A stretch of 64,000 nucleotides of DNA, taken from Candidatus Cloacimonadales bacterium. GTDB taxonomy: Bacteria; Cloacimonadota; Cloacimonadia; Cloacimonadales; JAFGVF01. Every line of letters starts with the position of its first letter. Positions within the stretch are counted from its first letter, which is position 1. Of the stretch, positions 1 through 64,000 are shown piece after piece. A model generated the notes under the pieces. That model was not told where the DNA came from. It did no database searches and saw only the letters and a list, made by a program, of their open reading frames with translations. The position numbers and the translations under genes are program-made. The stretch lies in assembly GCA_963677495.2 (NCBI GenBank), contig CAXXOU010000002.1:64001-128000 (forward strand), written 5' to 3'.

Positions 1-2028
1 GAAGAATATGATATACGCCCTGACTATATAACCGGTACTAGTATGGGAAGTATTGTAGGTGCATTATACAGTATAGGGTATAATGCTGAAGAACTTGAGA
101 ATATTGTTAAATCCCAAGATTGGGAATCTATTTTATTTGATGTTTTGCCTAGGACAAGTGTTTCCATGGAAGAGAAAGATGTTGATGCAAAATTTGCAGT
201 TACTTTCCCTATGGATGGGTTAAAGATAAAGCTTCCTTCTGGCATGGTTTCAGGACAGAATGTCACTCAATTACTAACACGACTGACATACGGCTATCAC
301 AATGTTAATGACTTTAATAATCTCCCCATTCCTTTTAAATGTATAGCAACCGATATTGAAAATGGAGAAGCTGTAATACTAGATAAAGGATATCTACCGG
401 AAGCAATAAGGGCTAGTATGTCCATCCCTTCTATGTTTACACCTGTTGAGCTGGATAGTCTTTTGCTTGTAGATGGTGGGCTTGTAAGAAACTTTCCTGT
501 TTCCGATTGCAAAGAAATGGGTGCTGATTTTGTGATTGGCATAGATGTAGGAACAGGTCTTCATAACAAGGAAAACCTTAAATCTATAATACAAATCATG
601 GAGCAATCGATAGGGTTGTATGGAGCTGAGAATAACAGAATAGAAAGAAACAAAACAGATCTTTTAATTATCCCTCCGGTTAAAGACTTTTCTATTACAG
701 ATTTTGAAAGAGCTGACTCATTGATTGCTATTGGAGAACGAGCAGCAAGATTAAAGATTGAAGAGATTAAAATTTTATCTAAGAGGCTTGGATTAAAACC
801 ACCGGTGGAGAAGTATTGTCCCTCAAAACGTATTAAGATTGTTGATATTAAGTATAATGGCCTAAATAAGGTATCAAAGAATCTTATTATTGGTAAGATG
901 CCATTAAGAGAGGGAAGAACTTATACTCTTGAACGTATTGATAGAGCAATAACCCAATTATATGGTACAAGGTATTTTCAAAGTATTAATTATAAACTCT
1001 ATGAAGAAGATAATGGGTTTATATTATTCATTGATGTTAATGAGAAAAGACTGAATCTCTTTAGAGCTGGTTTTCATTATGATAGTGATATGAATGCATC
1101 AATTCTTCTGAATACTACGTTCAGGAATGTTGTTGTTGAGGGCTCAAAAGTGACCATTGATTTTGAACTCGGAGAAAATAAGACTTTCCACTATTCTGAA
1201 TTTATTCATACAGGGCTACGTCCCGGCTTTGGTTTCAAAATTGATTTGCTCTATGATGAGTTTGATTACACCTTCAGAAACCCGGAGGGAGTAAAGCAAG
1301 CACAGTTTGGGATCGAGGATAGTTCAATTATTTTCTTCTTTGATACAATCTTCTCAGACAATTTCCTTGTTGGCACCTCTCTCCAGTTTTTAAGAAACGA
1401 GTTAATAGGAGAAATAATTCCTGTAGAATGGGGGAATTTAGATGATACGAACTGGTGGATGAGGTCAGCTGTTTACGCAAAGATAGACAAAAGAAACAAA
1501 TCGCATTATCCAACAAAGGGGCTTTATGCTTATTGTGAATATAAATGGTTTAATTGTCTATCTGATATTGAATACTATGATAAGTATTTTGCACGTTTCT
1601 ACTTCTCAGCAGAGAAGATTTTCCCTATTAATAAGAGTGTTGCATTTGCTGTTGGTGGATTTGCCGGGAGCACAAATAGTACGCAACTACAGGGACAGGA
1701 TACATTCTATCTCGGTGGTTATGTTGATAAAGATAATGGCAGACCTTTTACAGGGTATTTTTTTGGAGAAGTTCTTGCAGAAGAGACCTATATACTGCGT
1801 GGACGTGTTCAAGTTGAACCATGGCGTAACATTTTCCTAATCGCTAGGTGGGATTCCGGACGTGTTATTAGAGACTTGTTGGAATTTGGGGCTGACGATT
1901 TTTGGACTCATGGTTATGGCATTAGTTTTGCTTACAAAACTCCTATCGGGCCAATAGAATACACAATAATGGCAAATGATAGAGATGACGATACTCGAAG
2001 CTATATAAATATTGGTTATAATTTCTAA
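1..2028 (+). CDS. Patatin-like phospholipase fused to POTRA and Omp85-like beta-barrel (PlpD/type Vd-like); 5' end lies upstream of the window
   Basis: Frame is open from base 1 (EEYDIRPDYITGTSMG) with the patatin GxSxG motif and DGG motif (LVDGG); POTRA-like middle region; barrel ends in YINIGYNF. Confidence 0.85.
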   Translation, partial: EEYDIRPDYITGTSMGSIVGALYSIGYNAEELENIVKSQDWESILFDVLPRTSVSMEEKDVDAKFAVTFPMDGLKIKLPSGMVSGQNVTQLLTRLTYGYHNVNDFNNLPIPFKCIATDIENGEAVILDKGYLPEAIRASMSIPSMFTPVELDSLLLVDGGLVRNFPVSDCKEMGADFVIGIDVGTGLHNKENLKSIIQIMEQSIGLYGAENNRIERNKTDLLIIPPVKDFSITDFERADSLIAIGERAARLKIEEIKILSKRLGLKPPVEKYCPSKRIKIVDIKYNGLNKVSKNLIIGKMPLREGRTYTLERIDRAITQLYGTRYFQSINYKLYEEDNGFILFIDVNEKRLNLFRAGFHYDSDMNASILLNTTFRNVVVEGSKVTIDFELGENKTFHYSEFIHTGLRPGFGFKIDLLYDEFDYTFRNPEGVKQAQFGIEDSSIIFFFDTIFSDNFLVGTSLQFLRNELIGEIIPVEWGNLDDTNWWMRSAVYAKIDKRNKSHYPTKGLYAYCEYKWFNCLSDIEYYDKYFARFYFSAEKIFPINKSVAFAVGGFAGSTNSTQLQGQDTFYLGGYVDKDNGRPFTGYFFGEVLAEETYILRGRVQVEPWRNIFLIARWDSGRVIRDLLEFGADDFWTHGYGISFAYKTPIGPIEYTIMANDRDDDTRSYINIGYNF

Positions 2029-2178
2029 GTAACTATGGGCTCAACAGTTTGCTACTGGTTGTTTTGTCCGGTACCTTCTTACTTGCCTTTAAATAGCAAA
2101 GTCTGATAGTCTATAGCTGATAAGAGAAGCTCTTGAAATCTGAAAATATAAGAATTTATAAGATGCATTACACATTCT

Positions 2179-2320
2179 ATTGCTCTTTTTAAACATACGG
2201 GACACACGCGGGAATCTCCCGGGACTCTCACGGGAATCACACGGGGCTTTGCCCGAGAAACTCCCGGTTTATTCGCGACTATGTCCCAAATTAATCCCGA
2301 GGGTTGAAAGTCAGAGCAAT
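2179..2320. repeat. Phased palindromic cassette, family A (CGGG/CCCG)
   Basis: ATTGCTCT...AGAGCAAT ends; CGGG at 2198, 2209, 2220, 2231, 2242; centre CGGGGCTTTGCCCG; CCCG-like at 2252, 2263, 2274, 2285, 2296. Confidence 0.9.
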
Positions 2321-2368
2321 TGCTGGTAACAGTGATTTAATCTTTGCTCATACTACTACGCTCCTTCT

Positions 2369-2504
2369 TCTCTCAGCAGTAATAATTAATGATTTGCTAG
2401 TGATTTCTTAGTAATAACTTACCCATTTCTTGGAAGTTAGGCCAAGGGTTGACCAAGTGTTTGCCAAGGATTAACCAAGTGTTTATCAAGAGTTACTGCA
2501 GAGA
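2369..2504. repeat. Phased palindromic cassette, family B (CTTGG/CCAAG)
   Basis: TCTCAGCAGTAA...TTACTGCAGAGA ends; (C/T)CAAG at 2442, 2453, 2464, 2475, 2486; degenerate CTT(G/A) left arm at 2407, 2418, 2429. Confidence 0.85.
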
Positions 2505-2531
2505 AAAGGGGGAGAAGTGCGTGTAATATAA

Positions 2532-2555
2532 AAGGACACAAACAAATGTGTCCTT
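2532..2555 (-). terminator. Probable intrinsic terminator of the Eis-like gene
   Basis: AAGGACACA-loop-TGTGTCCTT stem with an adjacent A-run. Confidence 0.55.
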
Positions 2556-2592
2556 GTGATTTAAGATTCGTTAACTGTTTGTATGATTACTA

Positions 2593-3810
2593 TTAAAAGT
2601 CCCAATCATAATGAGGTTGAGGTAGATTAATTGCATAATCAAGTTTCTCTAGTAACTCTTTAGGAGCTTCTAAATCATCAGAAACACTCAATTGAGTAGC
2701 TTTTAACGCACCACTCCATAATCTTGTGAAAGCATTTATTGTAGCTTTCATTGTTGGAAGCCCATCGGTGAAACCTTCTTTGAGATGTGATTTCCCACTT
2801 AAGTCAATTGTATACTCTCCACCAACACCTCTCCAGGCAATCTCTTCTGGAATATATTTTGAGATTGGATCACTCAATTCAAGGTTAAAATTAACTGGCT
2901 TTACGGTTTTCATTACTGAAACACATCTCTCTAAATTCACAATTCTAAGTTGAGACCAACATGAAGCTCTACTGAAGTTTTGGAATTTAGAACCATGAGT
3001 AATACGATTATAGGTAAAAGGCTTCTTCAAGAAATCCTGAAACTGGATTCCGGGTGGTTCCACTATGCGAACTATGTTTATCTGGTCACCGAAGCTCTTA
3101 ATAAGTGCTAAAAGATCAAGGAGTTGCTCATATGTCTGATAGATTAAATAGGTTGTATATGGACCATGTTCGCGACCTCGTCCATAAATCCAGATTAGAT
3201 GAGTTAACATGCCATTATCATCCCTGAAACCATAACCTTGATAGTTTTCATTGTCCTGCAAATCGGCTTTTGTTGCAACTTCACTTAGATAAGCATTACC
3301 ATGCATTTGGAGACGATTAATTCTTAATTCATGGATTTCTGTTGCATGAGAAAGGTCTAAACGCACCGGTACAGGAATCTCTCTCTCAAGTTTCAGGTTT
3401 GATGGTGAGAACCAAATCATATGCTCATAAGGATTGTTGCCAAAGCCAAGTTGGTTGTAATAACCTTGTTCAAAGAAGCCAAGTCCTGAAACATCAGCAC
3501 CATCAAGTGCATCAAGAGCAACCTTTGATGCTGTTAACCTAGAAGCCAGCCTCTGTTTTCTAGCAACAATACCGGTACCAACTCCGGCAACAGCTGAGAG
3601 ATTAAGCCTAGTGCCATTATAGTTGTATCCCCCTAGTATGGAGGTAACGAAACATTCAACAGAACCATTAAGCTCTGAAACGATAGTCCTGCTCTGTGGA
3701 ATGCATTCGTTTAGCCAGAAGTTTTCTTTCTTAGAAACCCAGCCAATTTCATTAGCAATCCTAAACATTGCTTCTTTGTCTGTCTCATGATTATAATTTC
3801 TATAACGCAT
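2593..3810 (-). CDS. Eis-like GNAT acetyltransferase with C-terminal SCP2-like domain
   Basis: GNAT motif A region (VAGVGTGIVARKQRLA...YYNQLGF); about 405 aa ending in DWDF; start reassigned to MRYRNY after an AGGAGG RBS. Confidence 0.7.
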   Translation of the reverse strand: MRYRNYNHETDKEAMFRIANEIGWVSKKENFWLNECIPQSRTIVSELNGSVECFVTSILGGYNYNGTRLNLSAVAGVGTGIVARKQRLASRLTASKVALDALDGADVSGLGFFEQGYYNQLGFGNNPYEHMIWFSPSNLKLEREIPVPVRLDLSHATEIHELRINRLQMHGNAYLSEVATKADLQDNENYQGYGFRDDNGMLTHLIWIYGRGREHGPYTTYLIYQTYEQLLDLLALIKSFGDQINIVRIVEPPGIQFQDFLKKPFTYNRITHGSKFQNFSRASCWSQLRIVNLERCVSVMKTVKPVNFNLELSDPISKYIPEEIAWRGVGGEYTIDLSGKSHLKEGFTDGLPTMKATINAFTRLWSGALKATQLSVSDDLEAPKELLEKLDYAINLPQPHYDWDF

Positions 3811-3945
3811 AAATCCTCCTGTGACAAAAAGTGTAGATACAACATTATAAGTCAAGAAGATAATGAAATGAGATGGTGTTGAAGATAAATAAGTGAAGAA
3901 GAAAAAGCAGAATGCATTCAAATGCAATCTGCTTTAAAACATATA

Positions 3946-4022
3946 TGGAGCTAAAGATGGGATTCGAACCCACGACCTATTGATTACGAATCAAGTGCTC
4001 TACCGGACTGAGCTACTTTAGC
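3946..4022 (-). tRNA. tRNA-Thr(CGT)
   Basis: Reverse complement GCTAAAG...TTCGTAA anticodon loop...TTCGAAT...CTTTAGCTCCA cloverleaf. Confidence 0.93.
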
Positions 4023-4725
4023 GGTTCATTCCTTTAAATACTGAGTTTATGTGTGGTTCGTTAATTGTCAGGTTGTAAACCCTGAAGAATTCATCTTTAT
4101 CGGGAGTTTGAATTTCATTCTTCCAAGTTAAATTATAACTTTGCGGTAATATCCAGTTGAGTTTAACCACCTCTTTCTTACTAATATTGGTAGGATACCA
4201 GTAATCAAGGGCATTGAAAGTGAATTCACTCTTAGAGTCATTGTAAATATCAGTTTGTGGTTGTGAATAAAGGGAATAATGAATAATGAATTGAAGCTCT
4301 TCCTCTTCCTTCATGTCATCAGTTAAGTGTACCTGAAAAATATTGGCATTCTCTTTAATATGATCCACAATTTTAACAGGAACATAATCAGGAAAATCAC
4401 CGTTAAGATAACGATCGACAATGAATACATCTTTACGTTGTTTATTCACAGCGACAGTATTCAAAACGATATCCCTTTGCATGATGAAACAAACAATAGG
4501 CCAATCTTTAACGTCTTCAGTTTTAATTGTAAAAACGTCCTTCATGTTGAGTACATCAACATCAGCTTGATATTTTATGCAAATATCATGTTCGTCAACA
4601 GGCATAAGTTTAATGGGAAAAACTCTCTTCTTTGGAGTTTTATCCTTTGCTTTTCCACAACCATTAAAAAAAAGACTCCCGACAACAATAACGAATAGTA
4701 ACACGAGTTTAGTAATAATTCTCAT
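4018..4725 (-). CDS. Hypothetical lipoprotein
   Basis: Signal peptide with lipobox-like FNGC; 235 aa. Confidence 0.65.
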   Translation of the reverse strand: MRIITKLVLLFVIVVGSLFFNGCGKAKDKTPKKRVFPIKLMPVDEHDICIKYQADVDVLNMKDVFTIKTEDVKDWPIVCFIMQRDIVLNTVAVNKQRKDVFIVDRYLNGDFPDYVPVKIVDHIKENANIFQVHLTDDMKEEEELQFIIHYSLYSQPQTDIYNDSKSEFTFNALDYWYPTNISKKEVVKLNWILPQSYNLTWKNEIQTPDKDEFFRVYNLTINEPHINSVFKGMNR

Positions 4726-4778
4726 GCAGTTAAATACACGTGAGAATGTTATGGCGTCAAGAGAAAAGTTCGTAATTG

Positions 4779-5798
4779 TTAAATATTTCTTACACCTTTA
4801 GTAGAAAAGGCATTTGCGGTCAATGTAGAATATTCTCCATTTCTATACTTTCTAATAGCAGCAGCACCTATCATTGCTGCATTATCCATACACAGTTTAA
4901 GTGGTGGATATGCAAGCTTAATGTGGTATTTAGAAGATTCTTTAAGCATTTTAGCTCTAAGATCGGAGTTTGCAGAGACTCCTCCGGCTAAAACAATCTG
5001 TTTAGCATTGGCTTTTCTCGCATAAGATATGGTCTTTTTCACCATTATATCATTGATTGCTGCCTGTAATGAAGCTGCAATATTGGCTTTGTTCTCTTCA
5101 AGAAATGGATCTGATTTATCTCGGACATAAGTCATAATTGCAGTTTTTAATCCACTAAAACTAAAATCATAGTTATCCTTTCTATTGAGTGCACGAGGGA
5201 AATGATGGAACTTAGGGTCGCCCTCTTTAGCAAGTTTATCAATAATTGGGCCACCGGGATAACCGAGTTCAAAGAGCTTTGCTGTCTTGTCATAAGCTTC
5301 TCCGGCTGCATCGTCGAGAGTTCGTCCAATCACATCAAATTGTTCCCATGTTTTGAAATGAACCAGCTCTGTATGTCCACCGGAAACAACTAAGGCAACA
5401 AAAGGTGGATTTAAATCCGGATTCTCGATTAGGTTTGCATAGATATGACCAACCATGTGATTCACTGTAATCAATGGGAGATCTCTACTCCAGGCTAGGC
5501 CTTTCGCAAACGACAAGCCCACTAGAAGTGAACCAATTAGCCCTGGATTAACTGATACAGCTACAGCATCAATGTCACTTAATTCTCTTTGTGCCTTATC
5601 CAAAGCATGGTGAGTTAGGCTGACAATATTTTTTAAATGTAATCTTGAGGCAATTTCAGGGACAACTCCCCCAAACTCCTCATGCTTGGTTTGGGATGAA
5701 ATAAGGTTTGATAGTACCTTATAATCCTGATCTATTACTGCAACCGATGTGTCGTCGCATGAAGTTTCAAACGCTAATATAGTAAATTTATCTTTCAA
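4779..5798 (-). CDS. tsaD: tRNA N6-adenosine threonylcarbamoyltransferase TsaD
   Basis: ETSCDDT, GGVVPE, HxxGH, SGGHT, DDAAGEAYDK, FSFSGLKT, DNAAMI motifs. Confidence 0.97.
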   Translation of the reverse strand: MKDKFTILAFETSCDDTSVAVIDQDYKVLSNLISSQTKHEEFGGVVPEIASRLHLKNIVSLTHHALDKAQRELSDIDAVAVSVNPGLIGSLLVGLSFAKGLAWSRDLPLITVNHMVGHIYANLIENPDLNPPFVALVVSGGHTELVHFKTWEQFDVIGRTLDDAAGEAYDKTAKLFELGYPGGPIIDKLAKEGDPKFHHFPRALNRKDNYDFSFSGLKTAIMTYVRDKSDPFLEENKANIAASLQAAINDIMVKKTISYARKANAKQIVLAGGVSANSDLRAKMLKESSKYHIKLAYPPLKLCMDNAAMIGAAAIRKYRNGEYSTLTANAFSTKGVRNI

Positions 5799-6669
5799 TT
5801 ATCTGTACCTTTTCCGGACTGAATTCAAGTAGCATAAGTTCGGGAGGTAGTATAATGTCAAGTTTTCTTGTGCTTGTAGATTTATCTGAGCTGTCAGGCT
5901 TAACGATTATTGAGCTAACAGATAGAGTGTCCAGCTGTTGCTTAGGTCCGACCAATCTGATTGAAGCCCACTTCGGAATGGATTGTTCTCCTGAATCAAC
6001 TTTTACCGGAACCAAAGAGAATGTTTTAGAAACGATATCCTTCTCTGGTTTCAATATTGTTATGTCATGGTTTGTGATTAGCACGTTTTCATGTGGTGGC
6101 AATATAGCAACAGTAACATCATTACTTACAAGATTCTCTTTTGTAATGCTCTCAGTTTCAAGAAACTCTAATCTATCTAAAACCGATTCAGCTCCTGTTG
6201 CCTCAATAAGTTTGGGATTGTAATTATAGCCTGTCTCAATATATCTTTTCTTAACTTCATCATTGAGAAAATTTAGTTTGATCGGAATACTGCGACTAAC
6301 AAGAAGATCAGTCTCAATATAGAAATCTTTTTGTAGCGTTGGTTCAAACTTAAGGGATTTGAATCTAGATGGATGCATCACTTCAAAAGATTGCCATGGA
6401 ATAGAGCTATCTTCTACATTTATATCCCCCATATCTACTCTAATATAAATGTTTGCATTTTTTACAAGTATCAAATCAAAAACTTTTCCCTGGATAGAAT
6501 ATTTTATGCTTCTTTGAACTAAACGAGGTAATGACATACCGGCCGGAATATTCTCAACCTTTACCGGTATCTCTATAGAGATGCTATCAATCTGTGAAAA
6601 ACGGAATACAACCCAGAACATTGTTGCAATCAGAATCGATAGAACAAAGAGTAGCTGAGGTCTTCTCAT
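5788..6669 (-). CDS. YbbR/CdaR-like membrane-anchored protein
   Basis: Single N-terminal TM helix followed by repeated YbbR-like beta domains (IPVKVENIP...; VPVKV...P..V). Confidence 0.6.
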   Translation of the reverse strand: MRRPQLLFVLSILIATMFWVVFRFSQIDSISIEIPVKVENIPAGMSLPRLVQRSIKYSIQGKVFDLILVKNANIYIRVDMGDINVEDSSIPWQSFEVMHPSRFKSLKFEPTLQKDFYIETDLLVSRSIPIKLNFLNDEVKKRYIETGYNYNPKLIEATGAESVLDRLEFLETESITKENLVSNDVTVAILPPHENVLITNHDITILKPEKDIVSKTFSLVPVKVDSGEQSIPKWASIRLVGPKQQLDTLSVSSIIVKPDSSDKSTSTRKLDIILPPELMLLEFSPEKVQIIER

Positions 6670-6670
6670 A

Positions 6671-8077
6671 CTATCCTTTTAGGCTAATTCCTAGCCTTCT
6701 TAGCTTCTTATATAGAGTAGAGTAATCTAACTCCATAAGTTCTGCTGCTTTAACAACATTCCAGTTAGTCTTGTTAAGAATATTTTTAATGAAATCAGTT
6801 TCAAAAGTTTCTATAGCACGTCTGAAGTTAGTCTCATGAAAATATTGATGCGTACTATTCTTAGGATACTTCTTGTAGCTTTCTTTCTTTCTATTCAGAT
6901 ACTCTATTATTGTACTATTTGAGATTCTTTTCTCGCGAATCATAATATGTTTACAGAAATTAAATAACTCTCTAATATTACCATCCCAGGTATATGTCAA
7001 AAGTTCAGGAAGGATATCCATCTGGTTATCGACAACATGGGATGAATACTTAGGAGAATGAGTTTCAAAGAATGTATCCATAAGGAGGACAATATCTGAT
7101 TCACGTTCTCGTAGTGGAGGAAGAGTAAGAATGTTTGCTTCAACTCGGTAAAAAAGGTCTTTCCTAAACTTTCCTTTAGATACTAGTTCTAGTAAGTCAT
7201 CATTAGTTGCCATGACTAATCTTGTGTCTACCTCTTTCTCGCCACCACCGATAACTTGAATCTTTCTATATTCTATTGCTCTTAATAGTTTTGTTTGTGC
7301 AAGGGGATTTAAAGTAGCAACCTCATCAAGGAAAAGTATACCGCCATTGGCTTTTTCAAAGATTCCAGGTTTATATGAATCCGCTCCGGTAAATGCTCCC
7401 TTTTCATACCCAAATAGTTCTGATTCAATGAGAGTGTCAGGTATTGCACTTGAATTCATTACTTCAAAAGCATTTCCAGTTCGAGGGGAATATCTGCTGT
7501 AGAACTGAGCAGCAATCTCTTTACCGGTTCCTGTCTCACCTACAAGTATAACATCTTCGTCTGCTCTGGCATATCGTTTAATATCTTCTCTAAGTTTTTT
7601 AATCGCAGAACAATCACCTACAAAGTAAGCATTAGGATCATATTTTGATTTCAGACTTCGATTCTCAAGCTGAAGCTTATACGCCTTTTCTTCTTGATGC
7701 TTAAGAGTTACTGCATTGTCAATGCTCAGGAGAAGTTGGTGAAGTTTAAAATTTACTCCCTTCTCAACATAATTGAAAATACCAAGATTTCTAACTCTAT
7801 TTACTTGCTCTTTATTGCTCATGGATGAGAGGACAATTATTTTCGGTTTCTCTTCATCTCTTTCGTATAAGTTTTCCAATATTTCCAAACCATCAAGTGG
7901 GCTTTCTTCTAAGAAGATATCCATCAGAATTACGTCCGGTTTGAAACTATTATATATTTTAAAGAAATCGACACTGTTAAATGCACATTCTACTTCGTAG
8001 TTGTTCTTTAAAAGAACCTTTTTTAACTGTCTTGAAAGTATTAAATCATCTTCAACAACTAATATATTTGCTTTCAC
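6671..8077 (-). CDS. Sigma-54-dependent NtrC-family response regulator
   Basis: Receiver domain (ILVVEDD, ILMDI), GETGTGKE, ESELFGYEKGAFTGA, LFLDE, GNIREL, Fis-type HTH; GTG start after GGGGAG. Confidence 0.93.
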   Translation of the reverse strand: MKANILVVEDDLILSRQLKKVLLKNNYEVECAFNSVDFFKIYNSFKPDVILMDIFLEESPLDGLEILENLYERDEEKPKIIVLSSMSNKEQVNRVRNLGIFNYVEKGVNFKLHQLLLSIDNAVTLKHQEEKAYKLQLENRSLKSKYDPNAYFVGDCSAIKKLREDIKRYARADEDVILVGETGTGKEIAAQFYSRYSPRTGNAFEVMNSSAIPDTLIESELFGYEKGAFTGADSYKPGIFEKANGGILFLDEVATLNPLAQTKLLRAIEYRKIQVIGGGEKEVDTRLVMATNDDLLELVSKGKFRKDLFYRVEANILTLPPLRERESDIVLLMDTFFETHSPKYSSHVVDNQMDILPELLTYTWDGNIRELFNFCKHIMIREKRISNSTIIEYLNRKKESYKKYPKNSTHQYFHETNFRRAIETFETDFIKNILNKTNWNVVKAAELMELDYSTLYKKLRRLGISLKG

Positions 8078-8276
8078 GTCTAAAAAACTCCCCTGATGTT
8101 TTGAACAAAATTTGACATTTTTCCAAAAATAGTCAAGTCGTTTCTTTTTTACTTGTAAATGCAATAGTAAGTGAAAGTTCACATATCAGGGAAAAGCTCT
8201 TCTGATTTTTGGTTTAAATTAGCTTAGTTATTTAGAATAATCCCGGTTCGTTGATTTACTCCAAAGAGTTAGATAA

Positions 8277-8357
8277 CCACGGCTCAACCACGGGCAATCC
8301 ACGCCCAAACGCCGGAAGCCGTGGTCAACCCGTGGTTTACCCGTGGTCAACCCGTGG
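8277..8357. repeat. Phased palindromic cassette, family C (CCACG/CGTGG)
   Basis: CCACG at 8277, 8288, 8299; CGTGG at 8320, 8331, 8342, 8353; no clear terminal inverted repeat. Confidence 0.85.
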
Positions 8358-8613
8358 AAAAGTATGCCACTTCTGTAAGGAAAGAAGAAAGCATGGACAG
8401 AAGATAAATTGAAGTCACAATGCTTGGGATTTTGCTCGTGAAGAAAAATAGATTTTGACTGGTATAATAGGAATATTATCCATTATAGTTTTGACTTTTA
8501 TCCAAGCCATGCTTTATTTAGCAATGAGTTAAACTAAGTTGTGAATTAGAAAAAACTTGCATTTATCTAAATAGGTTATAGAAATTGAAAAACATGTGAA
8601 AAGAGGGGTATAT

Positions 8614-9519
8614 ATGAGTATTCTCAGAGTTGAAAATATCTCAAAACGGTTTGATAAGACTGTTGCAGTTGACAACATATCTTTCCAGATTGAGAAGGGG
8701 AAAGTTTACGGTATCTTAGGGCCCAATGGTGCCGGGAAAACTACTACAATTAGAATGATTATGAACATCATTATTCCTGATTCAGGTGAGATTGAAGTTC
8801 TTGGTGAAAAGAATCTCAAGAGAATAAACAGTAAAATAGGTTACTTACCAGAAGAGCGTGGTATCTATAGAAAGATGAAGGTTAATGATGTGCTTAAATT
8901 TTTAGCAGAGCTTAAAGAGATGAAAGGGAAGAGTGCTCAGTCAGAAATAGATAAGTGGCTTGAGAAACTGGATCTTACTAAATGGAAGAAATCAAAGGTT
9001 GAGGAACTCTCAAAAGGTATGCAACAGAAGCTTCAGTTTATAGCTACAGTTATGCCACAACCTGATATCCTGATACTTGATGAACCTTTTCTCGGACTTG
9101 ATCCAATTAACACCCAATTGATTAAAGATATTATCATGGAAGAGAAAGAACGTGGCACCACAATAATTTTCTCAACTCATCAAATGGAAAGTGCCGAAAA
9201 ACTTTGTGATGAGATTATGCTCATCAATAAGGGTAAGAAGATACTAGATGGTCCTGTACCGGAAGTGAAGAAACAGTTTGGGCGTAAGTGTGTTCAGATA
9301 TCATATACCGGTGATAATAGCTTTCTAAAAAGCTTTGAAGGCATAAAAAGTTATAATGATTTTGGGAACTATGTTGAAGTTGATCTTAAAGCTGAAACTA
9401 ACCCACAGGACTTATTGAAAGAGATAGTAGACAAAATCTCAATTAGTCGTTTTGAGATAATGGAACCATCATTACATGACATATTTATCAAGTCTGTGAA
9501 AGGGGAGGATAAATCATGA
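8614..9519 (+). CDS. ABC-2 type exporter ATP-binding subunit (YhaQ/NatA-like)
   Basis: GPNGAGKT, LSKGMQQK, ILDEP, STH; C-terminal EPSLHDIF. Confidence 0.92.
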   Translation: MSILRVENISKRFDKTVAVDNISFQIEKGKVYGILGPNGAGKTTTIRMIMNIIIPDSGEIEVLGEKNLKRINSKIGYLPEERGIYRKMKVNDVLKFLAELKEMKGKSAQSEIDKWLEKLDLTKWKKSKVEELSKGMQQKLQFIATVMPQPDILILDEPFLGLDPINTQLIKDIIMEEKERGTTIIFSTHQMESAEKLCDEIMLINKGKKILDGPVPEVKKQFGRKCVQISYTGDNSFLKSFEGIKSYNDFGNYVEVDLKAETNPQDLLKEIVDKISISRFEIMEPSLHDIFIKSVKGEDKS

Positions 9520-10817
9520 ATATCAAAACTCTACCTGTAATTAAACGTGAATATCTTACCAGAGTTAAGACTAAAGGCTTTATTATTGGAACCCTGTTTC
9601 TGCCTGTTTTCTTTGTATTAATCTTTGGAGGTGTTTTTATTTTTGGTAATCTTCTACAGCCAAAAGGTCAAGATTACGTAATCGTAGATGAATCAGGTTT
9701 TATCTATGATGAGTTCACAATGATTCAGAACAAAACACTTAAAGATGGTAGTCCAAAATACAGATGGCAAAAGTATGATTTAGCAGAGATCTCGGTAACT
9801 AAAGCTAGGGAGGAACTCACTAAGAAAGTCAGGAGTAAAGAGATTGATGCGTTCTTTATTATCCCGAAGGACATTGTTGAAACTGAAAAAGTTACCTATA
9901 TGGGACGTAATGTCTCTGATATGGACGGTCTTTCCTCTTTTAATCGTACTTTCAACTGGCTTGTGGGCAATAAGAGACTTGAAGCTTTAGGCTTCCCTGC
10001 TAAAGAAATTAGGAATGAAATGGGTTTAGTCAATGTACAACTTGAGAGTATCCAGGTTACTGATAAGGGCGAAGTTGGTAAAGACAGTGTCTCGAACTTC
10101 CTACTTACTTACATACTCTGTTACTTCCTATTTATTTTCATTATGTCTTACGGACAGACTGTCACAAGAAGCGTTATCGAAGAGAAGAGTCAAAGAATTA
10201 CAGAAACCATTATCTCATCTATCAGACCTATTGAGCTTATGATGGGTAAGCTAATCGGTATCTGCCTTGTTGGTATCACGCAGTTAGTAGTGATTGCCGG
10301 TTTTCTCTATATCTTCACTCTATATGGTGATGATATATTAATCAAAGCAGGAGTAGAAGCTCCCAAGCTCTTAGATATAATTAGAAATCTTAGTTTTACA
10401 CCTGTTGTATTTGGCTACTTCATTCTTTTCTTCCTTTTTGGGTATCTCATATATGGTGCTATCTTCGCTGCAATTGGAGCTATGGTCAATACCGAAGACG
10501 AAGGACAACAGTTCCTTACTCCTGTTATTATGTTGAATATTCTTAGTTTCTTCATTATGTTTGCTGTAGCTAAGAATCCGGATACTGTCCCTGCAATGTG
10601 GTTATCCTTAATCCCATTGTTTACTCCGGTAGTTATGTTTGCACGTATTGCTGCAATGGACCCGGTTCTCCCATCCGCTGCAATCATTTCTATCTTCACA
10701 ACCGGACTCTCTATCTATGGACTGCTTTGGGTTGTAGCCAAGATATATAGAGTTGGGATTCTTATGTATGGTAAAAAACCATCTCTTAAAGAAGCTATTA
10801 AATGGATTAGATATTAA
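9516..10817 (+). CDS. ABC-2 type exporter permease (YhaP/NatB-like)
   Basis: KREYLTRV, EEKSQRITE, GKLIG, IYRVGILMYG; multiple TM helices; overlaps the upstream stop. Confidence 0.9.
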   Translation: MNIKTLPVIKREYLTRVKTKGFIIGTLFLPVFFVLIFGGVFIFGNLLQPKGQDYVIVDESGFIYDEFTMIQNKTLKDGSPKYRWQKYDLAEISVTKAREELTKKVRSKEIDAFFIIPKDIVETEKVTYMGRNVSDMDGLSSFNRTFNWLVGNKRLEALGFPAKEIRNEMGLVNVQLESIQVTDKGEVGKDSVSNFLLTYILCYFLFIFIMSYGQTVTRSVIEEKSQRITETIISSIRPIELMMGKLIGICLVGITQLVVIAGFLYIFTLYGDDILIKAGVEAPKLLDIIRNLSFTPVVFGYFILFFLFGYLIYGAIFAAIGAMVNTEDEGQQFLTPVIMLNILSFFIMFAVAKNPDTVPAMWLSLIPLFTPVVMFARIAAMDPVLPSAAIISIFTTGLSIYGLLWVVAKIYRVGILMYGKKPSLKEAIKWIRY

Positions 10818-10841
10818 TGTAACTTACAATGATTTACTGAA

Positions 10842-11372
10842 ATTCAGGGAGTTTGTCGGCCTGATAATGCAATGAACTCCCTGTCTTGCTATCCGAAGGA
10901 AGAAGTGAGTCGCAATAGAATGTGACTCGCTAATTCCATTCAGGGTGACATGTTGAGGGATTTGCTTCTGCAAATCCGATAACCATGCTTGTCATCCCGA
11001 TCGAGTGAGGATACGAATGAGCAGAGGGATCTCTCCGATAACTTTAGTTTCCCAACTGAAGAGCAGTACTTTTCCGAGGAAAACATTCAGAAGATAAGTC
11101 AATACATTATCACAAATCCCCTAAAGCCACCCGAGCGACCCGTTCGACTTCGTCACTTCATTACATTTTGTTCACAACGCTCAGGGTGACATACACAGTG
11201 CCATTTGCAATAACTTACCGCATTTCAGGGAGTTTGTCAGCCTGATAAGGCAACGGACTTCCTAAAATGCACTCCGAAGTCGCATGTCCCTGATTTCGTT
11301 CTCGCGTCACGCTATCGCTGCAACGCAAGTCCGAAATGGACATACACAGTGCCATTTGCAATCACTTAGCTA
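10842..11372. repeat. Cluster of short REP-like repeats
   Basis: TTCAGGGAGTTTGTC(G/A)GCCTGATAA near 10843 and 11224; TCAGGGTGACA twice; GACATACACAGTGCCATTTGCAAT at 11188 and 11339. Confidence 0.7.
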
Positions 11373-11401
11373 CATTCCCTGCTCTTTTTACTCTCCTTTA
11401 C

Positions 11402-11557
11402 TGCTCTATGCATCAACCCACTGTGTCTGCACTGTGTACGCACTGTGAAGGCACTGCCAACCCACTGTTTCACTGGGTGCACAGTGCGTGCACAGTGGGA
11501 AAACAGTGGGATGACTGCGTTTTGTTAAAGAGTTTAATGAAAGTTTGCAATATCGCA
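11402..11557. repeat. Phased palindromic cassette, family D (CACTG/CAGTG)
   Basis: CACTG at 11419, 11430, 11441, 11452, 11463; CAGTG at 11482, 11493, 11504; core nearly identical to 40597-40677; right end approximate. Confidence 0.88.
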
Positions 11558-11707
11558 AAAGCTTGCACAAGAAAGCGGAAATGAAACAGATTCATAAACT
11601 AACAAGGGCAAAATGTACTATTTATTTAGATAATATTAACAAGAAAACTATTGACTTTATCATGCACTGCTCTATTTGATACACTCAAATATTTATGTGA
11701 GGTAGCT

Positions 11708-12730
11708 ATGAATATGAAAATCAAATGGGGCATATTCTCTTTACTTTTATTAGTGGCATTAGGGTTAAATGCTGAGAATATGTACATTACGATTATGCCT
11801 GAAGGCATGAGTGCAGCACTTAGGAATGCTGAGCTGACTGCAACAAATCCAAACCTTTTGGACGAGATTACAGGAGAGGATGTCCAAACAGGTGATTTAA
11901 CTAACAACACCGACCAATCAACACAATCAAAACCAATTGCTTCAGCGATGGAGTTCACTGTTTCTGGTGCAACCAAAGCTGTGACTTTGCCGATTGGATA
12001 TCATTACAAGAACTTTGGATTAAATTGCAAAATTCCATATATCTACGAAAGAACAGTAGTATATATGGATGCAACAAAAAGCTCAAATGGAGTGGGGGAT
12101 GTATCTGCTGAACTTAGCTATATGAAGAGGTTTGGTCAGTTCAAAACAGATTTTGGAATAGATGTAAAGCTTCCTACCGGTGATGATGTGAATGTAGTTG
12201 ATGGCTATGTAGTACCACTCGGAACAGGTTCGACTGATTTCAAAATTAATGCATCTTTTGCTATTCTTCATAAAACTAAGAATGCTGCTATGGTGCTTAG
12301 TACTTCCTATTTCAAGCCAGGTATGAGTAAGAAAAAAGTACAATCTGTACCTGCAGAAGCTAAGAATATCGTAGAAACTCTGGATTATGAAGTAACAAAC
12401 GGTGCAACTTTCAATGTTAAGGGTACTTATATGCTCGAGACATTCAGGAATCTTTATCTCTCATTTGTTTTATCATATACTAATATTCAAGATGGTGAGA
12501 CCGATATCAAGCACTCCTTTGATAATGGAGCACCCGGGTATAAAGAGACAGGCATCCCAAATTATCAGGATATGCAACTATCAGACTTTGTTCCAAGTGT
12601 TATCTATAGTCGCTGGTTGTTTGATTTTGCCATGGTTATGCAGGTTCCAATTATGTCGGAATATAATGATAATGCTTCCGCAAAAGAACGTGATTTGACC
12701 TTCAAATTTGTAGTAACAAGGAACTTTTAG
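11708..12730 (+). CDS. Putative outer-membrane beta-barrel protein (MetA-pathway/transporter-like)
   Basis: Signal peptide; GDVSAELSY, VKLPTGD, PLGTGSTD motifs; C-terminal Phe. Confidence 0.55.
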   Translation: MNMKIKWGIFSLLLLVALGLNAENMYITIMPEGMSAALRNAELTATNPNLLDEITGEDVQTGDLTNNTDQSTQSKPIASAMEFTVSGATKAVTLPIGYHYKNFGLNCKIPYIYERTVVYMDATKSSNGVGDVSAELSYMKRFGQFKTDFGIDVKLPTGDDVNVVDGYVVPLGTGSTDFKINASFAILHKTKNAAMVLSTSYFKPGMSKKKVQSVPAEAKNIVETLDYEVTNGATFNVKGTYMLETFRNLYLSFVLSYTNIQDGETDIKHSFDNGAPGYKETGIPNYQDMQLSDFVPSVIYSRWLFDFAMVMQVPIMSEYNDNASAKERDLTFKFVVTRNF

Positions 12731-12738
12731 GGGGAAGC

Positions 12739-14037
12739 ATGAAAAAGATACTTTTTATACTTGTGATCGCATTTGTTCTTATGTCGTGTCATGATTCTAC
12801 TATGATCGTTAAATCCGGTAGCTTGAATATTAAACTCAACAATGCAACGAAAGCAGATTTGCCTTCTGAGTTTGATGCAAGAGTATTTGTTATGAGTAAT
12901 GACTTTGAAGATTACTACAAAGATGTTCACTTTGTGCAAGCAGATGGTACAGTTAACTGGTACGCCCAGGGCAATCTTGAAATAGCACCTTCACTCTATT
13001 TCAGACTCAGAATCGAAGCATTTCTTGATGATGAAAATTGGGTAGGAGAGACAACAACAGAATGCAGTGTCGAGGAAGATGTCTGCGTAGAGATTACTAT
13101 CAACATTCATGTTGAAGGAGAGGAACCGGAAGGCAACAGACCTCCGGAAACACCGGCAAGCCCTACTCCTGCAAATGGCGCAACAGATATTGATTATAAT
13201 GATGGTGTAAATCTTAGCTGGGTTTGCTCAGATATTGATGGTGATGCTTTGACTTACAAGGTAACATATAGTGATTATGAAGGTTTTGTTGATAATACAG
13301 AATATCACGATAATCTTACTGAATGTAATGCACAAATTAGTGTTGTACAAGACAGAACTTACTGGTGGAAAGTGGAAGCTACTGATGGAGAATATACTGT
13401 CGAAAGCCCCGTCTGGAGTTTTACGACTTCCAATAGTAGTCTGGAAGCACCATCCTATATCTCTCCGCTTGATGGAGCTGTAATAAATGATAACTTTGCC
13501 GGCTTGATTTGGGAACATTCTGAAATGGGAATGGGTACTGTAACCTACAATGTTTATTTCGGACAAGATGCTCAGTCCCTTGTAATGCAAGTTGATGGTT
13601 ACACTGACGATAGATACTATGTCCAAAATCTTGCACAAGGTACACAATACTATTGGCAGATTGAAGCCAGTAATGGTGTAAGTGCTGCTTCAGGACCTGT
13701 CTGGAGTTTCACTACTTCCGGAGTACAAGATACAGAGAATCCGACTGTTGATCCTTTATATACTGTACCTTACATGAATCCTCTAACAGGAACAATCCAA
13801 TTGGGTATGTGGGCTGTTGACAATGTTGGCATTGACCATGTTGATTTCCACATTGAGAATGGTCCCGATAACTGGGAGTTAATTGGTACTGCTACTACCG
13901 GTACCGATGATCAGTATCTGATTGAGTTTGATTCTACTCAATACCCTAACGGAAACTATAGTTTCAAAGGTACTGCGTATGATGCAGCAGGTAATAATAG
14001 TGAATACTCGCAATCCTTTAATATTGAAAACAACTAA
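12739..14037 (+). CDS. Surface lipoprotein with fibronectin-III-like repeats and C-terminal Ig-like domain
   Basis: Lipobox LMSC; two YWW/YYW...PVWSFTT repeats; DNVGI...AYDAAGN Ig-like end. Confidence 0.75.
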   Translation: MKKILFILVIAFVLMSCHDSTMIVKSGSLNIKLNNATKADLPSEFDARVFVMSNDFEDYYKDVHFVQADGTVNWYAQGNLEIAPSLYFRLRIEAFLDDENWVGETTTECSVEEDVCVEITINIHVEGEEPEGNRPPETPASPTPANGATDIDYNDGVNLSWVCSDIDGDALTYKVTYSDYEGFVDNTEYHDNLTECNAQISVVQDRTYWWKVEATDGEYTVESPVWSFTTSNSSLEAPSYISPLDGAVINDNFAGLIWEHSEMGMGTVTYNVYFGQDAQSLVMQVDGYTDDRYYVQNLAQGTQYYWQIEASNGVSAASGPVWSFTTSGVQDTENPTVDPLYTVPYMNPLTGTIQLGMWAVDNVGIDHVDFHIENGPDNWELIGTATTGTDDQYLIEFDSTQYPNGNYSFKGTAYDAAGNNSEYSQSFNIENN

Positions 14038-14069
14038 ATCGTAATGACTCGTATTGTTTACTAAAAACA

Positions 14070-14099
14070 AAAAAGGGGGTGCTGATCAGCACCCTCTTT
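14070..14099. terminator. Bidirectional intrinsic terminator
   Basis: GGGTGCTGATCAGCACCC palindrome with A- and T-runs between convergent genes. Confidence 0.7.
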
Positions 14100-14110
14100 A
14101 CAATATGTCT

Positions 14111-15790
14111 CTACACTCTCGTAAGTTTCCTATAAGTAATACGCTTAGGGACAAGAGCTTTCTCCCCAAGACGCATGAGTTTATTCTCTTCATACTCACT
14201 GAAGTTACCATCAAACCACTTAACCTTACTGTCACCCTCGAAGGCGAGGATATGTGTACAGATACGATCAAGGAAATATCTGTCATGGCTAATAACAACT
14301 GCACAACCGGCAAAGTCCATAATAGCATTCTCTAATGCTCTGATAGTATAGACATCAAGGTCATTTGTCGGCTCATCCAAAAGCAGTACATTCCCGCCTT
14401 GTTGAAGCGTGAGAGCAAGATAAGCTCTATTTTTCTCTCCACCACTAAGAACGTTGATAGGCTTTGAATGTTCGCTACTACTAAAGTTAAACTTACTTAG
14501 ATATTCTCTAACGTTTATCTCTTGATCTCCGGCAACAAGTACATCTCTACCTTCACCAACAACATCAAGGATAGTCTTATCTGTTTCAGTGAAACGACTT
14601 TGATCTACATATGACAATTTAACGGTCTCACCAATAGTGAAAGTACCGCTATCAGCTTCAATCTTCTTAGTAATCATGTTGAAAAGTGTGGTTTTACCTG
14701 CGCCATTAGCACCGATAACTCCAATGATGCCACCGGCAGGAAGGTCAAATTCAAGGTTCTCATAAAGCAACTTCTCATCGAAACCTTTGGAAACACCTTC
14801 AGCTTTTATAACATTACGACCAAGCTTAGGTCCTTTTGGGATAAAGATTTGGTCAGTTCTATTCTCTTTCTTATACTCTTTCTCAGCCATCTTCTCATAA
14901 TTAGCAATCCTGGCTTTGCTCTTAGCATGACGGGCTTTCGGACTACTACGAATCCACTCCAACTCCTCGGCAAGTGCTTTCTGACGCTTAGTTTCACCAC
15001 GTGCTTCTTGTGCTAAACGCCTCTGCTTTTGCTCTAGCCATGATGAGTAATTACCTTCATAAGGAATACCTTCTCCACGGTCGAGCTCAAGTATCCAACC
15101 GGCAACATTATCAAGGAAGTATCTATCATGTGTGATAGCAATAACAGTGCCTTTATACTGGTGCAGATGATGCTCAAGCCAAAGAATAGTCTCTGCATCA
15201 AGATGGTTGGTAGGCTCATCAAGAAGCAGAATGTCCGGTTCCTGAAGAAGTAAACGACATAAAGCAACACGACGTTTCTCACCACCGGAGATTACACCAA
15301 CTTTAAGGTCTGATGGTGGGCATCTCAACGCTTCCATCGCCTGATCTAAACGACTGTCAAGATCCCAAGCATTACAAGCATCAAGCTTATCTTGTAGTTT
15401 ACCTTGCTCTTCTAAGAGTTTATTCATCTCATCATCGGTCATCTCTTCTGCAAACTTCATATTGATTTCATCGAATCTTTCAAGTAAAGCAACAGTCTCA
15501 GCTGCGCCTTCCTGTACAATCTCAAGTACAGTTTTTTCCGGGTCAAGCTGTGGGTCTTGCTCAAGGTACCCGATTGTATAGCCTTTAGCCATAGCAACTT
15601 CACCAAGATAATCATCATCAAGACCTGCCATAATCTTCAGTAGCGTACTCTTACCTGATCCATTTAGACCAACAACACCAATCTTGGCACCATAATAATA
15701 GCCCAAATATATGTCTTTTAGTATCTGCTTTCTGCCATCGACAACCTTGCCGATACCTGACATAGAATATATAACTTTCTTTTCTTCCAT
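14111..15790 (-). CDS. ettA: Energy-dependent translational throttle EttA (ABC-F)
   Basis: Two ABC domains; GAKIGVVGLNGSGKSTLL, SGGEKRRVALCRLLL, ELEWIRSSPKARHAKSKAR, RITYRKL. Confidence 0.95.
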   Translation of the reverse strand: MEEKKVIYSMSGIGKVVDGRKQILKDIYLGYYYGAKIGVVGLNGSGKSTLLKIMAGLDDDYLGEVAMAKGYTIGYLEQDPQLDPEKTVLEIVQEGAAETVALLERFDEINMKFAEEMTDDEMNKLLEEQGKLQDKLDACNAWDLDSRLDQAMEALRCPPSDLKVGVISGGEKRRVALCRLLLQEPDILLLDEPTNHLDAETILWLEHHLHQYKGTVIAITHDRYFLDNVAGWILELDRGEGIPYEGNYSSWLEQKQRRLAQEARGETKRQKALAEELEWIRSSPKARHAKSKARIANYEKMAEKEYKKENRTDQIFIPKGPKLGRNVIKAEGVSKGFDEKLLYENLEFDLPAGGIIGVIGANGAGKTTLFNMITKKIEADSGTFTIGETVKLSYVDQSRFTETDKTILDVVGEGRDVLVAGDQEINVREYLSKFNFSSSEHSKPINVLSGGEKNRAYLALTLQQGGNVLLLDEPTNDLDVYTIRALENAIMDFAGCAVVISHDRYFLDRICTHILAFEGDSKVKWFDGNFSEYEENKLMRLGEKALVPKRITYRKLTRV

Positions 15791-15857
15791 TAATTCCTCT
15801 TTGTAAATAGTTTCAATGAGTTAGCAATTTTTACAAACCTGCAATGTGTCAAGAAAA

Positions 15858-15879
15858 TAGGGCACAATTAAGTGCCCTA
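15858..15879 (-). terminator. Probable intrinsic terminator
   Basis: TAGGGCAC-loop-GTGCCCTA downstream of the Fn3 lipoprotein gene. Confidence 0.55.
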
Positions 15880-15895
15880 AAGATTAAATAACTAT

Positions 15896-16882
15896 CTATT
15901 CAGCTTTCTGCATAGCTTTTCTGGTCGTACCTTCCCGTATCTCCGACTTACGAGTACTGTTCTCAAATGATAGCATCTTCTTTGAGTTATTTATCAAAGT
16001 AACTGACTGATTATCTGCCCAAGGGAGGGTAAAGTTTTGTCCGTGTTGCCAATAAGAATAGTAAGACTGGTTTAACCAATAGGCAGCTACCATGGTGTTA
16101 TTATATGCTTCATAATAGCCAATGTTATAAGTAACTGAATCATTCGGGATTACAACCTGATCCATAGTTTGTGCAGATTGTTGATAGTTTACATAAAGAG
16201 GGCCAAGCTCCACGGAACCAATATTCTTCATCATCAAGAAAAAGAATGAGTCATTATAGTAAAAATCAATAGTGTTCTCTGAACCTACCATATTAATAGT
16301 ATCATAACCTTCAAGGACTAAACCAACTACATCTCCTTGGTTGGTATGCCCTGATGTTGTACCCCTATAAAAGTAGGATCCATCTGATTTTAAGAGCTCA
16401 AAGCTTGTTGTCTGCATTGGGGCAACAGTTTGCGTGCCATAACCGGTAAGGGTTACTTCAATATCTGTGTACATCTGGTTATAGAAATGAGCATAGAAAT
16501 AATCAACGAACAATGTCTGCACTGATACTACTTCAGAATAACCGCTTGTGCCTTCTTCACCTGTTGCTCGTACTCTATAATAATATCTGGTATCGCTATC
16601 AAGCCCATCGACAATACATGCTGTTCCAAAGACATTTCGATGATTATATCCTTCCACATAATTATCAAACTCTATGCTTGTTGAAACATCAAGAATGTAC
16701 ATATCAGCATTATAGATTGCTGTCCAGTTTGCAATGAAACTTGATTCCTCGATCTCAGAAGCATCTAGTGTAAGTGGTGTTGCAATATTAGATGAAGGGG
16801 AAGTAGTCGAATCTTTACATCCTACTACCATTAATAACCCAATCAATAATATCAGCGATATACTTCTAATAGCTATCTTCAT
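15896..16882 (-). CDS. Lipoprotein with fibronectin type III domain
   Basis: Lipobox VVGC; Fn3 pattern SFIANW...Y.LDVS...GLDSDTRYYYRVRA. Confidence 0.75.
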   Translation of the reverse strand: MKIAIRSISLILLIGLLMVVGCKDSTTSPSSNIATPLTLDASEIEESSFIANWTAIYNADMYILDVSTSIEFDNYVEGYNHRNVFGTACIVDGLDSDTRYYYRVRATGEEGTSGYSEVVSVQTLFVDYFYAHFYNQMYTDIEVTLTGYGTQTVAPMQTTSFELLKSDGSYFYRGTTSGHTNQGDVVGLVLEGYDTINMVGSENTIDFYYNDSFFFLMMKNIGSVELGPLYVNYQQSAQTMDQVVIPNDSVTYNIGYYEAYNNTMVAAYWLNQSYYSYWQHGQNFTLPWADNQSVTLINNSKKMLSFENSTRKSEIREGTTRKAMQKAE

Positions 16883-16982
16883 ATTAAACCCCATAGTTTT
16901 TGCCTATATAAAGTAATTATTACATTATTTGTCAATCCAAATCTTTAGTTCTTGGCTTTGTTACCTCCTTCTTCGCACCCTT

Positions 16983-17110
16983 TCAATTCACGGGAAACAC
17001 ACGGGACTCTCCCGGGAATCTCTCGGGACTCACTCGGGGCTTTGCCCGAGTGAGTCGCTTTTGATTCCCGCTTGAATCCGGAACAATTCCCGAGTATTGA
17101 ATTGGAGCAA
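16983..17110. repeat. Phased palindromic cassette, family A
   Basis: CGGG at 16991, 17002, 17013, 17024, 17035; centre CGGGGCTTTGCCCG; CCCG/CCGG at 17045, 17067, 17078, 17089; ends GGAGCAAT. Confidence 0.9.
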
Positions 17111-17352
17111 TTAAACGGAGAAGGTATGCTGATATATAGTCCATCCTGTATGGTTCATTCTGTGAGTCTCTATCTGTCCCTGAAAGTCCCTGTTCAAAAA
17201 CTGTAAAAAATGAGAAAAGAAACGAAAAATGGCTTTTGGATTAACATAAACTTAGCAGTGCTTGAAATTAATTGCGATTTAATATATACTTTAAAAATGG
17301 TAATTTATAATACTAAAGTGTCCTTAGTAAAAATAAAAAAGCACTTTTTATG

Positions 17353-17381
17353 TTGACGCATTATCAGGTCTCAATAGGTTG
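17353..17381 (+). promoter_or_regulatory. Putative rrn promoter
   Basis: TTGACG -35 box with TAGGTT -10-like hexamer about 130 nt before the 16S gene. Confidence 0.45.
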
Positions 17382-17486
17382 TCCAAACACTTGTTGAACG
17401 GAAGCGGGAACGCGGAAGGGATGTGGGTGGCGATCTTTAAGAAGTCAGAAATAGTGAGTGAATAATAAGCCAACAAGTCAATTATG

Positions 17487-19032
<1,546 letters not shown>

Positions 19033-19137
19033 TAAAGGTGTATAATGCGATGAATCTTTTAATCAGATTCCATTGCAATAATTAAACGTTTGGTAAGTTG
19101 TTCACTCACTTTTATAAATTTTGAAGCAAAATATAGT

Positions 19138-19214
<77 letters not shown>

Positions 19215-19219
19215 GCTTT

Positions 19220-19295
19220 GGGGGTTTAGCTCAGCTGGGAGAGCACCTGCTTTGCAAGCAGGCGGTCAACGGTTCGATCCCGTTAACCTCCACCA
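19220..19295 (+). tRNA. tRNA-Ala(TGC)
   Basis: GGGGGTTTAGCTCAG...TTTGCAA...CCTCCACCA with the G3:U70 pair. Confidence 0.96.
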
Positions 19296-19352
19296 TATTT
19301 TTTTTGATCTTAAATAGTGAAATACGTGGGATAGAGTGTATAGAGGATATTC

Positions 19353-22231
<2,879 letters not shown>

Positions 22232-22283
22232 GAAACTTTATATACTCTATCCCAGACAATATAGTCGCATAGCAGCGGCTGAA

Positions 22284-22399
22284 GATGGTGGCAATTGCGG
22301 TGATGATACACCTGTACCCATTCCGAACACAGCAGTTAAGCTCACCAGCGTCGATGGTACTGCATTGGCAACGATGTGGGAGAGTAGATCGCCGCCATC
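22284..22399 (+). rRNA. rrf: 5S rRNA
   Basis: CCCATTCCGAACAC...GTTAAGC...GATGGTACT...GGGAGAGTAG core with terminal helix. Confidence 0.95.
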
Positions 22400-22447
22400 T
22401 TCAGCCGCTGTTGACTTTTATAAACAAAGTTAGCGATGACAATTTCT

Positions 22448-22477
22448 AAAAGGGAACCTATTGCAGGTTCCCTTTTT
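22448..22477 (+). terminator. rrn intrinsic terminator (identical copy at 27028)
   Basis: AAAAGGGAACCT-ATTGC-AGGTTCCCTTTTT. Confidence 0.85.
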
Positions 22478-22617
22478 GCATATATGGCAATGTACAAAGG
22501 GTATACCAAACGAAGAGTGTGGTGACGTATTTAAAAATATCTTGCCAAATTGAGTTAATGTTTTAATATTCGATCATAATTAATAAATATGTAGTTAGAA
22601 CTCCAACGGAGGATGAT

Positions 22618-24246
22618 ATGAAAATTGGTATAAGACACACTTTTTTAATGCTACTTATCACTTTATTAGCGGTTAACACTCTCTTTGCCCAGAATTCAAT
22701 GGAACTCATCTGGGAGAGCCAAGGAGAACATCCCGACTCTGAATATGGCTCCTCCATGACATCTATGGATTTTAATGGTGATGGTATTGATGACTTGGTA
22801 GTTGGTTCAAGGTCTTATGAACCAGGTGAAACCCCATCTTTACTCGGTAAGATTTATTTCTATTATGGGGGGGGTAATTTTTCAACAACCCCTAATCTAA
22901 CAATTACAGGGTCTTATGCTAGTTACACAGGGGTTTCTTTACACAACTTTGGAGATGTTAATGGGGATGGTTTTGATGATCTTGGGTTATATCGTCGAGA
23001 CCCAATCTATGAGATAAAAGCTGTTATTGATATCTATTATGGAGGAGTAAACTGTGATACAATCCCTGATTTTAGTTATGATATCATGCGAGGAACCGGG
23101 GATGATGAGATTGAAGACATTTTTTCACTTTATCCTTTAGGTGATGTTAATGGAGATGGTTGTTCTGATGCAGGATATGTTCTTCTAGGTATGAGTCACG
23201 TAAATCCCTTTTCTCATTTCTATATTATATATGGTGATGAAGAGGAACCCTATGTAGAGTTCTGGAAAGATACCGGACCGTATCGTAATGGAGATGTCAT
23301 TAGTGGAAGTGCAATACGAGAGATTGGGGATATTAATAGTGATGAGTTTGATGATTTTATTATTGGTTATTTTGATGCTGAAGACCTGTTGACTAAAAAC
23401 TCAATTATCTATGGGGCTACTGTTGTTGATACAATTTTAACGAACATTGTTTTTCAAGGCACTAACTTTCTACCGGGTGGAGTTGCTTGCGGGGATATAA
23501 ATGGAGATAGTGTTGATGATTTCATTGGAGCTAAAAAATATGCCGGTACATGCCCGGGAATATGGCTGGGTGGGAATCAAAGCAATGTAGTACCTGATAT
23601 TCACTTATCAAATTATGGGCAATATAACAATGGAATAGCACATGGTGATTTGAATGGAGATGGTTATTCAGATTTAGTGATTGGTAGTCCTTGCTGGAGT
23701 TTAGATCAGGGAAAGGTCTATTTCTTCTTTGGGCATGAAGACCCCAATGGACTGCGGGATTATGAAATTGAAGCCCCTATCATAAACCATTCTGAATTTG
23801 GGACTTCCGTTGCAATTGGTGATTTTAATAGTGATGGATATGATGATACAGCAGTTGGGGCTCCCGGCACAGGTACAAATTATGCTGGACATGCCTATGT
23901 ATATGCCGGCGATGCATCATTGTATGATACTACAGTATCAATCTCGGATGATACAATCCCTGCACCTTATGGAGTTGAGTTTACAGCATACCCAAATCCC
24001 TTTAATCCATCAGTGCAGTTCAGTGTAAAGACAGATAAAGAGTATAATAAACTTGAAATTCAGATTTATAATGTGAAAGGACAACTTGTAAATATACTTA
24101 ATGCAAGTAAAACTCAAAAGGAGCAAACAGTTACTTGGGATGGAGTCGATAGTAAGGGTAAGAATGTATCTTCCGGGATTTATCTCTGTAAGTTAACTTC
24201 GAGTAATACAATTCTAAGTTCTGTTAAGGTTTCATTGATAAAATAG
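22618..24246 (+). CDS. Secreted FG-GAP (integrin-alpha-like beta-propeller) repeat protein with C-terminal FlgD-Ig/T9SS-like sorting domain
   Basis: Signal peptide; seven DxNxDxxxD-type repeats; YPNPFNP...IYNVKGQLV...WDG.D..G..VSSGIY. Confidence 0.88.
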   Translation: MKIGIRHTFLMLLITLLAVNTLFAQNSMELIWESQGEHPDSEYGSSMTSMDFNGDGIDDLVVGSRSYEPGETPSLLGKIYFYYGGGNFSTTPNLTITGSYASYTGVSLHNFGDVNGDGFDDLGLYRRDPIYEIKAVIDIYYGGVNCDTIPDFSYDIMRGTGDDEIEDIFSLYPLGDVNGDGCSDAGYVLLGMSHVNPFSHFYIIYGDEEEPYVEFWKDTGPYRNGDVISGSAIREIGDINSDEFDDFIIGYFDAEDLLTKNSIIYGATVVDTILTNIVFQGTNFLPGGVACGDINGDSVDDFIGAKKYAGTCPGIWLGGNQSNVVPDIHLSNYGQYNNGIAHGDLNGDGYSDLVIGSPCWSLDQGKVYFFFGHEDPNGLRDYEIEAPIINHSEFGTSVAIGDFNSDGYDDTAVGAPGTGTNYAGHAYVYAGDASLYDTTVSISDDTIPAPYGVEFTAYPNPFNPSVQFSVKTDKEYNKLEIQIYNVKGQLVNILNASKTQKEQTVTWDGVDSKGKNVSSGIYLCKLTSSNTILSSVKVSLIK

Positions 24247-24386
24247 ATGTAGTCTACTTGCTCCGCAGTGAGCAGTATTGCTGCGAATGTGGGGCGAGGA
24301 AATAAAGAACTTGCCAGTATTAGTCAATGTTTTAATATTCAATCGTAATTAATAGATATGTAGTTAGAACTCCAGCGGAGGATGAT

Positions 24387-26014
24387 ATGAAAATAGGTAG
24401 AAAACACTCTTTTTTAATGCACTTAATTCTTTTAATAGCGATTACCACACTCTTTGCAGAGAATTCAATGGAACTAATCTGGGAGAGCCAAGGAGAGCAT
24501 CCGGACTCTGAGTATGGTTCCTCAATGACCTCAATGGATTTTAATGGTGATGGTATTGATGACTTGGTAGTTGGTTCAAGGTCTTATGAACCAGGTGAAA
24601 CCCCATCTTTACTCGGTAAGATTTATTTCTATTATGGGGGGGGAATTTTTCAACAACCCCTAATCTAACAATTACAGGGGCTTATGCTAGTTACACAGGG
24701 GTTTCTTTACACAACTTTGGAGATGTGAATGGGGATGGCTATGATGATCTTGGGCTTTATCACTATGTATCCAATTATGATATAAAAGCTGTTATCGACA
24801 TTTACTATGGAGGTGTAAATTGTGATACAATCCCTGATTTTAGTTATGATATCATGCGAGGAACCGGGGATGATGAGATATGGGACATTTTTTCACTTTA
24901 TCCTTTAGGTGATGTTAATGGAGATGGTTGTTCTGATGCAGGATATGTTCTTCTAGGTATGAGTCACGTAAATCCCTTTTCTCATTTCTATATTATATAT
25001 GGTGATGAAGAGGAACCCTATGTAGAGTTCTGGAAAGATACCGGACCGTATCGTAATGGAGATGTCATTAGTGGAAGTGCAATACGAGAGATTGGGGATA
25101 TTAATAGTGATGAGTTTGATGATTTTATTATTGGTTATTTTGATGCTGAAGACCTGTTGACTAAAAACTCAATTATCTATGGGGCTACTGTTGTTGATAC
25201 AATTTTAACGAACATTGTTTTTCAAGGTACTAACTTTCTACCGGGTGGAGTTGCTTGCGGGGATATAAATGGAGATAGTGTTGATGATTTTATTGGAGCT
25301 AAAAAATATGTCGGTACATGTCCGGGAGTTTGGTTGGGTGGAAATCAGAACAATGTAGTCCCTGATATTCACTTATCCAACTATGGGCAATATGAGAATG
25401 GAATTGCACATGGGGATTTGAATAATGATGGGTACTCAGATTTAGTGATTGGTAGTCCTTGCTGGAGTTTAGATCAGGGAAAGGTCTATTTCTTCTTTGG
25501 GAATGATGAGCCCAATGGACTGCGGGATTATGAGATTGAAGCTCCTATAATCACCAGCTCAGAGTTTGGTACATCATTAGCAATTGGTGATTTCAATAAT
25601 GATGGATGTGATGATGTAGCAGTTGGAGCTCCTGGAAGAGGATCTCAGTATGCCGGACATGCCTATGTATATGCTGGAGATGCATCATTGTATGATACTA
25701 CAGTATCAATCTTGGATGATACAATTCCTACACCTTATGGAGTTGAGTTTACAGCATACCCAAATCCCTTTAATCCATCAGTGCAGTTCAGTGTAAAGAC
25801 AGATAAAGAGTATAATAAACTTGAAATACAGATTTATAATGTGAAAGGACAACTTGTTAATACTTTGAATACAGGTAAAGTGCAAAGAGATCAAACAGTT
25901 ACTTGGGGCGGAGTCGATAGTAAAGATAATAAGGTAGCTTCCGGAGTATACTTATGTAAGCTAACCTTCGGGAATACTATTTTAAGTTCTGTTAAGGTGT
26001 CTTTGATAAAATAG
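24387..26014 (+). pseudogene. Tandem paralog of the FG-GAP protein, frameshifted at a G8 tract
   Basis: ORFs 24387-24668 and 24725-26014 align with the upstream copy; one base is missing at GGGGGGGG (24636-24643) relative to GGGGGGGGT in copy 1. Confidence 0.85.
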
Positions 26015-26242
26015 ATGTAGTATTGGGATTCTATCACCATTCCCGCCCCACGCTTCTTTGCGGTGCAGGTATGATGATTGAACTTGCACCCGTCTTCATT
26101 CCACTTCGCCGTGGCAGGCCGTAACGGAGTGTGGGGCGAGGGCAACAAGATCACGGTAATAATTTGGGTGAGTACTTATGTAGGACTCAAAAATTTCAAC
26201 TAATCAAACATTTGGAGATTTTATGTACAAGACAATTCAGCT

Positions 26243-27013
26243 TTGAACATTTACAGAGCAATTCTAATAGATCAGCTGGTAGAGGAGCAAAAGGATTGGG
26301 GCTTATGTATGGATAAAGCTTTTAGTATTACCGGTATAATAAAAGGTGATTTTGATTTGTTAGTAATATTCTATCAATCCCTTATAGACAATCCTCCAAC
26401 ATATTTAACTGTGACAGAAGAAGCTGACTACATAGCACTTTTATCTGATTATATAAAGAAATGTAAAATTGCAGTTGGAGACAAAGACGGTGCAAAAATT
26501 ATAGTTCAAGATAGAATTGATAATCCTGATTCCGAGCTTGATCAACTATGTGCAACAATGGACCTAAACAATATTGAACTTCTTGAAGTGATAGAAGATA
26601 CAAGTAAACAACAGGATAACGTGGAAGATAAGATGAAACGAATAACAGGAATAATGAAGAAGAACTCAGAGTGTTGGACTAGATACAATAGTCTTATAGG
26701 ATTCAATACTGAGGATTATGAGAATACTCCACTACCTACAAAGGTTACTTTGAATAACTACCCAAATCCATTTAATCCTGAGACCACAATTAAATACTAT
26801 CTACCTGAACAATCAGATGTAAAACTGAGCGTTTATAATATCAGAGGACAGAAAGTTAAGCAATTAGCTAATGACCACTTTGATTCCGGGTATCACACAA
26901 TTAGATGGGATGGCACAGATAAGAATAATAAATCTGTCTCTTCTGGAATATATTTCTATAGGATTGAAACAGAGAGAAGCAATATTACCCAAAAGATGAT
27001 GTTATTGAAATAA
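26243..27013 (+). pseudogene. C-terminal remnant of a secreted protein with FlgD-Ig/T9SS-like sorting domain
   Basis: NYPNPFNPETTI...VYNIRGQKV...SSGIYFY...KMMLLK but no signal peptide or convincing start; a repeat element lies just upstream. Confidence 0.55.
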
Positions 27014-27027
27014 AGGATGATTTTATC

Positions 27028-27058
27028 AAAAGGGAACCTATTGCAGGTTCCCTTTTTT
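27028..27058. terminator. Bidirectional terminator identical to the rrn terminator
   Basis: AAAAGGGAACCTATTGCAGGTTCCCTTTTTT between convergent genes. Confidence 0.85.
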
Positions 27059-27072
27059 CATTTATTGAATCT

Positions 27073-27945
27073 TTATTTCTTATCCAAAACAACTGTTTTA
27101 AGATAATCTCTGTAGTAACAGTTAGGTAGATTATTAATAACTTCCTGCATCTGCTCATCATTAATGAAGCCTTTGTTATATGCAGCTTCTTCTATACAAC
27201 CGATCTTGAGACCTTGACGTTTCTCTACGGCTGCAATGAAGCTTGACGCTTCTAGAAGTGAGTCAGGTGTACCTGAATCTAACCAAGCTATTCCTCTACC
27301 CAGTGGTCTTACTTTAAGCTTATTTCTTTCAAGATAAACCTTATTAACATCAGTTATCTCTAATTCACCTCTAGCGGAAGGAGTAATGTTTTTAGCAATA
27401 TCAACAACTTCTGAATTGTAAATATAAAGCCCCGGTACTGCATAATTAGATTTAGGTACTTTAGGTTTCTCTTCTAATGATACAGCTTTCATATTGTTAT
27501 CAAACTCTACAACACCGTAACGCTCAGGATCTGTTACATAATACCCAAATACAGTTGCGTCAGTATTCTCATTAATACTCTTTCTTAAGAACTCAAGATA
27601 ACCATAGAATATGTTGTCACCAAGGATAAGAACAACATTATCATCACCAATGAAATCTTCACCTATAATGAAGGCTTCAGCAATACCTTTTGGTTGATCT
27701 TGTAATGCATATTCAATCTTTAAACCAATATGGGAACCATCACCAAAGAGCTCCCTATACCAAGGTAATGTTTGCTCATTAGATATGATTAAAATTTCAT
27801 TGATGCCAGCCATTATCAGGGTTGATAGTGGATAGTAAATCATTGGTTTATCATAAATAGCTACCAGTTGTTTTGAATAAATCTTAGTAATAGGATACAA
27901 TCGTGAACCTGCACCACCGGCAAGTATTATACCTTTAGTTTTCAT
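27073..27945 (-). CDS. rfbA: Glucose-1-phosphate thymidylyltransferase
   Basis: KGIILAGGAGSRLYP, YDKPMIYYPLS, LGDNIFYG, EKP, SARGELEITD, GRGIAWLDSGT. Confidence 0.95.
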   Translation of the reverse strand: MKTKGIILAGGAGSRLYPITKIYSKQLVAIYDKPMIYYPLSTLIMAGINEILIISNEQTLPWYRELFGDGSHIGLKIEYALQDQPKGIAEAFIIGEDFIGDDNVVLILGDNIFYGYLEFLRKSINENTDATVFGYYVTDPERYGVVEFDNNMKAVSLEEKPKVPKSNYAVPGLYIYNSEVVDIAKNITPSARGELEITDVNKVYLERNKLKVRPLGRGIAWLDSGTPDSLLEASSFIAAVEKRQGLKIGCIEEAAYNKGFINDEQMQEVINNLPNCYYRDYLKTVVLDKK

Positions 27946-28906
27946 TTGAAACCCCACCTTTAAAAATTATATCTATTGTTTTTGCTTGTTCTAAAGCATC
28001 ATTATACCACTTGTTAATCTCTTCCTTATCATCAAGGTTTTTTATAAAATAATCTATTTCTTGTGCGAAATGGTCACAAGGTGCTAAAGAAACTTCACTT
28101 TTCTTACCATGAACTTCTATAGTAAGGGTTGAGGAAAAGCTTTTTGGTAATGAAAATGCTCTAGTAAGAGTCAGTTTACCTTTAGTTCCCCAGACTGTAT
28201 AGCTGTTCTGATAAAAGTTATTAAACCCAAAAGTAAGGTTCGCTGATTGATTCTTTCCAAAATCCATTATAACAGTACCATGAATATCTAAATCATCTTC
28301 ATTGTTGTGCAAAACTGATTTGATGGATAGAGGGTTTCTTTTAAAGAAATGTCTACTGAAATGAACAGTATAAGCACCAGCATCAAGAAGTGCACCCCCC
28401 CCCATTGCTTTATTGAATCTGAAATTTTCTTTAGGTAATGGCGGGAAACCAAAAGTAGCACTAAGGTTCACCACATCTCCGATCGTGCCATCAGAAATTA
28501 CATCTCTAACATACTGATGTTGTGTGTGATATTGGTACATAAAACCTTCGAGTAAAGCAACATTCTTAGACTTACAAAATTCAACGAGTTCTTTTGCTTC
28601 TTTATAAGTAGATGTCATTGATTTCTCGCAAAGAATGTGCAAACCATGTTTAGCAGCTTCAATCGCTAAATCGAAGTGTGTACCTGTAGGTGTCGATATA
28701 TATACAGCTTCTAAGTCATGATTGAAAAACTCATCTAATGACTTACATGCTTCGCAGTTAAACTGCTTTGCGTATGTAAGACATTTATCATTATCAATAT
28801 CATACACTGCCCTTAAATCAATGTTCTCATGATTAGCAATAACAGGTAAAACGCTGCGAATTGATACATACCCTAATCCAATTACTCCTATTCTTACTTT
28901 TGACAT
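27935..28906 (-). CDS. Gfo/Idh/MocA oxidoreductase, probable NDP-hexose 3-ketoreductase
   Basis: GVIGLG Rossmann fold, HILCEKS, GGGALLDAGAY; adjacent to the 2,3-dehydratase. Confidence 0.8.
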   Translation of the reverse strand: MSKVRIGVIGLGYVSIRSVLPVIANHENIDLRAVYDIDNDKCLTYAKQFNCEACKSLDEFFNHDLEAVYISTPTGTHFDLAIEAAKHGLHILCEKSMTSTYKEAKELVEFCKSKNVALLEGFMYQYHTQHQYVRDVISDGTIGDVVNLSATFGFPPLPKENFRFNKAMGGGALLDAGAYTVHFSRHFFKRNPLSIKSVLHNNEDDLDIHGTVIMDFGKNQSANLTFGFNNFYQNSYTVWGTKGKLTLTRAFSLPKSFSSTLTIEVHGKKSEVSLAPCDHFAQEIDYFIKNLDDKEEINKWYNDALEQAKTIDIIFKGGVSNEN

Positions 28907-28907
28907 A

Positions 28908-30404
28908 CTACCTCCATTTAATAGTAGAAATGACACTTCTAAGTTCAATATTTAAAGTCGATGCAAACAGTGACATCTGTTTCAGCTGATTCAATGTCAT
29001 CAAGGCAAAAGTAGCTTCATCATGCATTGGTAGTTGCCCAACATTCAAAATCATATTCCGATTCTCTTCTCTAAAGAACCTACCACCTTCTTCGCTTTGC
29101 ATCGCATCACTCAAAATAGAGCTACCATTATCTACATAATTTATATATGGGATTGCTTTTCTATCGTCGTAGTTCGATGTGATACATTGAATAGTTGGAG
29201 CCATCTCCATATTATCTATCAGTCCGCATTCCATCTTGAATTGCACCAAGTAGTAACTCACACCGTCTATAACAGTAGTCACAAGTGCAATAATCCCACT
29301 ATTGCTTTGTTTCACTATAGGTTGATCCCATTTGATAACTTCTCTGTGGCTTGCTTCTACTGCAACACCCATTATCTCATAGAATCTATTATCAGGTCTC
29401 TTAATCGAATAATCTGAGGAATCCCAATCTTTCATATCCTGAAGAGGGATGAATTTCTTATCGATAATGCACTTGTATCTTTCGTTTGTGAAACTACTGA
29501 TATGCTGATTGATACTCTTCAAAGTTGGTGTGTTAGGATGAGCTGAAATGATGTTACTAAGTGCATATTCAGAGATCTCTTTATCAAACATAGAGAAACT
29601 ATTTAAACATGCTCTTAAAGACTCTCTCTCAATCTCTTTCAATGAATCTGGTCTTTCCGGTAACAGGTTTAAGCATGCTATGATACTTCTAGTATCCATG
29701 TTAACATGATTGTCAAATTGGTTAAAATGTACTAACTGACCCAATGTCATCCAGCGGAAGTTATCACCAAGCTCAATCTTCTCATTCTCATCAACAAGCA
29801 CCACAATGTTTCTATTTCGTTTATGGAAGAATCTCGTACCTTGCTCACTTTGGAATCTGTCTAATAAGACTACTCCCTTCTTTTCACCATTGAAGTACTC
29901 AAGGAAGGTCGTTGCTTTTCCTCCATGCAATCTAAGATAGTTACTTCTTGTTGCTTGAACAGTAGGGGAGAGCTGGAAAGTGTTAATATTCCCCGGTTCA
30001 GCTTTTGCTTGAACGAGGAAATGTAGGACACCATCAATCTTCTTAACTACGAAACCAAGTATACCGATTTCAGGTTGGAAGATAATTGGTTGATCCCAGC
30101 TTTTTTCTTCTTTGTATTGTGACTCAAGATGCAATCCTCTAATCCTAAAGAATCCACCTGTATGATGACCAATCTCTCCTTTATCTTTATCCCAAACCCA
30201 CTGCTTCATCTCATTCAATGGAACTTGCTTAACATCGAACAATTGCTTACTGTTCAATGCTCTTAACCATGTGCGTAGTTCCTCTATTGATGATACTGTT
30301 GATGTCTCAATTTGTGATGAAATCAACAAATCAAGGTTAATATCATCTTGTTTATAATGAAGTATTGACTTCAGGTCTGACTTTAAAGCATTCAGATTAG
30401 TCAT
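28908..30404 (-). CDS. NDP-hexose 2,3-dehydratase (EvaA/OleV family)
   Basis: Two internal repeats with WDQPII.QPEIGILG, QAKAEPGN, QLSPTVQATRSNY, QSEQGTRF / QSEEGGRF. Confidence 0.9.
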   Translation of the reverse strand: MTNLNALKSDLKSILHYKQDDINLDLLISSQIETSTVSSIEELRTWLRALNSKQLFDVKQVPLNEMKQWVWDKDKGEIGHHTGGFFRIRGLHLESQYKEEKSWDQPIIFQPEIGILGFVVKKIDGVLHFLVQAKAEPGNINTFQLSPTVQATRSNYLRLHGGKATTFLEYFNGEKKGVVLLDRFQSEQGTRFFHKRNRNIVVLVDENEKIELGDNFRWMTLGQLVHFNQFDNHVNMDTRSIIACLNLLPERPDSLKEIERESLRACLNSFSMFDKEISEYALSNIISAHPNTPTLKSINQHISSFTNERYKCIIDKKFIPLQDMKDWDSSDYSIKRPDNRFYEIMGVAVEASHREVIKWDQPIVKQSNSGIIALVTTVIDGVSYYLVQFKMECGLIDNMEMAPTIQCITSNYDDRKAIPYINYVDNGSSILSDAMQSEEGGRFFREENRNMILNVGQLPMHDEATFALMTLNQLKQMSLFASTLNIELRSVISTIKWR

Positions 30405-31539
30405 AAAGCTTCTCTAAAACTTTCTTCATTGAGTTAATGCAATGCTCCAATCCTTCAGTTGCGAGGTCAGCATAAAGAGGTAATCTAACTAATCTTGATG
30501 CTATATCTTCTGTGATTGGTAGTGAGTCAGCTTTATAGCCATAACGTTGTCCCATTGGAGCAGAGTGTAACGGCATGTAACCAATATATGCAAAGACTTC
30601 ATCCTTCTTAAGCTGTTCTATGAACTTATCTCTTGATTCTGCTTTATCAAACACAACCCAGAAGGCATGATAGTTAACAATCATATCATCATTCAAATGC
30701 GGGATAACCAAATCACCTTTATCTTCATAAGGAGTATAAAGCTCAGTGTATGCATCGAATACTACTTTCCTCTTTGCAAAGATATCATCTTCAGCTTCCA
30801 TTTGAGCATAGAGTTGTGCAGAAAGTATGTCTGCTAACAAGAAACTTGAACCCAAATCTACCCAATGGTATTTACTCTTAACTCCGCTTAGGACCAAAGA
30901 TCTGTCAGTTCCTTTTTCTTGTAAAAAATGAGCTCTTTGCACAAACTTTGGATTATTTATTACTAATGCTCCACCTTCTCCGCAAGTTATATTCTTGGTT
31001 TCATGGAAACTAAATGTTGCAAAGTCTGCCCACGCCCCGGTAGCCTTACCTTTATAATATGAGCCATAAGATTGAGCGGTGTCATGCATAACAAGAAGAT
31101 CATGTTTTTTAGCAATCTCCATCACTTTATCAATCTCACAAGGGATACCGGCATAATCAATAGGAACAATAAGTTTAGTTTTAGGAGTTATAAGATCCTC
31201 TATTTTGGTTACATCTATATTCATAGTCAACTGATCTATTTCACAGAATACCGGCTTCGCATTTCTAAGTACAAGAGCATTCACAGTAGAACTAAATGTA
31301 TAAGAAGGGACAATAACTTCATCACCCTCCTCAAGATTAGCTAATAATGCTCCCATCTCTAAAGCAGAAGTCCCTGAAGGAGTTAAGAAAACCTCTCCTA
31401 ATCCATGTTTCTCTTGCATGTGTGCAATGGCTTTTCTCGCAAAACCATGATTCCCACAATGACGTTTGCTCTCTAAAGCTTCCTGGATGTAATCACCCTC
31501 TTTCCCTGTTAGATAAGGTATGTTAAATGGGATTCTCAT
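30397..31539 (-). CDS. wecE: dTDP-4-amino-4,6-dideoxyhexose transaminase (WecE/RffA family)
   Basis: IPFN.P, SGTSALEM, FSFHETKNITCGEGGAL, EKGTDRS, RLVRLPLY. Confidence 0.85.
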   Translation of the reverse strand: MRIPFNIPYLTGKEGDYIQEALESKRHCGNHGFARKAIAHMQEKHGLGEVFLTPSGTSALEMGALLANLEEGDEVIVPSYTFSSTVNALVLRNAKPVFCEIDQLTMNIDVTKIEDLITPKTKLIVPIDYAGIPCEIDKVMEIAKKHDLLVMHDTAQSYGSYYKGKATGAWADFATFSFHETKNITCGEGGALVINNPKFVQRAHFLQEKGTDRSLVLSGVKSKYHWVDLGSSFLLADILSAQLYAQMEAEDDIFAKRKVVFDAYTELYTPYEDKGDLVIPHLNDDMIVNYHAFWVVFDKAESRDKFIEQLKKDEVFAYIGYMPLHSAPMGQRYGYKADSLPITEDIASRLVRLPLYADLATEGLEHCINSMKKVLEKLYD

Positions 31540-31660
31540 CTGAATATTTTACCTACTTTTTAATCATTTACACTCTCATCGAGTTTGAATGATTATAAGC
31601 CCTTTTATTTTGTTAAGTGTCAAGTAAAAATAGTATTAATTTGAACTATCCAACCTGCTT

Positions 31661-31802
31661 CATTGCTCTATCATAATTAGGAGCACAATTTACTGGGTTT
31701 CTGCCCCAACAATTATGAAACACTTGTCCTCAACCCCCAGGGTTGCCCAAGAGACTCACAGGATTTCCTAACTTTTCTTTGCGTTATTAAGATAGAGCGA
31801 TG
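31661..31802. repeat. Degenerate family A cassette (same ends and length, eroded interior)
   Basis: CATTGCTCTATCATAAT...ATTAAGATAGAGCGATG, 142 bp, the same length as the 52221-52362 copy. Confidence 0.8.
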
Positions 31803-31831
31803 CATGATTAATAAGTATGACTAATAATATA

Positions 31832-31860
31832 TTGACACATAAAACTAATTATATAACATT
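31832..31860 (+). promoter_or_regulatory. Sigma70-type promoter of tRNA-Gly
   Basis: TTGACA then TAACAT directly before the tRNA. Confidence 0.55.
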
Positions 31861-31870
31861 TGCATATTGA

Positions 31871-31946
31871 GCGGGTTTGGCTCAGTTGGTAGAGCATCAG
31901 CTTCCCAAGCTGAATGTCGCGGGTTCGAGTCCCGTAACCCGCTCCA
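31871..31946 (+). tRNA. tRNA-Gly(CCC)
   Basis: GCGGGTT...TTCCCAA anticodon loop...TTCGAGT...AACCCGCTCCA. Confidence 0.95.
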
Positions 31947-32038
31947 GCTTTATTATCCTTATTGTTAAAAAATCCTTGACTACTGCAAACATCCATTAAA
32001 ACTTCCAAGCAATTATATAACTTATGAAAGGAGAGCCT

Positions 32039-32686
32039 ATGCCACAGATTATCAGTGCAAAAGAGGCAGCTGAACTTGTAAAACAAGGTGACAAGCTTCT
32101 CATTGGTGGATTCCTTGCAGTGGGAGCACCGGAATCAATTATTGATGCTCTTGTTGAGAAAGGAACTAAAGATCTTACACTTGTTGTGATTGCTTCCGAT
32201 TGGGAAGATAGAGGAATGGGAAAACTCATTGTAAACAAACAGGCAAAAGCAGTCCAGGTGTCACATCTTGGGACAAATAGAGAGATTCAGAGACAGATGA
32301 ACGAGGGTGAGATAGAAGTAGAACTTGTTCCTCAAGGTTCTCTTATGGAACGTGTGCGTGCTGCCGGTGCAGGATTAGGTGGTGTATTAACACCTGTTGG
32401 ACTTGGTACTCTTGCAGCTGAAGGCAAACAAGTAATTAATGTTAATGGCAAAGATTTCTTATTAGAAGAAGCTCTTCCGGGAGATGTTGCTATTATCAGA
32501 GCTCATAAAGCAGACAAACAAGGTAATCTTGTGTATAGAAAGACTGCCCGTAACAGTAATCCGATTATGGCTACCGCAGCTAAAATAGTGATTGCAGAGG
32601 TTGATGAGATCGTAGAAACAGGTGAGTTAGACCCTGAACAGATTGTTACATCCAGTATCTTTGTTAACTACCTGGTGAAGAAATAG
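32039..32686 (+). CDS. atoD: Acetoacetate/3-oxoacid CoA-transferase subunit A
   Basis: IGGFLAVGAPE, VELVPQGSLMERVRAAGAGLGG, GNLVYRKTARNSNP. Confidence 0.88.
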   Translation: MPQIISAKEAAELVKQGDKLLIGGFLAVGAPESIIDALVEKGTKDLTLVVIASDWEDRGMGKLIVNKQAKAVQVSHLGTNREIQRQMNEGEIEVELVPQGSLMERVRAAGAGLGGVLTPVGLGTLAAEGKQVINVNGKDFLLEEALPGDVAIIRAHKADKQGNLVYRKTARNSNPIMATAAKIVIAEVDEIVETGELDPEQIVTSSIFVNYLVKK

Positions 32687-32695
32687 GAGCAGATC

Positions 32696-33376
32696 ATGAT
32701 AGATAAAACAGATAAAAAGTATAAAAGACAGATTATTGGCTGGCGTGTTGCTCAAGAGATGAAAGATGGTGATTATGTGAATCTCGGTATCGGTATTCCT
32801 ACTATGGCTGCCAACTACATCCCTGAAGGTGTGAATGTTGTTTTCCAAAGTGAGAACGGTATCATGGGTGTAGGTCCTGCTCCTGCAGATGGAATGCAGG
32901 ATGAGGATATGATTAACGCCGGTGGTGGATATATTACTCCTGCGAAAGGTGCATGCTATTTCGATTCATGTGTTAGCTTCGGCATTATCCGTGGTGGACA
33001 TCTTGCAATGACTGTACTTGGTGGTTTACAAGTAGATGAGAAAGGCAATCTAGCTAACTGGATGATTCCCGGTAAGATGGTTCCCGGTATGGGCGGAGCT
33101 ATGGACCTTGTTGTCGGTGCTAAGAAGGTTGTTGTAACTATGGAACATACTGATAAAAAAGGTAACCCAAAGATATTAAAGAACTGTAATCTACCACTCA
33201 CAGCTATGGGTGTTGTTACTATGATTGTAACAGAGATGGCTGTGATTGATGTAACTGATAAAGGTTTAGTACTTCATGAAGTAGCTGAAGGCTATACAGT
33301 AGAAGAAGTTGTGAATGCAACTGAAGCTGAACTTATTATCCCTGAGAATGTAGGGACTTTTAGTTTGCCGCAATAG
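32696..33376 (+). CDS. atoA: Acetoacetate/3-oxoacid CoA-transferase subunit B
   Basis: VNLGIGIPT, QSENG (catalytic Glu), GMGGAMDLV. Confidence 0.9.
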   Translation: MIDKTDKKYKRQIIGWRVAQEMKDGDYVNLGIGIPTMAANYIPEGVNVVFQSENGIMGVGPAPADGMQDEDMINAGGGYITPAKGACYFDSCVSFGIIRGGHLAMTVLGGLQVDEKGNLANWMIPGKMVPGMGGAMDLVVGAKKVVVTMEHTDKKGNPKILKNCNLPLTAMGVVTMIVTEMAVIDVTDKGLVLHEVAEGYTVEEVVNATEAELIIPENVGTFSLPQ

Positions 33377-33424
33377 AATAGTTTTGATAGATGTGGGAGC
33401 TCATTATAATGAACTCCCTTTTTT

Positions 33425-34112
33425 TATCCTGAAAGGATAACCCAATGTTAGCCATGTGGCTTTAGCCCATGGATTAAGAATAGAACACCGATTCGACCCT
33501 GAAGGGGTCGCCCAATCAAATATAATCTTCATTGAAATCAACCCCGGCATTGTGTAACATTTGTTTATACTCTTCTTTAGAAGAAAATAGTTTGTGATGT
33601 TCCTGCTGATGTTTTATGTAATCCATTATTGGTTTTCTATCTCTCCACGTGATTGAGAATGCCCCATATCCATTTTGCCATCCTCTAAAACTTGGACATA
33701 CATCATTCTCCTTCATCCAATTTCCTAAAGATGCCTTCATAAGTTTAACAAAGTCAGATAAGCATTGCTGAGGATGTATTGAACACAGTACATGTATATG
33801 GTCATCCATCATGTCCATTTGATAAACGTATGATTTATGGTTCTTAAGAACTCCCCATAAATAGCCTAAAATCTCATCTCGTTTCGATAGATTCAATGTA
33901 CGATAACGTTCTTTTGTACTAAAGACAATGTGATACAATATTTGAGTAAAAGTGGACATTGTTCCTCCTGTTTTCTACAGATATAGATAATATAACTAAG
34001 AATAGATTTTGAGCAATATTGTGATGGGCAACCCCTTCAGGGTTGAATATTTAATTGCAATTTTCCCATAGGTTAAAACCTATGGCTAACCGTGGGTAAC
34101 CCTTTAAGGGTT
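33425..34112. mobile_element. Y1 transposase (IS200/RAYT-like) unit bounded by about 88-bp imperfect inverted REP-like repeats
   Basis: 33425-33514 and 34025-34112 are imperfect reverse complements, each made of three small hairpins. Confidence 0.8.
33516..33959 (-). CDS. tnpA: IS200/IS605-family Y1 (HUH) transposase, RAYT-like
   Basis: YHIVFSTK, DHIH (HUH), WQNGYGAFS, YIKHQ catalytic Tyr; no tnpB. Confidence 0.9.
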   Translation of the reverse strand: MSTFTQILYHIVFSTKERYRTLNLSKRDEILGYLWGVLKNHKSYVYQMDMMDDHIHVLCSIHPQQCLSDFVKLMKASLGNWMKENDVCPSFRGWQNGYGAFSITWRDRKPIMDYIKHQQEHHKLFSSKEEYKQMLHNAGVDFNEDYI

Positions 34113-34166
34113 AAGGAGAAAAGGGAGCCTGCTATTGCAAACTCCCTATATTATATATTAAATCTA

Positions 34167-35318
34167 TTATTTAAAAGCTTCCATACCTGAATAGTCACGA
34201 TAGAAGTCGTAACTCTTTAGTGTACGAATATCATCTTCAGTTTCGCTATTTGTAGCAATACGAGCGATTAACTCACCCATACCTGGTCCGAGCATGAAGC
34301 CTTGACCACTCATGCCAACACAATTTATGTAGTTCTCAATCTCTTTGGTTCTTCCAACGATTGGGAAACCGTCAGGAGTCATCGGATATTGACCTCTCCA
34401 AGTTCTACGCACTTTGTAGAAGCGAAGGCGTGGATAAATCTTAAGCATTCTACGAGCTATAGTAGGCAGGAATTCAGAAGTTGCTTCATTATCGATACCT
34501 ACGATTGGAGGGTCAGGAGTATAACAGAATACAATCTGACCTTCATGGTTCTGGTAGAAGTAGAAGTTTGCTGAGCCCGGGGCTTTACGCATATCGATAA
34601 CCATAGGACCAAAGAATCTTTTAACAGGATCAGAGATACCAGCTTCGTGGTTATCAGGGAATACTTTTACATCAAGTCCAACCATCTTACCAATCTGACG
34701 GGCATAGTTACCGGCAGCGTTAACTACTTGTCCGCAACTATAAACACCTTTATCTGTTTTTACTCCTGTAATCTTGTTCCCGGACATCTCAATACCGGTA
34801 ACAGATTCATTAAAATGCATCTCTACACCTGCTCTTATTGCTCTGAAGTAATATGCAGACATTGAGAGAAGTGGGGAACAGCTTCCATCTTCAGGTGAAT
34901 ATGTTGAACCACGTAATCCCTCCATCTCAACACCTGGTACGATTTCATTATACTCTTCAGGGGAGAGCCAGTTAATGTTCAAACCAAAGCTATGTTGAAC
35001 CTTCATAAGTTCTTTATATTTCTTCTCATGGTCTTCTGAGTAGGCAGGATAAGAGTAACCATTAGACATCCAACCGATATCATCTCCATATACCTCTTTC
35101 CAGGTTGAGAAGATCTCAATACTTCTTTTACATGTTTGAATCTTTCCAAAATCGGAATGAGTAGCTCGCACACCACCAATAGCTTTTTTATTATTTGCTT
35201 GTCCCGGTCCCGGTAAAGAGTCAAGACAAAGTACACTAAGCTTTCTTTCTGCCATCTCAACTGCAGCAGGGAGTCCAACAGAACCTGCACCAATTACAAT
35301 AACATCATAATTCTTCAT
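34167..35318 (-). CDS. FAD-dependent oxidoreductase, sarcosine oxidase/proline dehydrogenase beta-like (DAO family)
   Basis: VIVIGAGSVG, VVNAAG, TPDGFPIVG, GMSGQGFMLGP. Confidence 0.85.
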   Translation of the reverse strand: MKNYDVIVIGAGSVGLPAAVEMAERKLSVLCLDSLPGPGQANNKKAIGGVRATHSDFGKIQTCKRSIEIFSTWKEVYGDDIGWMSNGYSYPAYSEDHEKKYKELMKVQHSFGLNINWLSPEEYNEIVPGVEMEGLRGSTYSPEDGSCSPLLSMSAYYFRAIRAGVEMHFNESVTGIEMSGNKITGVKTDKGVYSCGQVVNAAGNYARQIGKMVGLDVKVFPDNHEAGISDPVKRFFGPMVIDMRKAPGSANFYFYQNHEGQIVFCYTPDPPIVGIDNEATSEFLPTIARRMLKIYPRLRFYKVRRTWRGQYPMTPDGFPIVGRTKEIENYINCVGMSGQGFMLGPGMGELIARIATNSETEDDIRTLKSYDFYRDYSGMEAFK

Positions 35319-35321
35319 TAT

Positions 35322-37391
35322 TTACTCCTTACCATCTGCAAATACTTCTAAAGGAACCTCAATAAACACAGGTCTCTTAGTATTTGGTACGACATTCTCA
35401 ACAGGAATTCCTTCCTGTCTAAGGACTTGCTTTATAAGAGTATCACATGTTTTAGCTCCACATGGTCCCATACCTGAGCGAGTAATCGCTTTAATCTGGT
35501 TAAGGTCAGTGATACCTTTTCTGATTAGCTCTCTAACTTCACCAACAGTGACACGTTCGCAAAGGCAAATCATGGCATCATCAGCTTGTCTTTCATCGAT
35601 GATAGTGCCTGTATTTGCTTTAGATACTTCTTCAGCTTGAACGATAAGTCCTGCAATCTTCCGAGCATTAGCTTTAGTTGCTTTTACTCTTACAAGCTGT
35701 GTTCTGTTTGCTTTGTTAGTTAGAACTTGGGTTACTTCTGCTTCTTCAAGCTTGTTACCATCAATATCAACAACTCTTACTTTATTACCCTCAACAACAG
35801 GATAATTACCAACTTCATAAGGCATAGTAACAGTTGGCATATCTGCATCTTTTCTGAAGTCCACGAGCGTTATAGCGAGACCCGGGCAGATAAGAACACA
35901 TTTACCACAACCGATACAGCTTCCTTCATAGATAGGAACACCCATCAAACCACCATCTTCAGTATGGATGGAGTTAGTCGGGCAAACAGTTGTACATGGA
36001 TTACATGGAATCTCTTGCAAACAATGTATAATAGGGAATACACCCTCATCTTTCGGATAGTTTCTGTATGAATGCAATGCACCCGGATGTGATTTAAGCA
36101 CTTCAGCTTTCTCTTCCCAGTCACTTGGAATCTCACCAATCTCTGCACCCATAGCTTTGCAGATTTCAATACCTGCAATCTTACCATTAAACATAGCAGA
36201 GGACGCTTCGGCAATCTCGTGTGCGTCACCTGCAGCAAATACTTTAATACCTGCAATCTCAGCTTCATTAGTAAACTCATCGAGACGATCAAGTCCAACT
36301 GCGATAAGGATAGTGTCGCAATCGAAAGTCTGTTCTGTTCCCGGGATAGGCTCAAATTTATCATTTATAGCTGCAATTGTGATAGAACTAACTTCTTCAT
36401 CACCATTAGCAGAGAGGATTGTATGTGAAGTATATACAGGAACACCGAGTCTTCTCAGTTTATCATCATGCACCTTGTAACCACCACATTTTGGCATTGC
36501 TTCCACAAGACCAACAACATCAATCCCTGCTTGAAGTGCATGATATCCTGCAATAAGACCAACATTACCACCACCGATAATGAAAAGACGTTCAGTTGGT
36601 CTTACAAGGTCACGGTTCACGAGAGTCTGGAACGCACCGGCACCGTAGATACCGGCTAATGTGTTGCCACTAAAGCGAAGGAACTTTTCTCTTGCTCCTG
36701 CAGCATTAAGGATAAGCTTTGGCTCAACTATCTTATAAACGCCATCTTTTACAATTCCGACTTTCTTGTCACTAAAGACATAGAGAGCAGTACTGTTTAG
36801 CCATACTTCTATTGTATCCATACCCATTACTTTCTCTGCAAGCTTTTCACCGATGGCATTACCACGTGTTCCGGCATGAGAATCTTCAACTGAACCAAAG
36901 AATTTATGTGTCTGTAGAACAAGCTTTCCACCGAGTACATTCTTATCATCAACTATCAGTGCTTTTATATTACGCTCTCCGAGCTCAATTGCAGCTGACA
37001 ATCCTGCAGGACCACCACCGATAATAAGTACATCAGTTTGTAGCTCTTCTACAGGTTCAAGATTAGGGTTTTCTTCTGATTCAGGCATTTCAGGTAAACC
37101 GTCAGCCGGTTTCACAATCATATTCTCCTGCACAGCAGTCATACATGATTTAACCGGGATTCCGTTTGCGATTACCATACATTTGGCACACTGACCATTT
37201 GCACAGAATATACCTTGAGCAGTACCATCCTTGTGATGATGTCCGAATGTTTTGATTCCGTTAGCCATTAGTGCTGAAGAGATTACTTCGCCTTCTTTAG
37301 CGATGAGACACTGGTTGTCCCAATAGAACTTTATCTCTTTTTTTTCAGGCACATCAAGCACCGGATGCTGATGGATGCGTTGTTGTTCCAT
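35322..37391 (-). CDS. Multi-domain flavo-iron-sulfur subunit (sarcosine oxidase/proline dehydrogenase alpha-like)
   Basis: N-terminal 2Fe-2S (CANGQCAKC), GGGPAGLSAA FAD motif, 4Fe-4S CxxCxxxCP twice, C-terminal BFD-like C-x-C...GMGPCGAKTC. Confidence 0.85.
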   Translation of the reverse strand: MEQQRIHQHPVLDVPEKKEIKFYWDNQCLIAKEGEVISSALMANGIKTFGHHHKDGTAQGIFCANGQCAKCMVIANGIPVKSCMTAVQENMIVKPADGLPEMPESEENPNLEPVEELQTDVLIIGGGPAGLSAAIELGERNIKALIVDDKNVLGGKLVLQTHKFFGSVEDSHAGTRGNAIGEKLAEKVMGMDTIEVWLNSTALYVFSDKKVGIVKDGVYKIVEPKLILNAAGAREKFLRFSGNTLAGIYGAGAFQTLVNRDLVRPTERLFIIGGGNVGLIAGYHALQAGIDVVGLVEAMPKCGGYKVHDDKLRRLGVPVYTSHTILSANGDEEVSSITIAAINDKFEPIPGTEQTFDCDTILIAVGLDRLDEFTNEAEIAGIKVFAAGDAHEIAEASSAMFNGKIAGIEICKAMGAEIGEIPSDWEEKAEVLKSHPGALHSYRNYPKDEGVFPIIHCLQEIPCNPCTTVCPTNSIHTEDGGLMGVPIYEGSCIGCGKCVLICPGLAITLVDFRKDADMPTVTMPYEVGNYPVVEGNKVRVVDIDGNKLEEAEVTQVLTNKANRTQLVRVKATKANARKIAGLIVQAEEVSKANTGTIIDERQADDAMICLCERVTVGEVRELIRKGITDLNQIKAITRSGMGPCGAKTCDTLIKQVLRQEGIPVENVVPNTKRPVFIEVPLEVFADGKE

Positions 37392-37517
37392 AGACTTACT
37401 CCCTATTCTATATTTTTCCTCTAAACACTGTTTTGGCTATTCTGTGTCAAGAAAAAATGAGGAGTTATTAATCAGATATTCACTATATATGAGAGCATGC
37501 ACATATATATCATGCTA

Positions 37518-37653
37518 CTCTCTGCAGTAACTAGTCATTGTAAACAGGTTTTAACTTGGCGATAGGTTGGTAAATTCTTGGCAATTAGGCCAAGAATAGG
37601 CCAAGGGTTTACCAAGGGTTTGCCAAGTGTCTACCAAGAATTACTGCAGAGAG
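37518..37653. repeat. Phased palindromic cassette, family B
   Basis: Perfect 13-bp ends CTCTCTGCAGTAA/TTACTGCAGAGAG; CCAAG at 37590, 37601, 37612, 37623, 37634; (C/G)TTGG at 37555, 37566, 37577. Confidence 0.9.
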
Positions 37654-37796
37654 ATGAAGGACAATAAGGGATTAGATCAATCTGTTTTGTAGAGAGTAGT
37701 ATCAATGTGTCTTTCTAACCGGAATTAGTAGATACATAATAGTATTAAATCTTGACAATATGAAATTATTAATGTTGAACATATTTAGGAGGTAAT

Positions 37797-40322
37797 ATGA
37801 AGCAGATTATTACTATTGTATTTATGTTGCTATGTCTAAGTTGTTTTGCTCAAACTCAAAGATTAGTTGGTTCCGGTACTGAGGATGACCCTTATCTAAT
37901 TAGTAGTGAATATGATTTATTCGTGTTTGGTTCGAACTCCGACACTGCCTTTGGTGATACCCTATATTATTTTCAAACATGCGATATATATTTTAGTAAT
38001 ATGGCTCATAGTGTTGTTTATGACGGGTTCTTCTCGTATGGCCAAACTTATGCCCCCTTTAACGGTGTTTTTGATGGAAATAACAAAAGAATAATCTATG
38101 ATGATAATTTACCACCGGTGACAGGAAGTTTCATGGGTTATACTGATGGAGCTGTTTTAAAAAACATTAATCTGGTTAATCTAAATCTCTCATTGAACTA
38201 TGAAGGTGGTGGGTTAGTTAACTCAGCCAATTATACAACATTTCAAAACTGTAGTGTGTCCGGTACAATTACAACTAATCAGTATTATGGAGGATTGGTA
38301 AATCATACAGATAATTGTACAATTGAACAATGCTTTGTTGATGCCTCGATTACTGCAGATGAGGGTACTAACCCTGATATTGGTGGATTAATCAGACATT
38401 GTTACAACTCTTCAGTATCAAACAGCTTTGTTAAAGGATCAATAGATACATATTCAAGTGGAGGTCTGGTTTATGATAATTGGCAATCTACTATCAGGAA
38501 CTGTTATGCAAATGTTGAGAATATTGACAATCAGGATATGGGAGGAATATTTTCAAGTACAACAAATTTTACAGGGGATTCATTACAGAACAATGTATGG
38601 AACTCAGACCTTAATACCTCTGATCAAAGTAATATAATATTTTTCCCACTCTCATCTGATGAGGTATTGGCCGCAACTACAGCTGAGATGCAACTTGAGA
38701 GTACTTATACCTCCAGAAGTTGGGATTTTATCGGTGAAACTGTGAATGGAACAGATGATATTTGGGGGATTCATCCTCAGGTAAATGATGGTTTACCATA
38801 TCTTACTGTCTTTAATCCTCATGTAACAAGCTTTGTCTCTGATAGCACGACTGTATATGTTGATTCACAAATTCAGTTTACTGACACAACAAATAGAAAT
38901 CCCTCAAGTTGGGAATGGGATTTTGATAATGATGGCAACATTGACAGTAATCAGCAAAACCCTACTTATTCGTATGAGTTACCCGGTACTTATACAGTAT
39001 CATTAATTACAGTGGCTGATAGCAGTACTATTACAACAACAAAACAAGATTATATTACTGTGAACCCATTAAATCAACCTGACATTGTTTGTGAAACTGA
39101 TAGCTTGATATTTGGTGCTGTACCTTCTCAACAATCCGTAACTTTACCCATCGTTATTCAGAACATTGGCTCTGTTACATTGAATATAACAGATTTCCCT
39201 TCTACTAATCCAGCATTTTCTGTTCAGTTGTTGCAACAGACTCTGCCTATTTCGTTAGCTCCAGGTAGCTCGCAGCAATTTGAGGTTGAGTTCTCTCCAG
39301 GTAGTGGAGGAGAGTTTGAAGGAGTTATAACTGTGTTGTCTGATGACCCGATACATCCTCAGATTCAAATAAACGTTCATGGAACAGGAAACAGTTTAAC
39401 AGCAGATTTCGAAGCCCATCCTCAGTCAGGAGATGTGCCTCTTAGTGTACAGTTTGTAAATAACTCATCTGGTAATATTACAAGCTATTTATGGGACTTT
39501 GGTGATGGCTTTACATCGACAGATGAGTATGCATTTCATGAATATACAACTCCGGGTACATATACAGTTACCCTTTCAGTTTCTGATGGTAGTTCACAAT
39601 CAGAGAAAATTGAGACTGATTATATAGTTGTAAATGATTATGCAAATATTAGTACAAATCTTACAACCATAGATTTTGGTACAATATATCTTTCTTCCGT
39701 TAGACCTGATTCTACTGTTATTATTACAAATACAGGTGTGTCAGCATTAGAAATTACTGATATAAGTGTCTCAGATGTAGAGGGTGTAAATGGTTTCAAC
39801 TATAACTATCCTAATATGTACACTACCATACTTTCCAATGCGAGTGAAGAGATGCAAGTATCTTTTACACCTCAAAATGTGGGAGAATATCAAGCTAGTC
39901 TGATCTTAACAAACAACTCGAATGCTTCCCCAACTTATACCATTCAACTCACAGGAATTTGTGAGTATAATCCTCCCTTGAATCCTGAAAATGTAACAAT
40001 CATTACTATAGGTAATGATGCTCAGATATCATGGGACCAAGTGACTGAAGATATATTTGGCAATAGTATTACCCCTAATGGGTATATTGTACTTTATAAT
40101 GAATCTCCTAATAGTGTTGAAGAAGATTTCTATTTCTTACAATATGTAAGTGATAGCACAGCCTATACTCATCAAAATGTTGGTTATTTTAGGGACAATA
40201 TGTACTATCAAGTAAAAACATATATTAGTTATGATCCAATTAGAATAGAGGGGCTTGAGCTTTTAAACACTATAGATTCTAAAGAGATTAGAAAAGGTGA
40301 TATTGAGAAGTACTTAAAATAA
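37797..40322 (+). CDS. Secreted surface protein with GLUG-like, two PKD and two Ig-like (choice-of-anchor D/ASH-like) domains
   Basis: Signal peptide; GSGTEDDPYLIS; GGLV repeats; WDFDNDG...PGTYTVSL; WDFGDG...PGTYTVTL; FG...I.N.G...L.IT. Confidence 0.8.
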   Translation: MKQIITIVFMLLCLSCFAQTQRLVGSGTEDDPYLISSEYDLFVFGSNSDTAFGDTLYYFQTCDIYFSNMAHSVVYDGFFSYGQTYAPFNGVFDGNNKRIIYDDNLPPVTGSFMGYTDGAVLKNINLVNLNLSLNYEGGGLVNSANYTTFQNCSVSGTITTNQYYGGLVNHTDNCTIEQCFVDASITADEGTNPDIGGLIRHCYNSSVSNSFVKGSIDTYSSGGLVYDNWQSTIRNCYANVENIDNQDMGGIFSSTTNFTGDSLQNNVWNSDLNTSDQSNIIFFPLSSDEVLAATTAEMQLESTYTSRSWDFIGETVNGTDDIWGIHPQVNDGLPYLTVFNPHVTSFVSDSTTVYVDSQIQFTDTTNRNPSSWEWDFDNDGNIDSNQQNPTYSYELPGTYTVSLITVADSSTITTTKQDYITVNPLNQPDIVCETDSLIFGAVPSQQSVTLPIVIQNIGSVTLNITDFPSTNPAFSVQLLQQTLPISLAPGSSQQFEVEFSPGSGGEFEGVITVLSDDPIHPQIQINVHGTGNSLTADFEAHPQSGDVPLSVQFVNNSSGNITSYLWDFGDGFTSTDEYAFHEYTTPGTYTVTLSVSDGSSQSEKIETDYIVVNDYANISTNLTTIDFGTIYLSSVRPDSTVIITNTGVSALEITDISVSDVEGVNGFNYNYPNMYTTILSNASEEMQVSFTPQNVGEYQASLILTNNSNASPTYTIQLTGICEYNPPLNPENVTIITIGNDAQISWDQVTEDIFGNSITPNGYIVLYNESPNSVEEDFYFLQYVSDSTAYTHQNVGYFRDNMYYQVKTYISYDPIRIEGLELLNTIDSKEIRKGDIEKYLK

Positions 40323-40560
40323 ATTATTGTTACTAAAATCGCATCAATATGTGTTTACTGGAATGACTCCATGCGTTTGATAGTCAACTAATCTAAGTTA
40401 TTGGCTCAATACCGAATAGAGTGGAACTCCCATTGGTCGCTTCAAACTTTCGCTTGAAGCTTCGTCTAGACAGGTGGACTCGTCCATCAGATTAAGAACA
40501 TACACAGTGCCTTTTGCAACGACTTAACTATATTTATTGCCCTTTTTGCACTCTTTCAGT

Positions 40561-40704
40561 GCTCTAGCAAGCAACGCACTGTTTTCCCACTGTGCACGCA
40601 CTGTGAAGGCACTGCCAACCCACTGTTTCACTGGGTGCACAGTGCGTGCACAGTGGGAAAGCAGTGGGATGACTGCGGTTTTATGAATGGATTTGTACTG
40701 GAGC
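40561..40704. repeat. Phased palindromic cassette, family D
   Basis: GCTCTAG...CTGGAGC ends; CACTG at 40577, 40588, 40599, 40610, 40621; CAGTG at 40640, 40651, 40662; preceded by ACATACACAGTGCCTTTTGCAA as at 11340. Confidence 0.88.
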
Positions 40705-41033
40705 GATCTGATCAACTCCAATCTTAAGGAGAAGCATTAAATTAAGAAACCACCTTTTTAAATAGATCAAGAATTTCTAAAATTGCCGTTCTGGTTATAC
40801 CTTCGGAATGGTCCTTAGACCTTGCGAATGGTTCTCTTGAAAGTTTACGTAAAAATAGCAACTTCCACCATTTGCAAGGTCTCGCAAAACTCAACCATTC
40901 CAAAGGTAGAGAATCATAATTAGGTTGCCCGATACAACTCTGAAAATAGTTATTGCTTGACATGATAAGTAGCAATGTAGTTATACAAATAGTATTACTC
41001 TATGCAACTTGAACATAGAGTTAGGAGTTGAGT

Positions 41034-42299
41034 ATGAATGAGAAATTGATAATAAAGAATTTTCTTGCTATTGAGCATGCTGAGGTAGATATTAAACGGT
41101 TCAATGTTATAATTGGACCTCAGGCTAAGGGTAAGAGTGTAATAGCTAAGGTGTTGTATTTCTTTCGGACTGCTATGGAATTTTATCTGGTTAGTTTCGA
41201 TAAGTTTTATGATGAGCAAGCAATCATTGATGAACTTATAAACAAGTTTAGAGAGTGGTTCCCATATTATACATGGAAAGAAAAAAGATTCAACTTAAAT
41301 TATATAATAGGTAGCCACATGTTGTCACTATCAAATGAAATTGATTCACTAAATAATCATGTTTTAGTGATGAGTTTTCCAGATAAGTTCACCACTATAA
41401 GAGATACAATACTTGATGAAAAGAAGAGCGATTCATTACTTATGGAGACTAGCTTAAGTAGTGCATTAAAAAAATCATATTTGAGCGTCGAATTTGCCCG
41501 TGAATTAAGATTGCCTTCAATGGAAACAACTTACATACCAGCTTCAAGATCATTTCTCTCGTTTCTACAAAACAATATGTTCTCTTTTATTCGTGGTAAA
41601 AACAAAGTAGATCCTTTCCTAATAGAATTCGGTAGTATTTATGAGACAGCAAGAAGAGAGTATGAAAGTCTTGGTACGGTATTAGATTTGTTTTTAGAGC
41701 TAGATGTAGGAACGATAGATAAAATAAAGAAGATAATAGAAGAAATAGTTCAGGGTAGGTACGTATTCGAAGATAGAAAGGATTGGATAATTAGCTCCAA
41801 CAATATCCAAAAAACAGAATTATCATATAGCTCCTCAGGACAACAAGAGGCTATACCAATGCTTATTGTTTTAGCATATTTTATGTATATTAAGGATGGT
41901 CAGAATTACCACAATCTATGCCTTTTAGAAGAACCTGAAGCTCATCTATTCCCACAGTCTCAAAATCAAGTAATCTCTATGCTATCACTTTTATATGATG
42001 AACTTAAGACAAATTTCTTCATCACAACCCACAGTCCATATATACTCTCAGCCATCAATAACTTGATCCTTGCTGGTGATACTATAAATGCAGGCAAGAT
42101 GACACGTGAAGAGTTTGAAAAGATTAATGGTCCGAGTGCACCAATAAACCTTGATGATGTAGCAGCATACACTATTGTTGATGGTAAAACTGAGTCAATA
42201 GTTGATTATGATTACAGACTTATTGGGGGAGATATTCTTGATAGTGTATCTGATCATTTTTCCAACGTTATGAATGAGCTGTTGAAACGGGATATGTAG
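41034..42299 (+). CDS. ABC/AAA_15-AAA_21-type ATPase
   Basis: Walker A GPQAKGKS, signature SSGQQE, Walker B LLEEPEAHLFP, H-loop ITTHSPY; no TM partner. Confidence 0.85.
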   Translation: MNEKLIIKNFLAIEHAEVDIKRFNVIIGPQAKGKSVIAKVLYFFRTAMEFYLVSFDKFYDEQAIIDELINKFREWFPYYTWKEKRFNLNYIIGSHMLSLSNEIDSLNNHVLVMSFPDKFTTIRDTILDEKKSDSLLMETSLSSALKKSYLSVEFARELRLPSMETTYIPASRSFLSFLQNNMFSFIRGKNKVDPFLIEFGSIYETARREYESLGTVLDLFLELDVGTIDKIKKIIEEIVQGRYVFEDRKDWIISSNNIQKTELSYSSSGQQEAIPMLIVLAYFMYIKDGQNYHNLCLLEEPEAHLFPQSQNQVISMLSLLYDELKTNFFITTHSPYILSAINNLILAGDTINAGKMTREEFEKINGPSAPINLDDVAAYTIVDGKTESIVDYDYRLIGGDILDSVSDHFSNVMNELLKRDM

Positions 42300-42300
42300 A

Positions 42301-42729
42301 ATGGATTGGGTAAAGTGTACAATTGCAAGGAAAGATCCAATAATCACTTTGAAAGAAAATGGTAAAGTCTTTAGGTTAATAAACGAAAACAGAATAGAAG
42401 TGAATGAAATAAAAGTAGATAATTGTTTGATTTGTGATAACAGACAGCGATGCGACTATATCTTGGATTATCCGATCGATGAACAGGGTTATGTATTGTT
42501 AATTGAACTCAAAGGGAATGACGTACCTCATGCAATTGAACAATTGAAAGCTACTTTGAGTCATACAAAATCAAAGTATAGTAAGTATTGTAAATATTGT
42601 TTTATAATCTCCTCAAAGTGGCCAAGAATGAGTACTACTAAACAAAAGATAAAAAAAGACTTCAAGAGACTTGGAGCTTTGTTTGATCAAAAAAACAATG
42701 TGTTTGAGTTCAAGGTTTCTGCATTCTAA
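42301..42729 (+). CDS. Small basic protein with possible PD-(D/E)xK nuclease fold
   Basis: RCDY...LLIELKG...AIEQL pattern; starts 2 nt after the ATPase stop. Confidence 0.6.
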   Translation: MDWVKCTIARKDPIITLKENGKVFRLINENRIEVNEIKVDNCLICDNRQRCDYILDYPIDEQGYVLLIELKGNDVPHAIEQLKATLSHTKSKYSKYCKYCFIISSKWPRMSTTKQKIKKDFKRLGALFDQKNNVFEFKVSAF

Positions 42730-42731
42730 TG

Positions 42732-42817
42732 CAATCCATTTAGGATTGTAAGAATCCATATACTTTACCATGGGTCGGTTGACACCATCGCTAGTATTAT
42801 GTGTTCCTGTCGGAACA
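42732..42817. repeat. Dispersed copy of the transposase-flanking REP-like element
   Basis: Hairpin CAATCC-ATTTA-GGATTG, CCATGGG...CCATCGCTA, hairpin TGTTCC-TGTC-GGAACA; same layout as 34025-34112. Confidence 0.6.
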
Positions 42818-43074
42818 AAAGGTACTTGGTCTGCACCATGTTTCCGAAGAAGTCCGTTTTCGCTCCGCAAGCTCCGCATCTGACAAACTCCTTTAGAAAC
42901 AGGATAATTTACTGAAATATATATAAAGATAAGACACTTCTAACACCTTTTCCATAATCAAATATGATGAAAAAGCCAAAAATATCTTGATTTATATTAA
43001 ATAACTCCAAATATGACATACAGTATTTATAATAGGAAAATATACACATAAACAAGCAAAAGAAGGGAGTAGTG

Positions 43075-44412
43075 ATGAAACTAAAGACATTCCCTGGCGG
43101 GGTTCATCCGCATGATTATAAGGAGTATTCGAAAGATGCTGCTATTGAATCAATGGATCTTCCCCAAAAAGTGGTAATACCGCTTTCACAGCATATTGGA
43201 GCGCCATCCAAGCCTGTTGTAAAAGTGGGGGATGAAGTTAAAACGGGACAGATGATTGCCGAACCGGGTGGATTTGTTTCGATTGCCCAGCATGCTTCTA
43301 TTACCGGAAAAGTGACTAAGATTGCCGAATTCCCACATCCATGTGGTACAACTTCAATGGCTATCGAAATCACCGGTGATGGAGAGACTGATGATTGGGT
43401 AGAACTTGCAAACGACGAGAACTTTATGGATTTACCTGTCGATGAGATGAAAGACAGAGTAAAAAATGCAGGTGTATGTGGAATGGGTGGAGCCGGTTTC
43501 CCGACTCACGTGAAACTTAGCCCTCCTCCTGACAAGAAAATCGATACGGTTATTCTTAACGGTGTTGAGTGTGAACCATTCCTAACAGCTGACTACAGAC
43601 TTATGCTTGAAAGACCGGAAGACATAGTTACCGGTTTGCAATTGGTTATGAAGATTACCGGTGCAGAAAGGGGTATGATCGGTATTGAAGCTAACAAACC
43701 TGATGCAATCAAGATTATGCAAAAAGCTGTAAGCCAGTTTAACAACATAAGTGTTGTTGGACTGAAAGTTCGTTACCCTCAGGGTGGTGAAAAACAGCTT
43801 ATATATGCTGCAACCAAGAGAGCAGTTCCAAACAAAGGCGGACTTCCAATGGATATTGGTGTTGTAGTTCAGAATGTTGGAACAGCAATCGCAATCTATG
43901 AAGCAATTCGTTACAAACGTCCTTGTATTGATAGAATTATTACCATCTCCGGTAGTATCGTAAAAGACCCTAAAAATCTTAATGGAAGAATCGGAACCTC
44001 TTTCCAGTCACTCTTTGAGAAGTGTGGTGGAGCTAAAGAGGAGATTGGTAAAATTATCTCCGGTGGTCCGATGATGGGTTTTGCAATTCCTGACCTTAAT
44101 GCTCCAATGGCTAAAGGCTCATCAGGTTTACTTTTCTTCAACAAGAAGATGGCTAAACTTGATAAAGAGCATACATGTCTCCGTTGCGGAAGATGTGTTG
44201 ATGTATGCCCTCACAACCTTATCCCAAGCATGATATCTAATGCTGCTAAAAACGAAGCATGGGAGATGGCTGAGAAAGCAGGAGCTATGGATTGTATGAA
44301 ATGCGGTACATGTGCCTATGTATGCCCTGCCCAGATTAAAATGGTGCAGTGGATAGACATAGCTAAAGTTAACGTCGGACGCATAATGCGTGAAAGACAA
44401 GAGAAGAAATAG
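43075..44412 (+). CDS. rnfC: Rnf complex subunit C
   Basis: GGVHP, PLSQHIGAP, GMGGAGFPTHVKL, ECEPFLTAD, YPQGGEKQL, two 4Fe-4S motifs. Confidence 0.96.
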   Translation: MKLKTFPGGVHPHDYKEYSKDAAIESMDLPQKVVIPLSQHIGAPSKPVVKVGDEVKTGQMIAEPGGFVSIAQHASITGKVTKIAEFPHPCGTTSMAIEITGDGETDDWVELANDENFMDLPVDEMKDRVKNAGVCGMGGAGFPTHVKLSPPPDKKIDTVILNGVECEPFLTADYRLMLERPEDIVTGLQLVMKITGAERGMIGIEANKPDAIKIMQKAVSQFNNISVVGLKVRYPQGGEKQLIYAATKRAVPNKGGLPMDIGVVVQNVGTAIAIYEAIRYKRPCIDRIITISGSIVKDPKNLNGRIGTSFQSLFEKCGGAKEEIGKIISGGPMMGFAIPDLNAPMAKGSSGLLFFNKKMAKLDKEHTCLRCGRCVDVCPHNLIPSMISNAAKNEAWEMAEKAGAMDCMKCGTCAYVCPAQIKMVQWIDIAKVNVGRIMRERQEKK

Positions 44413-44424
44413 GCCGGAGGATAA

Positions 44425-45492
44425 ATGGAGAATAGATTTAAAGTATCCGCTGCCCCTCATCTGCATGACAAGTCAACCGTGTCCAACGTTATGTGGCAGG
44501 TTGTTATTGCACTTGTTCCTGCTTTGATTGCAGCAGTATATTTCTACGGCATCAATGCCTTGTTACTCACAGTATACGGTGTAGTTGCTGCTGTTGTAAC
44601 AGAATTCCTTATTCAAAAATGGAGAAAAGTTCCTGTGACTATCGCTGATGGTTCAGCTGTTCTTACAGGCTTACTCCTCACATATAACCTTCATGCCGGT
44701 GCACCTTGGTGGCTTCCGGTTGTGGGTTCAGTATTTGCTATTGCCATTGGTAAACAGGTATTCGGTGGATTGGGTAATAACCCTGTGAATCCTGCTCTTC
44801 TTGCAAGAGCTTTCCTTGTTGCCTCATGGCCAACATTAACAACTTCCGGTTGGGTAGCACCAAAGAATGGTATCCTTAGCGGAATCACATGCCTTGAAGG
44901 TCTCGGTTCAAAAGCTGAAGCACTTATTACATCTTCAACTCCTCTCGGTGTTGCAAAGATGCTTCGTGACTCAGACTTTGTTGCCGGACTTGGCAGTGGA
45001 GAAGGTGCTAAGATATTTAACGCTCTTTTTGACTCATCTACACTACAACACCTATTCTGGGGTAATATCGGTGGTGTGATTGGTGAAGTTTCAGCGTTTG
45101 CTCTTCTTCTCGGTGCAGCATGGCTTATCTACAAAAACATTATTGAGTGGAGAATCCCTGTAGCTTACATGGCTACTGTTTTCTTCCTTACCTTTATCTT
45201 TGGTGGAATCAAAGGTTTAGGTCAGTTCTCACTTCTTTTACCTGTATTCCACGTACTTGCAGGTGGTATGGTTCTCGGTGCCTTCTTTATGGCTACCGAT
45301 TATGTAACCTCGCCAATGACGAAGCTTGGACGTATATACTTTGGTATTGGTTGTGGTCTCCTAACAGTTGTTATCCGTCTTATCGGTGGATATCCTGAGG
45401 GTGTTTCTTACTCAATCTTGCTTATGAACCTGGCAGTTCCACTTATCGACAGATGGACACTTCCTAAACCATTTGGTGGGAGGAAGAAATAA
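44425..45492 (+). CDS. rnfD: Rnf complex subunit D
   Basis: APH, KQVFGGLGNNPVNPAL, SSTPL (FMN-Thr), GEVS, FMATDYVTSP. Confidence 0.95.
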   Translation: MENRFKVSAAPHLHDKSTVSNVMWQVVIALVPALIAAVYFYGINALLLTVYGVVAAVVTEFLIQKWRKVPVTIADGSAVLTGLLLTYNLHAGAPWWLPVVGSVFAIAIGKQVFGGLGNNPVNPALLARAFLVASWPTLTTSGWVAPKNGILSGITCLEGLGSKAEALITSSTPLGVAKMLRDSDFVAGLGSGEGAKIFNALFDSSTLQHLFWGNIGGVIGEVSAFALLLGAAWLIYKNIIEWRIPVAYMATVFFLTFIFGGIKGLGQFSLLLPVFHVLAGGMVLGAFFMATDYVTSPMTKLGRIYFGIGCGLLTVVIRLIGGYPEGVSYSILLMNLAVPLIDRWTLPKPFGGRKK

Positions 45493-46061
45493 TGAAGTAT
45501 TATCTTAAACTTGGTTTTATCCTTCTGGCAGTATGTGCTGTTGCGACAGGTATTCTTGCTTATCTCAATACAGTTACTGCTCCAATGATTGCTGAAGTGA
45601 AAAGAATTGACGCTGAGAATGCTCGTAAAGAAGTTATGCCTGATGCTACATCTTTTGAGAAGCAGTTCTTAGTCGATGGTTCTGAGAATGATACAGACAT
45701 CTACTTCATTGCGAAGAACGATGCCGGTGAGATGGTTGGTTATGTAATCACTGTTTCTAAGTATGGTTATAGTAGTGATGTTAAAACTGTTGTTGGTTTA
45801 AAGCAAGACCTTTCAATCAACAAAATCAAAGTTATCGAACAAGCAGAGACTCCTGGGCTTGGTGCAAAGGCATCACTTCCTGAGTTTGCTGATAAATTCA
45901 ATGGCAAGAAGCTTCCTCAGTTGTTAGTAGACAAGGACGGTGGTGAGATAGTATCTATTACAGGTGCAACAATCACAACCAGAACTATCACTGTTTCAAT
46001 CAATGAGGGCATTGTAAAGCTTCAAGCTAAACTCGCTAATGCGGAGGTAACAAATGAGTAA
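45492..46061 (+). CDS. rnfG: Rnf complex subunit G
   Basis: ETPGLG and ITGATIT FMN-binding motif. Confidence 0.94.
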   Translation: MKYYLKLGFILLAVCAVATGILAYLNTVTAPMIAEVKRIDAENARKEVMPDATSFEKQFLVDGSENDTDIYFIAKNDAGEMVGYVITVSKYGYSSDVKTVVGLKQDLSINKIKVIEQAETPGLGAKASLPEFADKFNGKKLPQLLVDKDGGEIVSITGATITTRTITVSINEGIVKLQAKLANAEVTNE

Positions 46062-46650
46062 TATGAAAGTATTAACAGATGGTTTCATCAAAGAGAATCC
46101 GGTGTTTATCCTTGTTTTGGGTATGTGTCCTACTCTTGCTGTAACCTCCTCAGTAATGAACTCCTTGGGAATGGGGCTATCAGCAACATTTGTGTTGATC
46201 TGCTCAAACATAATTGTTTCTCTGATTAAGGGTTTCACACCTGCTAAAATCAGAATTCCTGTGTTTATTGTTGTTATTGCTACATTCGTGACAATCGTTG
46301 ATATGACTATGGGTGCTTTCTTACCTGCTTTACACAAATCACTCGGACTGTTCATACCACTTATTGTGGTGAACTGTGTGATTCTCGGTAGAGCTGAAGC
46401 ATTCGCAAGTAAGAACAATGTATTTAAATCTCTTCTTGATGGTATCGGGATGGGACTTGGTTTTACATTTGCTCTTGTAGTTATCGGTGCTATTCGTGAA
46501 GTATTGGGTGCAGGTAAATTCCTTGATATCCCTGTTCTTCCTGAAGCATATATTCAGTCACCAATGCTTGTTGCAATTCTTGCTCCGGGTGCCTTCATCA
46601 CAGTTGGTTTCCTCATGGCATTAATCAACATGTTAAAGAAAGAGAAGTAG
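46054..46650 (+). CDS. rnfE: Rnf complex subunit E
   Basis: ENPV..LGMCPTLAV, FIPLIVVNCVILGRAEAFA. Confidence 0.95.
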   Translation: MSNMKVLTDGFIKENPVFILVLGMCPTLAVTSSVMNSLGMGLSATFVLICSNIIVSLIKGFTPAKIRIPVFIVVIATFVTIVDMTMGAFLPALHKSLGLFIPLIVVNCVILGRAEAFASKNNVFKSLLDGIGMGLGFTFALVVIGAIREVLGAGKFLDIPVLPEAYIQSPMLVAILAPGAFITVGFLMALINMLKKEK

Positions 46651-46659
46651 GAGATACAG

Positions 46660-47265
46660 ATGGAATTTTTAGCTAGAATGATGGTCATGGCTGTTGGAGC
46701 TATCTTTGTTCAGAACTTTGTTCTTGCCCGTTTCCTTGGTCTGTGCCCTTATCTCGGTGTATCCAAGAAACTTGATTCAGCTTTCGGTATGGGAATGGCA
46801 GTTATTTTTGTTATGACCATGGCGTCAGCGATTACATATCTTATTCAGGTATACTTGCTTGTTCCACATGGACTGCAATACCTGCAAACAATTGCTTTCA
46901 TCCTGACCATTGCGACGCTTGTGCAGTTTGTGGAGATGGTTATTCAGAAGAACTCACCGTCACTTTATAAGTCACTTGGTGTGTTCCTTCCGTTGATCAC
47001 AACAAACTGTGCTGTACTCGGTGTGGCAATACTTAACACTACAGCAAAGTGGCCTGACGGTTCAGCATATAATTTCTTGGATGCAGTTCTCAATGGTTTC
47101 TTCTCAGGTGTTGGTTTTACACTCGTACTTGTGCTAATGGCCGGAATAAGAGAAAGATTAGAATTCGCAAACGTTCCCAAGAGCATGAAAGGTATGCCGG
47201 TGTCCCTGATCGTTGCAGGTGCTATGGCTCTTGCCTTCCTTGGCTTCTCCGGGCTTAAGATGTAG
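46660..47265 (+). CDS. rnfA: Rnf complex subunit A
   Basis: [29 protein letters not shown]. Confidence 0.95.
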
Positions 47266-47273
47266 GAGGAACC

Positions 47274-48260
47274 ATGACATTATTATTACCAGTAATTATA
47301 ATCGGTGCTCTTGGCTTGTTATATGGAATCGGACTTGCTATTGCTTCTGTTGCTTTCCACGTTGAAGTAGACCCTCGAGTAGAGAAGATACTCGATGCAC
47401 TTCCAGGTGCTAACTGTGGTGCATGTGGAAAACCCGGTTGTGGTGGTTATGCTGAAGCAATCGTAGAAGAGGGTGTTGATATCTCTCTTTGTGCTCCCGG
47501 TGGTGCTTCTACAATCCAGGCTATAGCTGAGATTATGGGAATGCAGGCAAGTGAAACAGTGAAGAAGATTGCTTATATCCATTGCTCATGTGGTGGAAAT
47601 GACAACACTAAATTCAAGTTTGAGTATGATGGCGTTCCTACATGTAAATCAGCTGTAATGGTTGCAAATGGTCCAAACATGTGCTCATTCGGCTGTGTTG
47701 GCTTCAATGATTGTGTAGCTGCATGTCCTTTTGATGCTTTCATTATTGATGAAAACAACAACCGAATCATCGATCCTGATAAGTGTACTGCTTGTGGTGC
47801 ATGTGTTCGTGCATGTCCTCGTAGTCTTATCGAGATAGTTAAGTTTGAACAGCAAGTTATGATTGAATGCTCAAACAAAGAGAAAGGCATTGCTGCTAAG
47901 AACAATTGTGGTACAACAAAAGGTTGTATTGGTTGCGGTCTTTGTGCTCGTGCATGTCCTGTTGACGCTATCACAATGGAAGGTAATCTCGCGATTATCG
48001 ATTATGATAAGTGTATCAATTGTGGACTTTGTGCTACTAAGTGCCCTACTAAAGCAATTGAAGACAAGCTTGCAGGTAAACGTAAGAAAGCTAAGATTAT
48101 CGACGATAAGTGTATTGGATGTACAATCTGTGCTAAGAAGTGTCCTGTAGATGCTATCACAGGTGAATTAAAGCAGCTTCATACAATAGACGAAAGTAAA
48201 TGTATTGGTTGCGAAATCTGTTATGAAAAGTGTCCTAAGAAAGCCATTGAGATGGTTTAG
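47274..48260 (+). CDS. rnfB: Rnf complex subunit B (polyferredoxin type)
   Basis: [14 protein letters not shown] plus several CxxCxxCxxxCP motifs. Confidence 0.95.
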
Positions 48261-48278
48261 GACTTAACTATATAGTAA

Positions 48279-48313
48279 AAAAGGCACCCCTTCCGGCGAA
48301 GAGGTGTCTTTTT
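48279..48313 (+). terminator. rnf operon terminator
   Basis: AAAAGGCACC...GGTGTCTTTTT. Confidence 0.65.
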
Positions 48314-48330
48314 CACCTTTCAAAGGCAAT

Positions 48331-49170
48331 ATGAAAATCGTATCAAAACTTCAGTCAGGCCTACTCTTAATAATCATCCTATTTGCAATAGTTACAAACG
48401 GATGTGAGAAAAAAGAGGAGATACCTTTCTCTATGCAGGAAAGGCAGGCATTCTCGACTCTAAAAGTAAATCTTAGACGTCAGCTTGATGATCTTACACT
48501 CACAGCTGAGAAGGTCTCACGCTTCTTTTTACCACCCGGTATTAGTGAAGAGAAGATGAGGAGTTATCTACTGGCGGGAGTTGATGCCAGAGACTATATC
48601 ATCTCGTGTGGTCTTATATCCCCTGAAGGTACAATGCTTTATGTTGAACCGAAAGAGTTCAGACAACCGGAAGGTTTACTACTAAGTAAATCTGAGAAGT
48701 TCATATATGTAAAAGAGCAGAATAAACCTTATATGACCTCACTGATTAAGGGGCACAAAGGTATTTTATTACAAGAGTATCTCATTCCTGTGTATAATGC
48801 GGGGAATGAGTTTATTGGTGTTTTGACATTGCTTATTGATACATCAAAACTACTTGACTTTATTGCCTGGTTACCTGAACTTAATACAATAAACCTGCTG
48901 ATGTTTGAGACAGATGGAGCGTTAATATTCAATAACCGTACCGGAAAACTCGGTGGAAATAATCTTAACAATCTTAAAGCTGAGGGAGCCGAACAGTTAG
49001 TAGATCTTATCAAAAGGGCACAAACCGAGGAGTCAGGAAGCTCCTATTACTACCTTTTTGATGAGCTTTACGACATGGAGTTCAGATACTATGCTCAATG
49101 GCTAACAGTACCGTTATCCGGTCGTGAATGGAGAATCTTTATGAATACGGAGTATGAAATTGAAGAATAG
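48331..49170 (+). CDS. Lipoprotein with stand-alone Cache-like sensor domain
   Basis: Lipobox-like TNGC; dCache-like pattern (ISPEG.., KPYMT, IPVYNAGNEFIGVL, DGALI, EWRI). Confidence 0.6.
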   Translation: MKIVSKLQSGLLLIIILFAIVTNGCEKKEEIPFSMQERQAFSTLKVNLRRQLDDLTLTAEKVSRFFLPPGISEEKMRSYLLAGVDARDYIISCGLISPEGTMLYVEPKEFRQPEGLLLSKSEKFIYVKEQNKPYMTSLIKGHKGILLQEYLIPVYNAGNEFIGVLTLLIDTSKLLDFIAWLPELNTINLLMFETDGALIFNNRTGKLGGNNLNNLKAEGAEQLVDLIKRAQTEESGSSYYYLFDELYDMEFRYYAQWLTVPLSGREWRIFMNTEYEIEE

Positions 49171-49987
49171 TTTAATTGTTTTATTAGCATTGCTACTTGT
49201 AGCTTGTGGGATTAGCTCTGAGAAGAAGGGCAAAGGGATCGTTGTAATCTCTCCTGAAGTTGCAGAGATTATTGCAGAACTCGGTGCTGTTGATGAGATA
49301 GTAGCTGCCACGGATGAGTGTACTTGGCCTGAAACGCTCAAAGAGAAGCCAAGTGTAGGGAAGTTCGGTGAGATAAAGATGGAGGAGATTATTAAGCTCA
49401 ATCCTGCTACTGTCTTCACTACTGAACTTGAGCAACAGGATCTTGCTGATAACCTTGAAAAACTTGGAATTAAAGTTGTACGTATCTATCCTAAATCTGT
49501 AAGCGATGTTTATGTAGCAATTGATAAGATTGCTTCTATTATTGGTAGAGAGAAGGAAGCCAAAGTACTAAACACAAAGCTTAGAACTGAGGTAACAAAG
49601 TACAAAGATACTATCAAAAATAGACCTGATGTTTATCTGGAGATATGGAATAATCCACTTATGAGTGTAACTGATAACTCATTTGTAGGGGAACTTATTG
49701 AAATAGCCGGTGGCAACAATATATTCACAGAACTGGAGAGAGACTATTCCCGTGTAAAACCTGAGAAGGTTATTACTGCTAATCCGGATGTGATACTAAC
49801 ATTCTCGAAGACTGACTTAGATGATTTCAAAGCTCGTAAGGGTTGGGATGGAATCAAAGCTGTAAAGTCAGGTGCAGTATTCGGTGATGAAGTTGTTAAT
49901 CCAGATCATATCTTCCGTGCCGGTCCCAGGTTCGTGCTTGGACTTAACGAACTAAACGAAATATTCAGGAAGTATGAAACAAAATAA
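49154..49987 (+). CDS. Cobalamin/iron-siderophore ABC substrate-binding lipoprotein (BtuF-like)
   Basis: Lipobox LVAC; VVISPEVAEII, EEIIKLNP, AGGNNIF, NPDVI, RAGPR. Confidence 0.8.
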   Translation: MKLKNSLIVLLALLLVACGISSEKKGKGIVVISPEVAEIIAELGAVDEIVAATDECTWPETLKEKPSVGKFGEIKMEEIIKLNPATVFTTELEQQDLADNLEKLGIKVVRIYPKSVSDVYVAIDKIASIIGREKEAKVLNTKLRTEVTKYKDTIKNRPDVYLEIWNNPLMSVTDNSFVGELIEIAGGNNIFTELERDYSRVKPEKVITANPDVILTFSKTDLDDFKARKGWDGIKAVKSGAVFGDEVVNPDHIFRAGPRFVLGLNELNEIFRKYETK

Positions 49988-50903
49988 GCTTTATCTTTCT
50001 ACAGGCATTATTGCAATACTGGGAGCAGTACTCATCTATCTGTTTCTAACTTTTAAAGCTGACTCACAACTTATCATAATGCAAGTACGCTTACCCAGAT
50101 TACTTCTTGGTCTTTTAGTTGGTGCTGTACTCGCAGGTTGTGGCTCTATCTATCAGATGATGCTCAACAATCCTTTAGCAGAACCGTATATTCTAGGAAT
50201 ATCATCGGGTAGTGCTTTCTTTGCAACTTTGGCAGGGCTATCTGGTATGATTTGGTTTATGCCGATTGCAGGATTTTCCGGTGCCTTACTGACAATGGTG
50301 ATTGTCTGGAGTATAGCTCATATAGGTGGGTGGAGAGATAGCTCCAAACTACTGCTTTCCGGTATTATAGCCGGCATGTTCTTCTCTGCTTGTATATCGC
50401 TCCTTATGTATCTTAATCAACAGGATATTGGCATAATTATCAATGTCCTAATGGGTAATCTTGGAAGAGTGTTTACTAATACAGAGTGGCAAGCATTCAC
50501 AACCATTGGGATTATCTCAGTTCTCTTGCTTGTTTATCTATATCTTTTATCCTTGAAACTTAATATTGTAAGTACCGGTGATCTTTCAGCCGGAAGTCTT
50601 GGAATAAACGTAAAACGACTCCGTCTGCAGATTTTTGTGATTACCTCACTCCTTATAGGTATAACAGTATCTTTTGCAGGTATTATAGGCTTTATCGGAC
50701 TTATAATCCCACATATCGTAAGGATGCTAACAGGCCCTGACCAAAAGAAGGTCTATCCTCTAAGTATTTTAGTAGGTTCACTTTTCCTACTCCTCTGCGA
50801 TTTTCTTTCCATGCATATCGCAGTCATGGAACTCCCCGTTGGAATCATCACATCCTTCCTCGGAGCCCCTTTCTTCGTCTATATTATGGTGAAGAGTAGG
50901 TAG
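49974..50903 (+). CDS. FecCD/BtuC-family ABC permease
   Basis: RLPR, NPLAEPYILGISSG, GIIGFIGLIIPH, ELPVGIITSFLGAPFF. Confidence 0.9.
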   Translation: MKQNKLYLSTGIIAILGAVLIYLFLTFKADSQLIIMQVRLPRLLLGLLVGAVLAGCGSIYQMMLNNPLAEPYILGISSGSAFFATLAGLSGMIWFMPIAGFSGALLTMVIVWSIAHIGGWRDSSKLLLSGIIAGMFFSACISLLMYLNQQDIGIIINVLMGNLGRVFTNTEWQAFTTIGIISVLLLVYLYLLSLKLNIVSTGDLSAGSLGINVKRLRLQIFVITSLLIGITVSFAGIIGFIGLIIPHIVRMLTGPDQKKVYPLSILVGSLFLLLCDFLSMHIAVMELPVGIITSFLGAPFFVYIMVKSR

Positions 50904-51015
50904 TTTGGGAGTGCATCATCTGCGTTGATGCATGAATTGCATGGCAATTCCATGTTTATCCTCAACATTTCGAACCCTAAGATGTCTCCACGAGGAAAAC
51001 TTCAATCAATGTTAC

Positions 51016-51271
51016 CTTCCCGATAGGGAAGCATAATAATAGCAATGGGTGTAAACCCATGGATGCGAAATCCTATTACCCAATTCAATGGTAATAAATC
51101 TAAACTAATGCCAATCACATATCTTATGACAGGCTTCCCCAGAACCCCTACTTTCAAGTAGGGGACAGGGAACCACTATAGAACAGATTCCACTCCAGCC
51201 GATTCGCAGAATCGGCTGGAGTGGAATCTGGCAAGTTTGTTTGGAAATCTGCCACCAGATGAATCTGGTGG
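51016..51271. repeat. Cluster of REP-like hairpins in a convergent intergenic region
   Basis: Transposase-flank-like 51016-51063; CCCCTACTT-TC-AAGTAGGGG 51145-51164; 22-bp perfect stem 51184-51230; CCACCAGAT-GA-ATCTGGTGG 51252-51271. Confidence 0.8.
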
Positions 51272-51309
51272 TTCTAGGGAGCATTATAGACCTTTTACAA
51301 TAGAATCAG

Positions 51310-51909
51310 TTAAAACAACTGGAAGTTATAACTTATTGATAATGTCTGTGTGTTGCTGATAATACTGCTCCCATTCTTTTCCTCTTCAGGATTAGATATC
51401 ATCCAGTTTAAGTTAACGCGATGATGTTTTGATATTTCATATCCTAGTTCGATGAAATAACCTATTCCGTTTAGGGTTTCATAATCATCTTCGAATAGCT
51501 CAGCCCAATCAGAGAATCCAAAACCTGACCCAAAATAACATTTATCCAGAACATCATAATTCGTTTTGTTCTTTAGAAAGATGTTTAATCCAAAAGCATG
51601 TAAGTGGTTCGATACTGTAGCTTCCCTATCTGAGGAATATTCCACTTTGAACCATGATATTTTTTCCACTATGTATATTTCAATATTATTGTCAGGGGAG
51701 TAACCTAGTTTTAGTTGTGTGAAAAGTGCTGGCTCGATTTCAGTCGGAGTCTCAGCTGTAATGAAATCAGAATCAATTTTAAAATTAAAGGATGTACGTG
51801 CTGCACCAATACCTCCGGTTATAAAGAACCCTTTACTCTCTTCGTTAAAGAAGCCAAATATCGGTACTATAAGTAAGCAAGTAGTAATTAATATGATTAT
51901 TCGTTTCAT
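51310..51909 (-). CDS. Small outer-membrane beta-barrel protein
   Basis: Signal peptide, alternating amphipathic strands, ends ISYNFQLF; GGAGG RBS. Confidence 0.65.
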   Translation of the reverse strand: MKRIIILITTCLLIVPIFGFFNEESKGFFITGGIGAARTSFNFKIDSDFITAETPTEIEPALFTQLKLGYSPDNNIEIYIVEKISWFKVEYSSDREATVSNHLHAFGLNIFLKNKTNYDVLDKCYFGSGFGFSDWAELFEDDYETLNGIGYFIELGYEISKHHRVNLNWMISNPEEEKNGSSIISNTQTLSISYNFQLF

Positions 51910-52220
51910 TAGTCCTCCTTTATTATTAAGTAAATTCTTAATGTGTGTATTAATGTTGTCAATATCATTCTACCCGACTGTCAAAGTTAATAATATTCGA
52001 CCTCTTTGGAGTAGTTATTGTGAGGAGTACGGGACCATGCATTACATAGTTACTCACATTTTATCCTTTCAGGATACTAACAACCGGATAACTAATCCTG
52101 AGATTAAGCTTCCTTTGAATCCCTGCCTGTTATTCTCACTCCCCACATATAGCAAACAAGTTTGCTTCATCGCTGCGGTGCAAGTAAGATCTCTGCAACT
52201 AACATGGTTTTACACTCTTT

Positions 52221-52362
52221 CATTGCTCTATCTTAATTCACGGGAGTATGACGGGATTTGCTAAGGATTTTCAAGGGAATTTCTCGGGCAAAGCCCCGAG
52301 AGATTCCCGAGAGAGTCCCGGGTGATTCCCGAGAAAGTCCCGTGAATTAAGATAGTGCAATG
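52221..52362. repeat. Phased palindromic cassette, family A, opposite orientation
   Basis: 25-bp inverted ends with one mismatch; centre CGGGCAAAGCCCCG; CCCG at 52295, 52306, 52317, 52328, 52339. Confidence 0.92.
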
Positions 52363-52588
52363 GGACGAGGAGGAGTTTGACAAGAAAAAGTAAGGTTAAG
52401 ATGTAACCAAAACCGGGATAATCTATTCTTATCTTGTAGGAAGTCACTTGATTATGGAATTGAGTTGACGGGAAAAGAAGAAATATAAAAGATGTAATTT
52501 AAGAGTGTCAAATTTTGTGAATGAATATGGTTGTTGAATTGTTATTATTTACATAGTTTATCATTCACGAAGAAATAATGAGGTGAGA

Positions 52589-52810
52589 ATGCACGGAAAA
52601 GTGAAATGGTTTAATAAGAATAAGGGTTATGGCTTTATCTTAGATGAGAACAATAAAGAGTACTTTGTACATTGGAAGTCAATTGTAACACCTAATCCAA
52701 TGGATGAGAAGTTTCTTGAGCAAAATGAACCTGTAGAGTTTGATCTGATGCCTACTGATAAAGGTACTCAGGCAGTAAATGTAATACGTACAAGTGTTGG
52801 CTTATATTAG
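52589..52810 (+). CDS. Cold-shock domain protein
   Basis: GKVKWFNKNKGYGFI (RNP1), YFVHWKSI (RNP2), KGTQAVNV. Confidence 0.92.
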   Translation: MHGKVKWFNKNKGYGFILDENNKEYFVHWKSIVTPNPMDEKFLEQNEPVEFDLMPTDKGTQAVNVIRTSVGLY

Positions 52811-52831
52811 TATAAATGATAACTTTAACTT

Positions 52832-52863
52832 TGAGGTAGGAGCATAGCTTCTACCTCTTTTTT
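52832..52863 (+). terminator. Intrinsic terminator after the cold-shock gene
   Basis: GAGGTAGGAGC-ATA-GCTTCTACCTC followed by a T-run. Confidence 0.7.
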
Positions 52864-52868
52864 CTATT

Positions 52869-54653
52869 ATGAAGATACCTTTTTTACCTGTAAACAAAGC
52901 TGAAATGAAGCGCTTGGACTGGGAACGATGTGATGTGATTCTGGTTAGTGGAGATGCATACATTGATCATCCTAGTTTTGCTGCTGCCTTACTTGGAAGA
53001 TTTCTAGTTTCCAAGGGATATCGAGTTGGAATTATTCCTCAACCGGACTGGAAGAACCCTGAAACTTTCAAAGCTCTTGGGGAACCTGCTATTTGTTTCG
53101 GGATAACAGCGGGAAACATGGACTCGATGATTAACCATTATACTGCTCAGAAGAAGAAGCGTTCAGAGGATGCTTATTCTCCTGACGGTAAGGTTGGAAT
53201 GCGTCCTGATAGAGCAACAATTGTCTATACTTCTGCTCTTAAAGCTATCTACAAAAGGACACCTATTATTATTGGGGGTATCGAAGCATCGCTGAGAAGA
53301 GTTCCTCACTATGACTACTGGTCTGATAAACTCAGAAACTCAATTCTTTTTGATTCTAAAGCTGATATACTTATTTACGGAATGGGGGAGAGACCACTTT
53401 TAGATGTTGTAAACTATATCGCTTCCGGTTCACCAATAGCAGATATGGAAGTCAATGGAACGGTGACAATCTCGGCAACAAGTAGCGATAAGCTTTTACC
53501 CGAGTTTAGTGATTGCAAAGAGGGTAAGAACTTCCTTAAGATGCATAGAATGTTTGAAGAGCACTACAGAACCTCAACTATTTACCAGAAGTTTGGGAAC
53601 AGGTATCTTAAACATAATCCACCTGCTGAACCTTTATCAAAACAGGAGATGGATGATCTTTACAACCTGCCTTTCAGTAGGAAACCACATCCTATGTATG
53701 GGAAAGCAAAGTTCAAAGCATTCGATCAGATCAAGGAATCAGTAACATCTCATAGAGGTTGTTTTGGTGGTTGCAGTTTCTGTGCAATCGGTGCGCATCA
53801 AGGCAAGTCGATAAGCTCTCGCTCTCAGAAATCGATAGTTGATGAAGTTAAAACGATTAGCAAGCAACAATACTTCCATGGCACAATCTCTGATATTGGT
53901 GGACCATCTGCTAATATGTATGATATGAGCTGTCGATTGGGGATAAGTCAGACATGCAAGCGTCTATCTTGCCTGTATCCCGATATCTGTCCTAATTTGA
54001 ACTATAGTCATAAACCGAATATAGAGCTCCTTAAAGCTGCGAACAATGTCCCAGGTGTTAAGCACCTTTTTGTTGCATCCGGGATAAGATTTGACCTTGC
54101 TGTTATGGATAGAAAATATACACGACAGATTGCTGAGAAGCATATTGGCGGACACCTTAAGCTTGCACCGGAACATGCTGTTGATAGTGTCTTACAGGTT
54201 ATGCAGAAGCCATCTTCAGAGTCCTACTTATACTTCTGCGAGAAGTTTCAAAAGATCTCTAAAGAGTGCGGAAAGAAGCAGATGGTTATACCATACTTGA
54301 TAGTCGGTCATCCGGGGACTACCCTCAAAGATGCAGTAAAGCTGGCACTTTTCCTTAAAGAGAACAATATAAGGCCTGAACAGATACAGGAGTTTACTCC
54401 AACTCCCATGTCGGTCTCAACAACTATGTACTATACAGGGCTTAACTACTTTACAGGGAAGCCGATCCATGTTCCTAAAGGACGTGAAGTAAGACTTCAG
54501 AAAGCTCTTGCACAATGGTTTGTAAATTCTAATAAAAAACTTGTTCAGGAAGCATTAAAAAAAGCCGGAATGAGTCACCTTGAAAAAGAGTTTTACCGAC
54601 CTGAAAAGAGTAAAAGAGCACCTGCCTCAACTAAGCGTAGACGAAAAAGATAG
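52869..54653 (+). CDS. ygiQ: YgiQ-family radical SAM protein (UPF0313)
   Basis: GDAYIDHPSF, GNMDSMINHYT, HRGCFGGCSFC, DIGGPSANMY, LAPEH, FTPTPMS. Confidence 0.9.
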   Translation: MKIPFLPVNKAEMKRLDWERCDVILVSGDAYIDHPSFAAALLGRFLVSKGYRVGIIPQPDWKNPETFKALGEPAICFGITAGNMDSMINHYTAQKKKRSEDAYSPDGKVGMRPDRATIVYTSALKAIYKRTPIIIGGIEASLRRVPHYDYWSDKLRNSILFDSKADILIYGMGERPLLDVVNYIASGSPIADMEVNGTVTISATSSDKLLPEFSDCKEGKNFLKMHRMFEEHYRTSTIYQKFGNRYLKHNPPAEPLSKQEMDDLYNLPFSRKPHPMYGKAKFKAFDQIKESVTSHRGCFGGCSFCAIGAHQGKSISSRSQKSIVDEVKTISKQQYFHGTISDIGGPSANMYDMSCRLGISQTCKRLSCLYPDICPNLNYSHKPNIELLKAANNVPGVKHLFVASGIRFDLAVMDRKYTRQIAEKHIGGHLKLAPEHAVDSVLQVMQKPSSESYLYFCEKFQKISKECGKKQMVIPYLIVGHPGTTLKDAVKLALFLKENNIRPEQIQEFTPTPMSVSTTMYYTGLNYFTGKPIHVPKGREVRLQKALAQWFVNSNKKLVQEALKKAGMSHLEKEFYRPEKSKRAPASTKRRRKR

Positions 54654-54707
54654 CTTTAGTTCAACTTAACTGAAAAAACTGTTTACAAACTGGAGTTTGC
54701 CTATTAA

Positions 54708-56234
54708 ATGGCAAAAAACAGATGTGAGGACTTATTGTTAGATAAAATCAGGAATACTGCTAAACATACTGCTGTTTATAGTATAGGTAACATTGCTATG
54801 AAAATCCTTGGTTTCATACTATTACCTCTCTATACAGATAAGCTTCTTCTCAGTGAATTCGGTACATTGGGACTACTGGAAGTTACAGCTATGTTTATGA
54901 TTGCAGTCCTTGGTTTTCGCATTCCAACCGCTATGATGCGTTGGTGTGCAAATGCTAAATCAGAGAATGAGCAGAAAAGGGTAGTTTCAACATCAGTATT
55001 CTCCTTATTGGTAATTCTAGCAATCTATCTTATATCAGTATTCCCATTCAGAGCTAACATCTCGGAAATACTATTTAAAAGTAGTGCTTATTCCTCTTAT
55101 CTAACGATACTGTTTATATCTGTTGCGAGTGAGATAATCAATCAGGTACCATTTGAACTAATCCGATTCAGACAGAAGTCGTTTCTATATACTTTCCTGA
55201 TGTTCATCAGATTTGGAACTGTACTAGGGTTGAACATCTATTTCATCGTATACAGAGGTATGGGAGTGAAGGGTATTATATTAAGTACTCTTATCAGTAA
55301 TCTAATGATAACAGTTCTTACTACTCCTTTCCTGATAAAAAACATATCTTTCAGCTTCGATAAAGCAATTTTTAAAGAGATGTTTACATACAGCTACCCA
55401 CTTATCTTCACACAAGTATCTACAATGCTACTTTCAATGTCTGACAGATACATACTAAACCACTACCTTGATCTGGATCAGGTAGGACTTTATACACTCG
55501 GTTACAAGTTTGCAACTGTGATAAATGTGTTTATCTTAACTTCTTTCCAAATGGGGTTCCTGCCGATAGCATATAAGACATATGATAAACCCAATGCCGG
55601 CAGGTTCTTCTCAAAGACATTAACATATCTTGTGTTTATTAGTATTATTGCAGCTTTGGGACTATCATTCTTTTCTAGAGAAGTGATTCAGCTTATGGCT
55701 AAGAATAGCAATTATTGGGGAGCATACACTATTATCCCTGTGATAACTCTTGCTATTGTCTTTAAGGGTATCCAATGGGTATTCTCATTAGGATTACATT
55801 ATGTGAAGAAAACTAAGTACAATGCCTGGGTCGTACTCACATGTGCTATTGTGAATATCGTACTAAACTTGTTCTTAATACCATTATGGGGGATATACGG
55901 TGCAGCCCTGACAACACTTTTATCAATGATTTTGATGGCTGTACTATTCTATATACAAGCAGGTAGATTCTATAGGATTAAGTATGAACTGAAGAAGCTT
56001 GTTTTACAGGTAATCCTAGGCATTGTACTATATGCGATTTCACTAACATTTTTTAATCTACCGATGCTACCAAATGTATTACTCAAACTCGCTCTTATTG
56101 CCGGTTACCCATTCATCCTTTACATCTTCAAGTTCTATGAGGAGATTGAGCTGGATAGAATGAAAGGTTTCTGGAAGAAGTGGAAAAATCCTTTAACTTG
56201 GGCTTCTCATCTACCGGAACTATTTAAAGACTAA
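54708..56234 (+). CDS. Polysaccharide flippase (Wzx/MOP family)
   Basis: About 14 TM helices; ILLPLYT, SDRYIL...VGLY..GYK, LIPLWGIYGAA. Confidence 0.85.
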   Translation: MAKNRCEDLLLDKIRNTAKHTAVYSIGNIAMKILGFILLPLYTDKLLLSEFGTLGLLEVTAMFMIAVLGFRIPTAMMRWCANAKSENEQKRVVSTSVFSLLVILAIYLISVFPFRANISEILFKSSAYSSYLTILFISVASEIINQVPFELIRFRQKSFLYTFLMFIRFGTVLGLNIYFIVYRGMGVKGIILSTLISNLMITVLTTPFLIKNISFSFDKAIFKEMFTYSYPLIFTQVSTMLLSMSDRYILNHYLDLDQVGLYTLGYKFATVINVFILTSFQMGFLPIAYKTYDKPNAGRFFSKTLTYLVFISIIAALGLSFFSREVIQLMAKNSNYWGAYTIIPVITLAIVFKGIQWVFSLGLHYVKKTKYNAWVVLTCAIVNIVLNLFLIPLWGIYGAALTTLLSMILMAVLFYIQAGRFYRIKYELKKLVLQVILGIVLYAISLTFFNLPMLPNVLLKLALIAGYPFILYIFKFYEEIELDRMKGFWKKWKNPLTWASHLPELFKD

Positions 56235-56713
56235 TGAGACGTAAACCTAAAGGAAACTTCTGCGAGATAAAGAAATACAGGTTGATTACACCTTCCATTT
56301 GCAGTGTCTGTGAACGTATAGGGTTCTGCAAATCGTTCCGCGAATACTATTATAAAAACAAAACAAAATACAGAAATTTCTGTTACCAACAAGTAGAAAA
56401 ATTTCCTGATAAATATCAATTGGAGGTAGTTTTCATGGCTACAAAGAAGACATTTGTTCAAATCGTGAACAAGAAAACAGGTCAGATCGAAAGGATTATG
56501 AGTATGGATGACCTGAATGCATTAACTCTAGAAGAGAAGATTGGAATCGTAAGAGGAAAGCAATTATTCCAGATTGCTTATGAGATTGAACCTGTGATTA
56601 AGGTTGAAATGAAGAAGAAAGCAATAGTTGAAGAGATTAACTATGAGCCTGAAGAGGTAAAACCGGAACCGAAGAAGACAACAAGAACTCGAAAAACCAC
56701 TCCTAAGAAGTAG
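56234..56713 (+). CDS. Hypothetical protein (alternative start at 56435)
   Basis: ORF coupled to the flippase stop; Cys cluster at the N-terminus; internal GGAGG RBS before in-frame ATG 56435. Confidence 0.5.
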   Translation: MRRKPKGNFCEIKKYRLITPSICSVCERIGFCKSFREYYYKNKTKYRNFCYQQVEKFPDKYQLEVVFMATKKTFVQIVNKKTGQIERIMSMDDLNALTLEEKIGIVRGKQLFQIAYEIEPVIKVEMKKKAIVEEINYEPEEVKPEPKKTTRTRKTTPKK

Positions 56714-57872
56714 ACTTGTTACCTTTATTAACAAGTCGCTTCTTACGATGCGACCAAAGCTCTCGTTGTTTATCAACTGAGATTGGCATTAGGTTTAGGT
56801 AGTCAATTGCTCTTTGAGTATATTGCAATGCCTTCTCAATGTCTTTTACTTTGTGTTCGTAGTATTTCGCCAGCTCTTCAAGTGCTGCGAAGTTGCTTGT
56901 TAGAATAGGTTTACTCCAGATTTGAACCGCTTTATCAAGTTGTTTCTCTTTCTTGTAAAGTGAAGCTAAACGCAATAAAGCATCAGCATCGGAACAGTTT
57001 TCGTCAATAGTCTCAAGCAGTTCAACTGCACGTTTTTGCATACCGGCATTCTCGTAGTATTTACTGCTTGGCAGGATATGTTCCTCTTCCTCTTGAAGAA
57101 GAATGTTGCTAATATGATTCAGGATTATCGGCATACTCAGAATATCTGTAGCATTATGGTCATGAATCTTGATTATATCATCAAGGTAACCTGTCTCAAG
57201 AAAGTTAAAATACGCCCAGGGGATCTTCCATCCGGGAATCTCATCTTCAGGATTTCTGTTATATCCCAAAACTTCACTTTCAATTGTCTGCAAAGAACAA
57301 TCAATAAGTTTCCCCTTCCAGAACCTTCTGACAATATGCAATAGATCTATCTGTTTAAAGGATTTCACCATGTAATTCAATTGATAGTAGTCGTAACGGG
57401 ACTGTAATAAGTTCATATCATAGCTTTTACCATTATAGTTGACGATTATATCGAAGTCTTCTAAGAACTTTCTTATTTCCTCCAGCATCCTAATCTCACC
57501 ATCAGGAGCATTCAAAAACCACCTTCGAACAACGAACCAGTTATCCACAAAATGCCCCAATCCCACGAGCACTGCATATGAAGCACCACCTGTGTTTAAG
57601 CCTGTTGACTCTGTATCAAGATATAGTACTTTATCATAAGGGACATCACTAAGAATCTTCTCTTTCTTCTTTATTACATCTGCAATCTTTGGTATTGATA
57701 AGGTGCAATTCCCAAACTCTGAATCTAAATCATAATAAACTTCTGAATAAAACAACGACTCTGTTATATATCTACCTTCTATATGGTCAGCAATGGAAGC
57801 TTCTGACTTGTTATCATCCTTCTCCTCGATCTTCTTATTGAGCTGATTAAGAATGTTATCAAGACCTTTCAT
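56703..57872 (-). CDS. YprB/MrfB-like RNase H-fold (DEDD) exonuclease with C-terminal TPR-like helices
   Basis: YLDTESTGL, YNGKSYD, IDLL, HNATDI; LAKYYEH; directly downstream of the DUF1998 helicase. Confidence 0.82.
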   Translation of the reverse strand: MKGLDNILNQLNKKIEEKDDNKSEASIADHIEGRYITESLFYSEVYYDLDSEFGNCTLSIPKIADVIKKKEKILSDVPYDKVLYLDTESTGLNTGGASYAVLVGLGHFVDNWFVVRRWFLNAPDGEIRMLEEIRKFLEDFDIIVNYNGKSYDMNLLQSRYDYYQLNYMVKSFKQIDLLHIVRRFWKGKLIDCSLQTIESEVLGYNRNPEDEIPGWKIPWAYFNFLETGYLDDIIKIHDHNATDILSMPIILNHISNILLQEEEEHILPSSKYYENAGMQKRAVELLETIDENCSDADALLRLASLYKKEKQLDKAVQIWSKPILTSNFAALEELAKYYEHKVKDIEKALQYTQRAIDYLNLMPISVDKQRELWSHRKKRLVNKGNKSTS

Positions 57873-57873
57873 A

Positions 57874-60348
57874 CTAATGTACAAGCTCCTTTAAAATACC
57901 TAAAACAATCTCTTTAGAGCCTTCACCCTGCTCTGCAACAGGTCCAACACAAGCTGGACAACCATCACTACAGGAACACTGTTTCACAAGTTTATATGCT
58001 TCTCTCAAAAGCTCTGGATATATCTCATAGAGTCTTTTACAAAGCCCGATTCCACCATTTGCACTATCATGGAAGATAAGAGCAAACTCCTCACTCGAAA
58101 GGGGGTTGTTGGACTGATAGTTAACTCTTATATCTTTTCGATCACACATCAGATATACAGGTGATATGTTCTTCATTAGATAAGACATACCGGCAAGCCC
58201 ACTCTGGATAATTAGAGTTCGTTCAGCATCCTTGTGGCACTTTGGACAAAGAGTTGTCAGATTCTCGGGAGCATTAGCTTTCATTCGTGACGGGAAGCTC
58301 TTGAACGGTTTGATATGGTGCACATCAAATGCTTTACCGGATTCTGCTATTCCACATGCTTGACAGATAAACTTATCCCGCTCACGTATAATCTTTTTTA
58401 GATTAGCCCATCCTGGACCATAGTCATTTTTGTCATTATTCCACAGCCCAAGCTGTTTGAAATGCTCAATTGTTTCAGACTTAAAACCAAGCCAGAAACC
58501 GTCAGTTATGACTGTCATTGATGGCATCTCAAGCTCATGATAACTCAGTATCTCATTTGTATACCACTTTTGCCTTTTATAACCTGTAACTGTGTCTGTA
58601 ACCTGTATCTGCCCTGAATATGCTTTCAGCTCTTCTGCATCCTTCTCTTCATAAAGCTCTAAAAGCTCATACTCAGTTTTGCTCATAACCTGAGTGTAAT
58701 AATCTGAGTTAAAAGGCTCTAGCTGTGCTTCTTTCTTCTCAAAGTTCAGGTCGCTCACAAAGTATGTCTCTCCATTATGAATGTAGACAGCTTCAGGGTG
58801 TACCATCCAGTACGCACTTGGTTCATCTACAAGTCCGATTGTTTTACCTTCTGACTGAATTCTAAAGCTTCCTGCTCCGGTACTGCGGAGTGAGAACTTA
58901 TCAGCAGGGAACTCTTGTGACTTCCAATAATACTTATCTCTTGATTTGAATATCTTTCCGAGATTCTGTAGGTAACTTAGGTATTTGCTAAGGTCTTCAT
59001 CGCTTAGAGAGCCAAAATTCTCACCTTGCATAAATGGCTTCTCAAAAAGGGCACATTGCAGGTGAAATAGCAGTATGTACGGGTTGTCAGGATTAATCAA
59101 AGGTTCTTCAGGATTCCTCTCTAAGAGAAACTCGGGATGTTGAATGAAGTACTGATCCAAAAGCCCTGATCCGGCAACAAAGATAGTCATAGACTCAGTT
59201 GCCAGTCTTCCGGCTCTACCACTCTGTTGAGCAACTGAAGCAATACTACCGGGATAGCCACTGATAATCACATTATCAAGTCCACCAATATCAATACCCA
59301 GTTCAAGTGCATTGGTTGCAACCACCATCTTTATCTCTTCGTTTCTCAATCTATTTTCGATCACACGTCTTTCAGCAGGTAAGTATCCTGCTCGATACCC
59401 TAAAATCTCTGCATTTGCATCCTCTTTACTCAAGTTTAGGTATGAGATAAGAAGTTCTACAGAACGTCTGGTGACAGTAAAGATTAAGGATTGTCCCGGA
59501 AAGTCATAGAGGAAGTTACCCACTCTCACAGTTTCCTCGATTATGTTTCTTCTGATCCCAAGCTCTTTATTGATGATAGGGGGATTGTATAAGATAAAAT
59601 GCTTTTCACCGTGGGGAGATCCGTCATTGTCAACAAGCTCAAAATCCTCTTCTATCAGTTTGCTTATGAATGCATCAATCCCTGAGAGTGTTGCAGATGT
59701 GATAATGAACTGTAAGTTACCACCATAATGTGTAACTATGCGTTTCAGTCTTCTTAGTAGGTTAGCTATATGAGAGCCGAATACACCACGGTATATATGT
59801 ACCTCATCAATCACAACATATTTAAGCTTAGAAAAGAACCTGCTCCACTTTGTGTGGTTTGGTAAAATACCCAGATTCAGCATATCAGGATTAGACATTA
59901 TAATCCGAGATGATTCACGTATTTTATTCCTCTTTTCAGTGGGAGTATCACCGTCATAGACACCCGGTTTCTCATCTAATCCCAGTTCAGACATCAGTGC
60001 CGATAACTTAGTAATCTGGTCTTGGGCAAGTGCTTTCATAGGAAATAGTAATAACGATGTAGAATCTAAACCATTAAGAATGCTATTGAGAATTGGTAGC
60101 TGATAACATAGGCTTTTTCCACTTGCAACTCCGGTAGTGATGACAGCGTTTTTACCTTGTAGAATATGTTTAAGAGCTTCAGCTTGATGAGAATACAGAT
60201 GTATTATGTGTCTTTTATTCAAGAGCTTATGCAGTTCTGTATGCATCCCGTCAGGGATATCAGCATAATCAGCCGGTTTCATCGGTCTATGCTTCTCAAG
60301 AACAATATTGTTCCTAAAAGATGGGTTCTCAGTGAAATATTCGTACAT
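57874..60348 (-). CDS. YprA/MrfA (Hrq1-like) DEAH helicase with DUF1998 Zn domain and inserted HNH domain
   Basis: LYSHQ, GVASGKS, DEVH, SAT, ATNALELGIDIG, QQSGRAGR, CSCSDGCPAC; insert CQAC...VHHI...NLTTLCPKCH. Confidence 0.9.
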   Translation of the reverse strand: MYEYFTENPSFRNNIVLEKHRPMKPADYADIPDGMHTELHKLLNKRHIIHLYSHQAEALKHILQGKNAVITTGVASGKSLCYQLPILNSILNGLDSTSLLLFPMKALAQDQITKLSALMSELGLDEKPGVYDGDTPTEKRNKIRESSRIIMSNPDMLNLGILPNHTKWSRFFSKLKYVVIDEVHIYRGVFGSHIANLLRRLKRIVTHYGGNLQFIITSATLSGIDAFISKLIEEDFELVDNDGSPHGEKHFILYNPPIINKELGIRRNIIEETVRVGNFLYDFPGQSLIFTVTRRSVELLISYLNLSKEDANAEILGYRAGYLPAERRVIENRLRNEEIKMVVATNALELGIDIGGLDNVIISGYPGSIASVAQQSGRAGRLATESMTIFVAGSGLLDQYFIQHPEFLLERNPEEPLINPDNPYILLFHLQCALFEKPFMQGENFGSLSDEDLSKYLSYLQNLGKIFKSRDKYYWKSQEFPADKFSLRSTGAGSFRIQSEGKTIGLVDEPSAYWMVHPEAVYIHNGETYFVSDLNFEKKEAQLEPFNSDYYTQVMSKTEYELLELYEEKDAEELKAYSGQIQVTDTVTGYKRQKWYTNEILSYHELEMPSMTVITDGFWLGFKSETIEHFKQLGLWNNDKNDYGPGWANLKKIIRERDKFICQACGIAESGKAFDVHHIKPFKSFPSRMKANAPENLTTLCPKCHKDAERTLIIQSGLAGMSYLMKNISPVYLMCDRKDIRVNYQSNNPLSSEEFALIFHDSANGGIGLCKRLYEIYPELLREAYKLVKQCSCSDGCPACVGPVAEQGEGSKEIVLGILKELVH

Positions 60349-60552
60349 CTTATAAATCCTAGTAAGTATTACTTAATTCTTTTACTGATTTGGATGTTTA
60401 CTGTCAATGGAAAACATGAAAGTAAGAAGTCCATTCCTGTCATTTCGTCCATGATGGTCCACTTCTGTTAACTCAAGTCCACTAATTTCCATAATGAAAC
60501 TATTGCTAACCAAAACCTTTTCAAGTCTCTCAAAACCACCTCCCTTTAATAA

Positions 60553-60693
60553 CCCTTCTACGCCCGGTCTATCCATAGGCTTCTCACAGGTTAGTCTCCC
60601 GTTGCTCTCCCGTTGCTCTCCCGTTGCTCGCAACGAGTGGGAAACGAGTGAGAAACATCCAAAAAAGTTGTGGATAAACCGGGCGCAGAAGGG
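60553..60693. repeat. Phased palindromic cassette, family E (CTCCCGTTGCT)
   Basis: 23-bp inverted ends with 2 mismatches; tandem 11-mer CTCCCGTTGCT at 60596, 60607, 60618; centre CTCGCAACGAG; inverted GTG(G/A)GAAAC units. Confidence 0.88.
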
Positions 60694-60725
60694 AAAGTAT
60701 TGACATGTTAAGAAATAGATATCTG

Positions 60726-60930
60726 GGCTCATAGCGACCGAAAGGGAGTTGGAGCAATTGCGAAATGTGGTAACTGCAAAAGTAGCATCTCTGTAACCAA
60801 GCACATGTAAAAATAAACACGAAAATCACGAAGAACACGAAAAAGGGAAATTTAATATGTTAGTGTCTTTCGTGTGGTTTGTGGTAATTGCCCACCACTA
60901 TGAGTCCAACTCGTAAACTCGCTATAACCC
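60726..60930. repeat. Nested hairpin element or candidate small RNA
   Basis: GGGCTCATAGCGA...GAGTTGGA pairs with TCCAACTC...TCGCTATAACCC; internal CACGAA x3 (9-nt period) pairs with TTTCGTGTGGTTTGTG. Confidence 0.55.
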
Positions 60931-61017
60931 CAATTGTTAAGTAAATTACCTAAATCTCACTTGACAATAGGAATAGTTTATTAACATTCAATATATAAAT
61001 TATTGAAAGGGTTAATC

Positions 61018-62580
61018 ATGAGGAAATTATTGATTTTACTGTTTATAGTATTGGTAGCATCTTTAGCAGGGGAGATGAATCAACTTAGGATTGAAGGAAG
61101 GGCAACAACTCCCAAAGGAGTCTTTATAGCTAAGGATTTAGTTGATAAGAATTTAGAACAAGCAGCGCTGATTATATTTCTTTCAGATATAGATACAGAT
61201 TTAGCGTTTCGACCCTCTAATGGGCTTGTTCGTAAAGTTGATAAGTCAACCCCCGGAAGGTATGAGGTATATGTTTCACCATCTGAGAAGCGAATCAGAG
61301 TTAACGCAATGGGATACACTGAGTTTGAAGTTGTTCTGTCTTCATACAATATTACAAACCTTGAAAGCGGAGAGGTGTATCAACACAATCTTACCGGTGA
61401 TGCGAAAGCTGTAGAGATACCTGTTATTATTACATGTCCTGTGAATGGAGCTGAGGTATATTTGGATGGCACTTTACAAGGTATTATTGAGGATAGAATG
61501 CTGCTGCTTAAGCATGTTGGACAAGGGAAACATAGAATAAGAGTCTCGTTAGATGGATACAAACCGTTTGAGATAAATGAGAGAATAACTTTGGATAATA
61601 ACTCGTTCAAAGTTGATTTGTTGTTCATACAAAAAGAGATTGTTACGATAAAATCAATACCTGTAGGTGCTGAGGTATATATAAACGGGGAGCATCAGCA
61701 AAATAAACAAACGGATACTGAAATCTCTTTGTTTCCGGGAACATATAACGTAACCTTAAAGAAGGTTGGATTTAACGACCTTGAAAGTGTGATTGATGTC
61801 TTTGAGGGTGATAAAAACATATATAGCTTTAACTTCACTGAACATGAATTTTACAATAGGGGTGAAGAGAGCTATTTTGATACGATTTACGATCTGGATA
61901 AAAAAGGGTTTGTTATGCAGGTCTCTTCACTGATTGGAGCATATAATCGATGGACAGGTAAGAAAGGACATTACACTTTTGCCAATCTGTTACTCACACC
62001 AGATGGACTGGGCTACCAAATACCTATGATTGCAAAAGTTTCGTTTATGGTTCCAAGAAAATCAGCTCAAACACTTCGTGCTTATTACGGTGGTCTTAGC
62101 GTGTTGGGTGATATTGTTTTAGGGGAAGATAGTTTGATATTGGATATCGTGTCATTGAATTTTGGTTATATGATTGCATCAAAAGATTTCAAGAGAAGAG
62201 TAATGATTGACTCAGAGTTTTTGGGTAAAGTTGCTTTTAACACTGTGGATGCCTTCAAAGTTAATGGTAAGGAAGTAAAGCTATATGACAATGTTAGGAT
62301 TGAGGATGGAGAGCTTAAGAAGGATGGAGTGTCACCTGTTGCTTGGGTACCGGCACATATTGCTCTGAAGTATGAGCATATGATTAAAGGCTCTTTTTGC
62401 TTGAGCGGAGGACTTGGGGCTTATTTACAGATATCATCTGAAACAGGTGATTGGTATGAAAAGGATGTGATTGAGAATTGGAACAATGCAGATGTACTTC
62501 CAGAAGCTTTTGATGAAGATCCTGACATTTCTGTTTACAAAACAATCATACCTTACATTAGTGTTGGAGTAAGGTTTTAA
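61018..62580 (+). CDS. Secreted PEGA-domain protein, probable C-terminal outer-membrane barrel
   Basis: Signal peptide; GAEVYLDG...G.H..RV...GY and S.P.GAEVYING...PGTYNV.L.K.GF; ends ISVGVRF. Confidence 0.75.
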   Translation: MRKLLILLFIVLVASLAGEMNQLRIEGRATTPKGVFIAKDLVDKNLEQAALIIFLSDIDTDLAFRPSNGLVRKVDKSTPGRYEVYVSPSEKRIRVNAMGYTEFEVVLSSYNITNLESGEVYQHNLTGDAKAVEIPVIITCPVNGAEVYLDGTLQGIIEDRMLLLKHVGQGKHRIRVSLDGYKPFEINERITLDNNSFKVDLLFIQKEIVTIKSIPVGAEVYINGEHQQNKQTDTEISLFPGTYNVTLKKVGFNDLESVIDVFEGDKNIYSFNFTEHEFYNRGEESYFDTIYDLDKKGFVMQVSSLIGAYNRWTGKKGHYTFANLLLTPDGLGYQIPMIAKVSFMVPRKSAQTLRAYYGGLSVLGDIVLGEDSLILDIVSLNFGYMIASKDFKRRVMIDSEFLGKVAFNTVDAFKVNGKEVKLYDNVRIEDGELKKDGVSPVAWVPAHIALKYEHMIKGSFCLSGGLGAYLQISSETGDWYEKDVIENWNNADVLPEAFDEDPDISVYKTIIPYISVGVRF

Positions 62581-62604
62581 ATCATCGTAGTTAGAGGTGT
62601 AATC

Positions 62605-63333
62605 ATGGATTTGATAAGAAAAGATAGATATGAAGTGCGTTCTTATGATACAGATTTTCAGGCAAAGCTGACTTTGCCTAAACTTTGTTTGTATTTTCAG
62701 GAAACAGCGTGGAAGCACTCTGAAGATTTGGGAGTAGGTTTTACTCATTTAACAGAACAAAACATGACTTGGGTACTTTATAAACTTATGATAGATATGG
62801 TAGTTTGGCCGAAGTGGGGAGACGTAATTGAGATTCACACATGGCCATCCGGTATGGATAAATTAATGTGCTACCGTGAGTTTCGTATTTATCTGAACGG
62901 TGAATTGATAGGTAATGCATCTAGCTCATGGATAGTAATTGATTTCGAAAGACGAAGACCTGTCCGAACCTCTAAATACTACAATAGTGAGATTGTTAAC
63001 TCTACAGAAAGCTACTTTGGTGATGCATTAGCACGTAAGATGGTCAATCCGGAAAGTTATGCTACATCTTCTATAGAGAAGGTTAAACTCCAGCATATTG
63101 ATGTTAATAATCATGTGAGTAATGCCTGCTATCCCACCTGGTGCTTAAGTTACTTCTCACCTGAGTTTATCAGCACTCATAAGTTAAGAACAGTAGAGAT
63201 GCAGTTCGTTGCTGAAGCGTTATACGAACAGGCACTGGAAGTTAAGATAGAAACTCGAGATTCAGATACATATCATTTGATAGAGTTTAATGGTAAAGAG
63301 CTCTTTAAAATGAAACTGGGGTGGATAGAGTAA
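62605..63333 (+). CDS. Acyl-ACP thioesterase (FatA/B-like)
   Basis: YEVRSYDTD, FQETA..H, WV, PKWGD, ID.N.HVSNA.Y. Confidence 0.88.
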   Translation: MDLIRKDRYEVRSYDTDFQAKLTLPKLCLYFQETAWKHSEDLGVGFTHLTEQNMTWVLYKLMIDMVVWPKWGDVIEIHTWPSGMDKLMCYREFRIYLNGELIGNASSSWIVIDFERRRPVRTSKYYNSEIVNSTESYFGDALARKMVNPESYATSSIEKVKLQHIDVNNHVSNACYPTWCLSYFSPEFISTHKLRTVEMQFVAEALYEQALEVKIETRDSDTYHLIEFNGKELFKMKLGWIE

Positions 63334-63353
63334 TAGATCTTTAGATAAAAGAA

Positions 63354-63381
63354 AAAAGGCTGGCATGATGCCAGCCTTTTT
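63354..63381. terminator. Bidirectional intrinsic terminator
   Basis: AAAAGGCTGGCA-TGA-TGCCAGCCTTTT. Confidence 0.8.
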
Positions 63382-63397
63382 ATGTTTATACAAACTC

Positions 63398-63748
63398 TTA
63401 CAAAGAGATTATTTCATAACCCTGTGCGATGTATTGTACCATTGAAGGGTGCCCCATCATGTCACCGGATATTGTTAGTCCCTGCTTCTCAGCCTCTTCC
63501 AGAGTCCCCATCTTGGCAGCACATGCTTTGCAGATGCAGTCAAGAATACCTTTCTCTATAAGCTTCTTGTAAGCCTTATGGAATGGGCATTCCGGTTTAT
63601 TCAACTCAGTGATTAGTTTGGTAGCCTGACCTTCAATAATAAGACGAACATCATATCCCTTTTCATGCAAATCCAGCACATTCAACATACCATGAAAGAA
63701 GCACATCATCTCCCCATTAAAAGCAAATATAGCTATTTTACGATCCAC
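63398..63748 (-). CDS. DsrE-family small protein
   Basis: CFFHGMLN, IIEG.A, CKACA, GHPSM..YI..GYEIISL. Confidence 0.75.
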   Translation of the reverse strand: MDRKIAIFAFNGEMMCFFHGMLNVLDLHEKGYDVRLIIEGQATKLITELNKPECPFHKAYKKLIEKGILDCICKACAAKMGTLEEAEKQGLTISGDMMGHPSMVQYIAQGYEIISL

Positions 63749-63818
63749 TTATTCCTCCTGTTAATGATTATATCATAAATCAATGTAGAGAATAGTCAAA
63801 CATTAAATAGATATGAAA

Positions 63819-63842
63819 AAGGCTGACCTACTGGTCAGCCTT
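63819..63842 (-). terminator. Intrinsic terminator
   Basis: AAGGCTGACC-TACT-GGTCAGCCTT. Confidence 0.65.
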
Positions 63843-63862
63843 ATCGATTTGATTCTAAACTG

Positions 63863-64000
63863 TTATTTCATTACTGTCATTTTGTGGGTATACAAACTTT
63901 CCAGGATTCTCATCTTAACAAAGTAAATACCTGATGATACCTCTTTACCATTCAGGTTTTTACCATTCCAATGAAGTGAATGATTACCTTCAAGATAATC
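63863..64000 (-). CDS. 3' end of a secreted protein with FlgD-Ig/T9SS-like sorting domain (partial)
   Basis: Manual translation DYLEGNHSLHWNGKNLNGKEVSSGIYFVKMRILESLYTHKMTVMK*. Confidence 0.8.
   Translation of the reverse strand, partial: DYLEGNHSLHWNGKNLNGKEVSSGIYFVKMRILESLYTHKMTVMK

Follow-up and report, generated by a model that had tools for sequence, protein, structure and literature searches.

Intergenic 11-bp-phased arrays of a Cloacimonadales genome and a candidate link to genes of the F150 and DUF6266 type

The window, i.e. the whole 64-kb stretch of Candidatus Cloacimonadales DNA that was analysed, contains ten intergenic elements. An earlier note had ascribed one design to all of them: short cores recurring every 11 bp, mirrored about a central axis and mostly enclosed by terminal inverted repeats giving 136-144 bp. 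All ten are present and each is placed between long open reading frames. They are listed here by position in the window (no strand is assigned to any); "solo" anticipates the reading developed below, that they are typically solo copies of an array normally standing upstream of an F150 or DUF6266-type gene.

2179..2320, no strand: solo array of the CGGGA/TCCCG family (23 genome copies), with a 9-bp terminal inverted repeat
2369..2504, no strand: solo array of the CCAAG family (42 copies), in which one of the arms has decayed
8277..8357, no strand: solo array of the CCACG family (a cluster of 51 loci), whose units resemble degenerate DnaA boxes
11340..11557, no strand: solo array of the CACTG family (64 copies), its ~65-bp one-sided tail included
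16983..17110, no strand: solo array of the CGGGA family that precedes an rRNA operon
31661..31802, no strand: doubtful or decayed member of a family of ~8 copies, with a 12-bp terminal stem like that of the CGGGA family and no 11-bp phasing
37518..37653, no strand: solo array of the CCAAG family, with a 15-bp terminal inverted repeat
40498..40704, no strand: solo array of the CACTG family with its tail, from repeat comparison and phasing
52221..52362, no strand: solo array of the CGGGA family, with the best-preserved mirror (73%) and a 25-bp terminal repeat
60553..60693, no strand: solo array of the CTCCCGTTG family, whose right arm contains a single perfect DnaA box

The phasing is pronounced in nine of the ten elements, where 22-44 4-mer matches at lags 11 and 22 compare with ~1 in shuffled sequences (2000 shuffles each; p 0.0005) and only 0-1 matches are seen at lags 10 and 12; element 31661-31802, with one match at lags 11 and 22 (p 0.53), has only the terminal stem. 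The proposed mirroring holds less generally: taken end to end between the boundaries first assigned, it is significant in six elements (0.49-0.73 vs 0.25), whereas in 2179, 2369, 11402 and 16983 those boundaries are not centred or one of the arms has decayed, and several families genome-wide carry repeats on one arm only, with a palindrome at the end. The enclosing repeats and uniform length likewise need amendment: 8277 is without a long outer stem, its family core being 86 bp, and the CACTG family continues ~65 bp past the stem on one side only, giving 184-nt copies at 11340-11523 and 40498-40681. Folded as single-stranded DNA, nine elements beat shuffles (z -2.1 to -10.2), the tenth, 2369, doing no better than them (z -0.7). 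Contigs from four runs of one sample, probably the source sample, show no differences in 2179, 2369 and most of 8277. The view that these are not CRISPR, REP or attC sequences holds on the tests run: the arrays do not have a constant-repeat/unique-spacer layout, attC-type ends (RYYYAAC ... GTTRRRY, 50-145 bp apart) occur in only 3 of 296 arrays, and no Rfam family covers the ten elements at gathering score.

The periodicity extends across the genome. A first scan recovered 168 loci at lag 11, as against 3 at lag 10, 37 at lag 12 and 2 in the shuffled genome, and a more sensitive one yielded 296 non-coding lag-11 arrays vs 14, 12, 3 and 3 at lags 9, 10, 12 and 13; further arrays are found in other Cloacimonadota and in Bacteroidota. 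Most of the ~300 arrays of the host genome (G000) fall into seven families of 23-64 copies each, among them TAGGGAG (35 copies) and CGTTAG (24 copies). The words are separated by spacers of 4-6 bp that are position-specific across copies, and they are better conserved than these spacers in all seven families (word/spacer: 0.98/0.88, 0.80/0.74, 0.90/0.74, 0.99/0.98, 0.91/0.74, 0.99/0.91 and 0.90/0.73). Solo copies retain word and phase. Of 263 copies, 228 have the exact length, and among the 35 that deviate 11 differ by a multiple of 11; the envelope is of fixed length in 33/37, 55/61, 23/27 and 18/21 copies of four families. A replichore or regional bias was considered and rejected, the arrays being evenly dense along the contigs; a strand bias appears in two families only (CACTG 41 vs 23, CCACG 37 vs 14, uncorrected for seven tests).

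F150 is an orphan gene family of ~150 aa with 22 paralogs in the host genome, none of them in the window, and a phased array built of other words typically stands 200-400 bp upstream of such a gene. Scored by a cut-off of at least 15 at lag 11 within 700 bp, identical for F150 and DUF6266, an array lies upstream of 32/67 F150 genes and downstream of 1/65 in nine Cloacimonadota genomes, counts that include kin and are thus not independent, so that Fisher values overstate the array-gene linkage. In 30 further genomes the counts are 4/30 and 0/30, with a lag-11 autocorrelation peak at -330..-60 of F150 (20.3 vs 5-6). Against control genes with an upstream gap of at least 250 bp, the association is evident in other Cloacimonadota (controls 9/173 vs 13/57 F150 genes outside the genus) and in the congener G001 (16/68 vs 7/11); in the host genome alone it is weak (11/22 F150 genes vs 248/661 other long-gap genes), and there the gaps downstream of F150 are shorter than those upstream. 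About half of the genes have no scored array: the 153-aa F150 clade has one in one of 9 rows, G040, G005 and G003 have none (0/6, 0/3 and 0/2), and the matches in G027 are weak. Two genomes with no F150 match have 0 arrays in 160 kb.

Several observations tie particular arrays to particular genes. The loci C2:33661 and C3:24324 are 96.8% identical over 822 bp, a stretch running from the left end of the array (-363) through the stop codon, i.e. the unit was duplicated whole. In the protein tree three F150 clades of at least 80% identity keep one array family each (CCAAG x3, CACTG x2, GTGACCC x2), and a best-hit pair that is 80% identical has a CCAAGG array in both members; some of these concordant pairs may reflect plain orthologous inheritance. 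The copies in the window have similar counterparts: array 2179..2320 is 85% identical over 78 bp to that upstream of the F150 gene C4:23735, 2369..2504 is 73% identical over 136 bp to that upstream of C4:946147, and 60553..60693, whose family has 2 copies in the host genome and 3 among the loci of G001, is 84% identical over 83 bp to that upstream of the G001 F150 gene L170. Solos matching an F150-linked array of their own genome were also found in G013 and G014 (85-89%). The TAGGGAG and CGTTAG families have no cognate gene in the host genome, and the CCACG copy lying at -530 of C4:453465 probably adjoins this gene by chance, given that its closest relative has a different word.

The same arrangement recurs in a second phylum. 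Genes for DUF6266 (PF19781) in Bacteroidota, whose hosts are cultured organisms such as Flavobacterium, have an 11-bp array upstream in 29 of 48 cases and downstream in none of 49 (first sample 12/19 and 0/19; second sample, with one gene per genome, 17/29 and 0/30, median -339); control genes of DUF6266-bearing Bacteroidota have one upstream in 1/86. Many of these arrays are one-armed. A lag-10 array also precedes 16/48 of the DUF6266 genes, a feature that the binding-track account given below leaves unexplained. In the Bacteroidota genome G156, two solos match its DUF6266-linked array. One DUF6266 protein, searched against phage and plasmid collections, gave no match. As an array stands upstream of a small gene in two phyla, the protein encoded by that gene becomes the prime candidate for the reader of the array.

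The two proteins share, beyond the array, a common N-terminal motif and order of elements. The N-terminal 60 residues are basic in both (median +6 and +8), G14 and R31/33 are conserved, and structure models of both place strands at 14-16, 19-24 and 27-34, followed by a helix from 42-43. DUF6266 differs in an additional FN3 domain (Z 11.7, rmsd 2.0, 93 residues), and F150 in having no PF19781 score: among the matches listed, none at E<=0.1 involves any of the 141 members. A direct hhalign comparison is statistically weak (probability 24-33%, E 5e-4 to 9e-4); taken with the shared features, we consider it likely that the two are homologous, if distantly. No Pfam, PHROG or PDB entry could be assigned to F150, which also lacks a catalytic motif. 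Its sequence finds nothing in the PDB below E 0.08 and its structure nothing at E<=0.001 in the PDB and viral libraries, the best likeness (Z 4.1 over 49 residues, to TraM) being below a meaningful level; the matches of F150 in the Atlas are unnamed Cloacimonadota clusters only, and leads for the N-terminal part of DUF6266 there are all under 0.9. An HMG-box likeness, seen in 2 of the 141 members at E 0.006, was set aside, having gained no further support.

We propose, with a probability of roughly 0.55, that the arrays are binding tracks for the partner protein of a small mobile cassette, from which they spread as solos. Each element would be a double-stranded DNA track, presenting a 5-7-bp word every 11 bp on one face of the helix, with 3-6 words per arm and usually two arms of opposite orientation that join at a central axis, within a length-fixed envelope of ~120-145 bp. 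The home of the array would be a two-part cassette of array, 200-400-bp spacer and a gene of the F150/DUF6266 group, whose protein, with its basic N-terminal three-strand-plus-helix domain (in DUF6266 joined to FN3), is predicted to form a cooperative polymer on its own array, with one unit for each turn, like ParR on parC. Word and protein would diverge together, the ~0.8-kb unit would be copied as a whole cassette, and the arrays of several cassettes would have spread alone to ~300 solo sites in the genus, including the ten in the window. That the protein binds its array directly is rather probable; the one-specificity-per-family idea of the earlier note gains from the greater conservation of words over spacers and from the sharing of an array family by close F150 paralogs, binding itself being a prediction. 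Copying of the arrays in dependence on the partner is a tentative, on balance unlikely, part of the scheme, and we infer that the arrays may benefit the host.

Among known systems, the type II partition site parC of plasmid R1 comes close. According to PMC2241845, its 159 bp contain ten 11-bp repeats in two sets of five, bound by about one ParR dimer per repeat in a U-shaped complex, and the site is located at the genes for its binding protein. The present arrays similarly have 11-bp repeats in two sets near the gene for a (candidate) binding protein; however, in parC every repeat is direct and the promoter lies between the two sets, whereas the present arrays have arms of opposite orientation, are found 200-400 bp upstream and have hundreds of chromosomal solo copies. 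The likeness of F150 to helices of the ParR ribbon-helix-helix type reaches only Z<=4.1. StbA/ParM (PF06406) has no match in the host genome, in a search whose control matched nowhere either, and no ATPase gene is conserved beside F150 among the 8 loci listed. The 7-bp repeats treated in PMC4679880 are of a different class.

The earlier note had also raised the possibility of a non-autonomous mobile element. Consistent with this, the families have 23-64 dispersed copies, and orthologous sites of host and congener differ by presence/absence or by replacement of the array family: a CTCCCGTTG-family array stands in the G001 gap corresponding to 11340..11557, two of three G001 rRNA operons have another family where the host has 16983..17110, and at none of 5 syntenic array sites is the family the same in both. 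Against it, no recent copy burst and no catalytic partner were found, and in the seven families no 4-8-bp flanking direct repeat occurs at a fixed offset, the best counts arising inside repeats. The one filled/empty pair, in a congener 75% identical, is too diverged for the element ends to be read, and the reads of four runs of one sample hold no empty-site variants, the joints seen reflecting other repeat copies. Arrays as breakpoint hot spots were suggested by 400 kb of G001 (14/50 synteny breaks vs 2/30 syntenic gaps) and are not established, gaps below 3 kb giving 7/41 vs 2/27.

These data bear on an alternative that we regard as unlikely, in which the arrays are REPIN- or MITE-like hairpins that a host transposase of the HUH (RAYT) or DDE type mobilises in single-stranded form, the F150 genes merely lying in repeat-rich islands. 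REPs are known targets of IS elements, and IS elements target the arrays too; the fixed envelope, the long hairpin folds of most window copies and 14 Y1_Tnp matches in the genome would also fit, as would a same-copy concordance of the outer arms, which is significant, if slight, in one of six families (TAGGGAG, 0/2000 shuffles) and borderline in two others. Yet the repeats that flank the Y1 genes are of another kind, peculiar to them, and an array lies near these genes in 3/14 cases, against a background of about one third. Like MITEs, the arrays are short, dispersed and of fixed length with terminal inverted repeats; unlike them, they show no target duplication, share no ends with the IS3-, IS21- and IS110-type elements examined and are best conserved in the interior. 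For the flanks of five transposase clusters (at most 4 copies each), the only matches to arrays are to sequence next to them at 100% identity. REPINs, known from Pseudomonas and E. coli, come in several families per genome, each made up of imperfect intergenic palindromes of ~100-150 bp and having its single cognate gene next to one of the copies, and commonly show compensatory changes (PMC3116915). The present genome likewise has several palindrome families and a cognate gene, but the cognate gene does not encode an HUH transposase, what is conserved is a phased word rather than a short REP hairpin, and compensatory double changes seem scarce, at about the expected number in three families (17 vs 16, 33 vs 31, 17 vs 17) and in modest excess in four. 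Nor would hairpin transposition explain why the array lies only 5' of the gene, as at DUF6266 genes, in genomes where arrays are otherwise rare at such positions.

Quite improbable is a reader in the form of DnaA or another universal host protein, for which the arrays would be low-affinity sites nucleated by perfect boxes, in opposed sets as at oriC. The low-affinity DnaA arrays of E. coli oriC have an 11-bp pitch, and work by Rozgaja in 2011 reportedly described two of them, oppositely oriented, beside strong boxes. The arrays here are also opposed, and of 154 perfect TTATCCACA boxes in the genome (~42 expected) 95 are at arrays, 83 of these in three families and often as a head-to-head pair; the CCACG and GTGACCC units are more box-like than most shuffled boxes, their likeness being reached by 3 and 4 of 60 (borderline). 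However, in the other five of the seven families the units are no closer to the real box than to its shuffled versions, no unwinding element is seen, the copies number ~300, and the design recurs with unrelated words and no boxes in other Cloacimonadota and in Bacteroidota. The genome has a single dnaA gene, and the words track the F150 clade. DnaA may still bind the box-bearing subset.

Less probable again is a role as RNA, whereby a long hairpin with an 11-nt period, one A-form turn, would be bound by the partner or affect transcript stability. Strong hairpins are predicted for most copies (with DNA parameters), and two families are biased in orientation relative to flanking genes (CACTG 24 vs 7, CGGGA 6 vs 0), but the other five are not, arrays occupy convergent, divergent and co-directional gaps alike, covariation seems scarce, several families repeat on one arm only, and the Rfam matches (11 array-bearing loci) are below-threshold, chance miRNA-type hairpins. 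Least probable is that the arrays are functionless debris of slippage minisatellites and decayed cassettes, made similar by recent copying or gene conversion: nearest-neighbour identities of only 76-91% (family medians), a density that follows intergenic space and the 0/5 family agreement at syntenic sites would suit it, but slippage does not account for an exact period of 11 that recurs in two phyla with dozens of unrelated words, the words persist longer than the spacers, and only 2-3 F150 fragments accompany ~300 arrays.

Binding tracks of a partner protein thus being the preferred reading, array and gene apparently form an undescribed repeat-plus-gene module: the literature covered has no description of the arrays or of DUF6266, subscription journals, supplements and ISfinder being outside its scope and annotation in a supplement possible. 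A bolder version, which we hold to be doubtful, would see a new minimal class of mobile element, comprising a ~0.8-kb autonomous cassette, whose single gene matches no fold or chemistry known so far, and hundreds of non-autonomous solo arrays with paralog-specific words, in which a helical filament of the protein on its array promotes copying or recombination and arrays serve as docks for gene gain, loss and rearrangement, including defence-gene slots between F150 pairs. Even short of this, an unexplained repeat class becomes a testable protein-DNA pair, and DUF6266 obtains a first functional lead in cultured Bacteroidota, which are readily open to experiment. Should the binding be confirmed, the dozens of natural pairs of paralog and word would constitute a code of orthogonal specificities for a sequence-specific DNA-binding domain whose fold is new. 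Should the protein also move the arrays, they would represent a class of mobile element lacking any known transposase, one that moulds the space between genes, draws in IS elements and lies at the edges of variable defence cargo.

Two minor observations concern the F150 genes themselves. No longer or fused form was scored, which is weak evidence, and G040 encodes 350-400-aa proteins that resemble tandem F150 domains. Separately, a TATA..TAGAGG motif occurs upstream of F150 in 36/98 cases and downstream in 11/98, and does not follow the solo arrays.

All ten stretches picked out in the earlier note lie between genes in the window. The 11-bp phasing of short words attributed to them holds for nine, in which four-base matches at lags 11 plus 22 number 22-44 versus about one in shuffled sequence, whereas the element at 31661-31802 gives zero phasing signal and has only its type of terminal stem in common with the others. 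The host genome (G000) is 3.4 Mb in size, the window being its C2:64001-128000, and by tsaD its closest relatives belong to Cloacimonadota. A genome-wide lag-11 scan returns 296 non-coding loci (phased-word score at least 15 at the given lag), against 14, 12, 3 and 3 at lags 9, 10, 12 and 13. There are seven large families, named by their word, of 64, 51 (a cluster including a few members with other words), 42, 35, 24, 24 and 23 loci, besides many small ones. These arrays are a real, non-random repeat class; they do not qualify as members of any known family tested, and the literature searched gave no description of them. A search of 41 genomes for the CACTG family found it in four, which belong to a single genus.

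Family consensus lines show 3-6 units per arm, pyrimidine-rich outer stems and position-specific spacers, the last indicating that copies descend from whole elements. The proposed mirror symmetry is only part of the picture: some arrays have two opposed arms, but others a single arm closed by a palindrome. In each of the seven families the words are better preserved than the spacers. Most copies keep an exact anchor-to-anchor length; as for array length, 228 of 263 copies are exact, and 11 of the 35 deviations are multiples of 11. Compensatory changes are about as expected in three families and modestly above expectation in four, and the two outer arms of the same copy clearly agree in one of six families. 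This pattern fits a protein that reads duplex DNA better than it fits a hairpin role, the less likely of the two readings. In three families the axis is often a pair of DnaA boxes, and 95 of the 154 perfect boxes of G000 lie at arrays. Yet five of the seven words are no nearer to the box than are shuffled boxes. Five perfect boxes are grouped at C1:766198-766420, some 100 kb away from dnaA, which is present once and has three boxes around it (C1:868189-869752).

New evidence links the arrays with a group of orphan genes found in two phyla. In Cloacimonadota this is F150, a family of ~150-aa proteins present in 79 of 121 genomes (1-32 matches per genome), with 22 members in G000 by protein clustering and none in the window. 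Across nine genomes, excluding six broken or partial matches and one gene lacking upstream DNA, arrays stand upstream of 32/67 F150 genes and downstream of 1/65; a further 30-genome sample gives 4/30 versus 0/30, with a lag-11 peak at -330 to -60. Within G000 the excess is small (11/22 against 248/661 other long gaps) and downstream gaps are shorter than upstream ones, so the case rests on array-poorer genomes: 13/57 F150 genes versus 9/173 control genes outside the genus, and 7/11 versus 16/68 in the congener G001. All significance values for array-gene linkage are inflated by kinship. Of six window elements compared, five have a counterpart among the arrays that precede F150 genes of the genus, the match of the CCACG element being probably due to chance; the element at 31661 matches none. 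Arrays of 7-bp period (~10-19 in G000) also occur beside some F150 and four-helix-bundle-like genes.

In Bacteroidota the partner is DUF6266 (PF19781). Arrays precede 12/19 of its genes in a 201-genome sample (from 20 loci, of which one lacks upstream DNA) and 17/29, one per genome, among 30 matches taken out of 276 in an order-level sample of 151 genomes, versus 1/86 control genes with long gaps; none lies downstream (0/49, both samples). Their words vary between loci and, as in G000, part are mirrored and part one-armed with a terminal palindrome. A second phased array, of lag 10 and often closer to the start codon, precedes 16/48 DUF6266 genes:

Examples of loci with the lag-10 array upstream of DUF6266: L141, L144, L151, L280, L283

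The profile comparison of F150 with DUF6266 is weak (probability 24-33%). Both keep G14 and R31/33, both are basic in the first 60 residues, and confident models open with the same order of strands and helix, placed almost alike in the two families. DUF6266 has an FN3 domain at its end, and structure search found no solved-fold match for F150. We consider the two families probably homologous, to which the common upstream array adds partly circular support.

Among 47 F150 proteins placed in a tree, array family is constant within each of three well-supported groups of close relatives and within one 80% identical pair, even where other repeats have moved the array from -230 to -840; one nine-row clade is almost array-less. 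At two G000 loci an 822-bp stretch running from the left end of the array to the stop codon is 96.8% identical, with zero likeness outside: the cassette of array and gene is copied as a unit. We infer function for array and partner gene as follows: most likely, the array is a binding track of the adjacent protein, a unit of which would sit on each helical turn, with opposed filaments on the two arms that would converge at the axis. An analogy is offered by parC of plasmid R1, described as 2 x 5 11-bp repeats bound by ParR (PMC2241845). Solo copies of gene-linked arrays, without the cognate gene beside them, also occur in two other F150-bearing genomes (G013, G014) and in a Bacteroidota genome (G156). 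How solos relate to their cognate gene mirrors what is described for REPINs and RAYTs (PMC3116915), but the cognate gene of the arrays is not a transposase. Two genomes without an F150 match had no arrays in a small sample of 160 kb.

Mobility, the alternative raised earlier, finds support in turnover at sites orthologous between G000 and G001, where arrays are missing, newly present or of another family (same family at 0/5 sites; at window site 11402 G001 has another family). In one case 155 bp are inserted at the 3' terminus of a gene. The target duplications sought at arrays were not found, nor was a recent burst of copies or a catalytic partner. Candidate agents of copying are the partner, host Y1 or IS enzymes, and recombination in repeat-rich gaps. 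An IS3-type 1.3-kb element (rve + HTH) adjoins a CCAAG-family array in all six of its copies, with the same end and orientation toward it and identical 5-bp flanks:

G000 C2:141733, 234314 and 359414, IS3-type copies
G000 C3:92603, IS3-type copy
G000 C4:220926 and 1237757, IS3-type copies (all six, L307)

This element apparently targets one array family, much as IS1397 does BIMEs. Two near-identical IS110 copies (C2:338137, C4:269217) sit inside CCACG-type sequence, one within a full array. In the window, a Y1/RAYT gene at 33516-33959, bounded by inverted REP-type repeats of its own (whole span 33423-34114), occupies a site that is empty in G001.

Pairs of F150 genes enclose variable cargo, including type II methylases, the Lamassu system LmuABC and PDC systems (PDC-S06, PDC-M04), and the cargo between orthologous pairs differs between G000 and G001. 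Divergent pairs usually combine a 153-aa array-less member with one other around 4-8 kb of cargo:

L247-L253, divergent F150 pairs, for example:
G000 C1:774894-782349, divergent pair
G000 C4:1498355-1504079, divergent pair

Directly 3' of the array at 40561, the window carries an AAA ATPase and a 142-aa gene (41028-42729) matching PADLOC AriA/PDC-M29A and PDC-M29B. A mosaic of other palindromic repeat families (10824-11370) adjoins the CACTG array, and similar mosaics surround many F150 genes. At 22535-26014 an FG-GAP gene that carries a T9SS-type tail is tandemly duplicated with a period of ~1768 bp, the second copy being split into two ORFs.

Follow-up and report, generated by a model that had tools for sequence, protein, structure and literature searches.

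The genome of one Cloacimonadota bacterium contains approximately 380 near-palindromic, length-locked elements with a strict 11-bp period, which fall into about 20 families 95–200 bp long, present one short motif per DNA turn and lie between transcription units. The interpretation we favour, with a probability of roughly 55%, is that these cassettes are dispersed, fixed-length copies of about 20 near-palindromic 11-bp families, each likely to be the binding array of its own 150-aa paralog, whose gene carries an array upstream.

Structure of the elements

The 11-bp periodicity is far beyond chance: 233 intergenic loci were periodic at lag 11, three at lag 10 and none at lag 12. Each family has a constant core of 4–7 bp separated by variable spacers. 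An arm contains at most about five of these cores, which are often arranged as mirror images around a centre, and the cores of the approximately 20 families are unrelated to each other while following one common period. Internal insertions and deletions respect this period, measuring 11 bp (n = 21) or 22 bp (n = 6) versus 10 bp (n = 2) or 12 bp (n = 2). Among copies that could be anchored, the end-to-end span was identical in 37/38 elements of family N, 30/33 of B, 14/17 of O, 10/12 of P/Q and 11/12 of F. Besides their fixed length, families A, B, N, O, P/Q and F have terminal inverted repeats, which in G and H are weak or absent. Folded as DNA, families A, C and D give strong hairpins (z about −6 to −7); G, H and N1 show almost no folding (z −1.0 to 0.2). 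The arrays often run into common REP-like blocks of 250–500 bp, and no sharp element ends were found. No 4–8-bp target-site duplication exceeded the cross-pairing level in six family groups, whose copies are old enough (many are 75–90% alike) for decay to hide one. An Rfam search returned rRNA and tRNA only and none of the elements. A search of largely open-access literature on Cloacimonas and Cloacimonadota repeats, 11-bp intergenic repeats and MITEs yielded nothing on this system.

Elements in the window

The window, a 64,000-nt stretch of this genome to which the following positions refer, contains six divergent junctions. The original prediction had placed a cassette between outward-facing TTGAC boxes in each of them, and all six do carry an 11-bp-period element there, with the 12 boxes in place. 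Cassettes had also been noted in only one of seven convergent junctions. This is the junction 2029–2592, where a palindromic family A element (2178–2314; nhmmer, 128.9 bits) lies beside a family B copy (2362–2517; 131.6 bits). Four of the six empty convergent junctions measure 73, 59, 64 and −11 bp and are therefore too short for a 140-bp element; the one at 50904–51309 (406 bp) holds a repeat that lacks the 11-bp period. Two family D elements, described earlier as lying upstream of TTGAC boxes, both occupy co-directional gaps: one at 11337–11540 (225.6 bits), abutted on its left side by REP-like repeats, and one at 40495–40695 (215.1 bits), whose box starts at 40957 rather than at 40958.

The first divergent junction contains a family C element (8270–8363; 84.7 bits) between a minus-strand TTGACT (8131–8136), 54 bp 5′ of the start of a sigma-54 response regulator gene, and a plus-strand TTGACT (8455–8460), 159 bp 5′ of an ABC transporter start, with a second box at 8491. 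In the second, upstream of the rRNA operon, a family A element (16970–17113; 136.7 bits) is flanked by TTGACA (16930–16935, minus) and TTGACG (17353–17358, plus), the latter 134 bp 5′ of the 16S rRNA. The third element (31655–31818), between TTGACA boxes at 31618–31623 (minus) and 31832–31837 (plus, 39 bp 5′ of a tRNA-Gly), had been assigned to family A; it belongs to a family of its own, N (46 copies; 114.9 bits to N1), which has only a terminal motif in common with A. Junction four holds a family B element (37510–37663; 150.9 bits) between TTGACA boxes at 37445–37450 (minus) and 37752–37757 (plus), 45 bp 5′ of a gene start. A 146-bp copy of this element, 98% identical, is present elsewhere on the contig.

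The family A element of the fifth junction (52220–52363; 137.0 bits) is the most perfect hairpin of the window, with a DNA folding energy of −43.7 kcal/mol. Its boxes are TTGACA at 51957–51962 (minus) and, 14 bp from the element and 212 bp 5′ of a cold-shock gene, at 52377–52382 (plus), with a nearer box at 52465. The sixth junction carries a family E element (about 60545–60692) that contains the DnaA-box-like sequence TGTGGATAA and lies between TTGACA boxes at 60402–60407 (minus) and 60700–60705 (plus). The latter is 8 bp from the element and 375 bp from the next gene start, with a gene-proximal box at 60961. The positions of the flanking boxes hold, but some of them (52377 and 60700) are probably not the −35 of the gene itself, given the nearer boxes. 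Family E has two copies in this genome and about 21 loci in the congener. A 64-aa open reading frame (60382–60576) overlapping the E element had no Pfam match and was discarded as spurious. Short-read contigs from runs that may represent the source sample had the same sequence (for example, one spanning 28000–31909 with 0 differences), and those covering 28000–47000 revealed no empty-site alleles, the listed joints resembling other repeat copies.

Genome-wide placement

Across the whole genome, 378 cassettes were placed, 142 in divergent, 64 in convergent and 172 in co-directional gaps, these classes carrying some error because the gene calls came from a simple script. Thus, 62% of the copies lie outside divergent junctions, and the proposal that every divergent junction carries a cassette does not extend beyond the window, since only 111/255 are filled (56% empty). 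Of the 235 series of six successive divergent junctions, only that of the window itself is filled throughout. The divergent-promoter rule is therefore the product of one extreme window.

The raw divergent enrichment is strong (111/255 vs 46/256, p = 3e-10) and largely disappears when junction length is controlled. At junctions of at least 300 bp, 109/173 divergent and 41/78 convergent ones are filled (p = 0.13); lowering the cut-off to 250 bp gives p = 0.20, and raising it to 400 bp gives p = 0.039, with a small divergent excess remaining. After correction for length, the odds of being filled are raised to a similar degree at divergent and convergent junctions relative to co-directional gaps (odds ratios 2.0–2.3 and 1.7–2.7, respectively). 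The alternative that these spots are simply the safest insertion sites fits: a safe-space model predicts that 32–33% of filled junctions should be divergent, and 38% were observed. The divergent junctions of the window would be filled because untranscribed space is largest there.

The elements had also been proposed to act as DNA outside transcripts and, judged from sequence, they appear to lie there. A TTGAC, the ordinary −35 box, is found between cassette and start codon at 246/360 adjacent gene starts, and a terminator-like hairpin separates stop codon and cassette at 70/135 co-directional and 47/87 convergent ends (30/418 in the control). The distance from cassette to TTGAC box ranges from 8 to 263 bp, with no fixed or phased spacing.

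Association with a 150-aa protein

In this genome, all 15 genes of one clade of a 150-aa protein are preceded by an array in the adjoining upstream gap, and none has one downstream; the arrays represent 12 families, and none of the seven genes of the sister clade has an array. Against the base rate for upstream gaps of at least 450 bp (309/476), 15/15 gives P of about 0.0015, and the 12 distinct families compare with 8.7 expected (P = 0.014). In seven relatives, lag-11 arrays were found upstream of 31/85 genes and downstream of 1/85, with none upstream at lag 10 or 12; the signal was weak in G005 (0/5), G014 (1/9) and G027 (3/20). Best-hit loci of other genomes had an upstream array in only 3/26 cases. 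The same array-gene pairing is present in three further families of the order.

The protein clade tracks the repeat family across two species (three rows for B, two for D and two for I, each with 100% bootstrap), mostly in different gene neighbourhoods, although some co-phylogeny is expected from shared ancestry alone because a gene and its upstream DNA are linked. Of the lag-11 loci sampled in three other genomes (G001, G013 and G045), 43/56 match an array upstream of a paralog from the same genome, three of them being that copy itself. Array density follows the number of genes, at 76, 30, 35 and 45 loci per Mb in genomes with 24, 13, 12 and 19 gene matches, respectively (G027 and G014 left out), and a 200-kb sample from each of three genomes having zero or one match contained no arrays. 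For families H (29 copies), N1 (23), O (21) and M (3), this genome lacks an intact cognate gene.

Searches of Pfam, PHROGs, NCBIfam and PDB sequences gave nothing significant for the 150-aa protein, and its Atlas matches were only unnamed clusters, mostly from Cloacimonadota. DUF6266, considered as a lead to its identity, gave no match. The fold is predicted confidently and has no clear structural match: Foldseek returned none in PDB or viral models, and the best VIA score was Z 3.8, which does not prove a new fold. Ribbon-helix-helix rows were weak (Z 2.8–3.8; rmsd 2.3–2.6 over 44–49 residues), HMG-box hits were limited to 2/142 members (E 0.006), and the model appears to contain no catalytic fold of a known kind. 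None of the 142 members matched Y1_Tnp (PF01797) at E ≤ 0.1, and no alignment column exceeds 30% His, so the protein has no HUH motif. A phage origin found no support: searches that find close relatives only gave no match in 50,697 phage records or, using one paralog or one D motif, in viral contigs. The 150-aa protein likely binds the arrays and may help their spread.

Turnover between species

Comparison of orthologous junctions shows that cassettes come and go between congeners. Seven of eight junctions filled here are empty in the congener G001, including both testable divergent ones, where the promoters are kept. Conversely, 4/400 junctions empty here are filled in G001, one by a clean 155-bp block, and one N copy occupies the same site in both species. 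For families C, F and G, genes are present in this genome, and G001 has neither an intact same-clade gene nor array copies; family E shows the reverse pattern. Family A has four copies in 1.2 Mb of G001 without an A-clade gene. Synteny breakpoints coincide with 15/24 filled junctions versus 7/53 long empty ones, as would be the case for mobile DNA.

From these observations, we infer a scenario in which the 150-aa protein would bind the cores cooperatively, all on the same face of the DNA double helix, and a gene with its array would originally have formed one end of a mobile island. Through the action of an enzyme, solo arrays may have spread while the matching gene was present, and they would survive where neither a transcript nor a promoter is broken.

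Alternative explanations

Alternatively, Y1 (RAYT-like) transposases of the genome might move the arrays as passengers or non-autonomous elements, along with the REP-like hairpins that they often adjoin, the 150-aa genes gathering in the same hot spots. The genome has 14 Y1 matches (13 above the cut-off), Y1 genes adjoin or lie near three array-type genes (A, N2 and D), and the arrays often extend into REP-like blocks. Y1 enzymes are expected to leave no target-site duplication, in agreement with the lack of one here. However, none of the Y1 genes has an array on both sides (the nearest is 290 bp to 2.6 kb away), the Y1 gene of the window is flanked by a different, non-periodic repeat, and shared hot spots fail to explain pairing that is upstream only and one family per paralog. 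We therefore regard this explanation as unlikely, though a Y1 protein could still be the moving enzyme within the array-binding interpretation.

A second possibility, which we consider quite improbable, is that the arrays are read by a partner protein of about 200 aa, with the 150-aa gene merely co-travelling in the island. Judged from its predicted structure, the partner would be a winged helix of the OmpR/PhoB type, interrupted by a coiled coil and lacking a receiver domain. The best structural match of the model, to OmpR/PhoB DNA-binding domains, has Z 8.4 and rmsd 2.9 with 93/95 residues aligned, and the top eight rows are of this class; this Z is near the level that the tool calls common, and weak Foldseek rows point to the same class. 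Proteins of this class bind direct repeats spaced by 11 bp. PhoP recognizes 7-bp motifs separated by a 4-bp spacer (PMC4832192). The partner occurs in the same families of the order as the 150-aa protein, near its gene in 23/112 loci and downstream of the array-type gene in 5/5 islands here. Nevertheless, there are only 6–7 partner copies for about 20 repeat families, no partner lies next to the genes paired with D, A, C, F, G, I and P/R, and in relatives arrays accompany 2/15 partner-adjacent genes versus 29/70 others.

The elements could also be small structured RNAs or leaders, one family per paralog, that serve the 150-aa protein as an RNA partner. They are near-palindromic and upstream of the gene, and one turn of A-form RNA takes 11 bp. 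Compensatory changes exceed cross-pairing in A (44 vs 28), F (20 vs 13), N1 (25 vs 15) and B (36 vs 27) but not in D, C or N2, and the G-T/A-C strand bias seen in N1 (p = 0.0009) and B (p = 0.03) is lacking in A, C, D, F and N2. Pairing of the terminal arms is no better within copies than across them, the orientation of array to paired gene varies (D is flipped between species), the copies lie mostly past terminators and ahead of promoters, and Rfam gave no match, all of which makes an RNA role very unlikely.

The least probable explanation is that of the original prediction, host-selected insulators, supercoil sinks or nucleoid anchors between divergent promoters: the residual excess at long junctions, the length lock (which implies selection), the hairpins of A, C and D and a period that PMC4132750 describes as commonly tied to negatively supercoiled DNA speak for it, but a topological or insulating function specific to divergent promoters finds no support given the length control, the copies elsewhere, the empty divergent junctions here and in the congener, the variable box spacing, the poor folding of G, H and N1 and the association with synteny breakpoints.

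Comparison with known systems

The array-protein pairs resemble REP/REPIN-RAYT systems, in which imperfect palindromes likewise number in the hundreds, lie between genes and fall into several families, each with a short gene of its own (for repeat-specific REPtrons, see PMC3733652 and PMC3337134). Here, the 150-aa protein has neither a Y1_Tnp match nor the conserved His, and the array is only upstream (15/15 vs 0/15; relatives 31/85 vs 1/85), whereas REP repeats flank both sides. REP stems measure 20–40 bp, compared with 95–200 bp and 11-bp phased cores in these elements, and the GTAG or CGTC tag of the REP stem foot is absent by inspection of family consensus ends. REPs favour convergent and co-directional gaps and are regarded as transcribed, in contrast to our elements, which show no raw convergent preference and lie outside terminators.

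BrickBuilt, a MITE of Porphyromonas gingivalis, is intergenic and lineage-restricted, with short inverted ends around tandem units (one 23-nt unit and 19 copies; PMC4596501), compared with about 20 unrelated cores of one period here. Fixed length, lack of coding sequence, terminal inverted repeats (A, B, N, O, P/Q and F) and filled and empty orthologous sites between relatives (7/8 and 4/400, with one clean block) resemble MITEs. Neither a target-site duplication nor a transposase with matching ends was detected, and a non-transposase gene is paired with each family. Repeat clustering recovered transposon copies, which we take to be IS21-like, with ends unlike those of the arrays.

OmpR/PhoB operators similarly have short cores once per helical turn, and the islands encode a predicted partner of this type; the present elements differ in having up to about five cores per arm and a variable promoter distance, and they are not conserved at orthologous promoters. 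Iteron- and centromere-like arrays are bound by small plasmid proteins of the ribbon-helix-helix class (omega, TraM, CopG). As in those systems, a small, mostly basic protein is encoded beside a phased array here, and its fold search gave many weak ribbon-helix-helix rows, but these matches are below a meaningful level, no replicon or partition ATPase gene is adjacent, and solo arrays are found chromosome-wide.

A broader and more tentative idea is that these elements might form a new class of selfish or domesticated DNA, in which a small new-fold protein would read arrays of one core per turn, diversify into many paralogs, each with its own specificity, bookend defence-gene islands and drive the spread of hundreds of solo arrays that act as rearrangement points, similar to REPIN-RAYT with unknown chemistry. 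Such a system would amount to a natural library of matching proteins and DNA sites. If pairing means binding, a single genome would offer about a dozen proteins of one unknown fold, each matched to its own DNA sequence; this would open a direct route to a new recognition code and perhaps supply orthogonal parts for DNA binding. There would also be a second long-lived protein-plus-repeat system beside REPIN-RAYT. The arrays occupy approximately 59 kb (1.7% of the genome), 97 of the 154 perfect DnaA boxes of the genome fall within them and they coincide with synteny breaks, so they probably shape genome evolution in Cloacimonadota.

Intergenic elements with an 11-bp period

The Candidatus Cloacimonadales genome under study (G000; 3.41 Mb, 37% G+C, 4 contigs, with the window at C2:64001-128000) was annotated with a simple gene-calling script, and 2,488 features were kept after removal of 108 short ORFs lying on repeats or scoring weakly. 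A lag scan of intergenic loci revealed a period of 11 bp at 233 loci and of 22 bp at 109, with three loci at period 10 and none at period 12. Clustering and profile searches yielded 384 copies in 22 profiles, or 380 after exclusion of profile S (4 copies, not of period 11). Most of these elements are near-palindromic and 95-200 bp in size, and carry a core of 4-7 bp that differs from family to family, with variable spacers and a preference for 11- and 22-bp indels. Their end-to-end length is locked, being identical among anchorable copies in families N (37 of 38), B (30 of 33), O (14 of 17), P/Q (10 of 12) and F (11 of 12); just six copies of family A were anchorable, four of which share one length.

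Folding strength ranges from z ~ -7 in family C to none in H and N1. The evidence for selection on pairing is mixed: families A, B, F and N1 show some compensatory excess, families C, D and N2 none, and strand bias was confined to N1 and B. A search for target-site duplications at the element ends found none. By blastn, family D is present in all three congeners and in none of 37 other genomes. Perfect TTATCCACA sites, which we take to be DnaA boxes, lie inside cassettes in 97 of 154 cases genome-wide and are often paired in inverted orientation; the families concerned are F, G, I, P, Q and E (window 60545-60692). Two of the three rRNA operons have the same A element upstream (97% identity; window 16970-17113 and C4:10210-10353), and the third is without it.

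Several other repeats were observed. A palindromic family of 12 copies with no 11-bp period is represented at window 51133-51285, in a 406-bp convergent junction. Tandem arrays of longer REP-like units occur at C2 ~349900-351100 and C1 ~241600-242300 (~97 bp each) and at C4 ~1323700-1324100 (~63 bp each). To the right of element E, at window 60820-60890, CACGAA units stand opposite TTCGTG units in a short-period inverted repeat, presumably of the type found beside GxxExxY genes.

Placement relative to gene orientation

The original prediction held that every divergent junction carries a cassette between outward-facing TTGAC boxes, perhaps as an insulator or supercoil sink. Within the window the description is accurate: all 12 TTGAC boxes are present, and each divergent junction contains one element between paired boxes (box-to-box 214-423 bp, cassette-to-box 8-263 bp), the one at 31655-31818 belonging to family N rather than A. 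As claimed, one of seven convergent junctions is occupied; it contains two elements. Of the six empty convergent junctions, four are shorter than 75 bp. TTGAC itself is simply the ordinary -35 box of the organism, with 401 sense versus 65 antisense matches 40-79 bp before gene starts in 1,168 upstream regions.

Genome-wide, the rule fails. The 378 placed copies are distributed over divergent (142), convergent (64) and co-directional (172) junctions, filling 111 of 255, 46 of 256 and 138 of 1,973 of these, respectively. Among 870 junctions of at least 150 bp, and with length taken into account, the odds relative to co-directional junctions were 2.0-2.3 for divergent and 1.7-2.7 for convergent ones. 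Directly compared, divergent versus convergent junctions were filled in 110/190 versus 43/87 cases from 250 bp upwards (p=0.20), 109/173 versus 41/78 from 300 bp upwards (p=0.13) and 102/142 versus 37/65 from 400 bp upwards (p=0.039). Since junction length is partly produced by insertion, free promoter-terminator space was also estimated from empty junctions; this rough model predicted 32-33% divergent and 9-10% convergent, with 38% and 16% observed. The window's run of six divergent junctions is unique among 235 such runs in being fully occupied. The divergent-promoter rule is an effect of this window, and a role as insulator is unlikely.

The cassettes tend to be located outside transcripts. 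TTGAC was found between cassette and start codon in 246 of 360 cases, and a terminator-like hairpin precedes the cassette at 70 of 135 co-directional and 47 of 87 convergent ends, compared with 30 of 418 controls (8 ends were too short for the scan).

Turnover between species

The comparison with a congener (G001) covered 1.2 of its 3.1 Mb, at a median protein identity of 82%. Seven of eight conserved junctions filled in G000, including both divergent ones, are empty in G001, and four of 400 that are empty in G000 are filled in G001, one of them by a clean 155-bp family L block between overlapping convergent genes. One family N copy, directly after a terminator, is common to both genomes. Synteny breaks coincide with 15 of 24 filled junctions versus 7 of 53 long empty ones (p=2e-5) and 7 of 380 short empty ones.

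Pairing of arrays with a 150-aa protein family

Clustering the neighbours of filled junctions surfaced 22 paralogs of a 150-aa protein in G000. In one clade, all 15 genes have an array in the upstream gap and none downstream, and the remaining seven paralogs have none; the 15 array-type genes bear 12 different repeat families. The protein family (366 representatives at E<=0.001) is present in 96 of 151 genomes of a phylum sample, with up to ~25 copies, and its Atlas clusters are mostly from Cloacimonadota. In seven relatives, a lag-11 array lies within 1 kb upstream of 31 of 85 genes and downstream of one, the signal being strong in G001, G013, G025 and G045, with a weak one in G005, G014 and G027; in other genomes, an upstream array accompanies only 3 of the 26 best-hit loci.

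In a protein tree of 52 sequences, the genes paired with families B, D, I and F form fully supported clades whose members share their repeat family, in the case of B, D and I between species, and the neighbours of same-clade genes are mostly different. The F, G and I genes cluster with weak support. Of 56 sampled solo arrays, 43 match a gene-linked array from the genome in which they lie. Arrays number 30-76 per Mb in four gene-rich genomes; none occurred in the 200 kb sampled from each of three genomes with 0-1 gene, and the G005 sample gave one doubtful locus. G001 has no C, F or G arrays and no intact gene of those clades, while E arrays are abundant and an E gene is present. Exceptions to the pairing are families H, N1, O and M, without an intact gene in G000, and A, without one in G001. 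The repeat-plus-protein system is real and open to direct testing, and it is apparently undescribed in print, targeted literature searches having found no publication on it.

At loci of G013, G025 and G045 (L077-L133), many 150-aa genes have period-7 and period-8 arrays on either side, distinct from the period-11 arrays, which are upstream only.

The 150-aa protein and its islands

Family libraries gave no named match to the 150-aa protein. Its predicted model is confident (pLDDT 96) and consists of a three-strand arm followed by helices, and fold searches with it returned no clear match. Near-invariant residues are K2, G14, R33, Y72 and L109; no His is conserved. Array-type paralogs are mostly basic, whereas non-array paralogs are mostly acidic or neutral. 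In five G000 islands (C1:774894-784627, C3:291415-298318, C4:775143-783024, C4:1465143-1474728 and C4:1491765-1504079; parts in loci L296-L299), one gene of each type is arranged back to back with the other, with 4-8 kb of cargo between them, and a 200-aa partner gene faces the array-type gene. Of the four cargoes scanned, one contains a full Lamassu set and two are methyltransferase loci, an LmuB-like ATPase being present in one of these two; the fourth gave no matches. For the partner, a split winged helix of OmpR/PhoB type is predicted, and its link to arrays is poor. The Q-paired gene at C4:777115 is adjoined by a gene that we take to be four-helix-bundle-like.

Proposed mechanism and known systems

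The period, length lock, placement, turnover and pairing are the observed part of the mechanism proposed here. Short cores, one to a turn, with spacers free to vary are what a protein binding one helix face would retain; periods of 11 bp are commonly linked to negatively supercoiled bacterial DNA, as outlined in PMC4132750. The gene-linked array probably represents the original site, located at one end of a mobile island. Solo copies would spread so long as a matching protein is around, persisting where neither transcript nor promoter would be harmed.

As outlined in PMC3733652 and PMC3337134, REPIN-RAYT follows the same overall logic; however, its defining Y1 enzyme, flanking on both sides and GTAG tag are not features of the arrays and 150-aa genes. 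BrickBuilt, as described in PMC4596501, is the closest MITE. Y1 searches of G000 gave 14 matches, and its REP-like segments number several hundred. The Y1 genes are candidate moving enzymes, and none of the 14 is flanked by arrays. The IS200/RAYT-like Y1 transposase gene on the minus strand at window 33516-33959 sits between inverted REP-like repeats (33422-33523 and 34059-34115) unrelated to the 11-bp arrays.

Other window genes

Two loci adjoining cassette-bearing gaps may be modules for defence or repair. One (41028-42729) comprises an AAA_15 ATPase gene followed by a small ORF; in the other (56703-60348), a gene for a DEAD helicase that has HNH and MrfA zinc domains adjoins an RNase H-like gene. 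An FG-GAP repeat gene that also encodes a secretion-tail domain is tandemly duplicated at a spacing of 1,768 bp (22535-24246 and 24304-26014), the second copy having been broken by the gene caller into 24387-24668 and 24725-26014.
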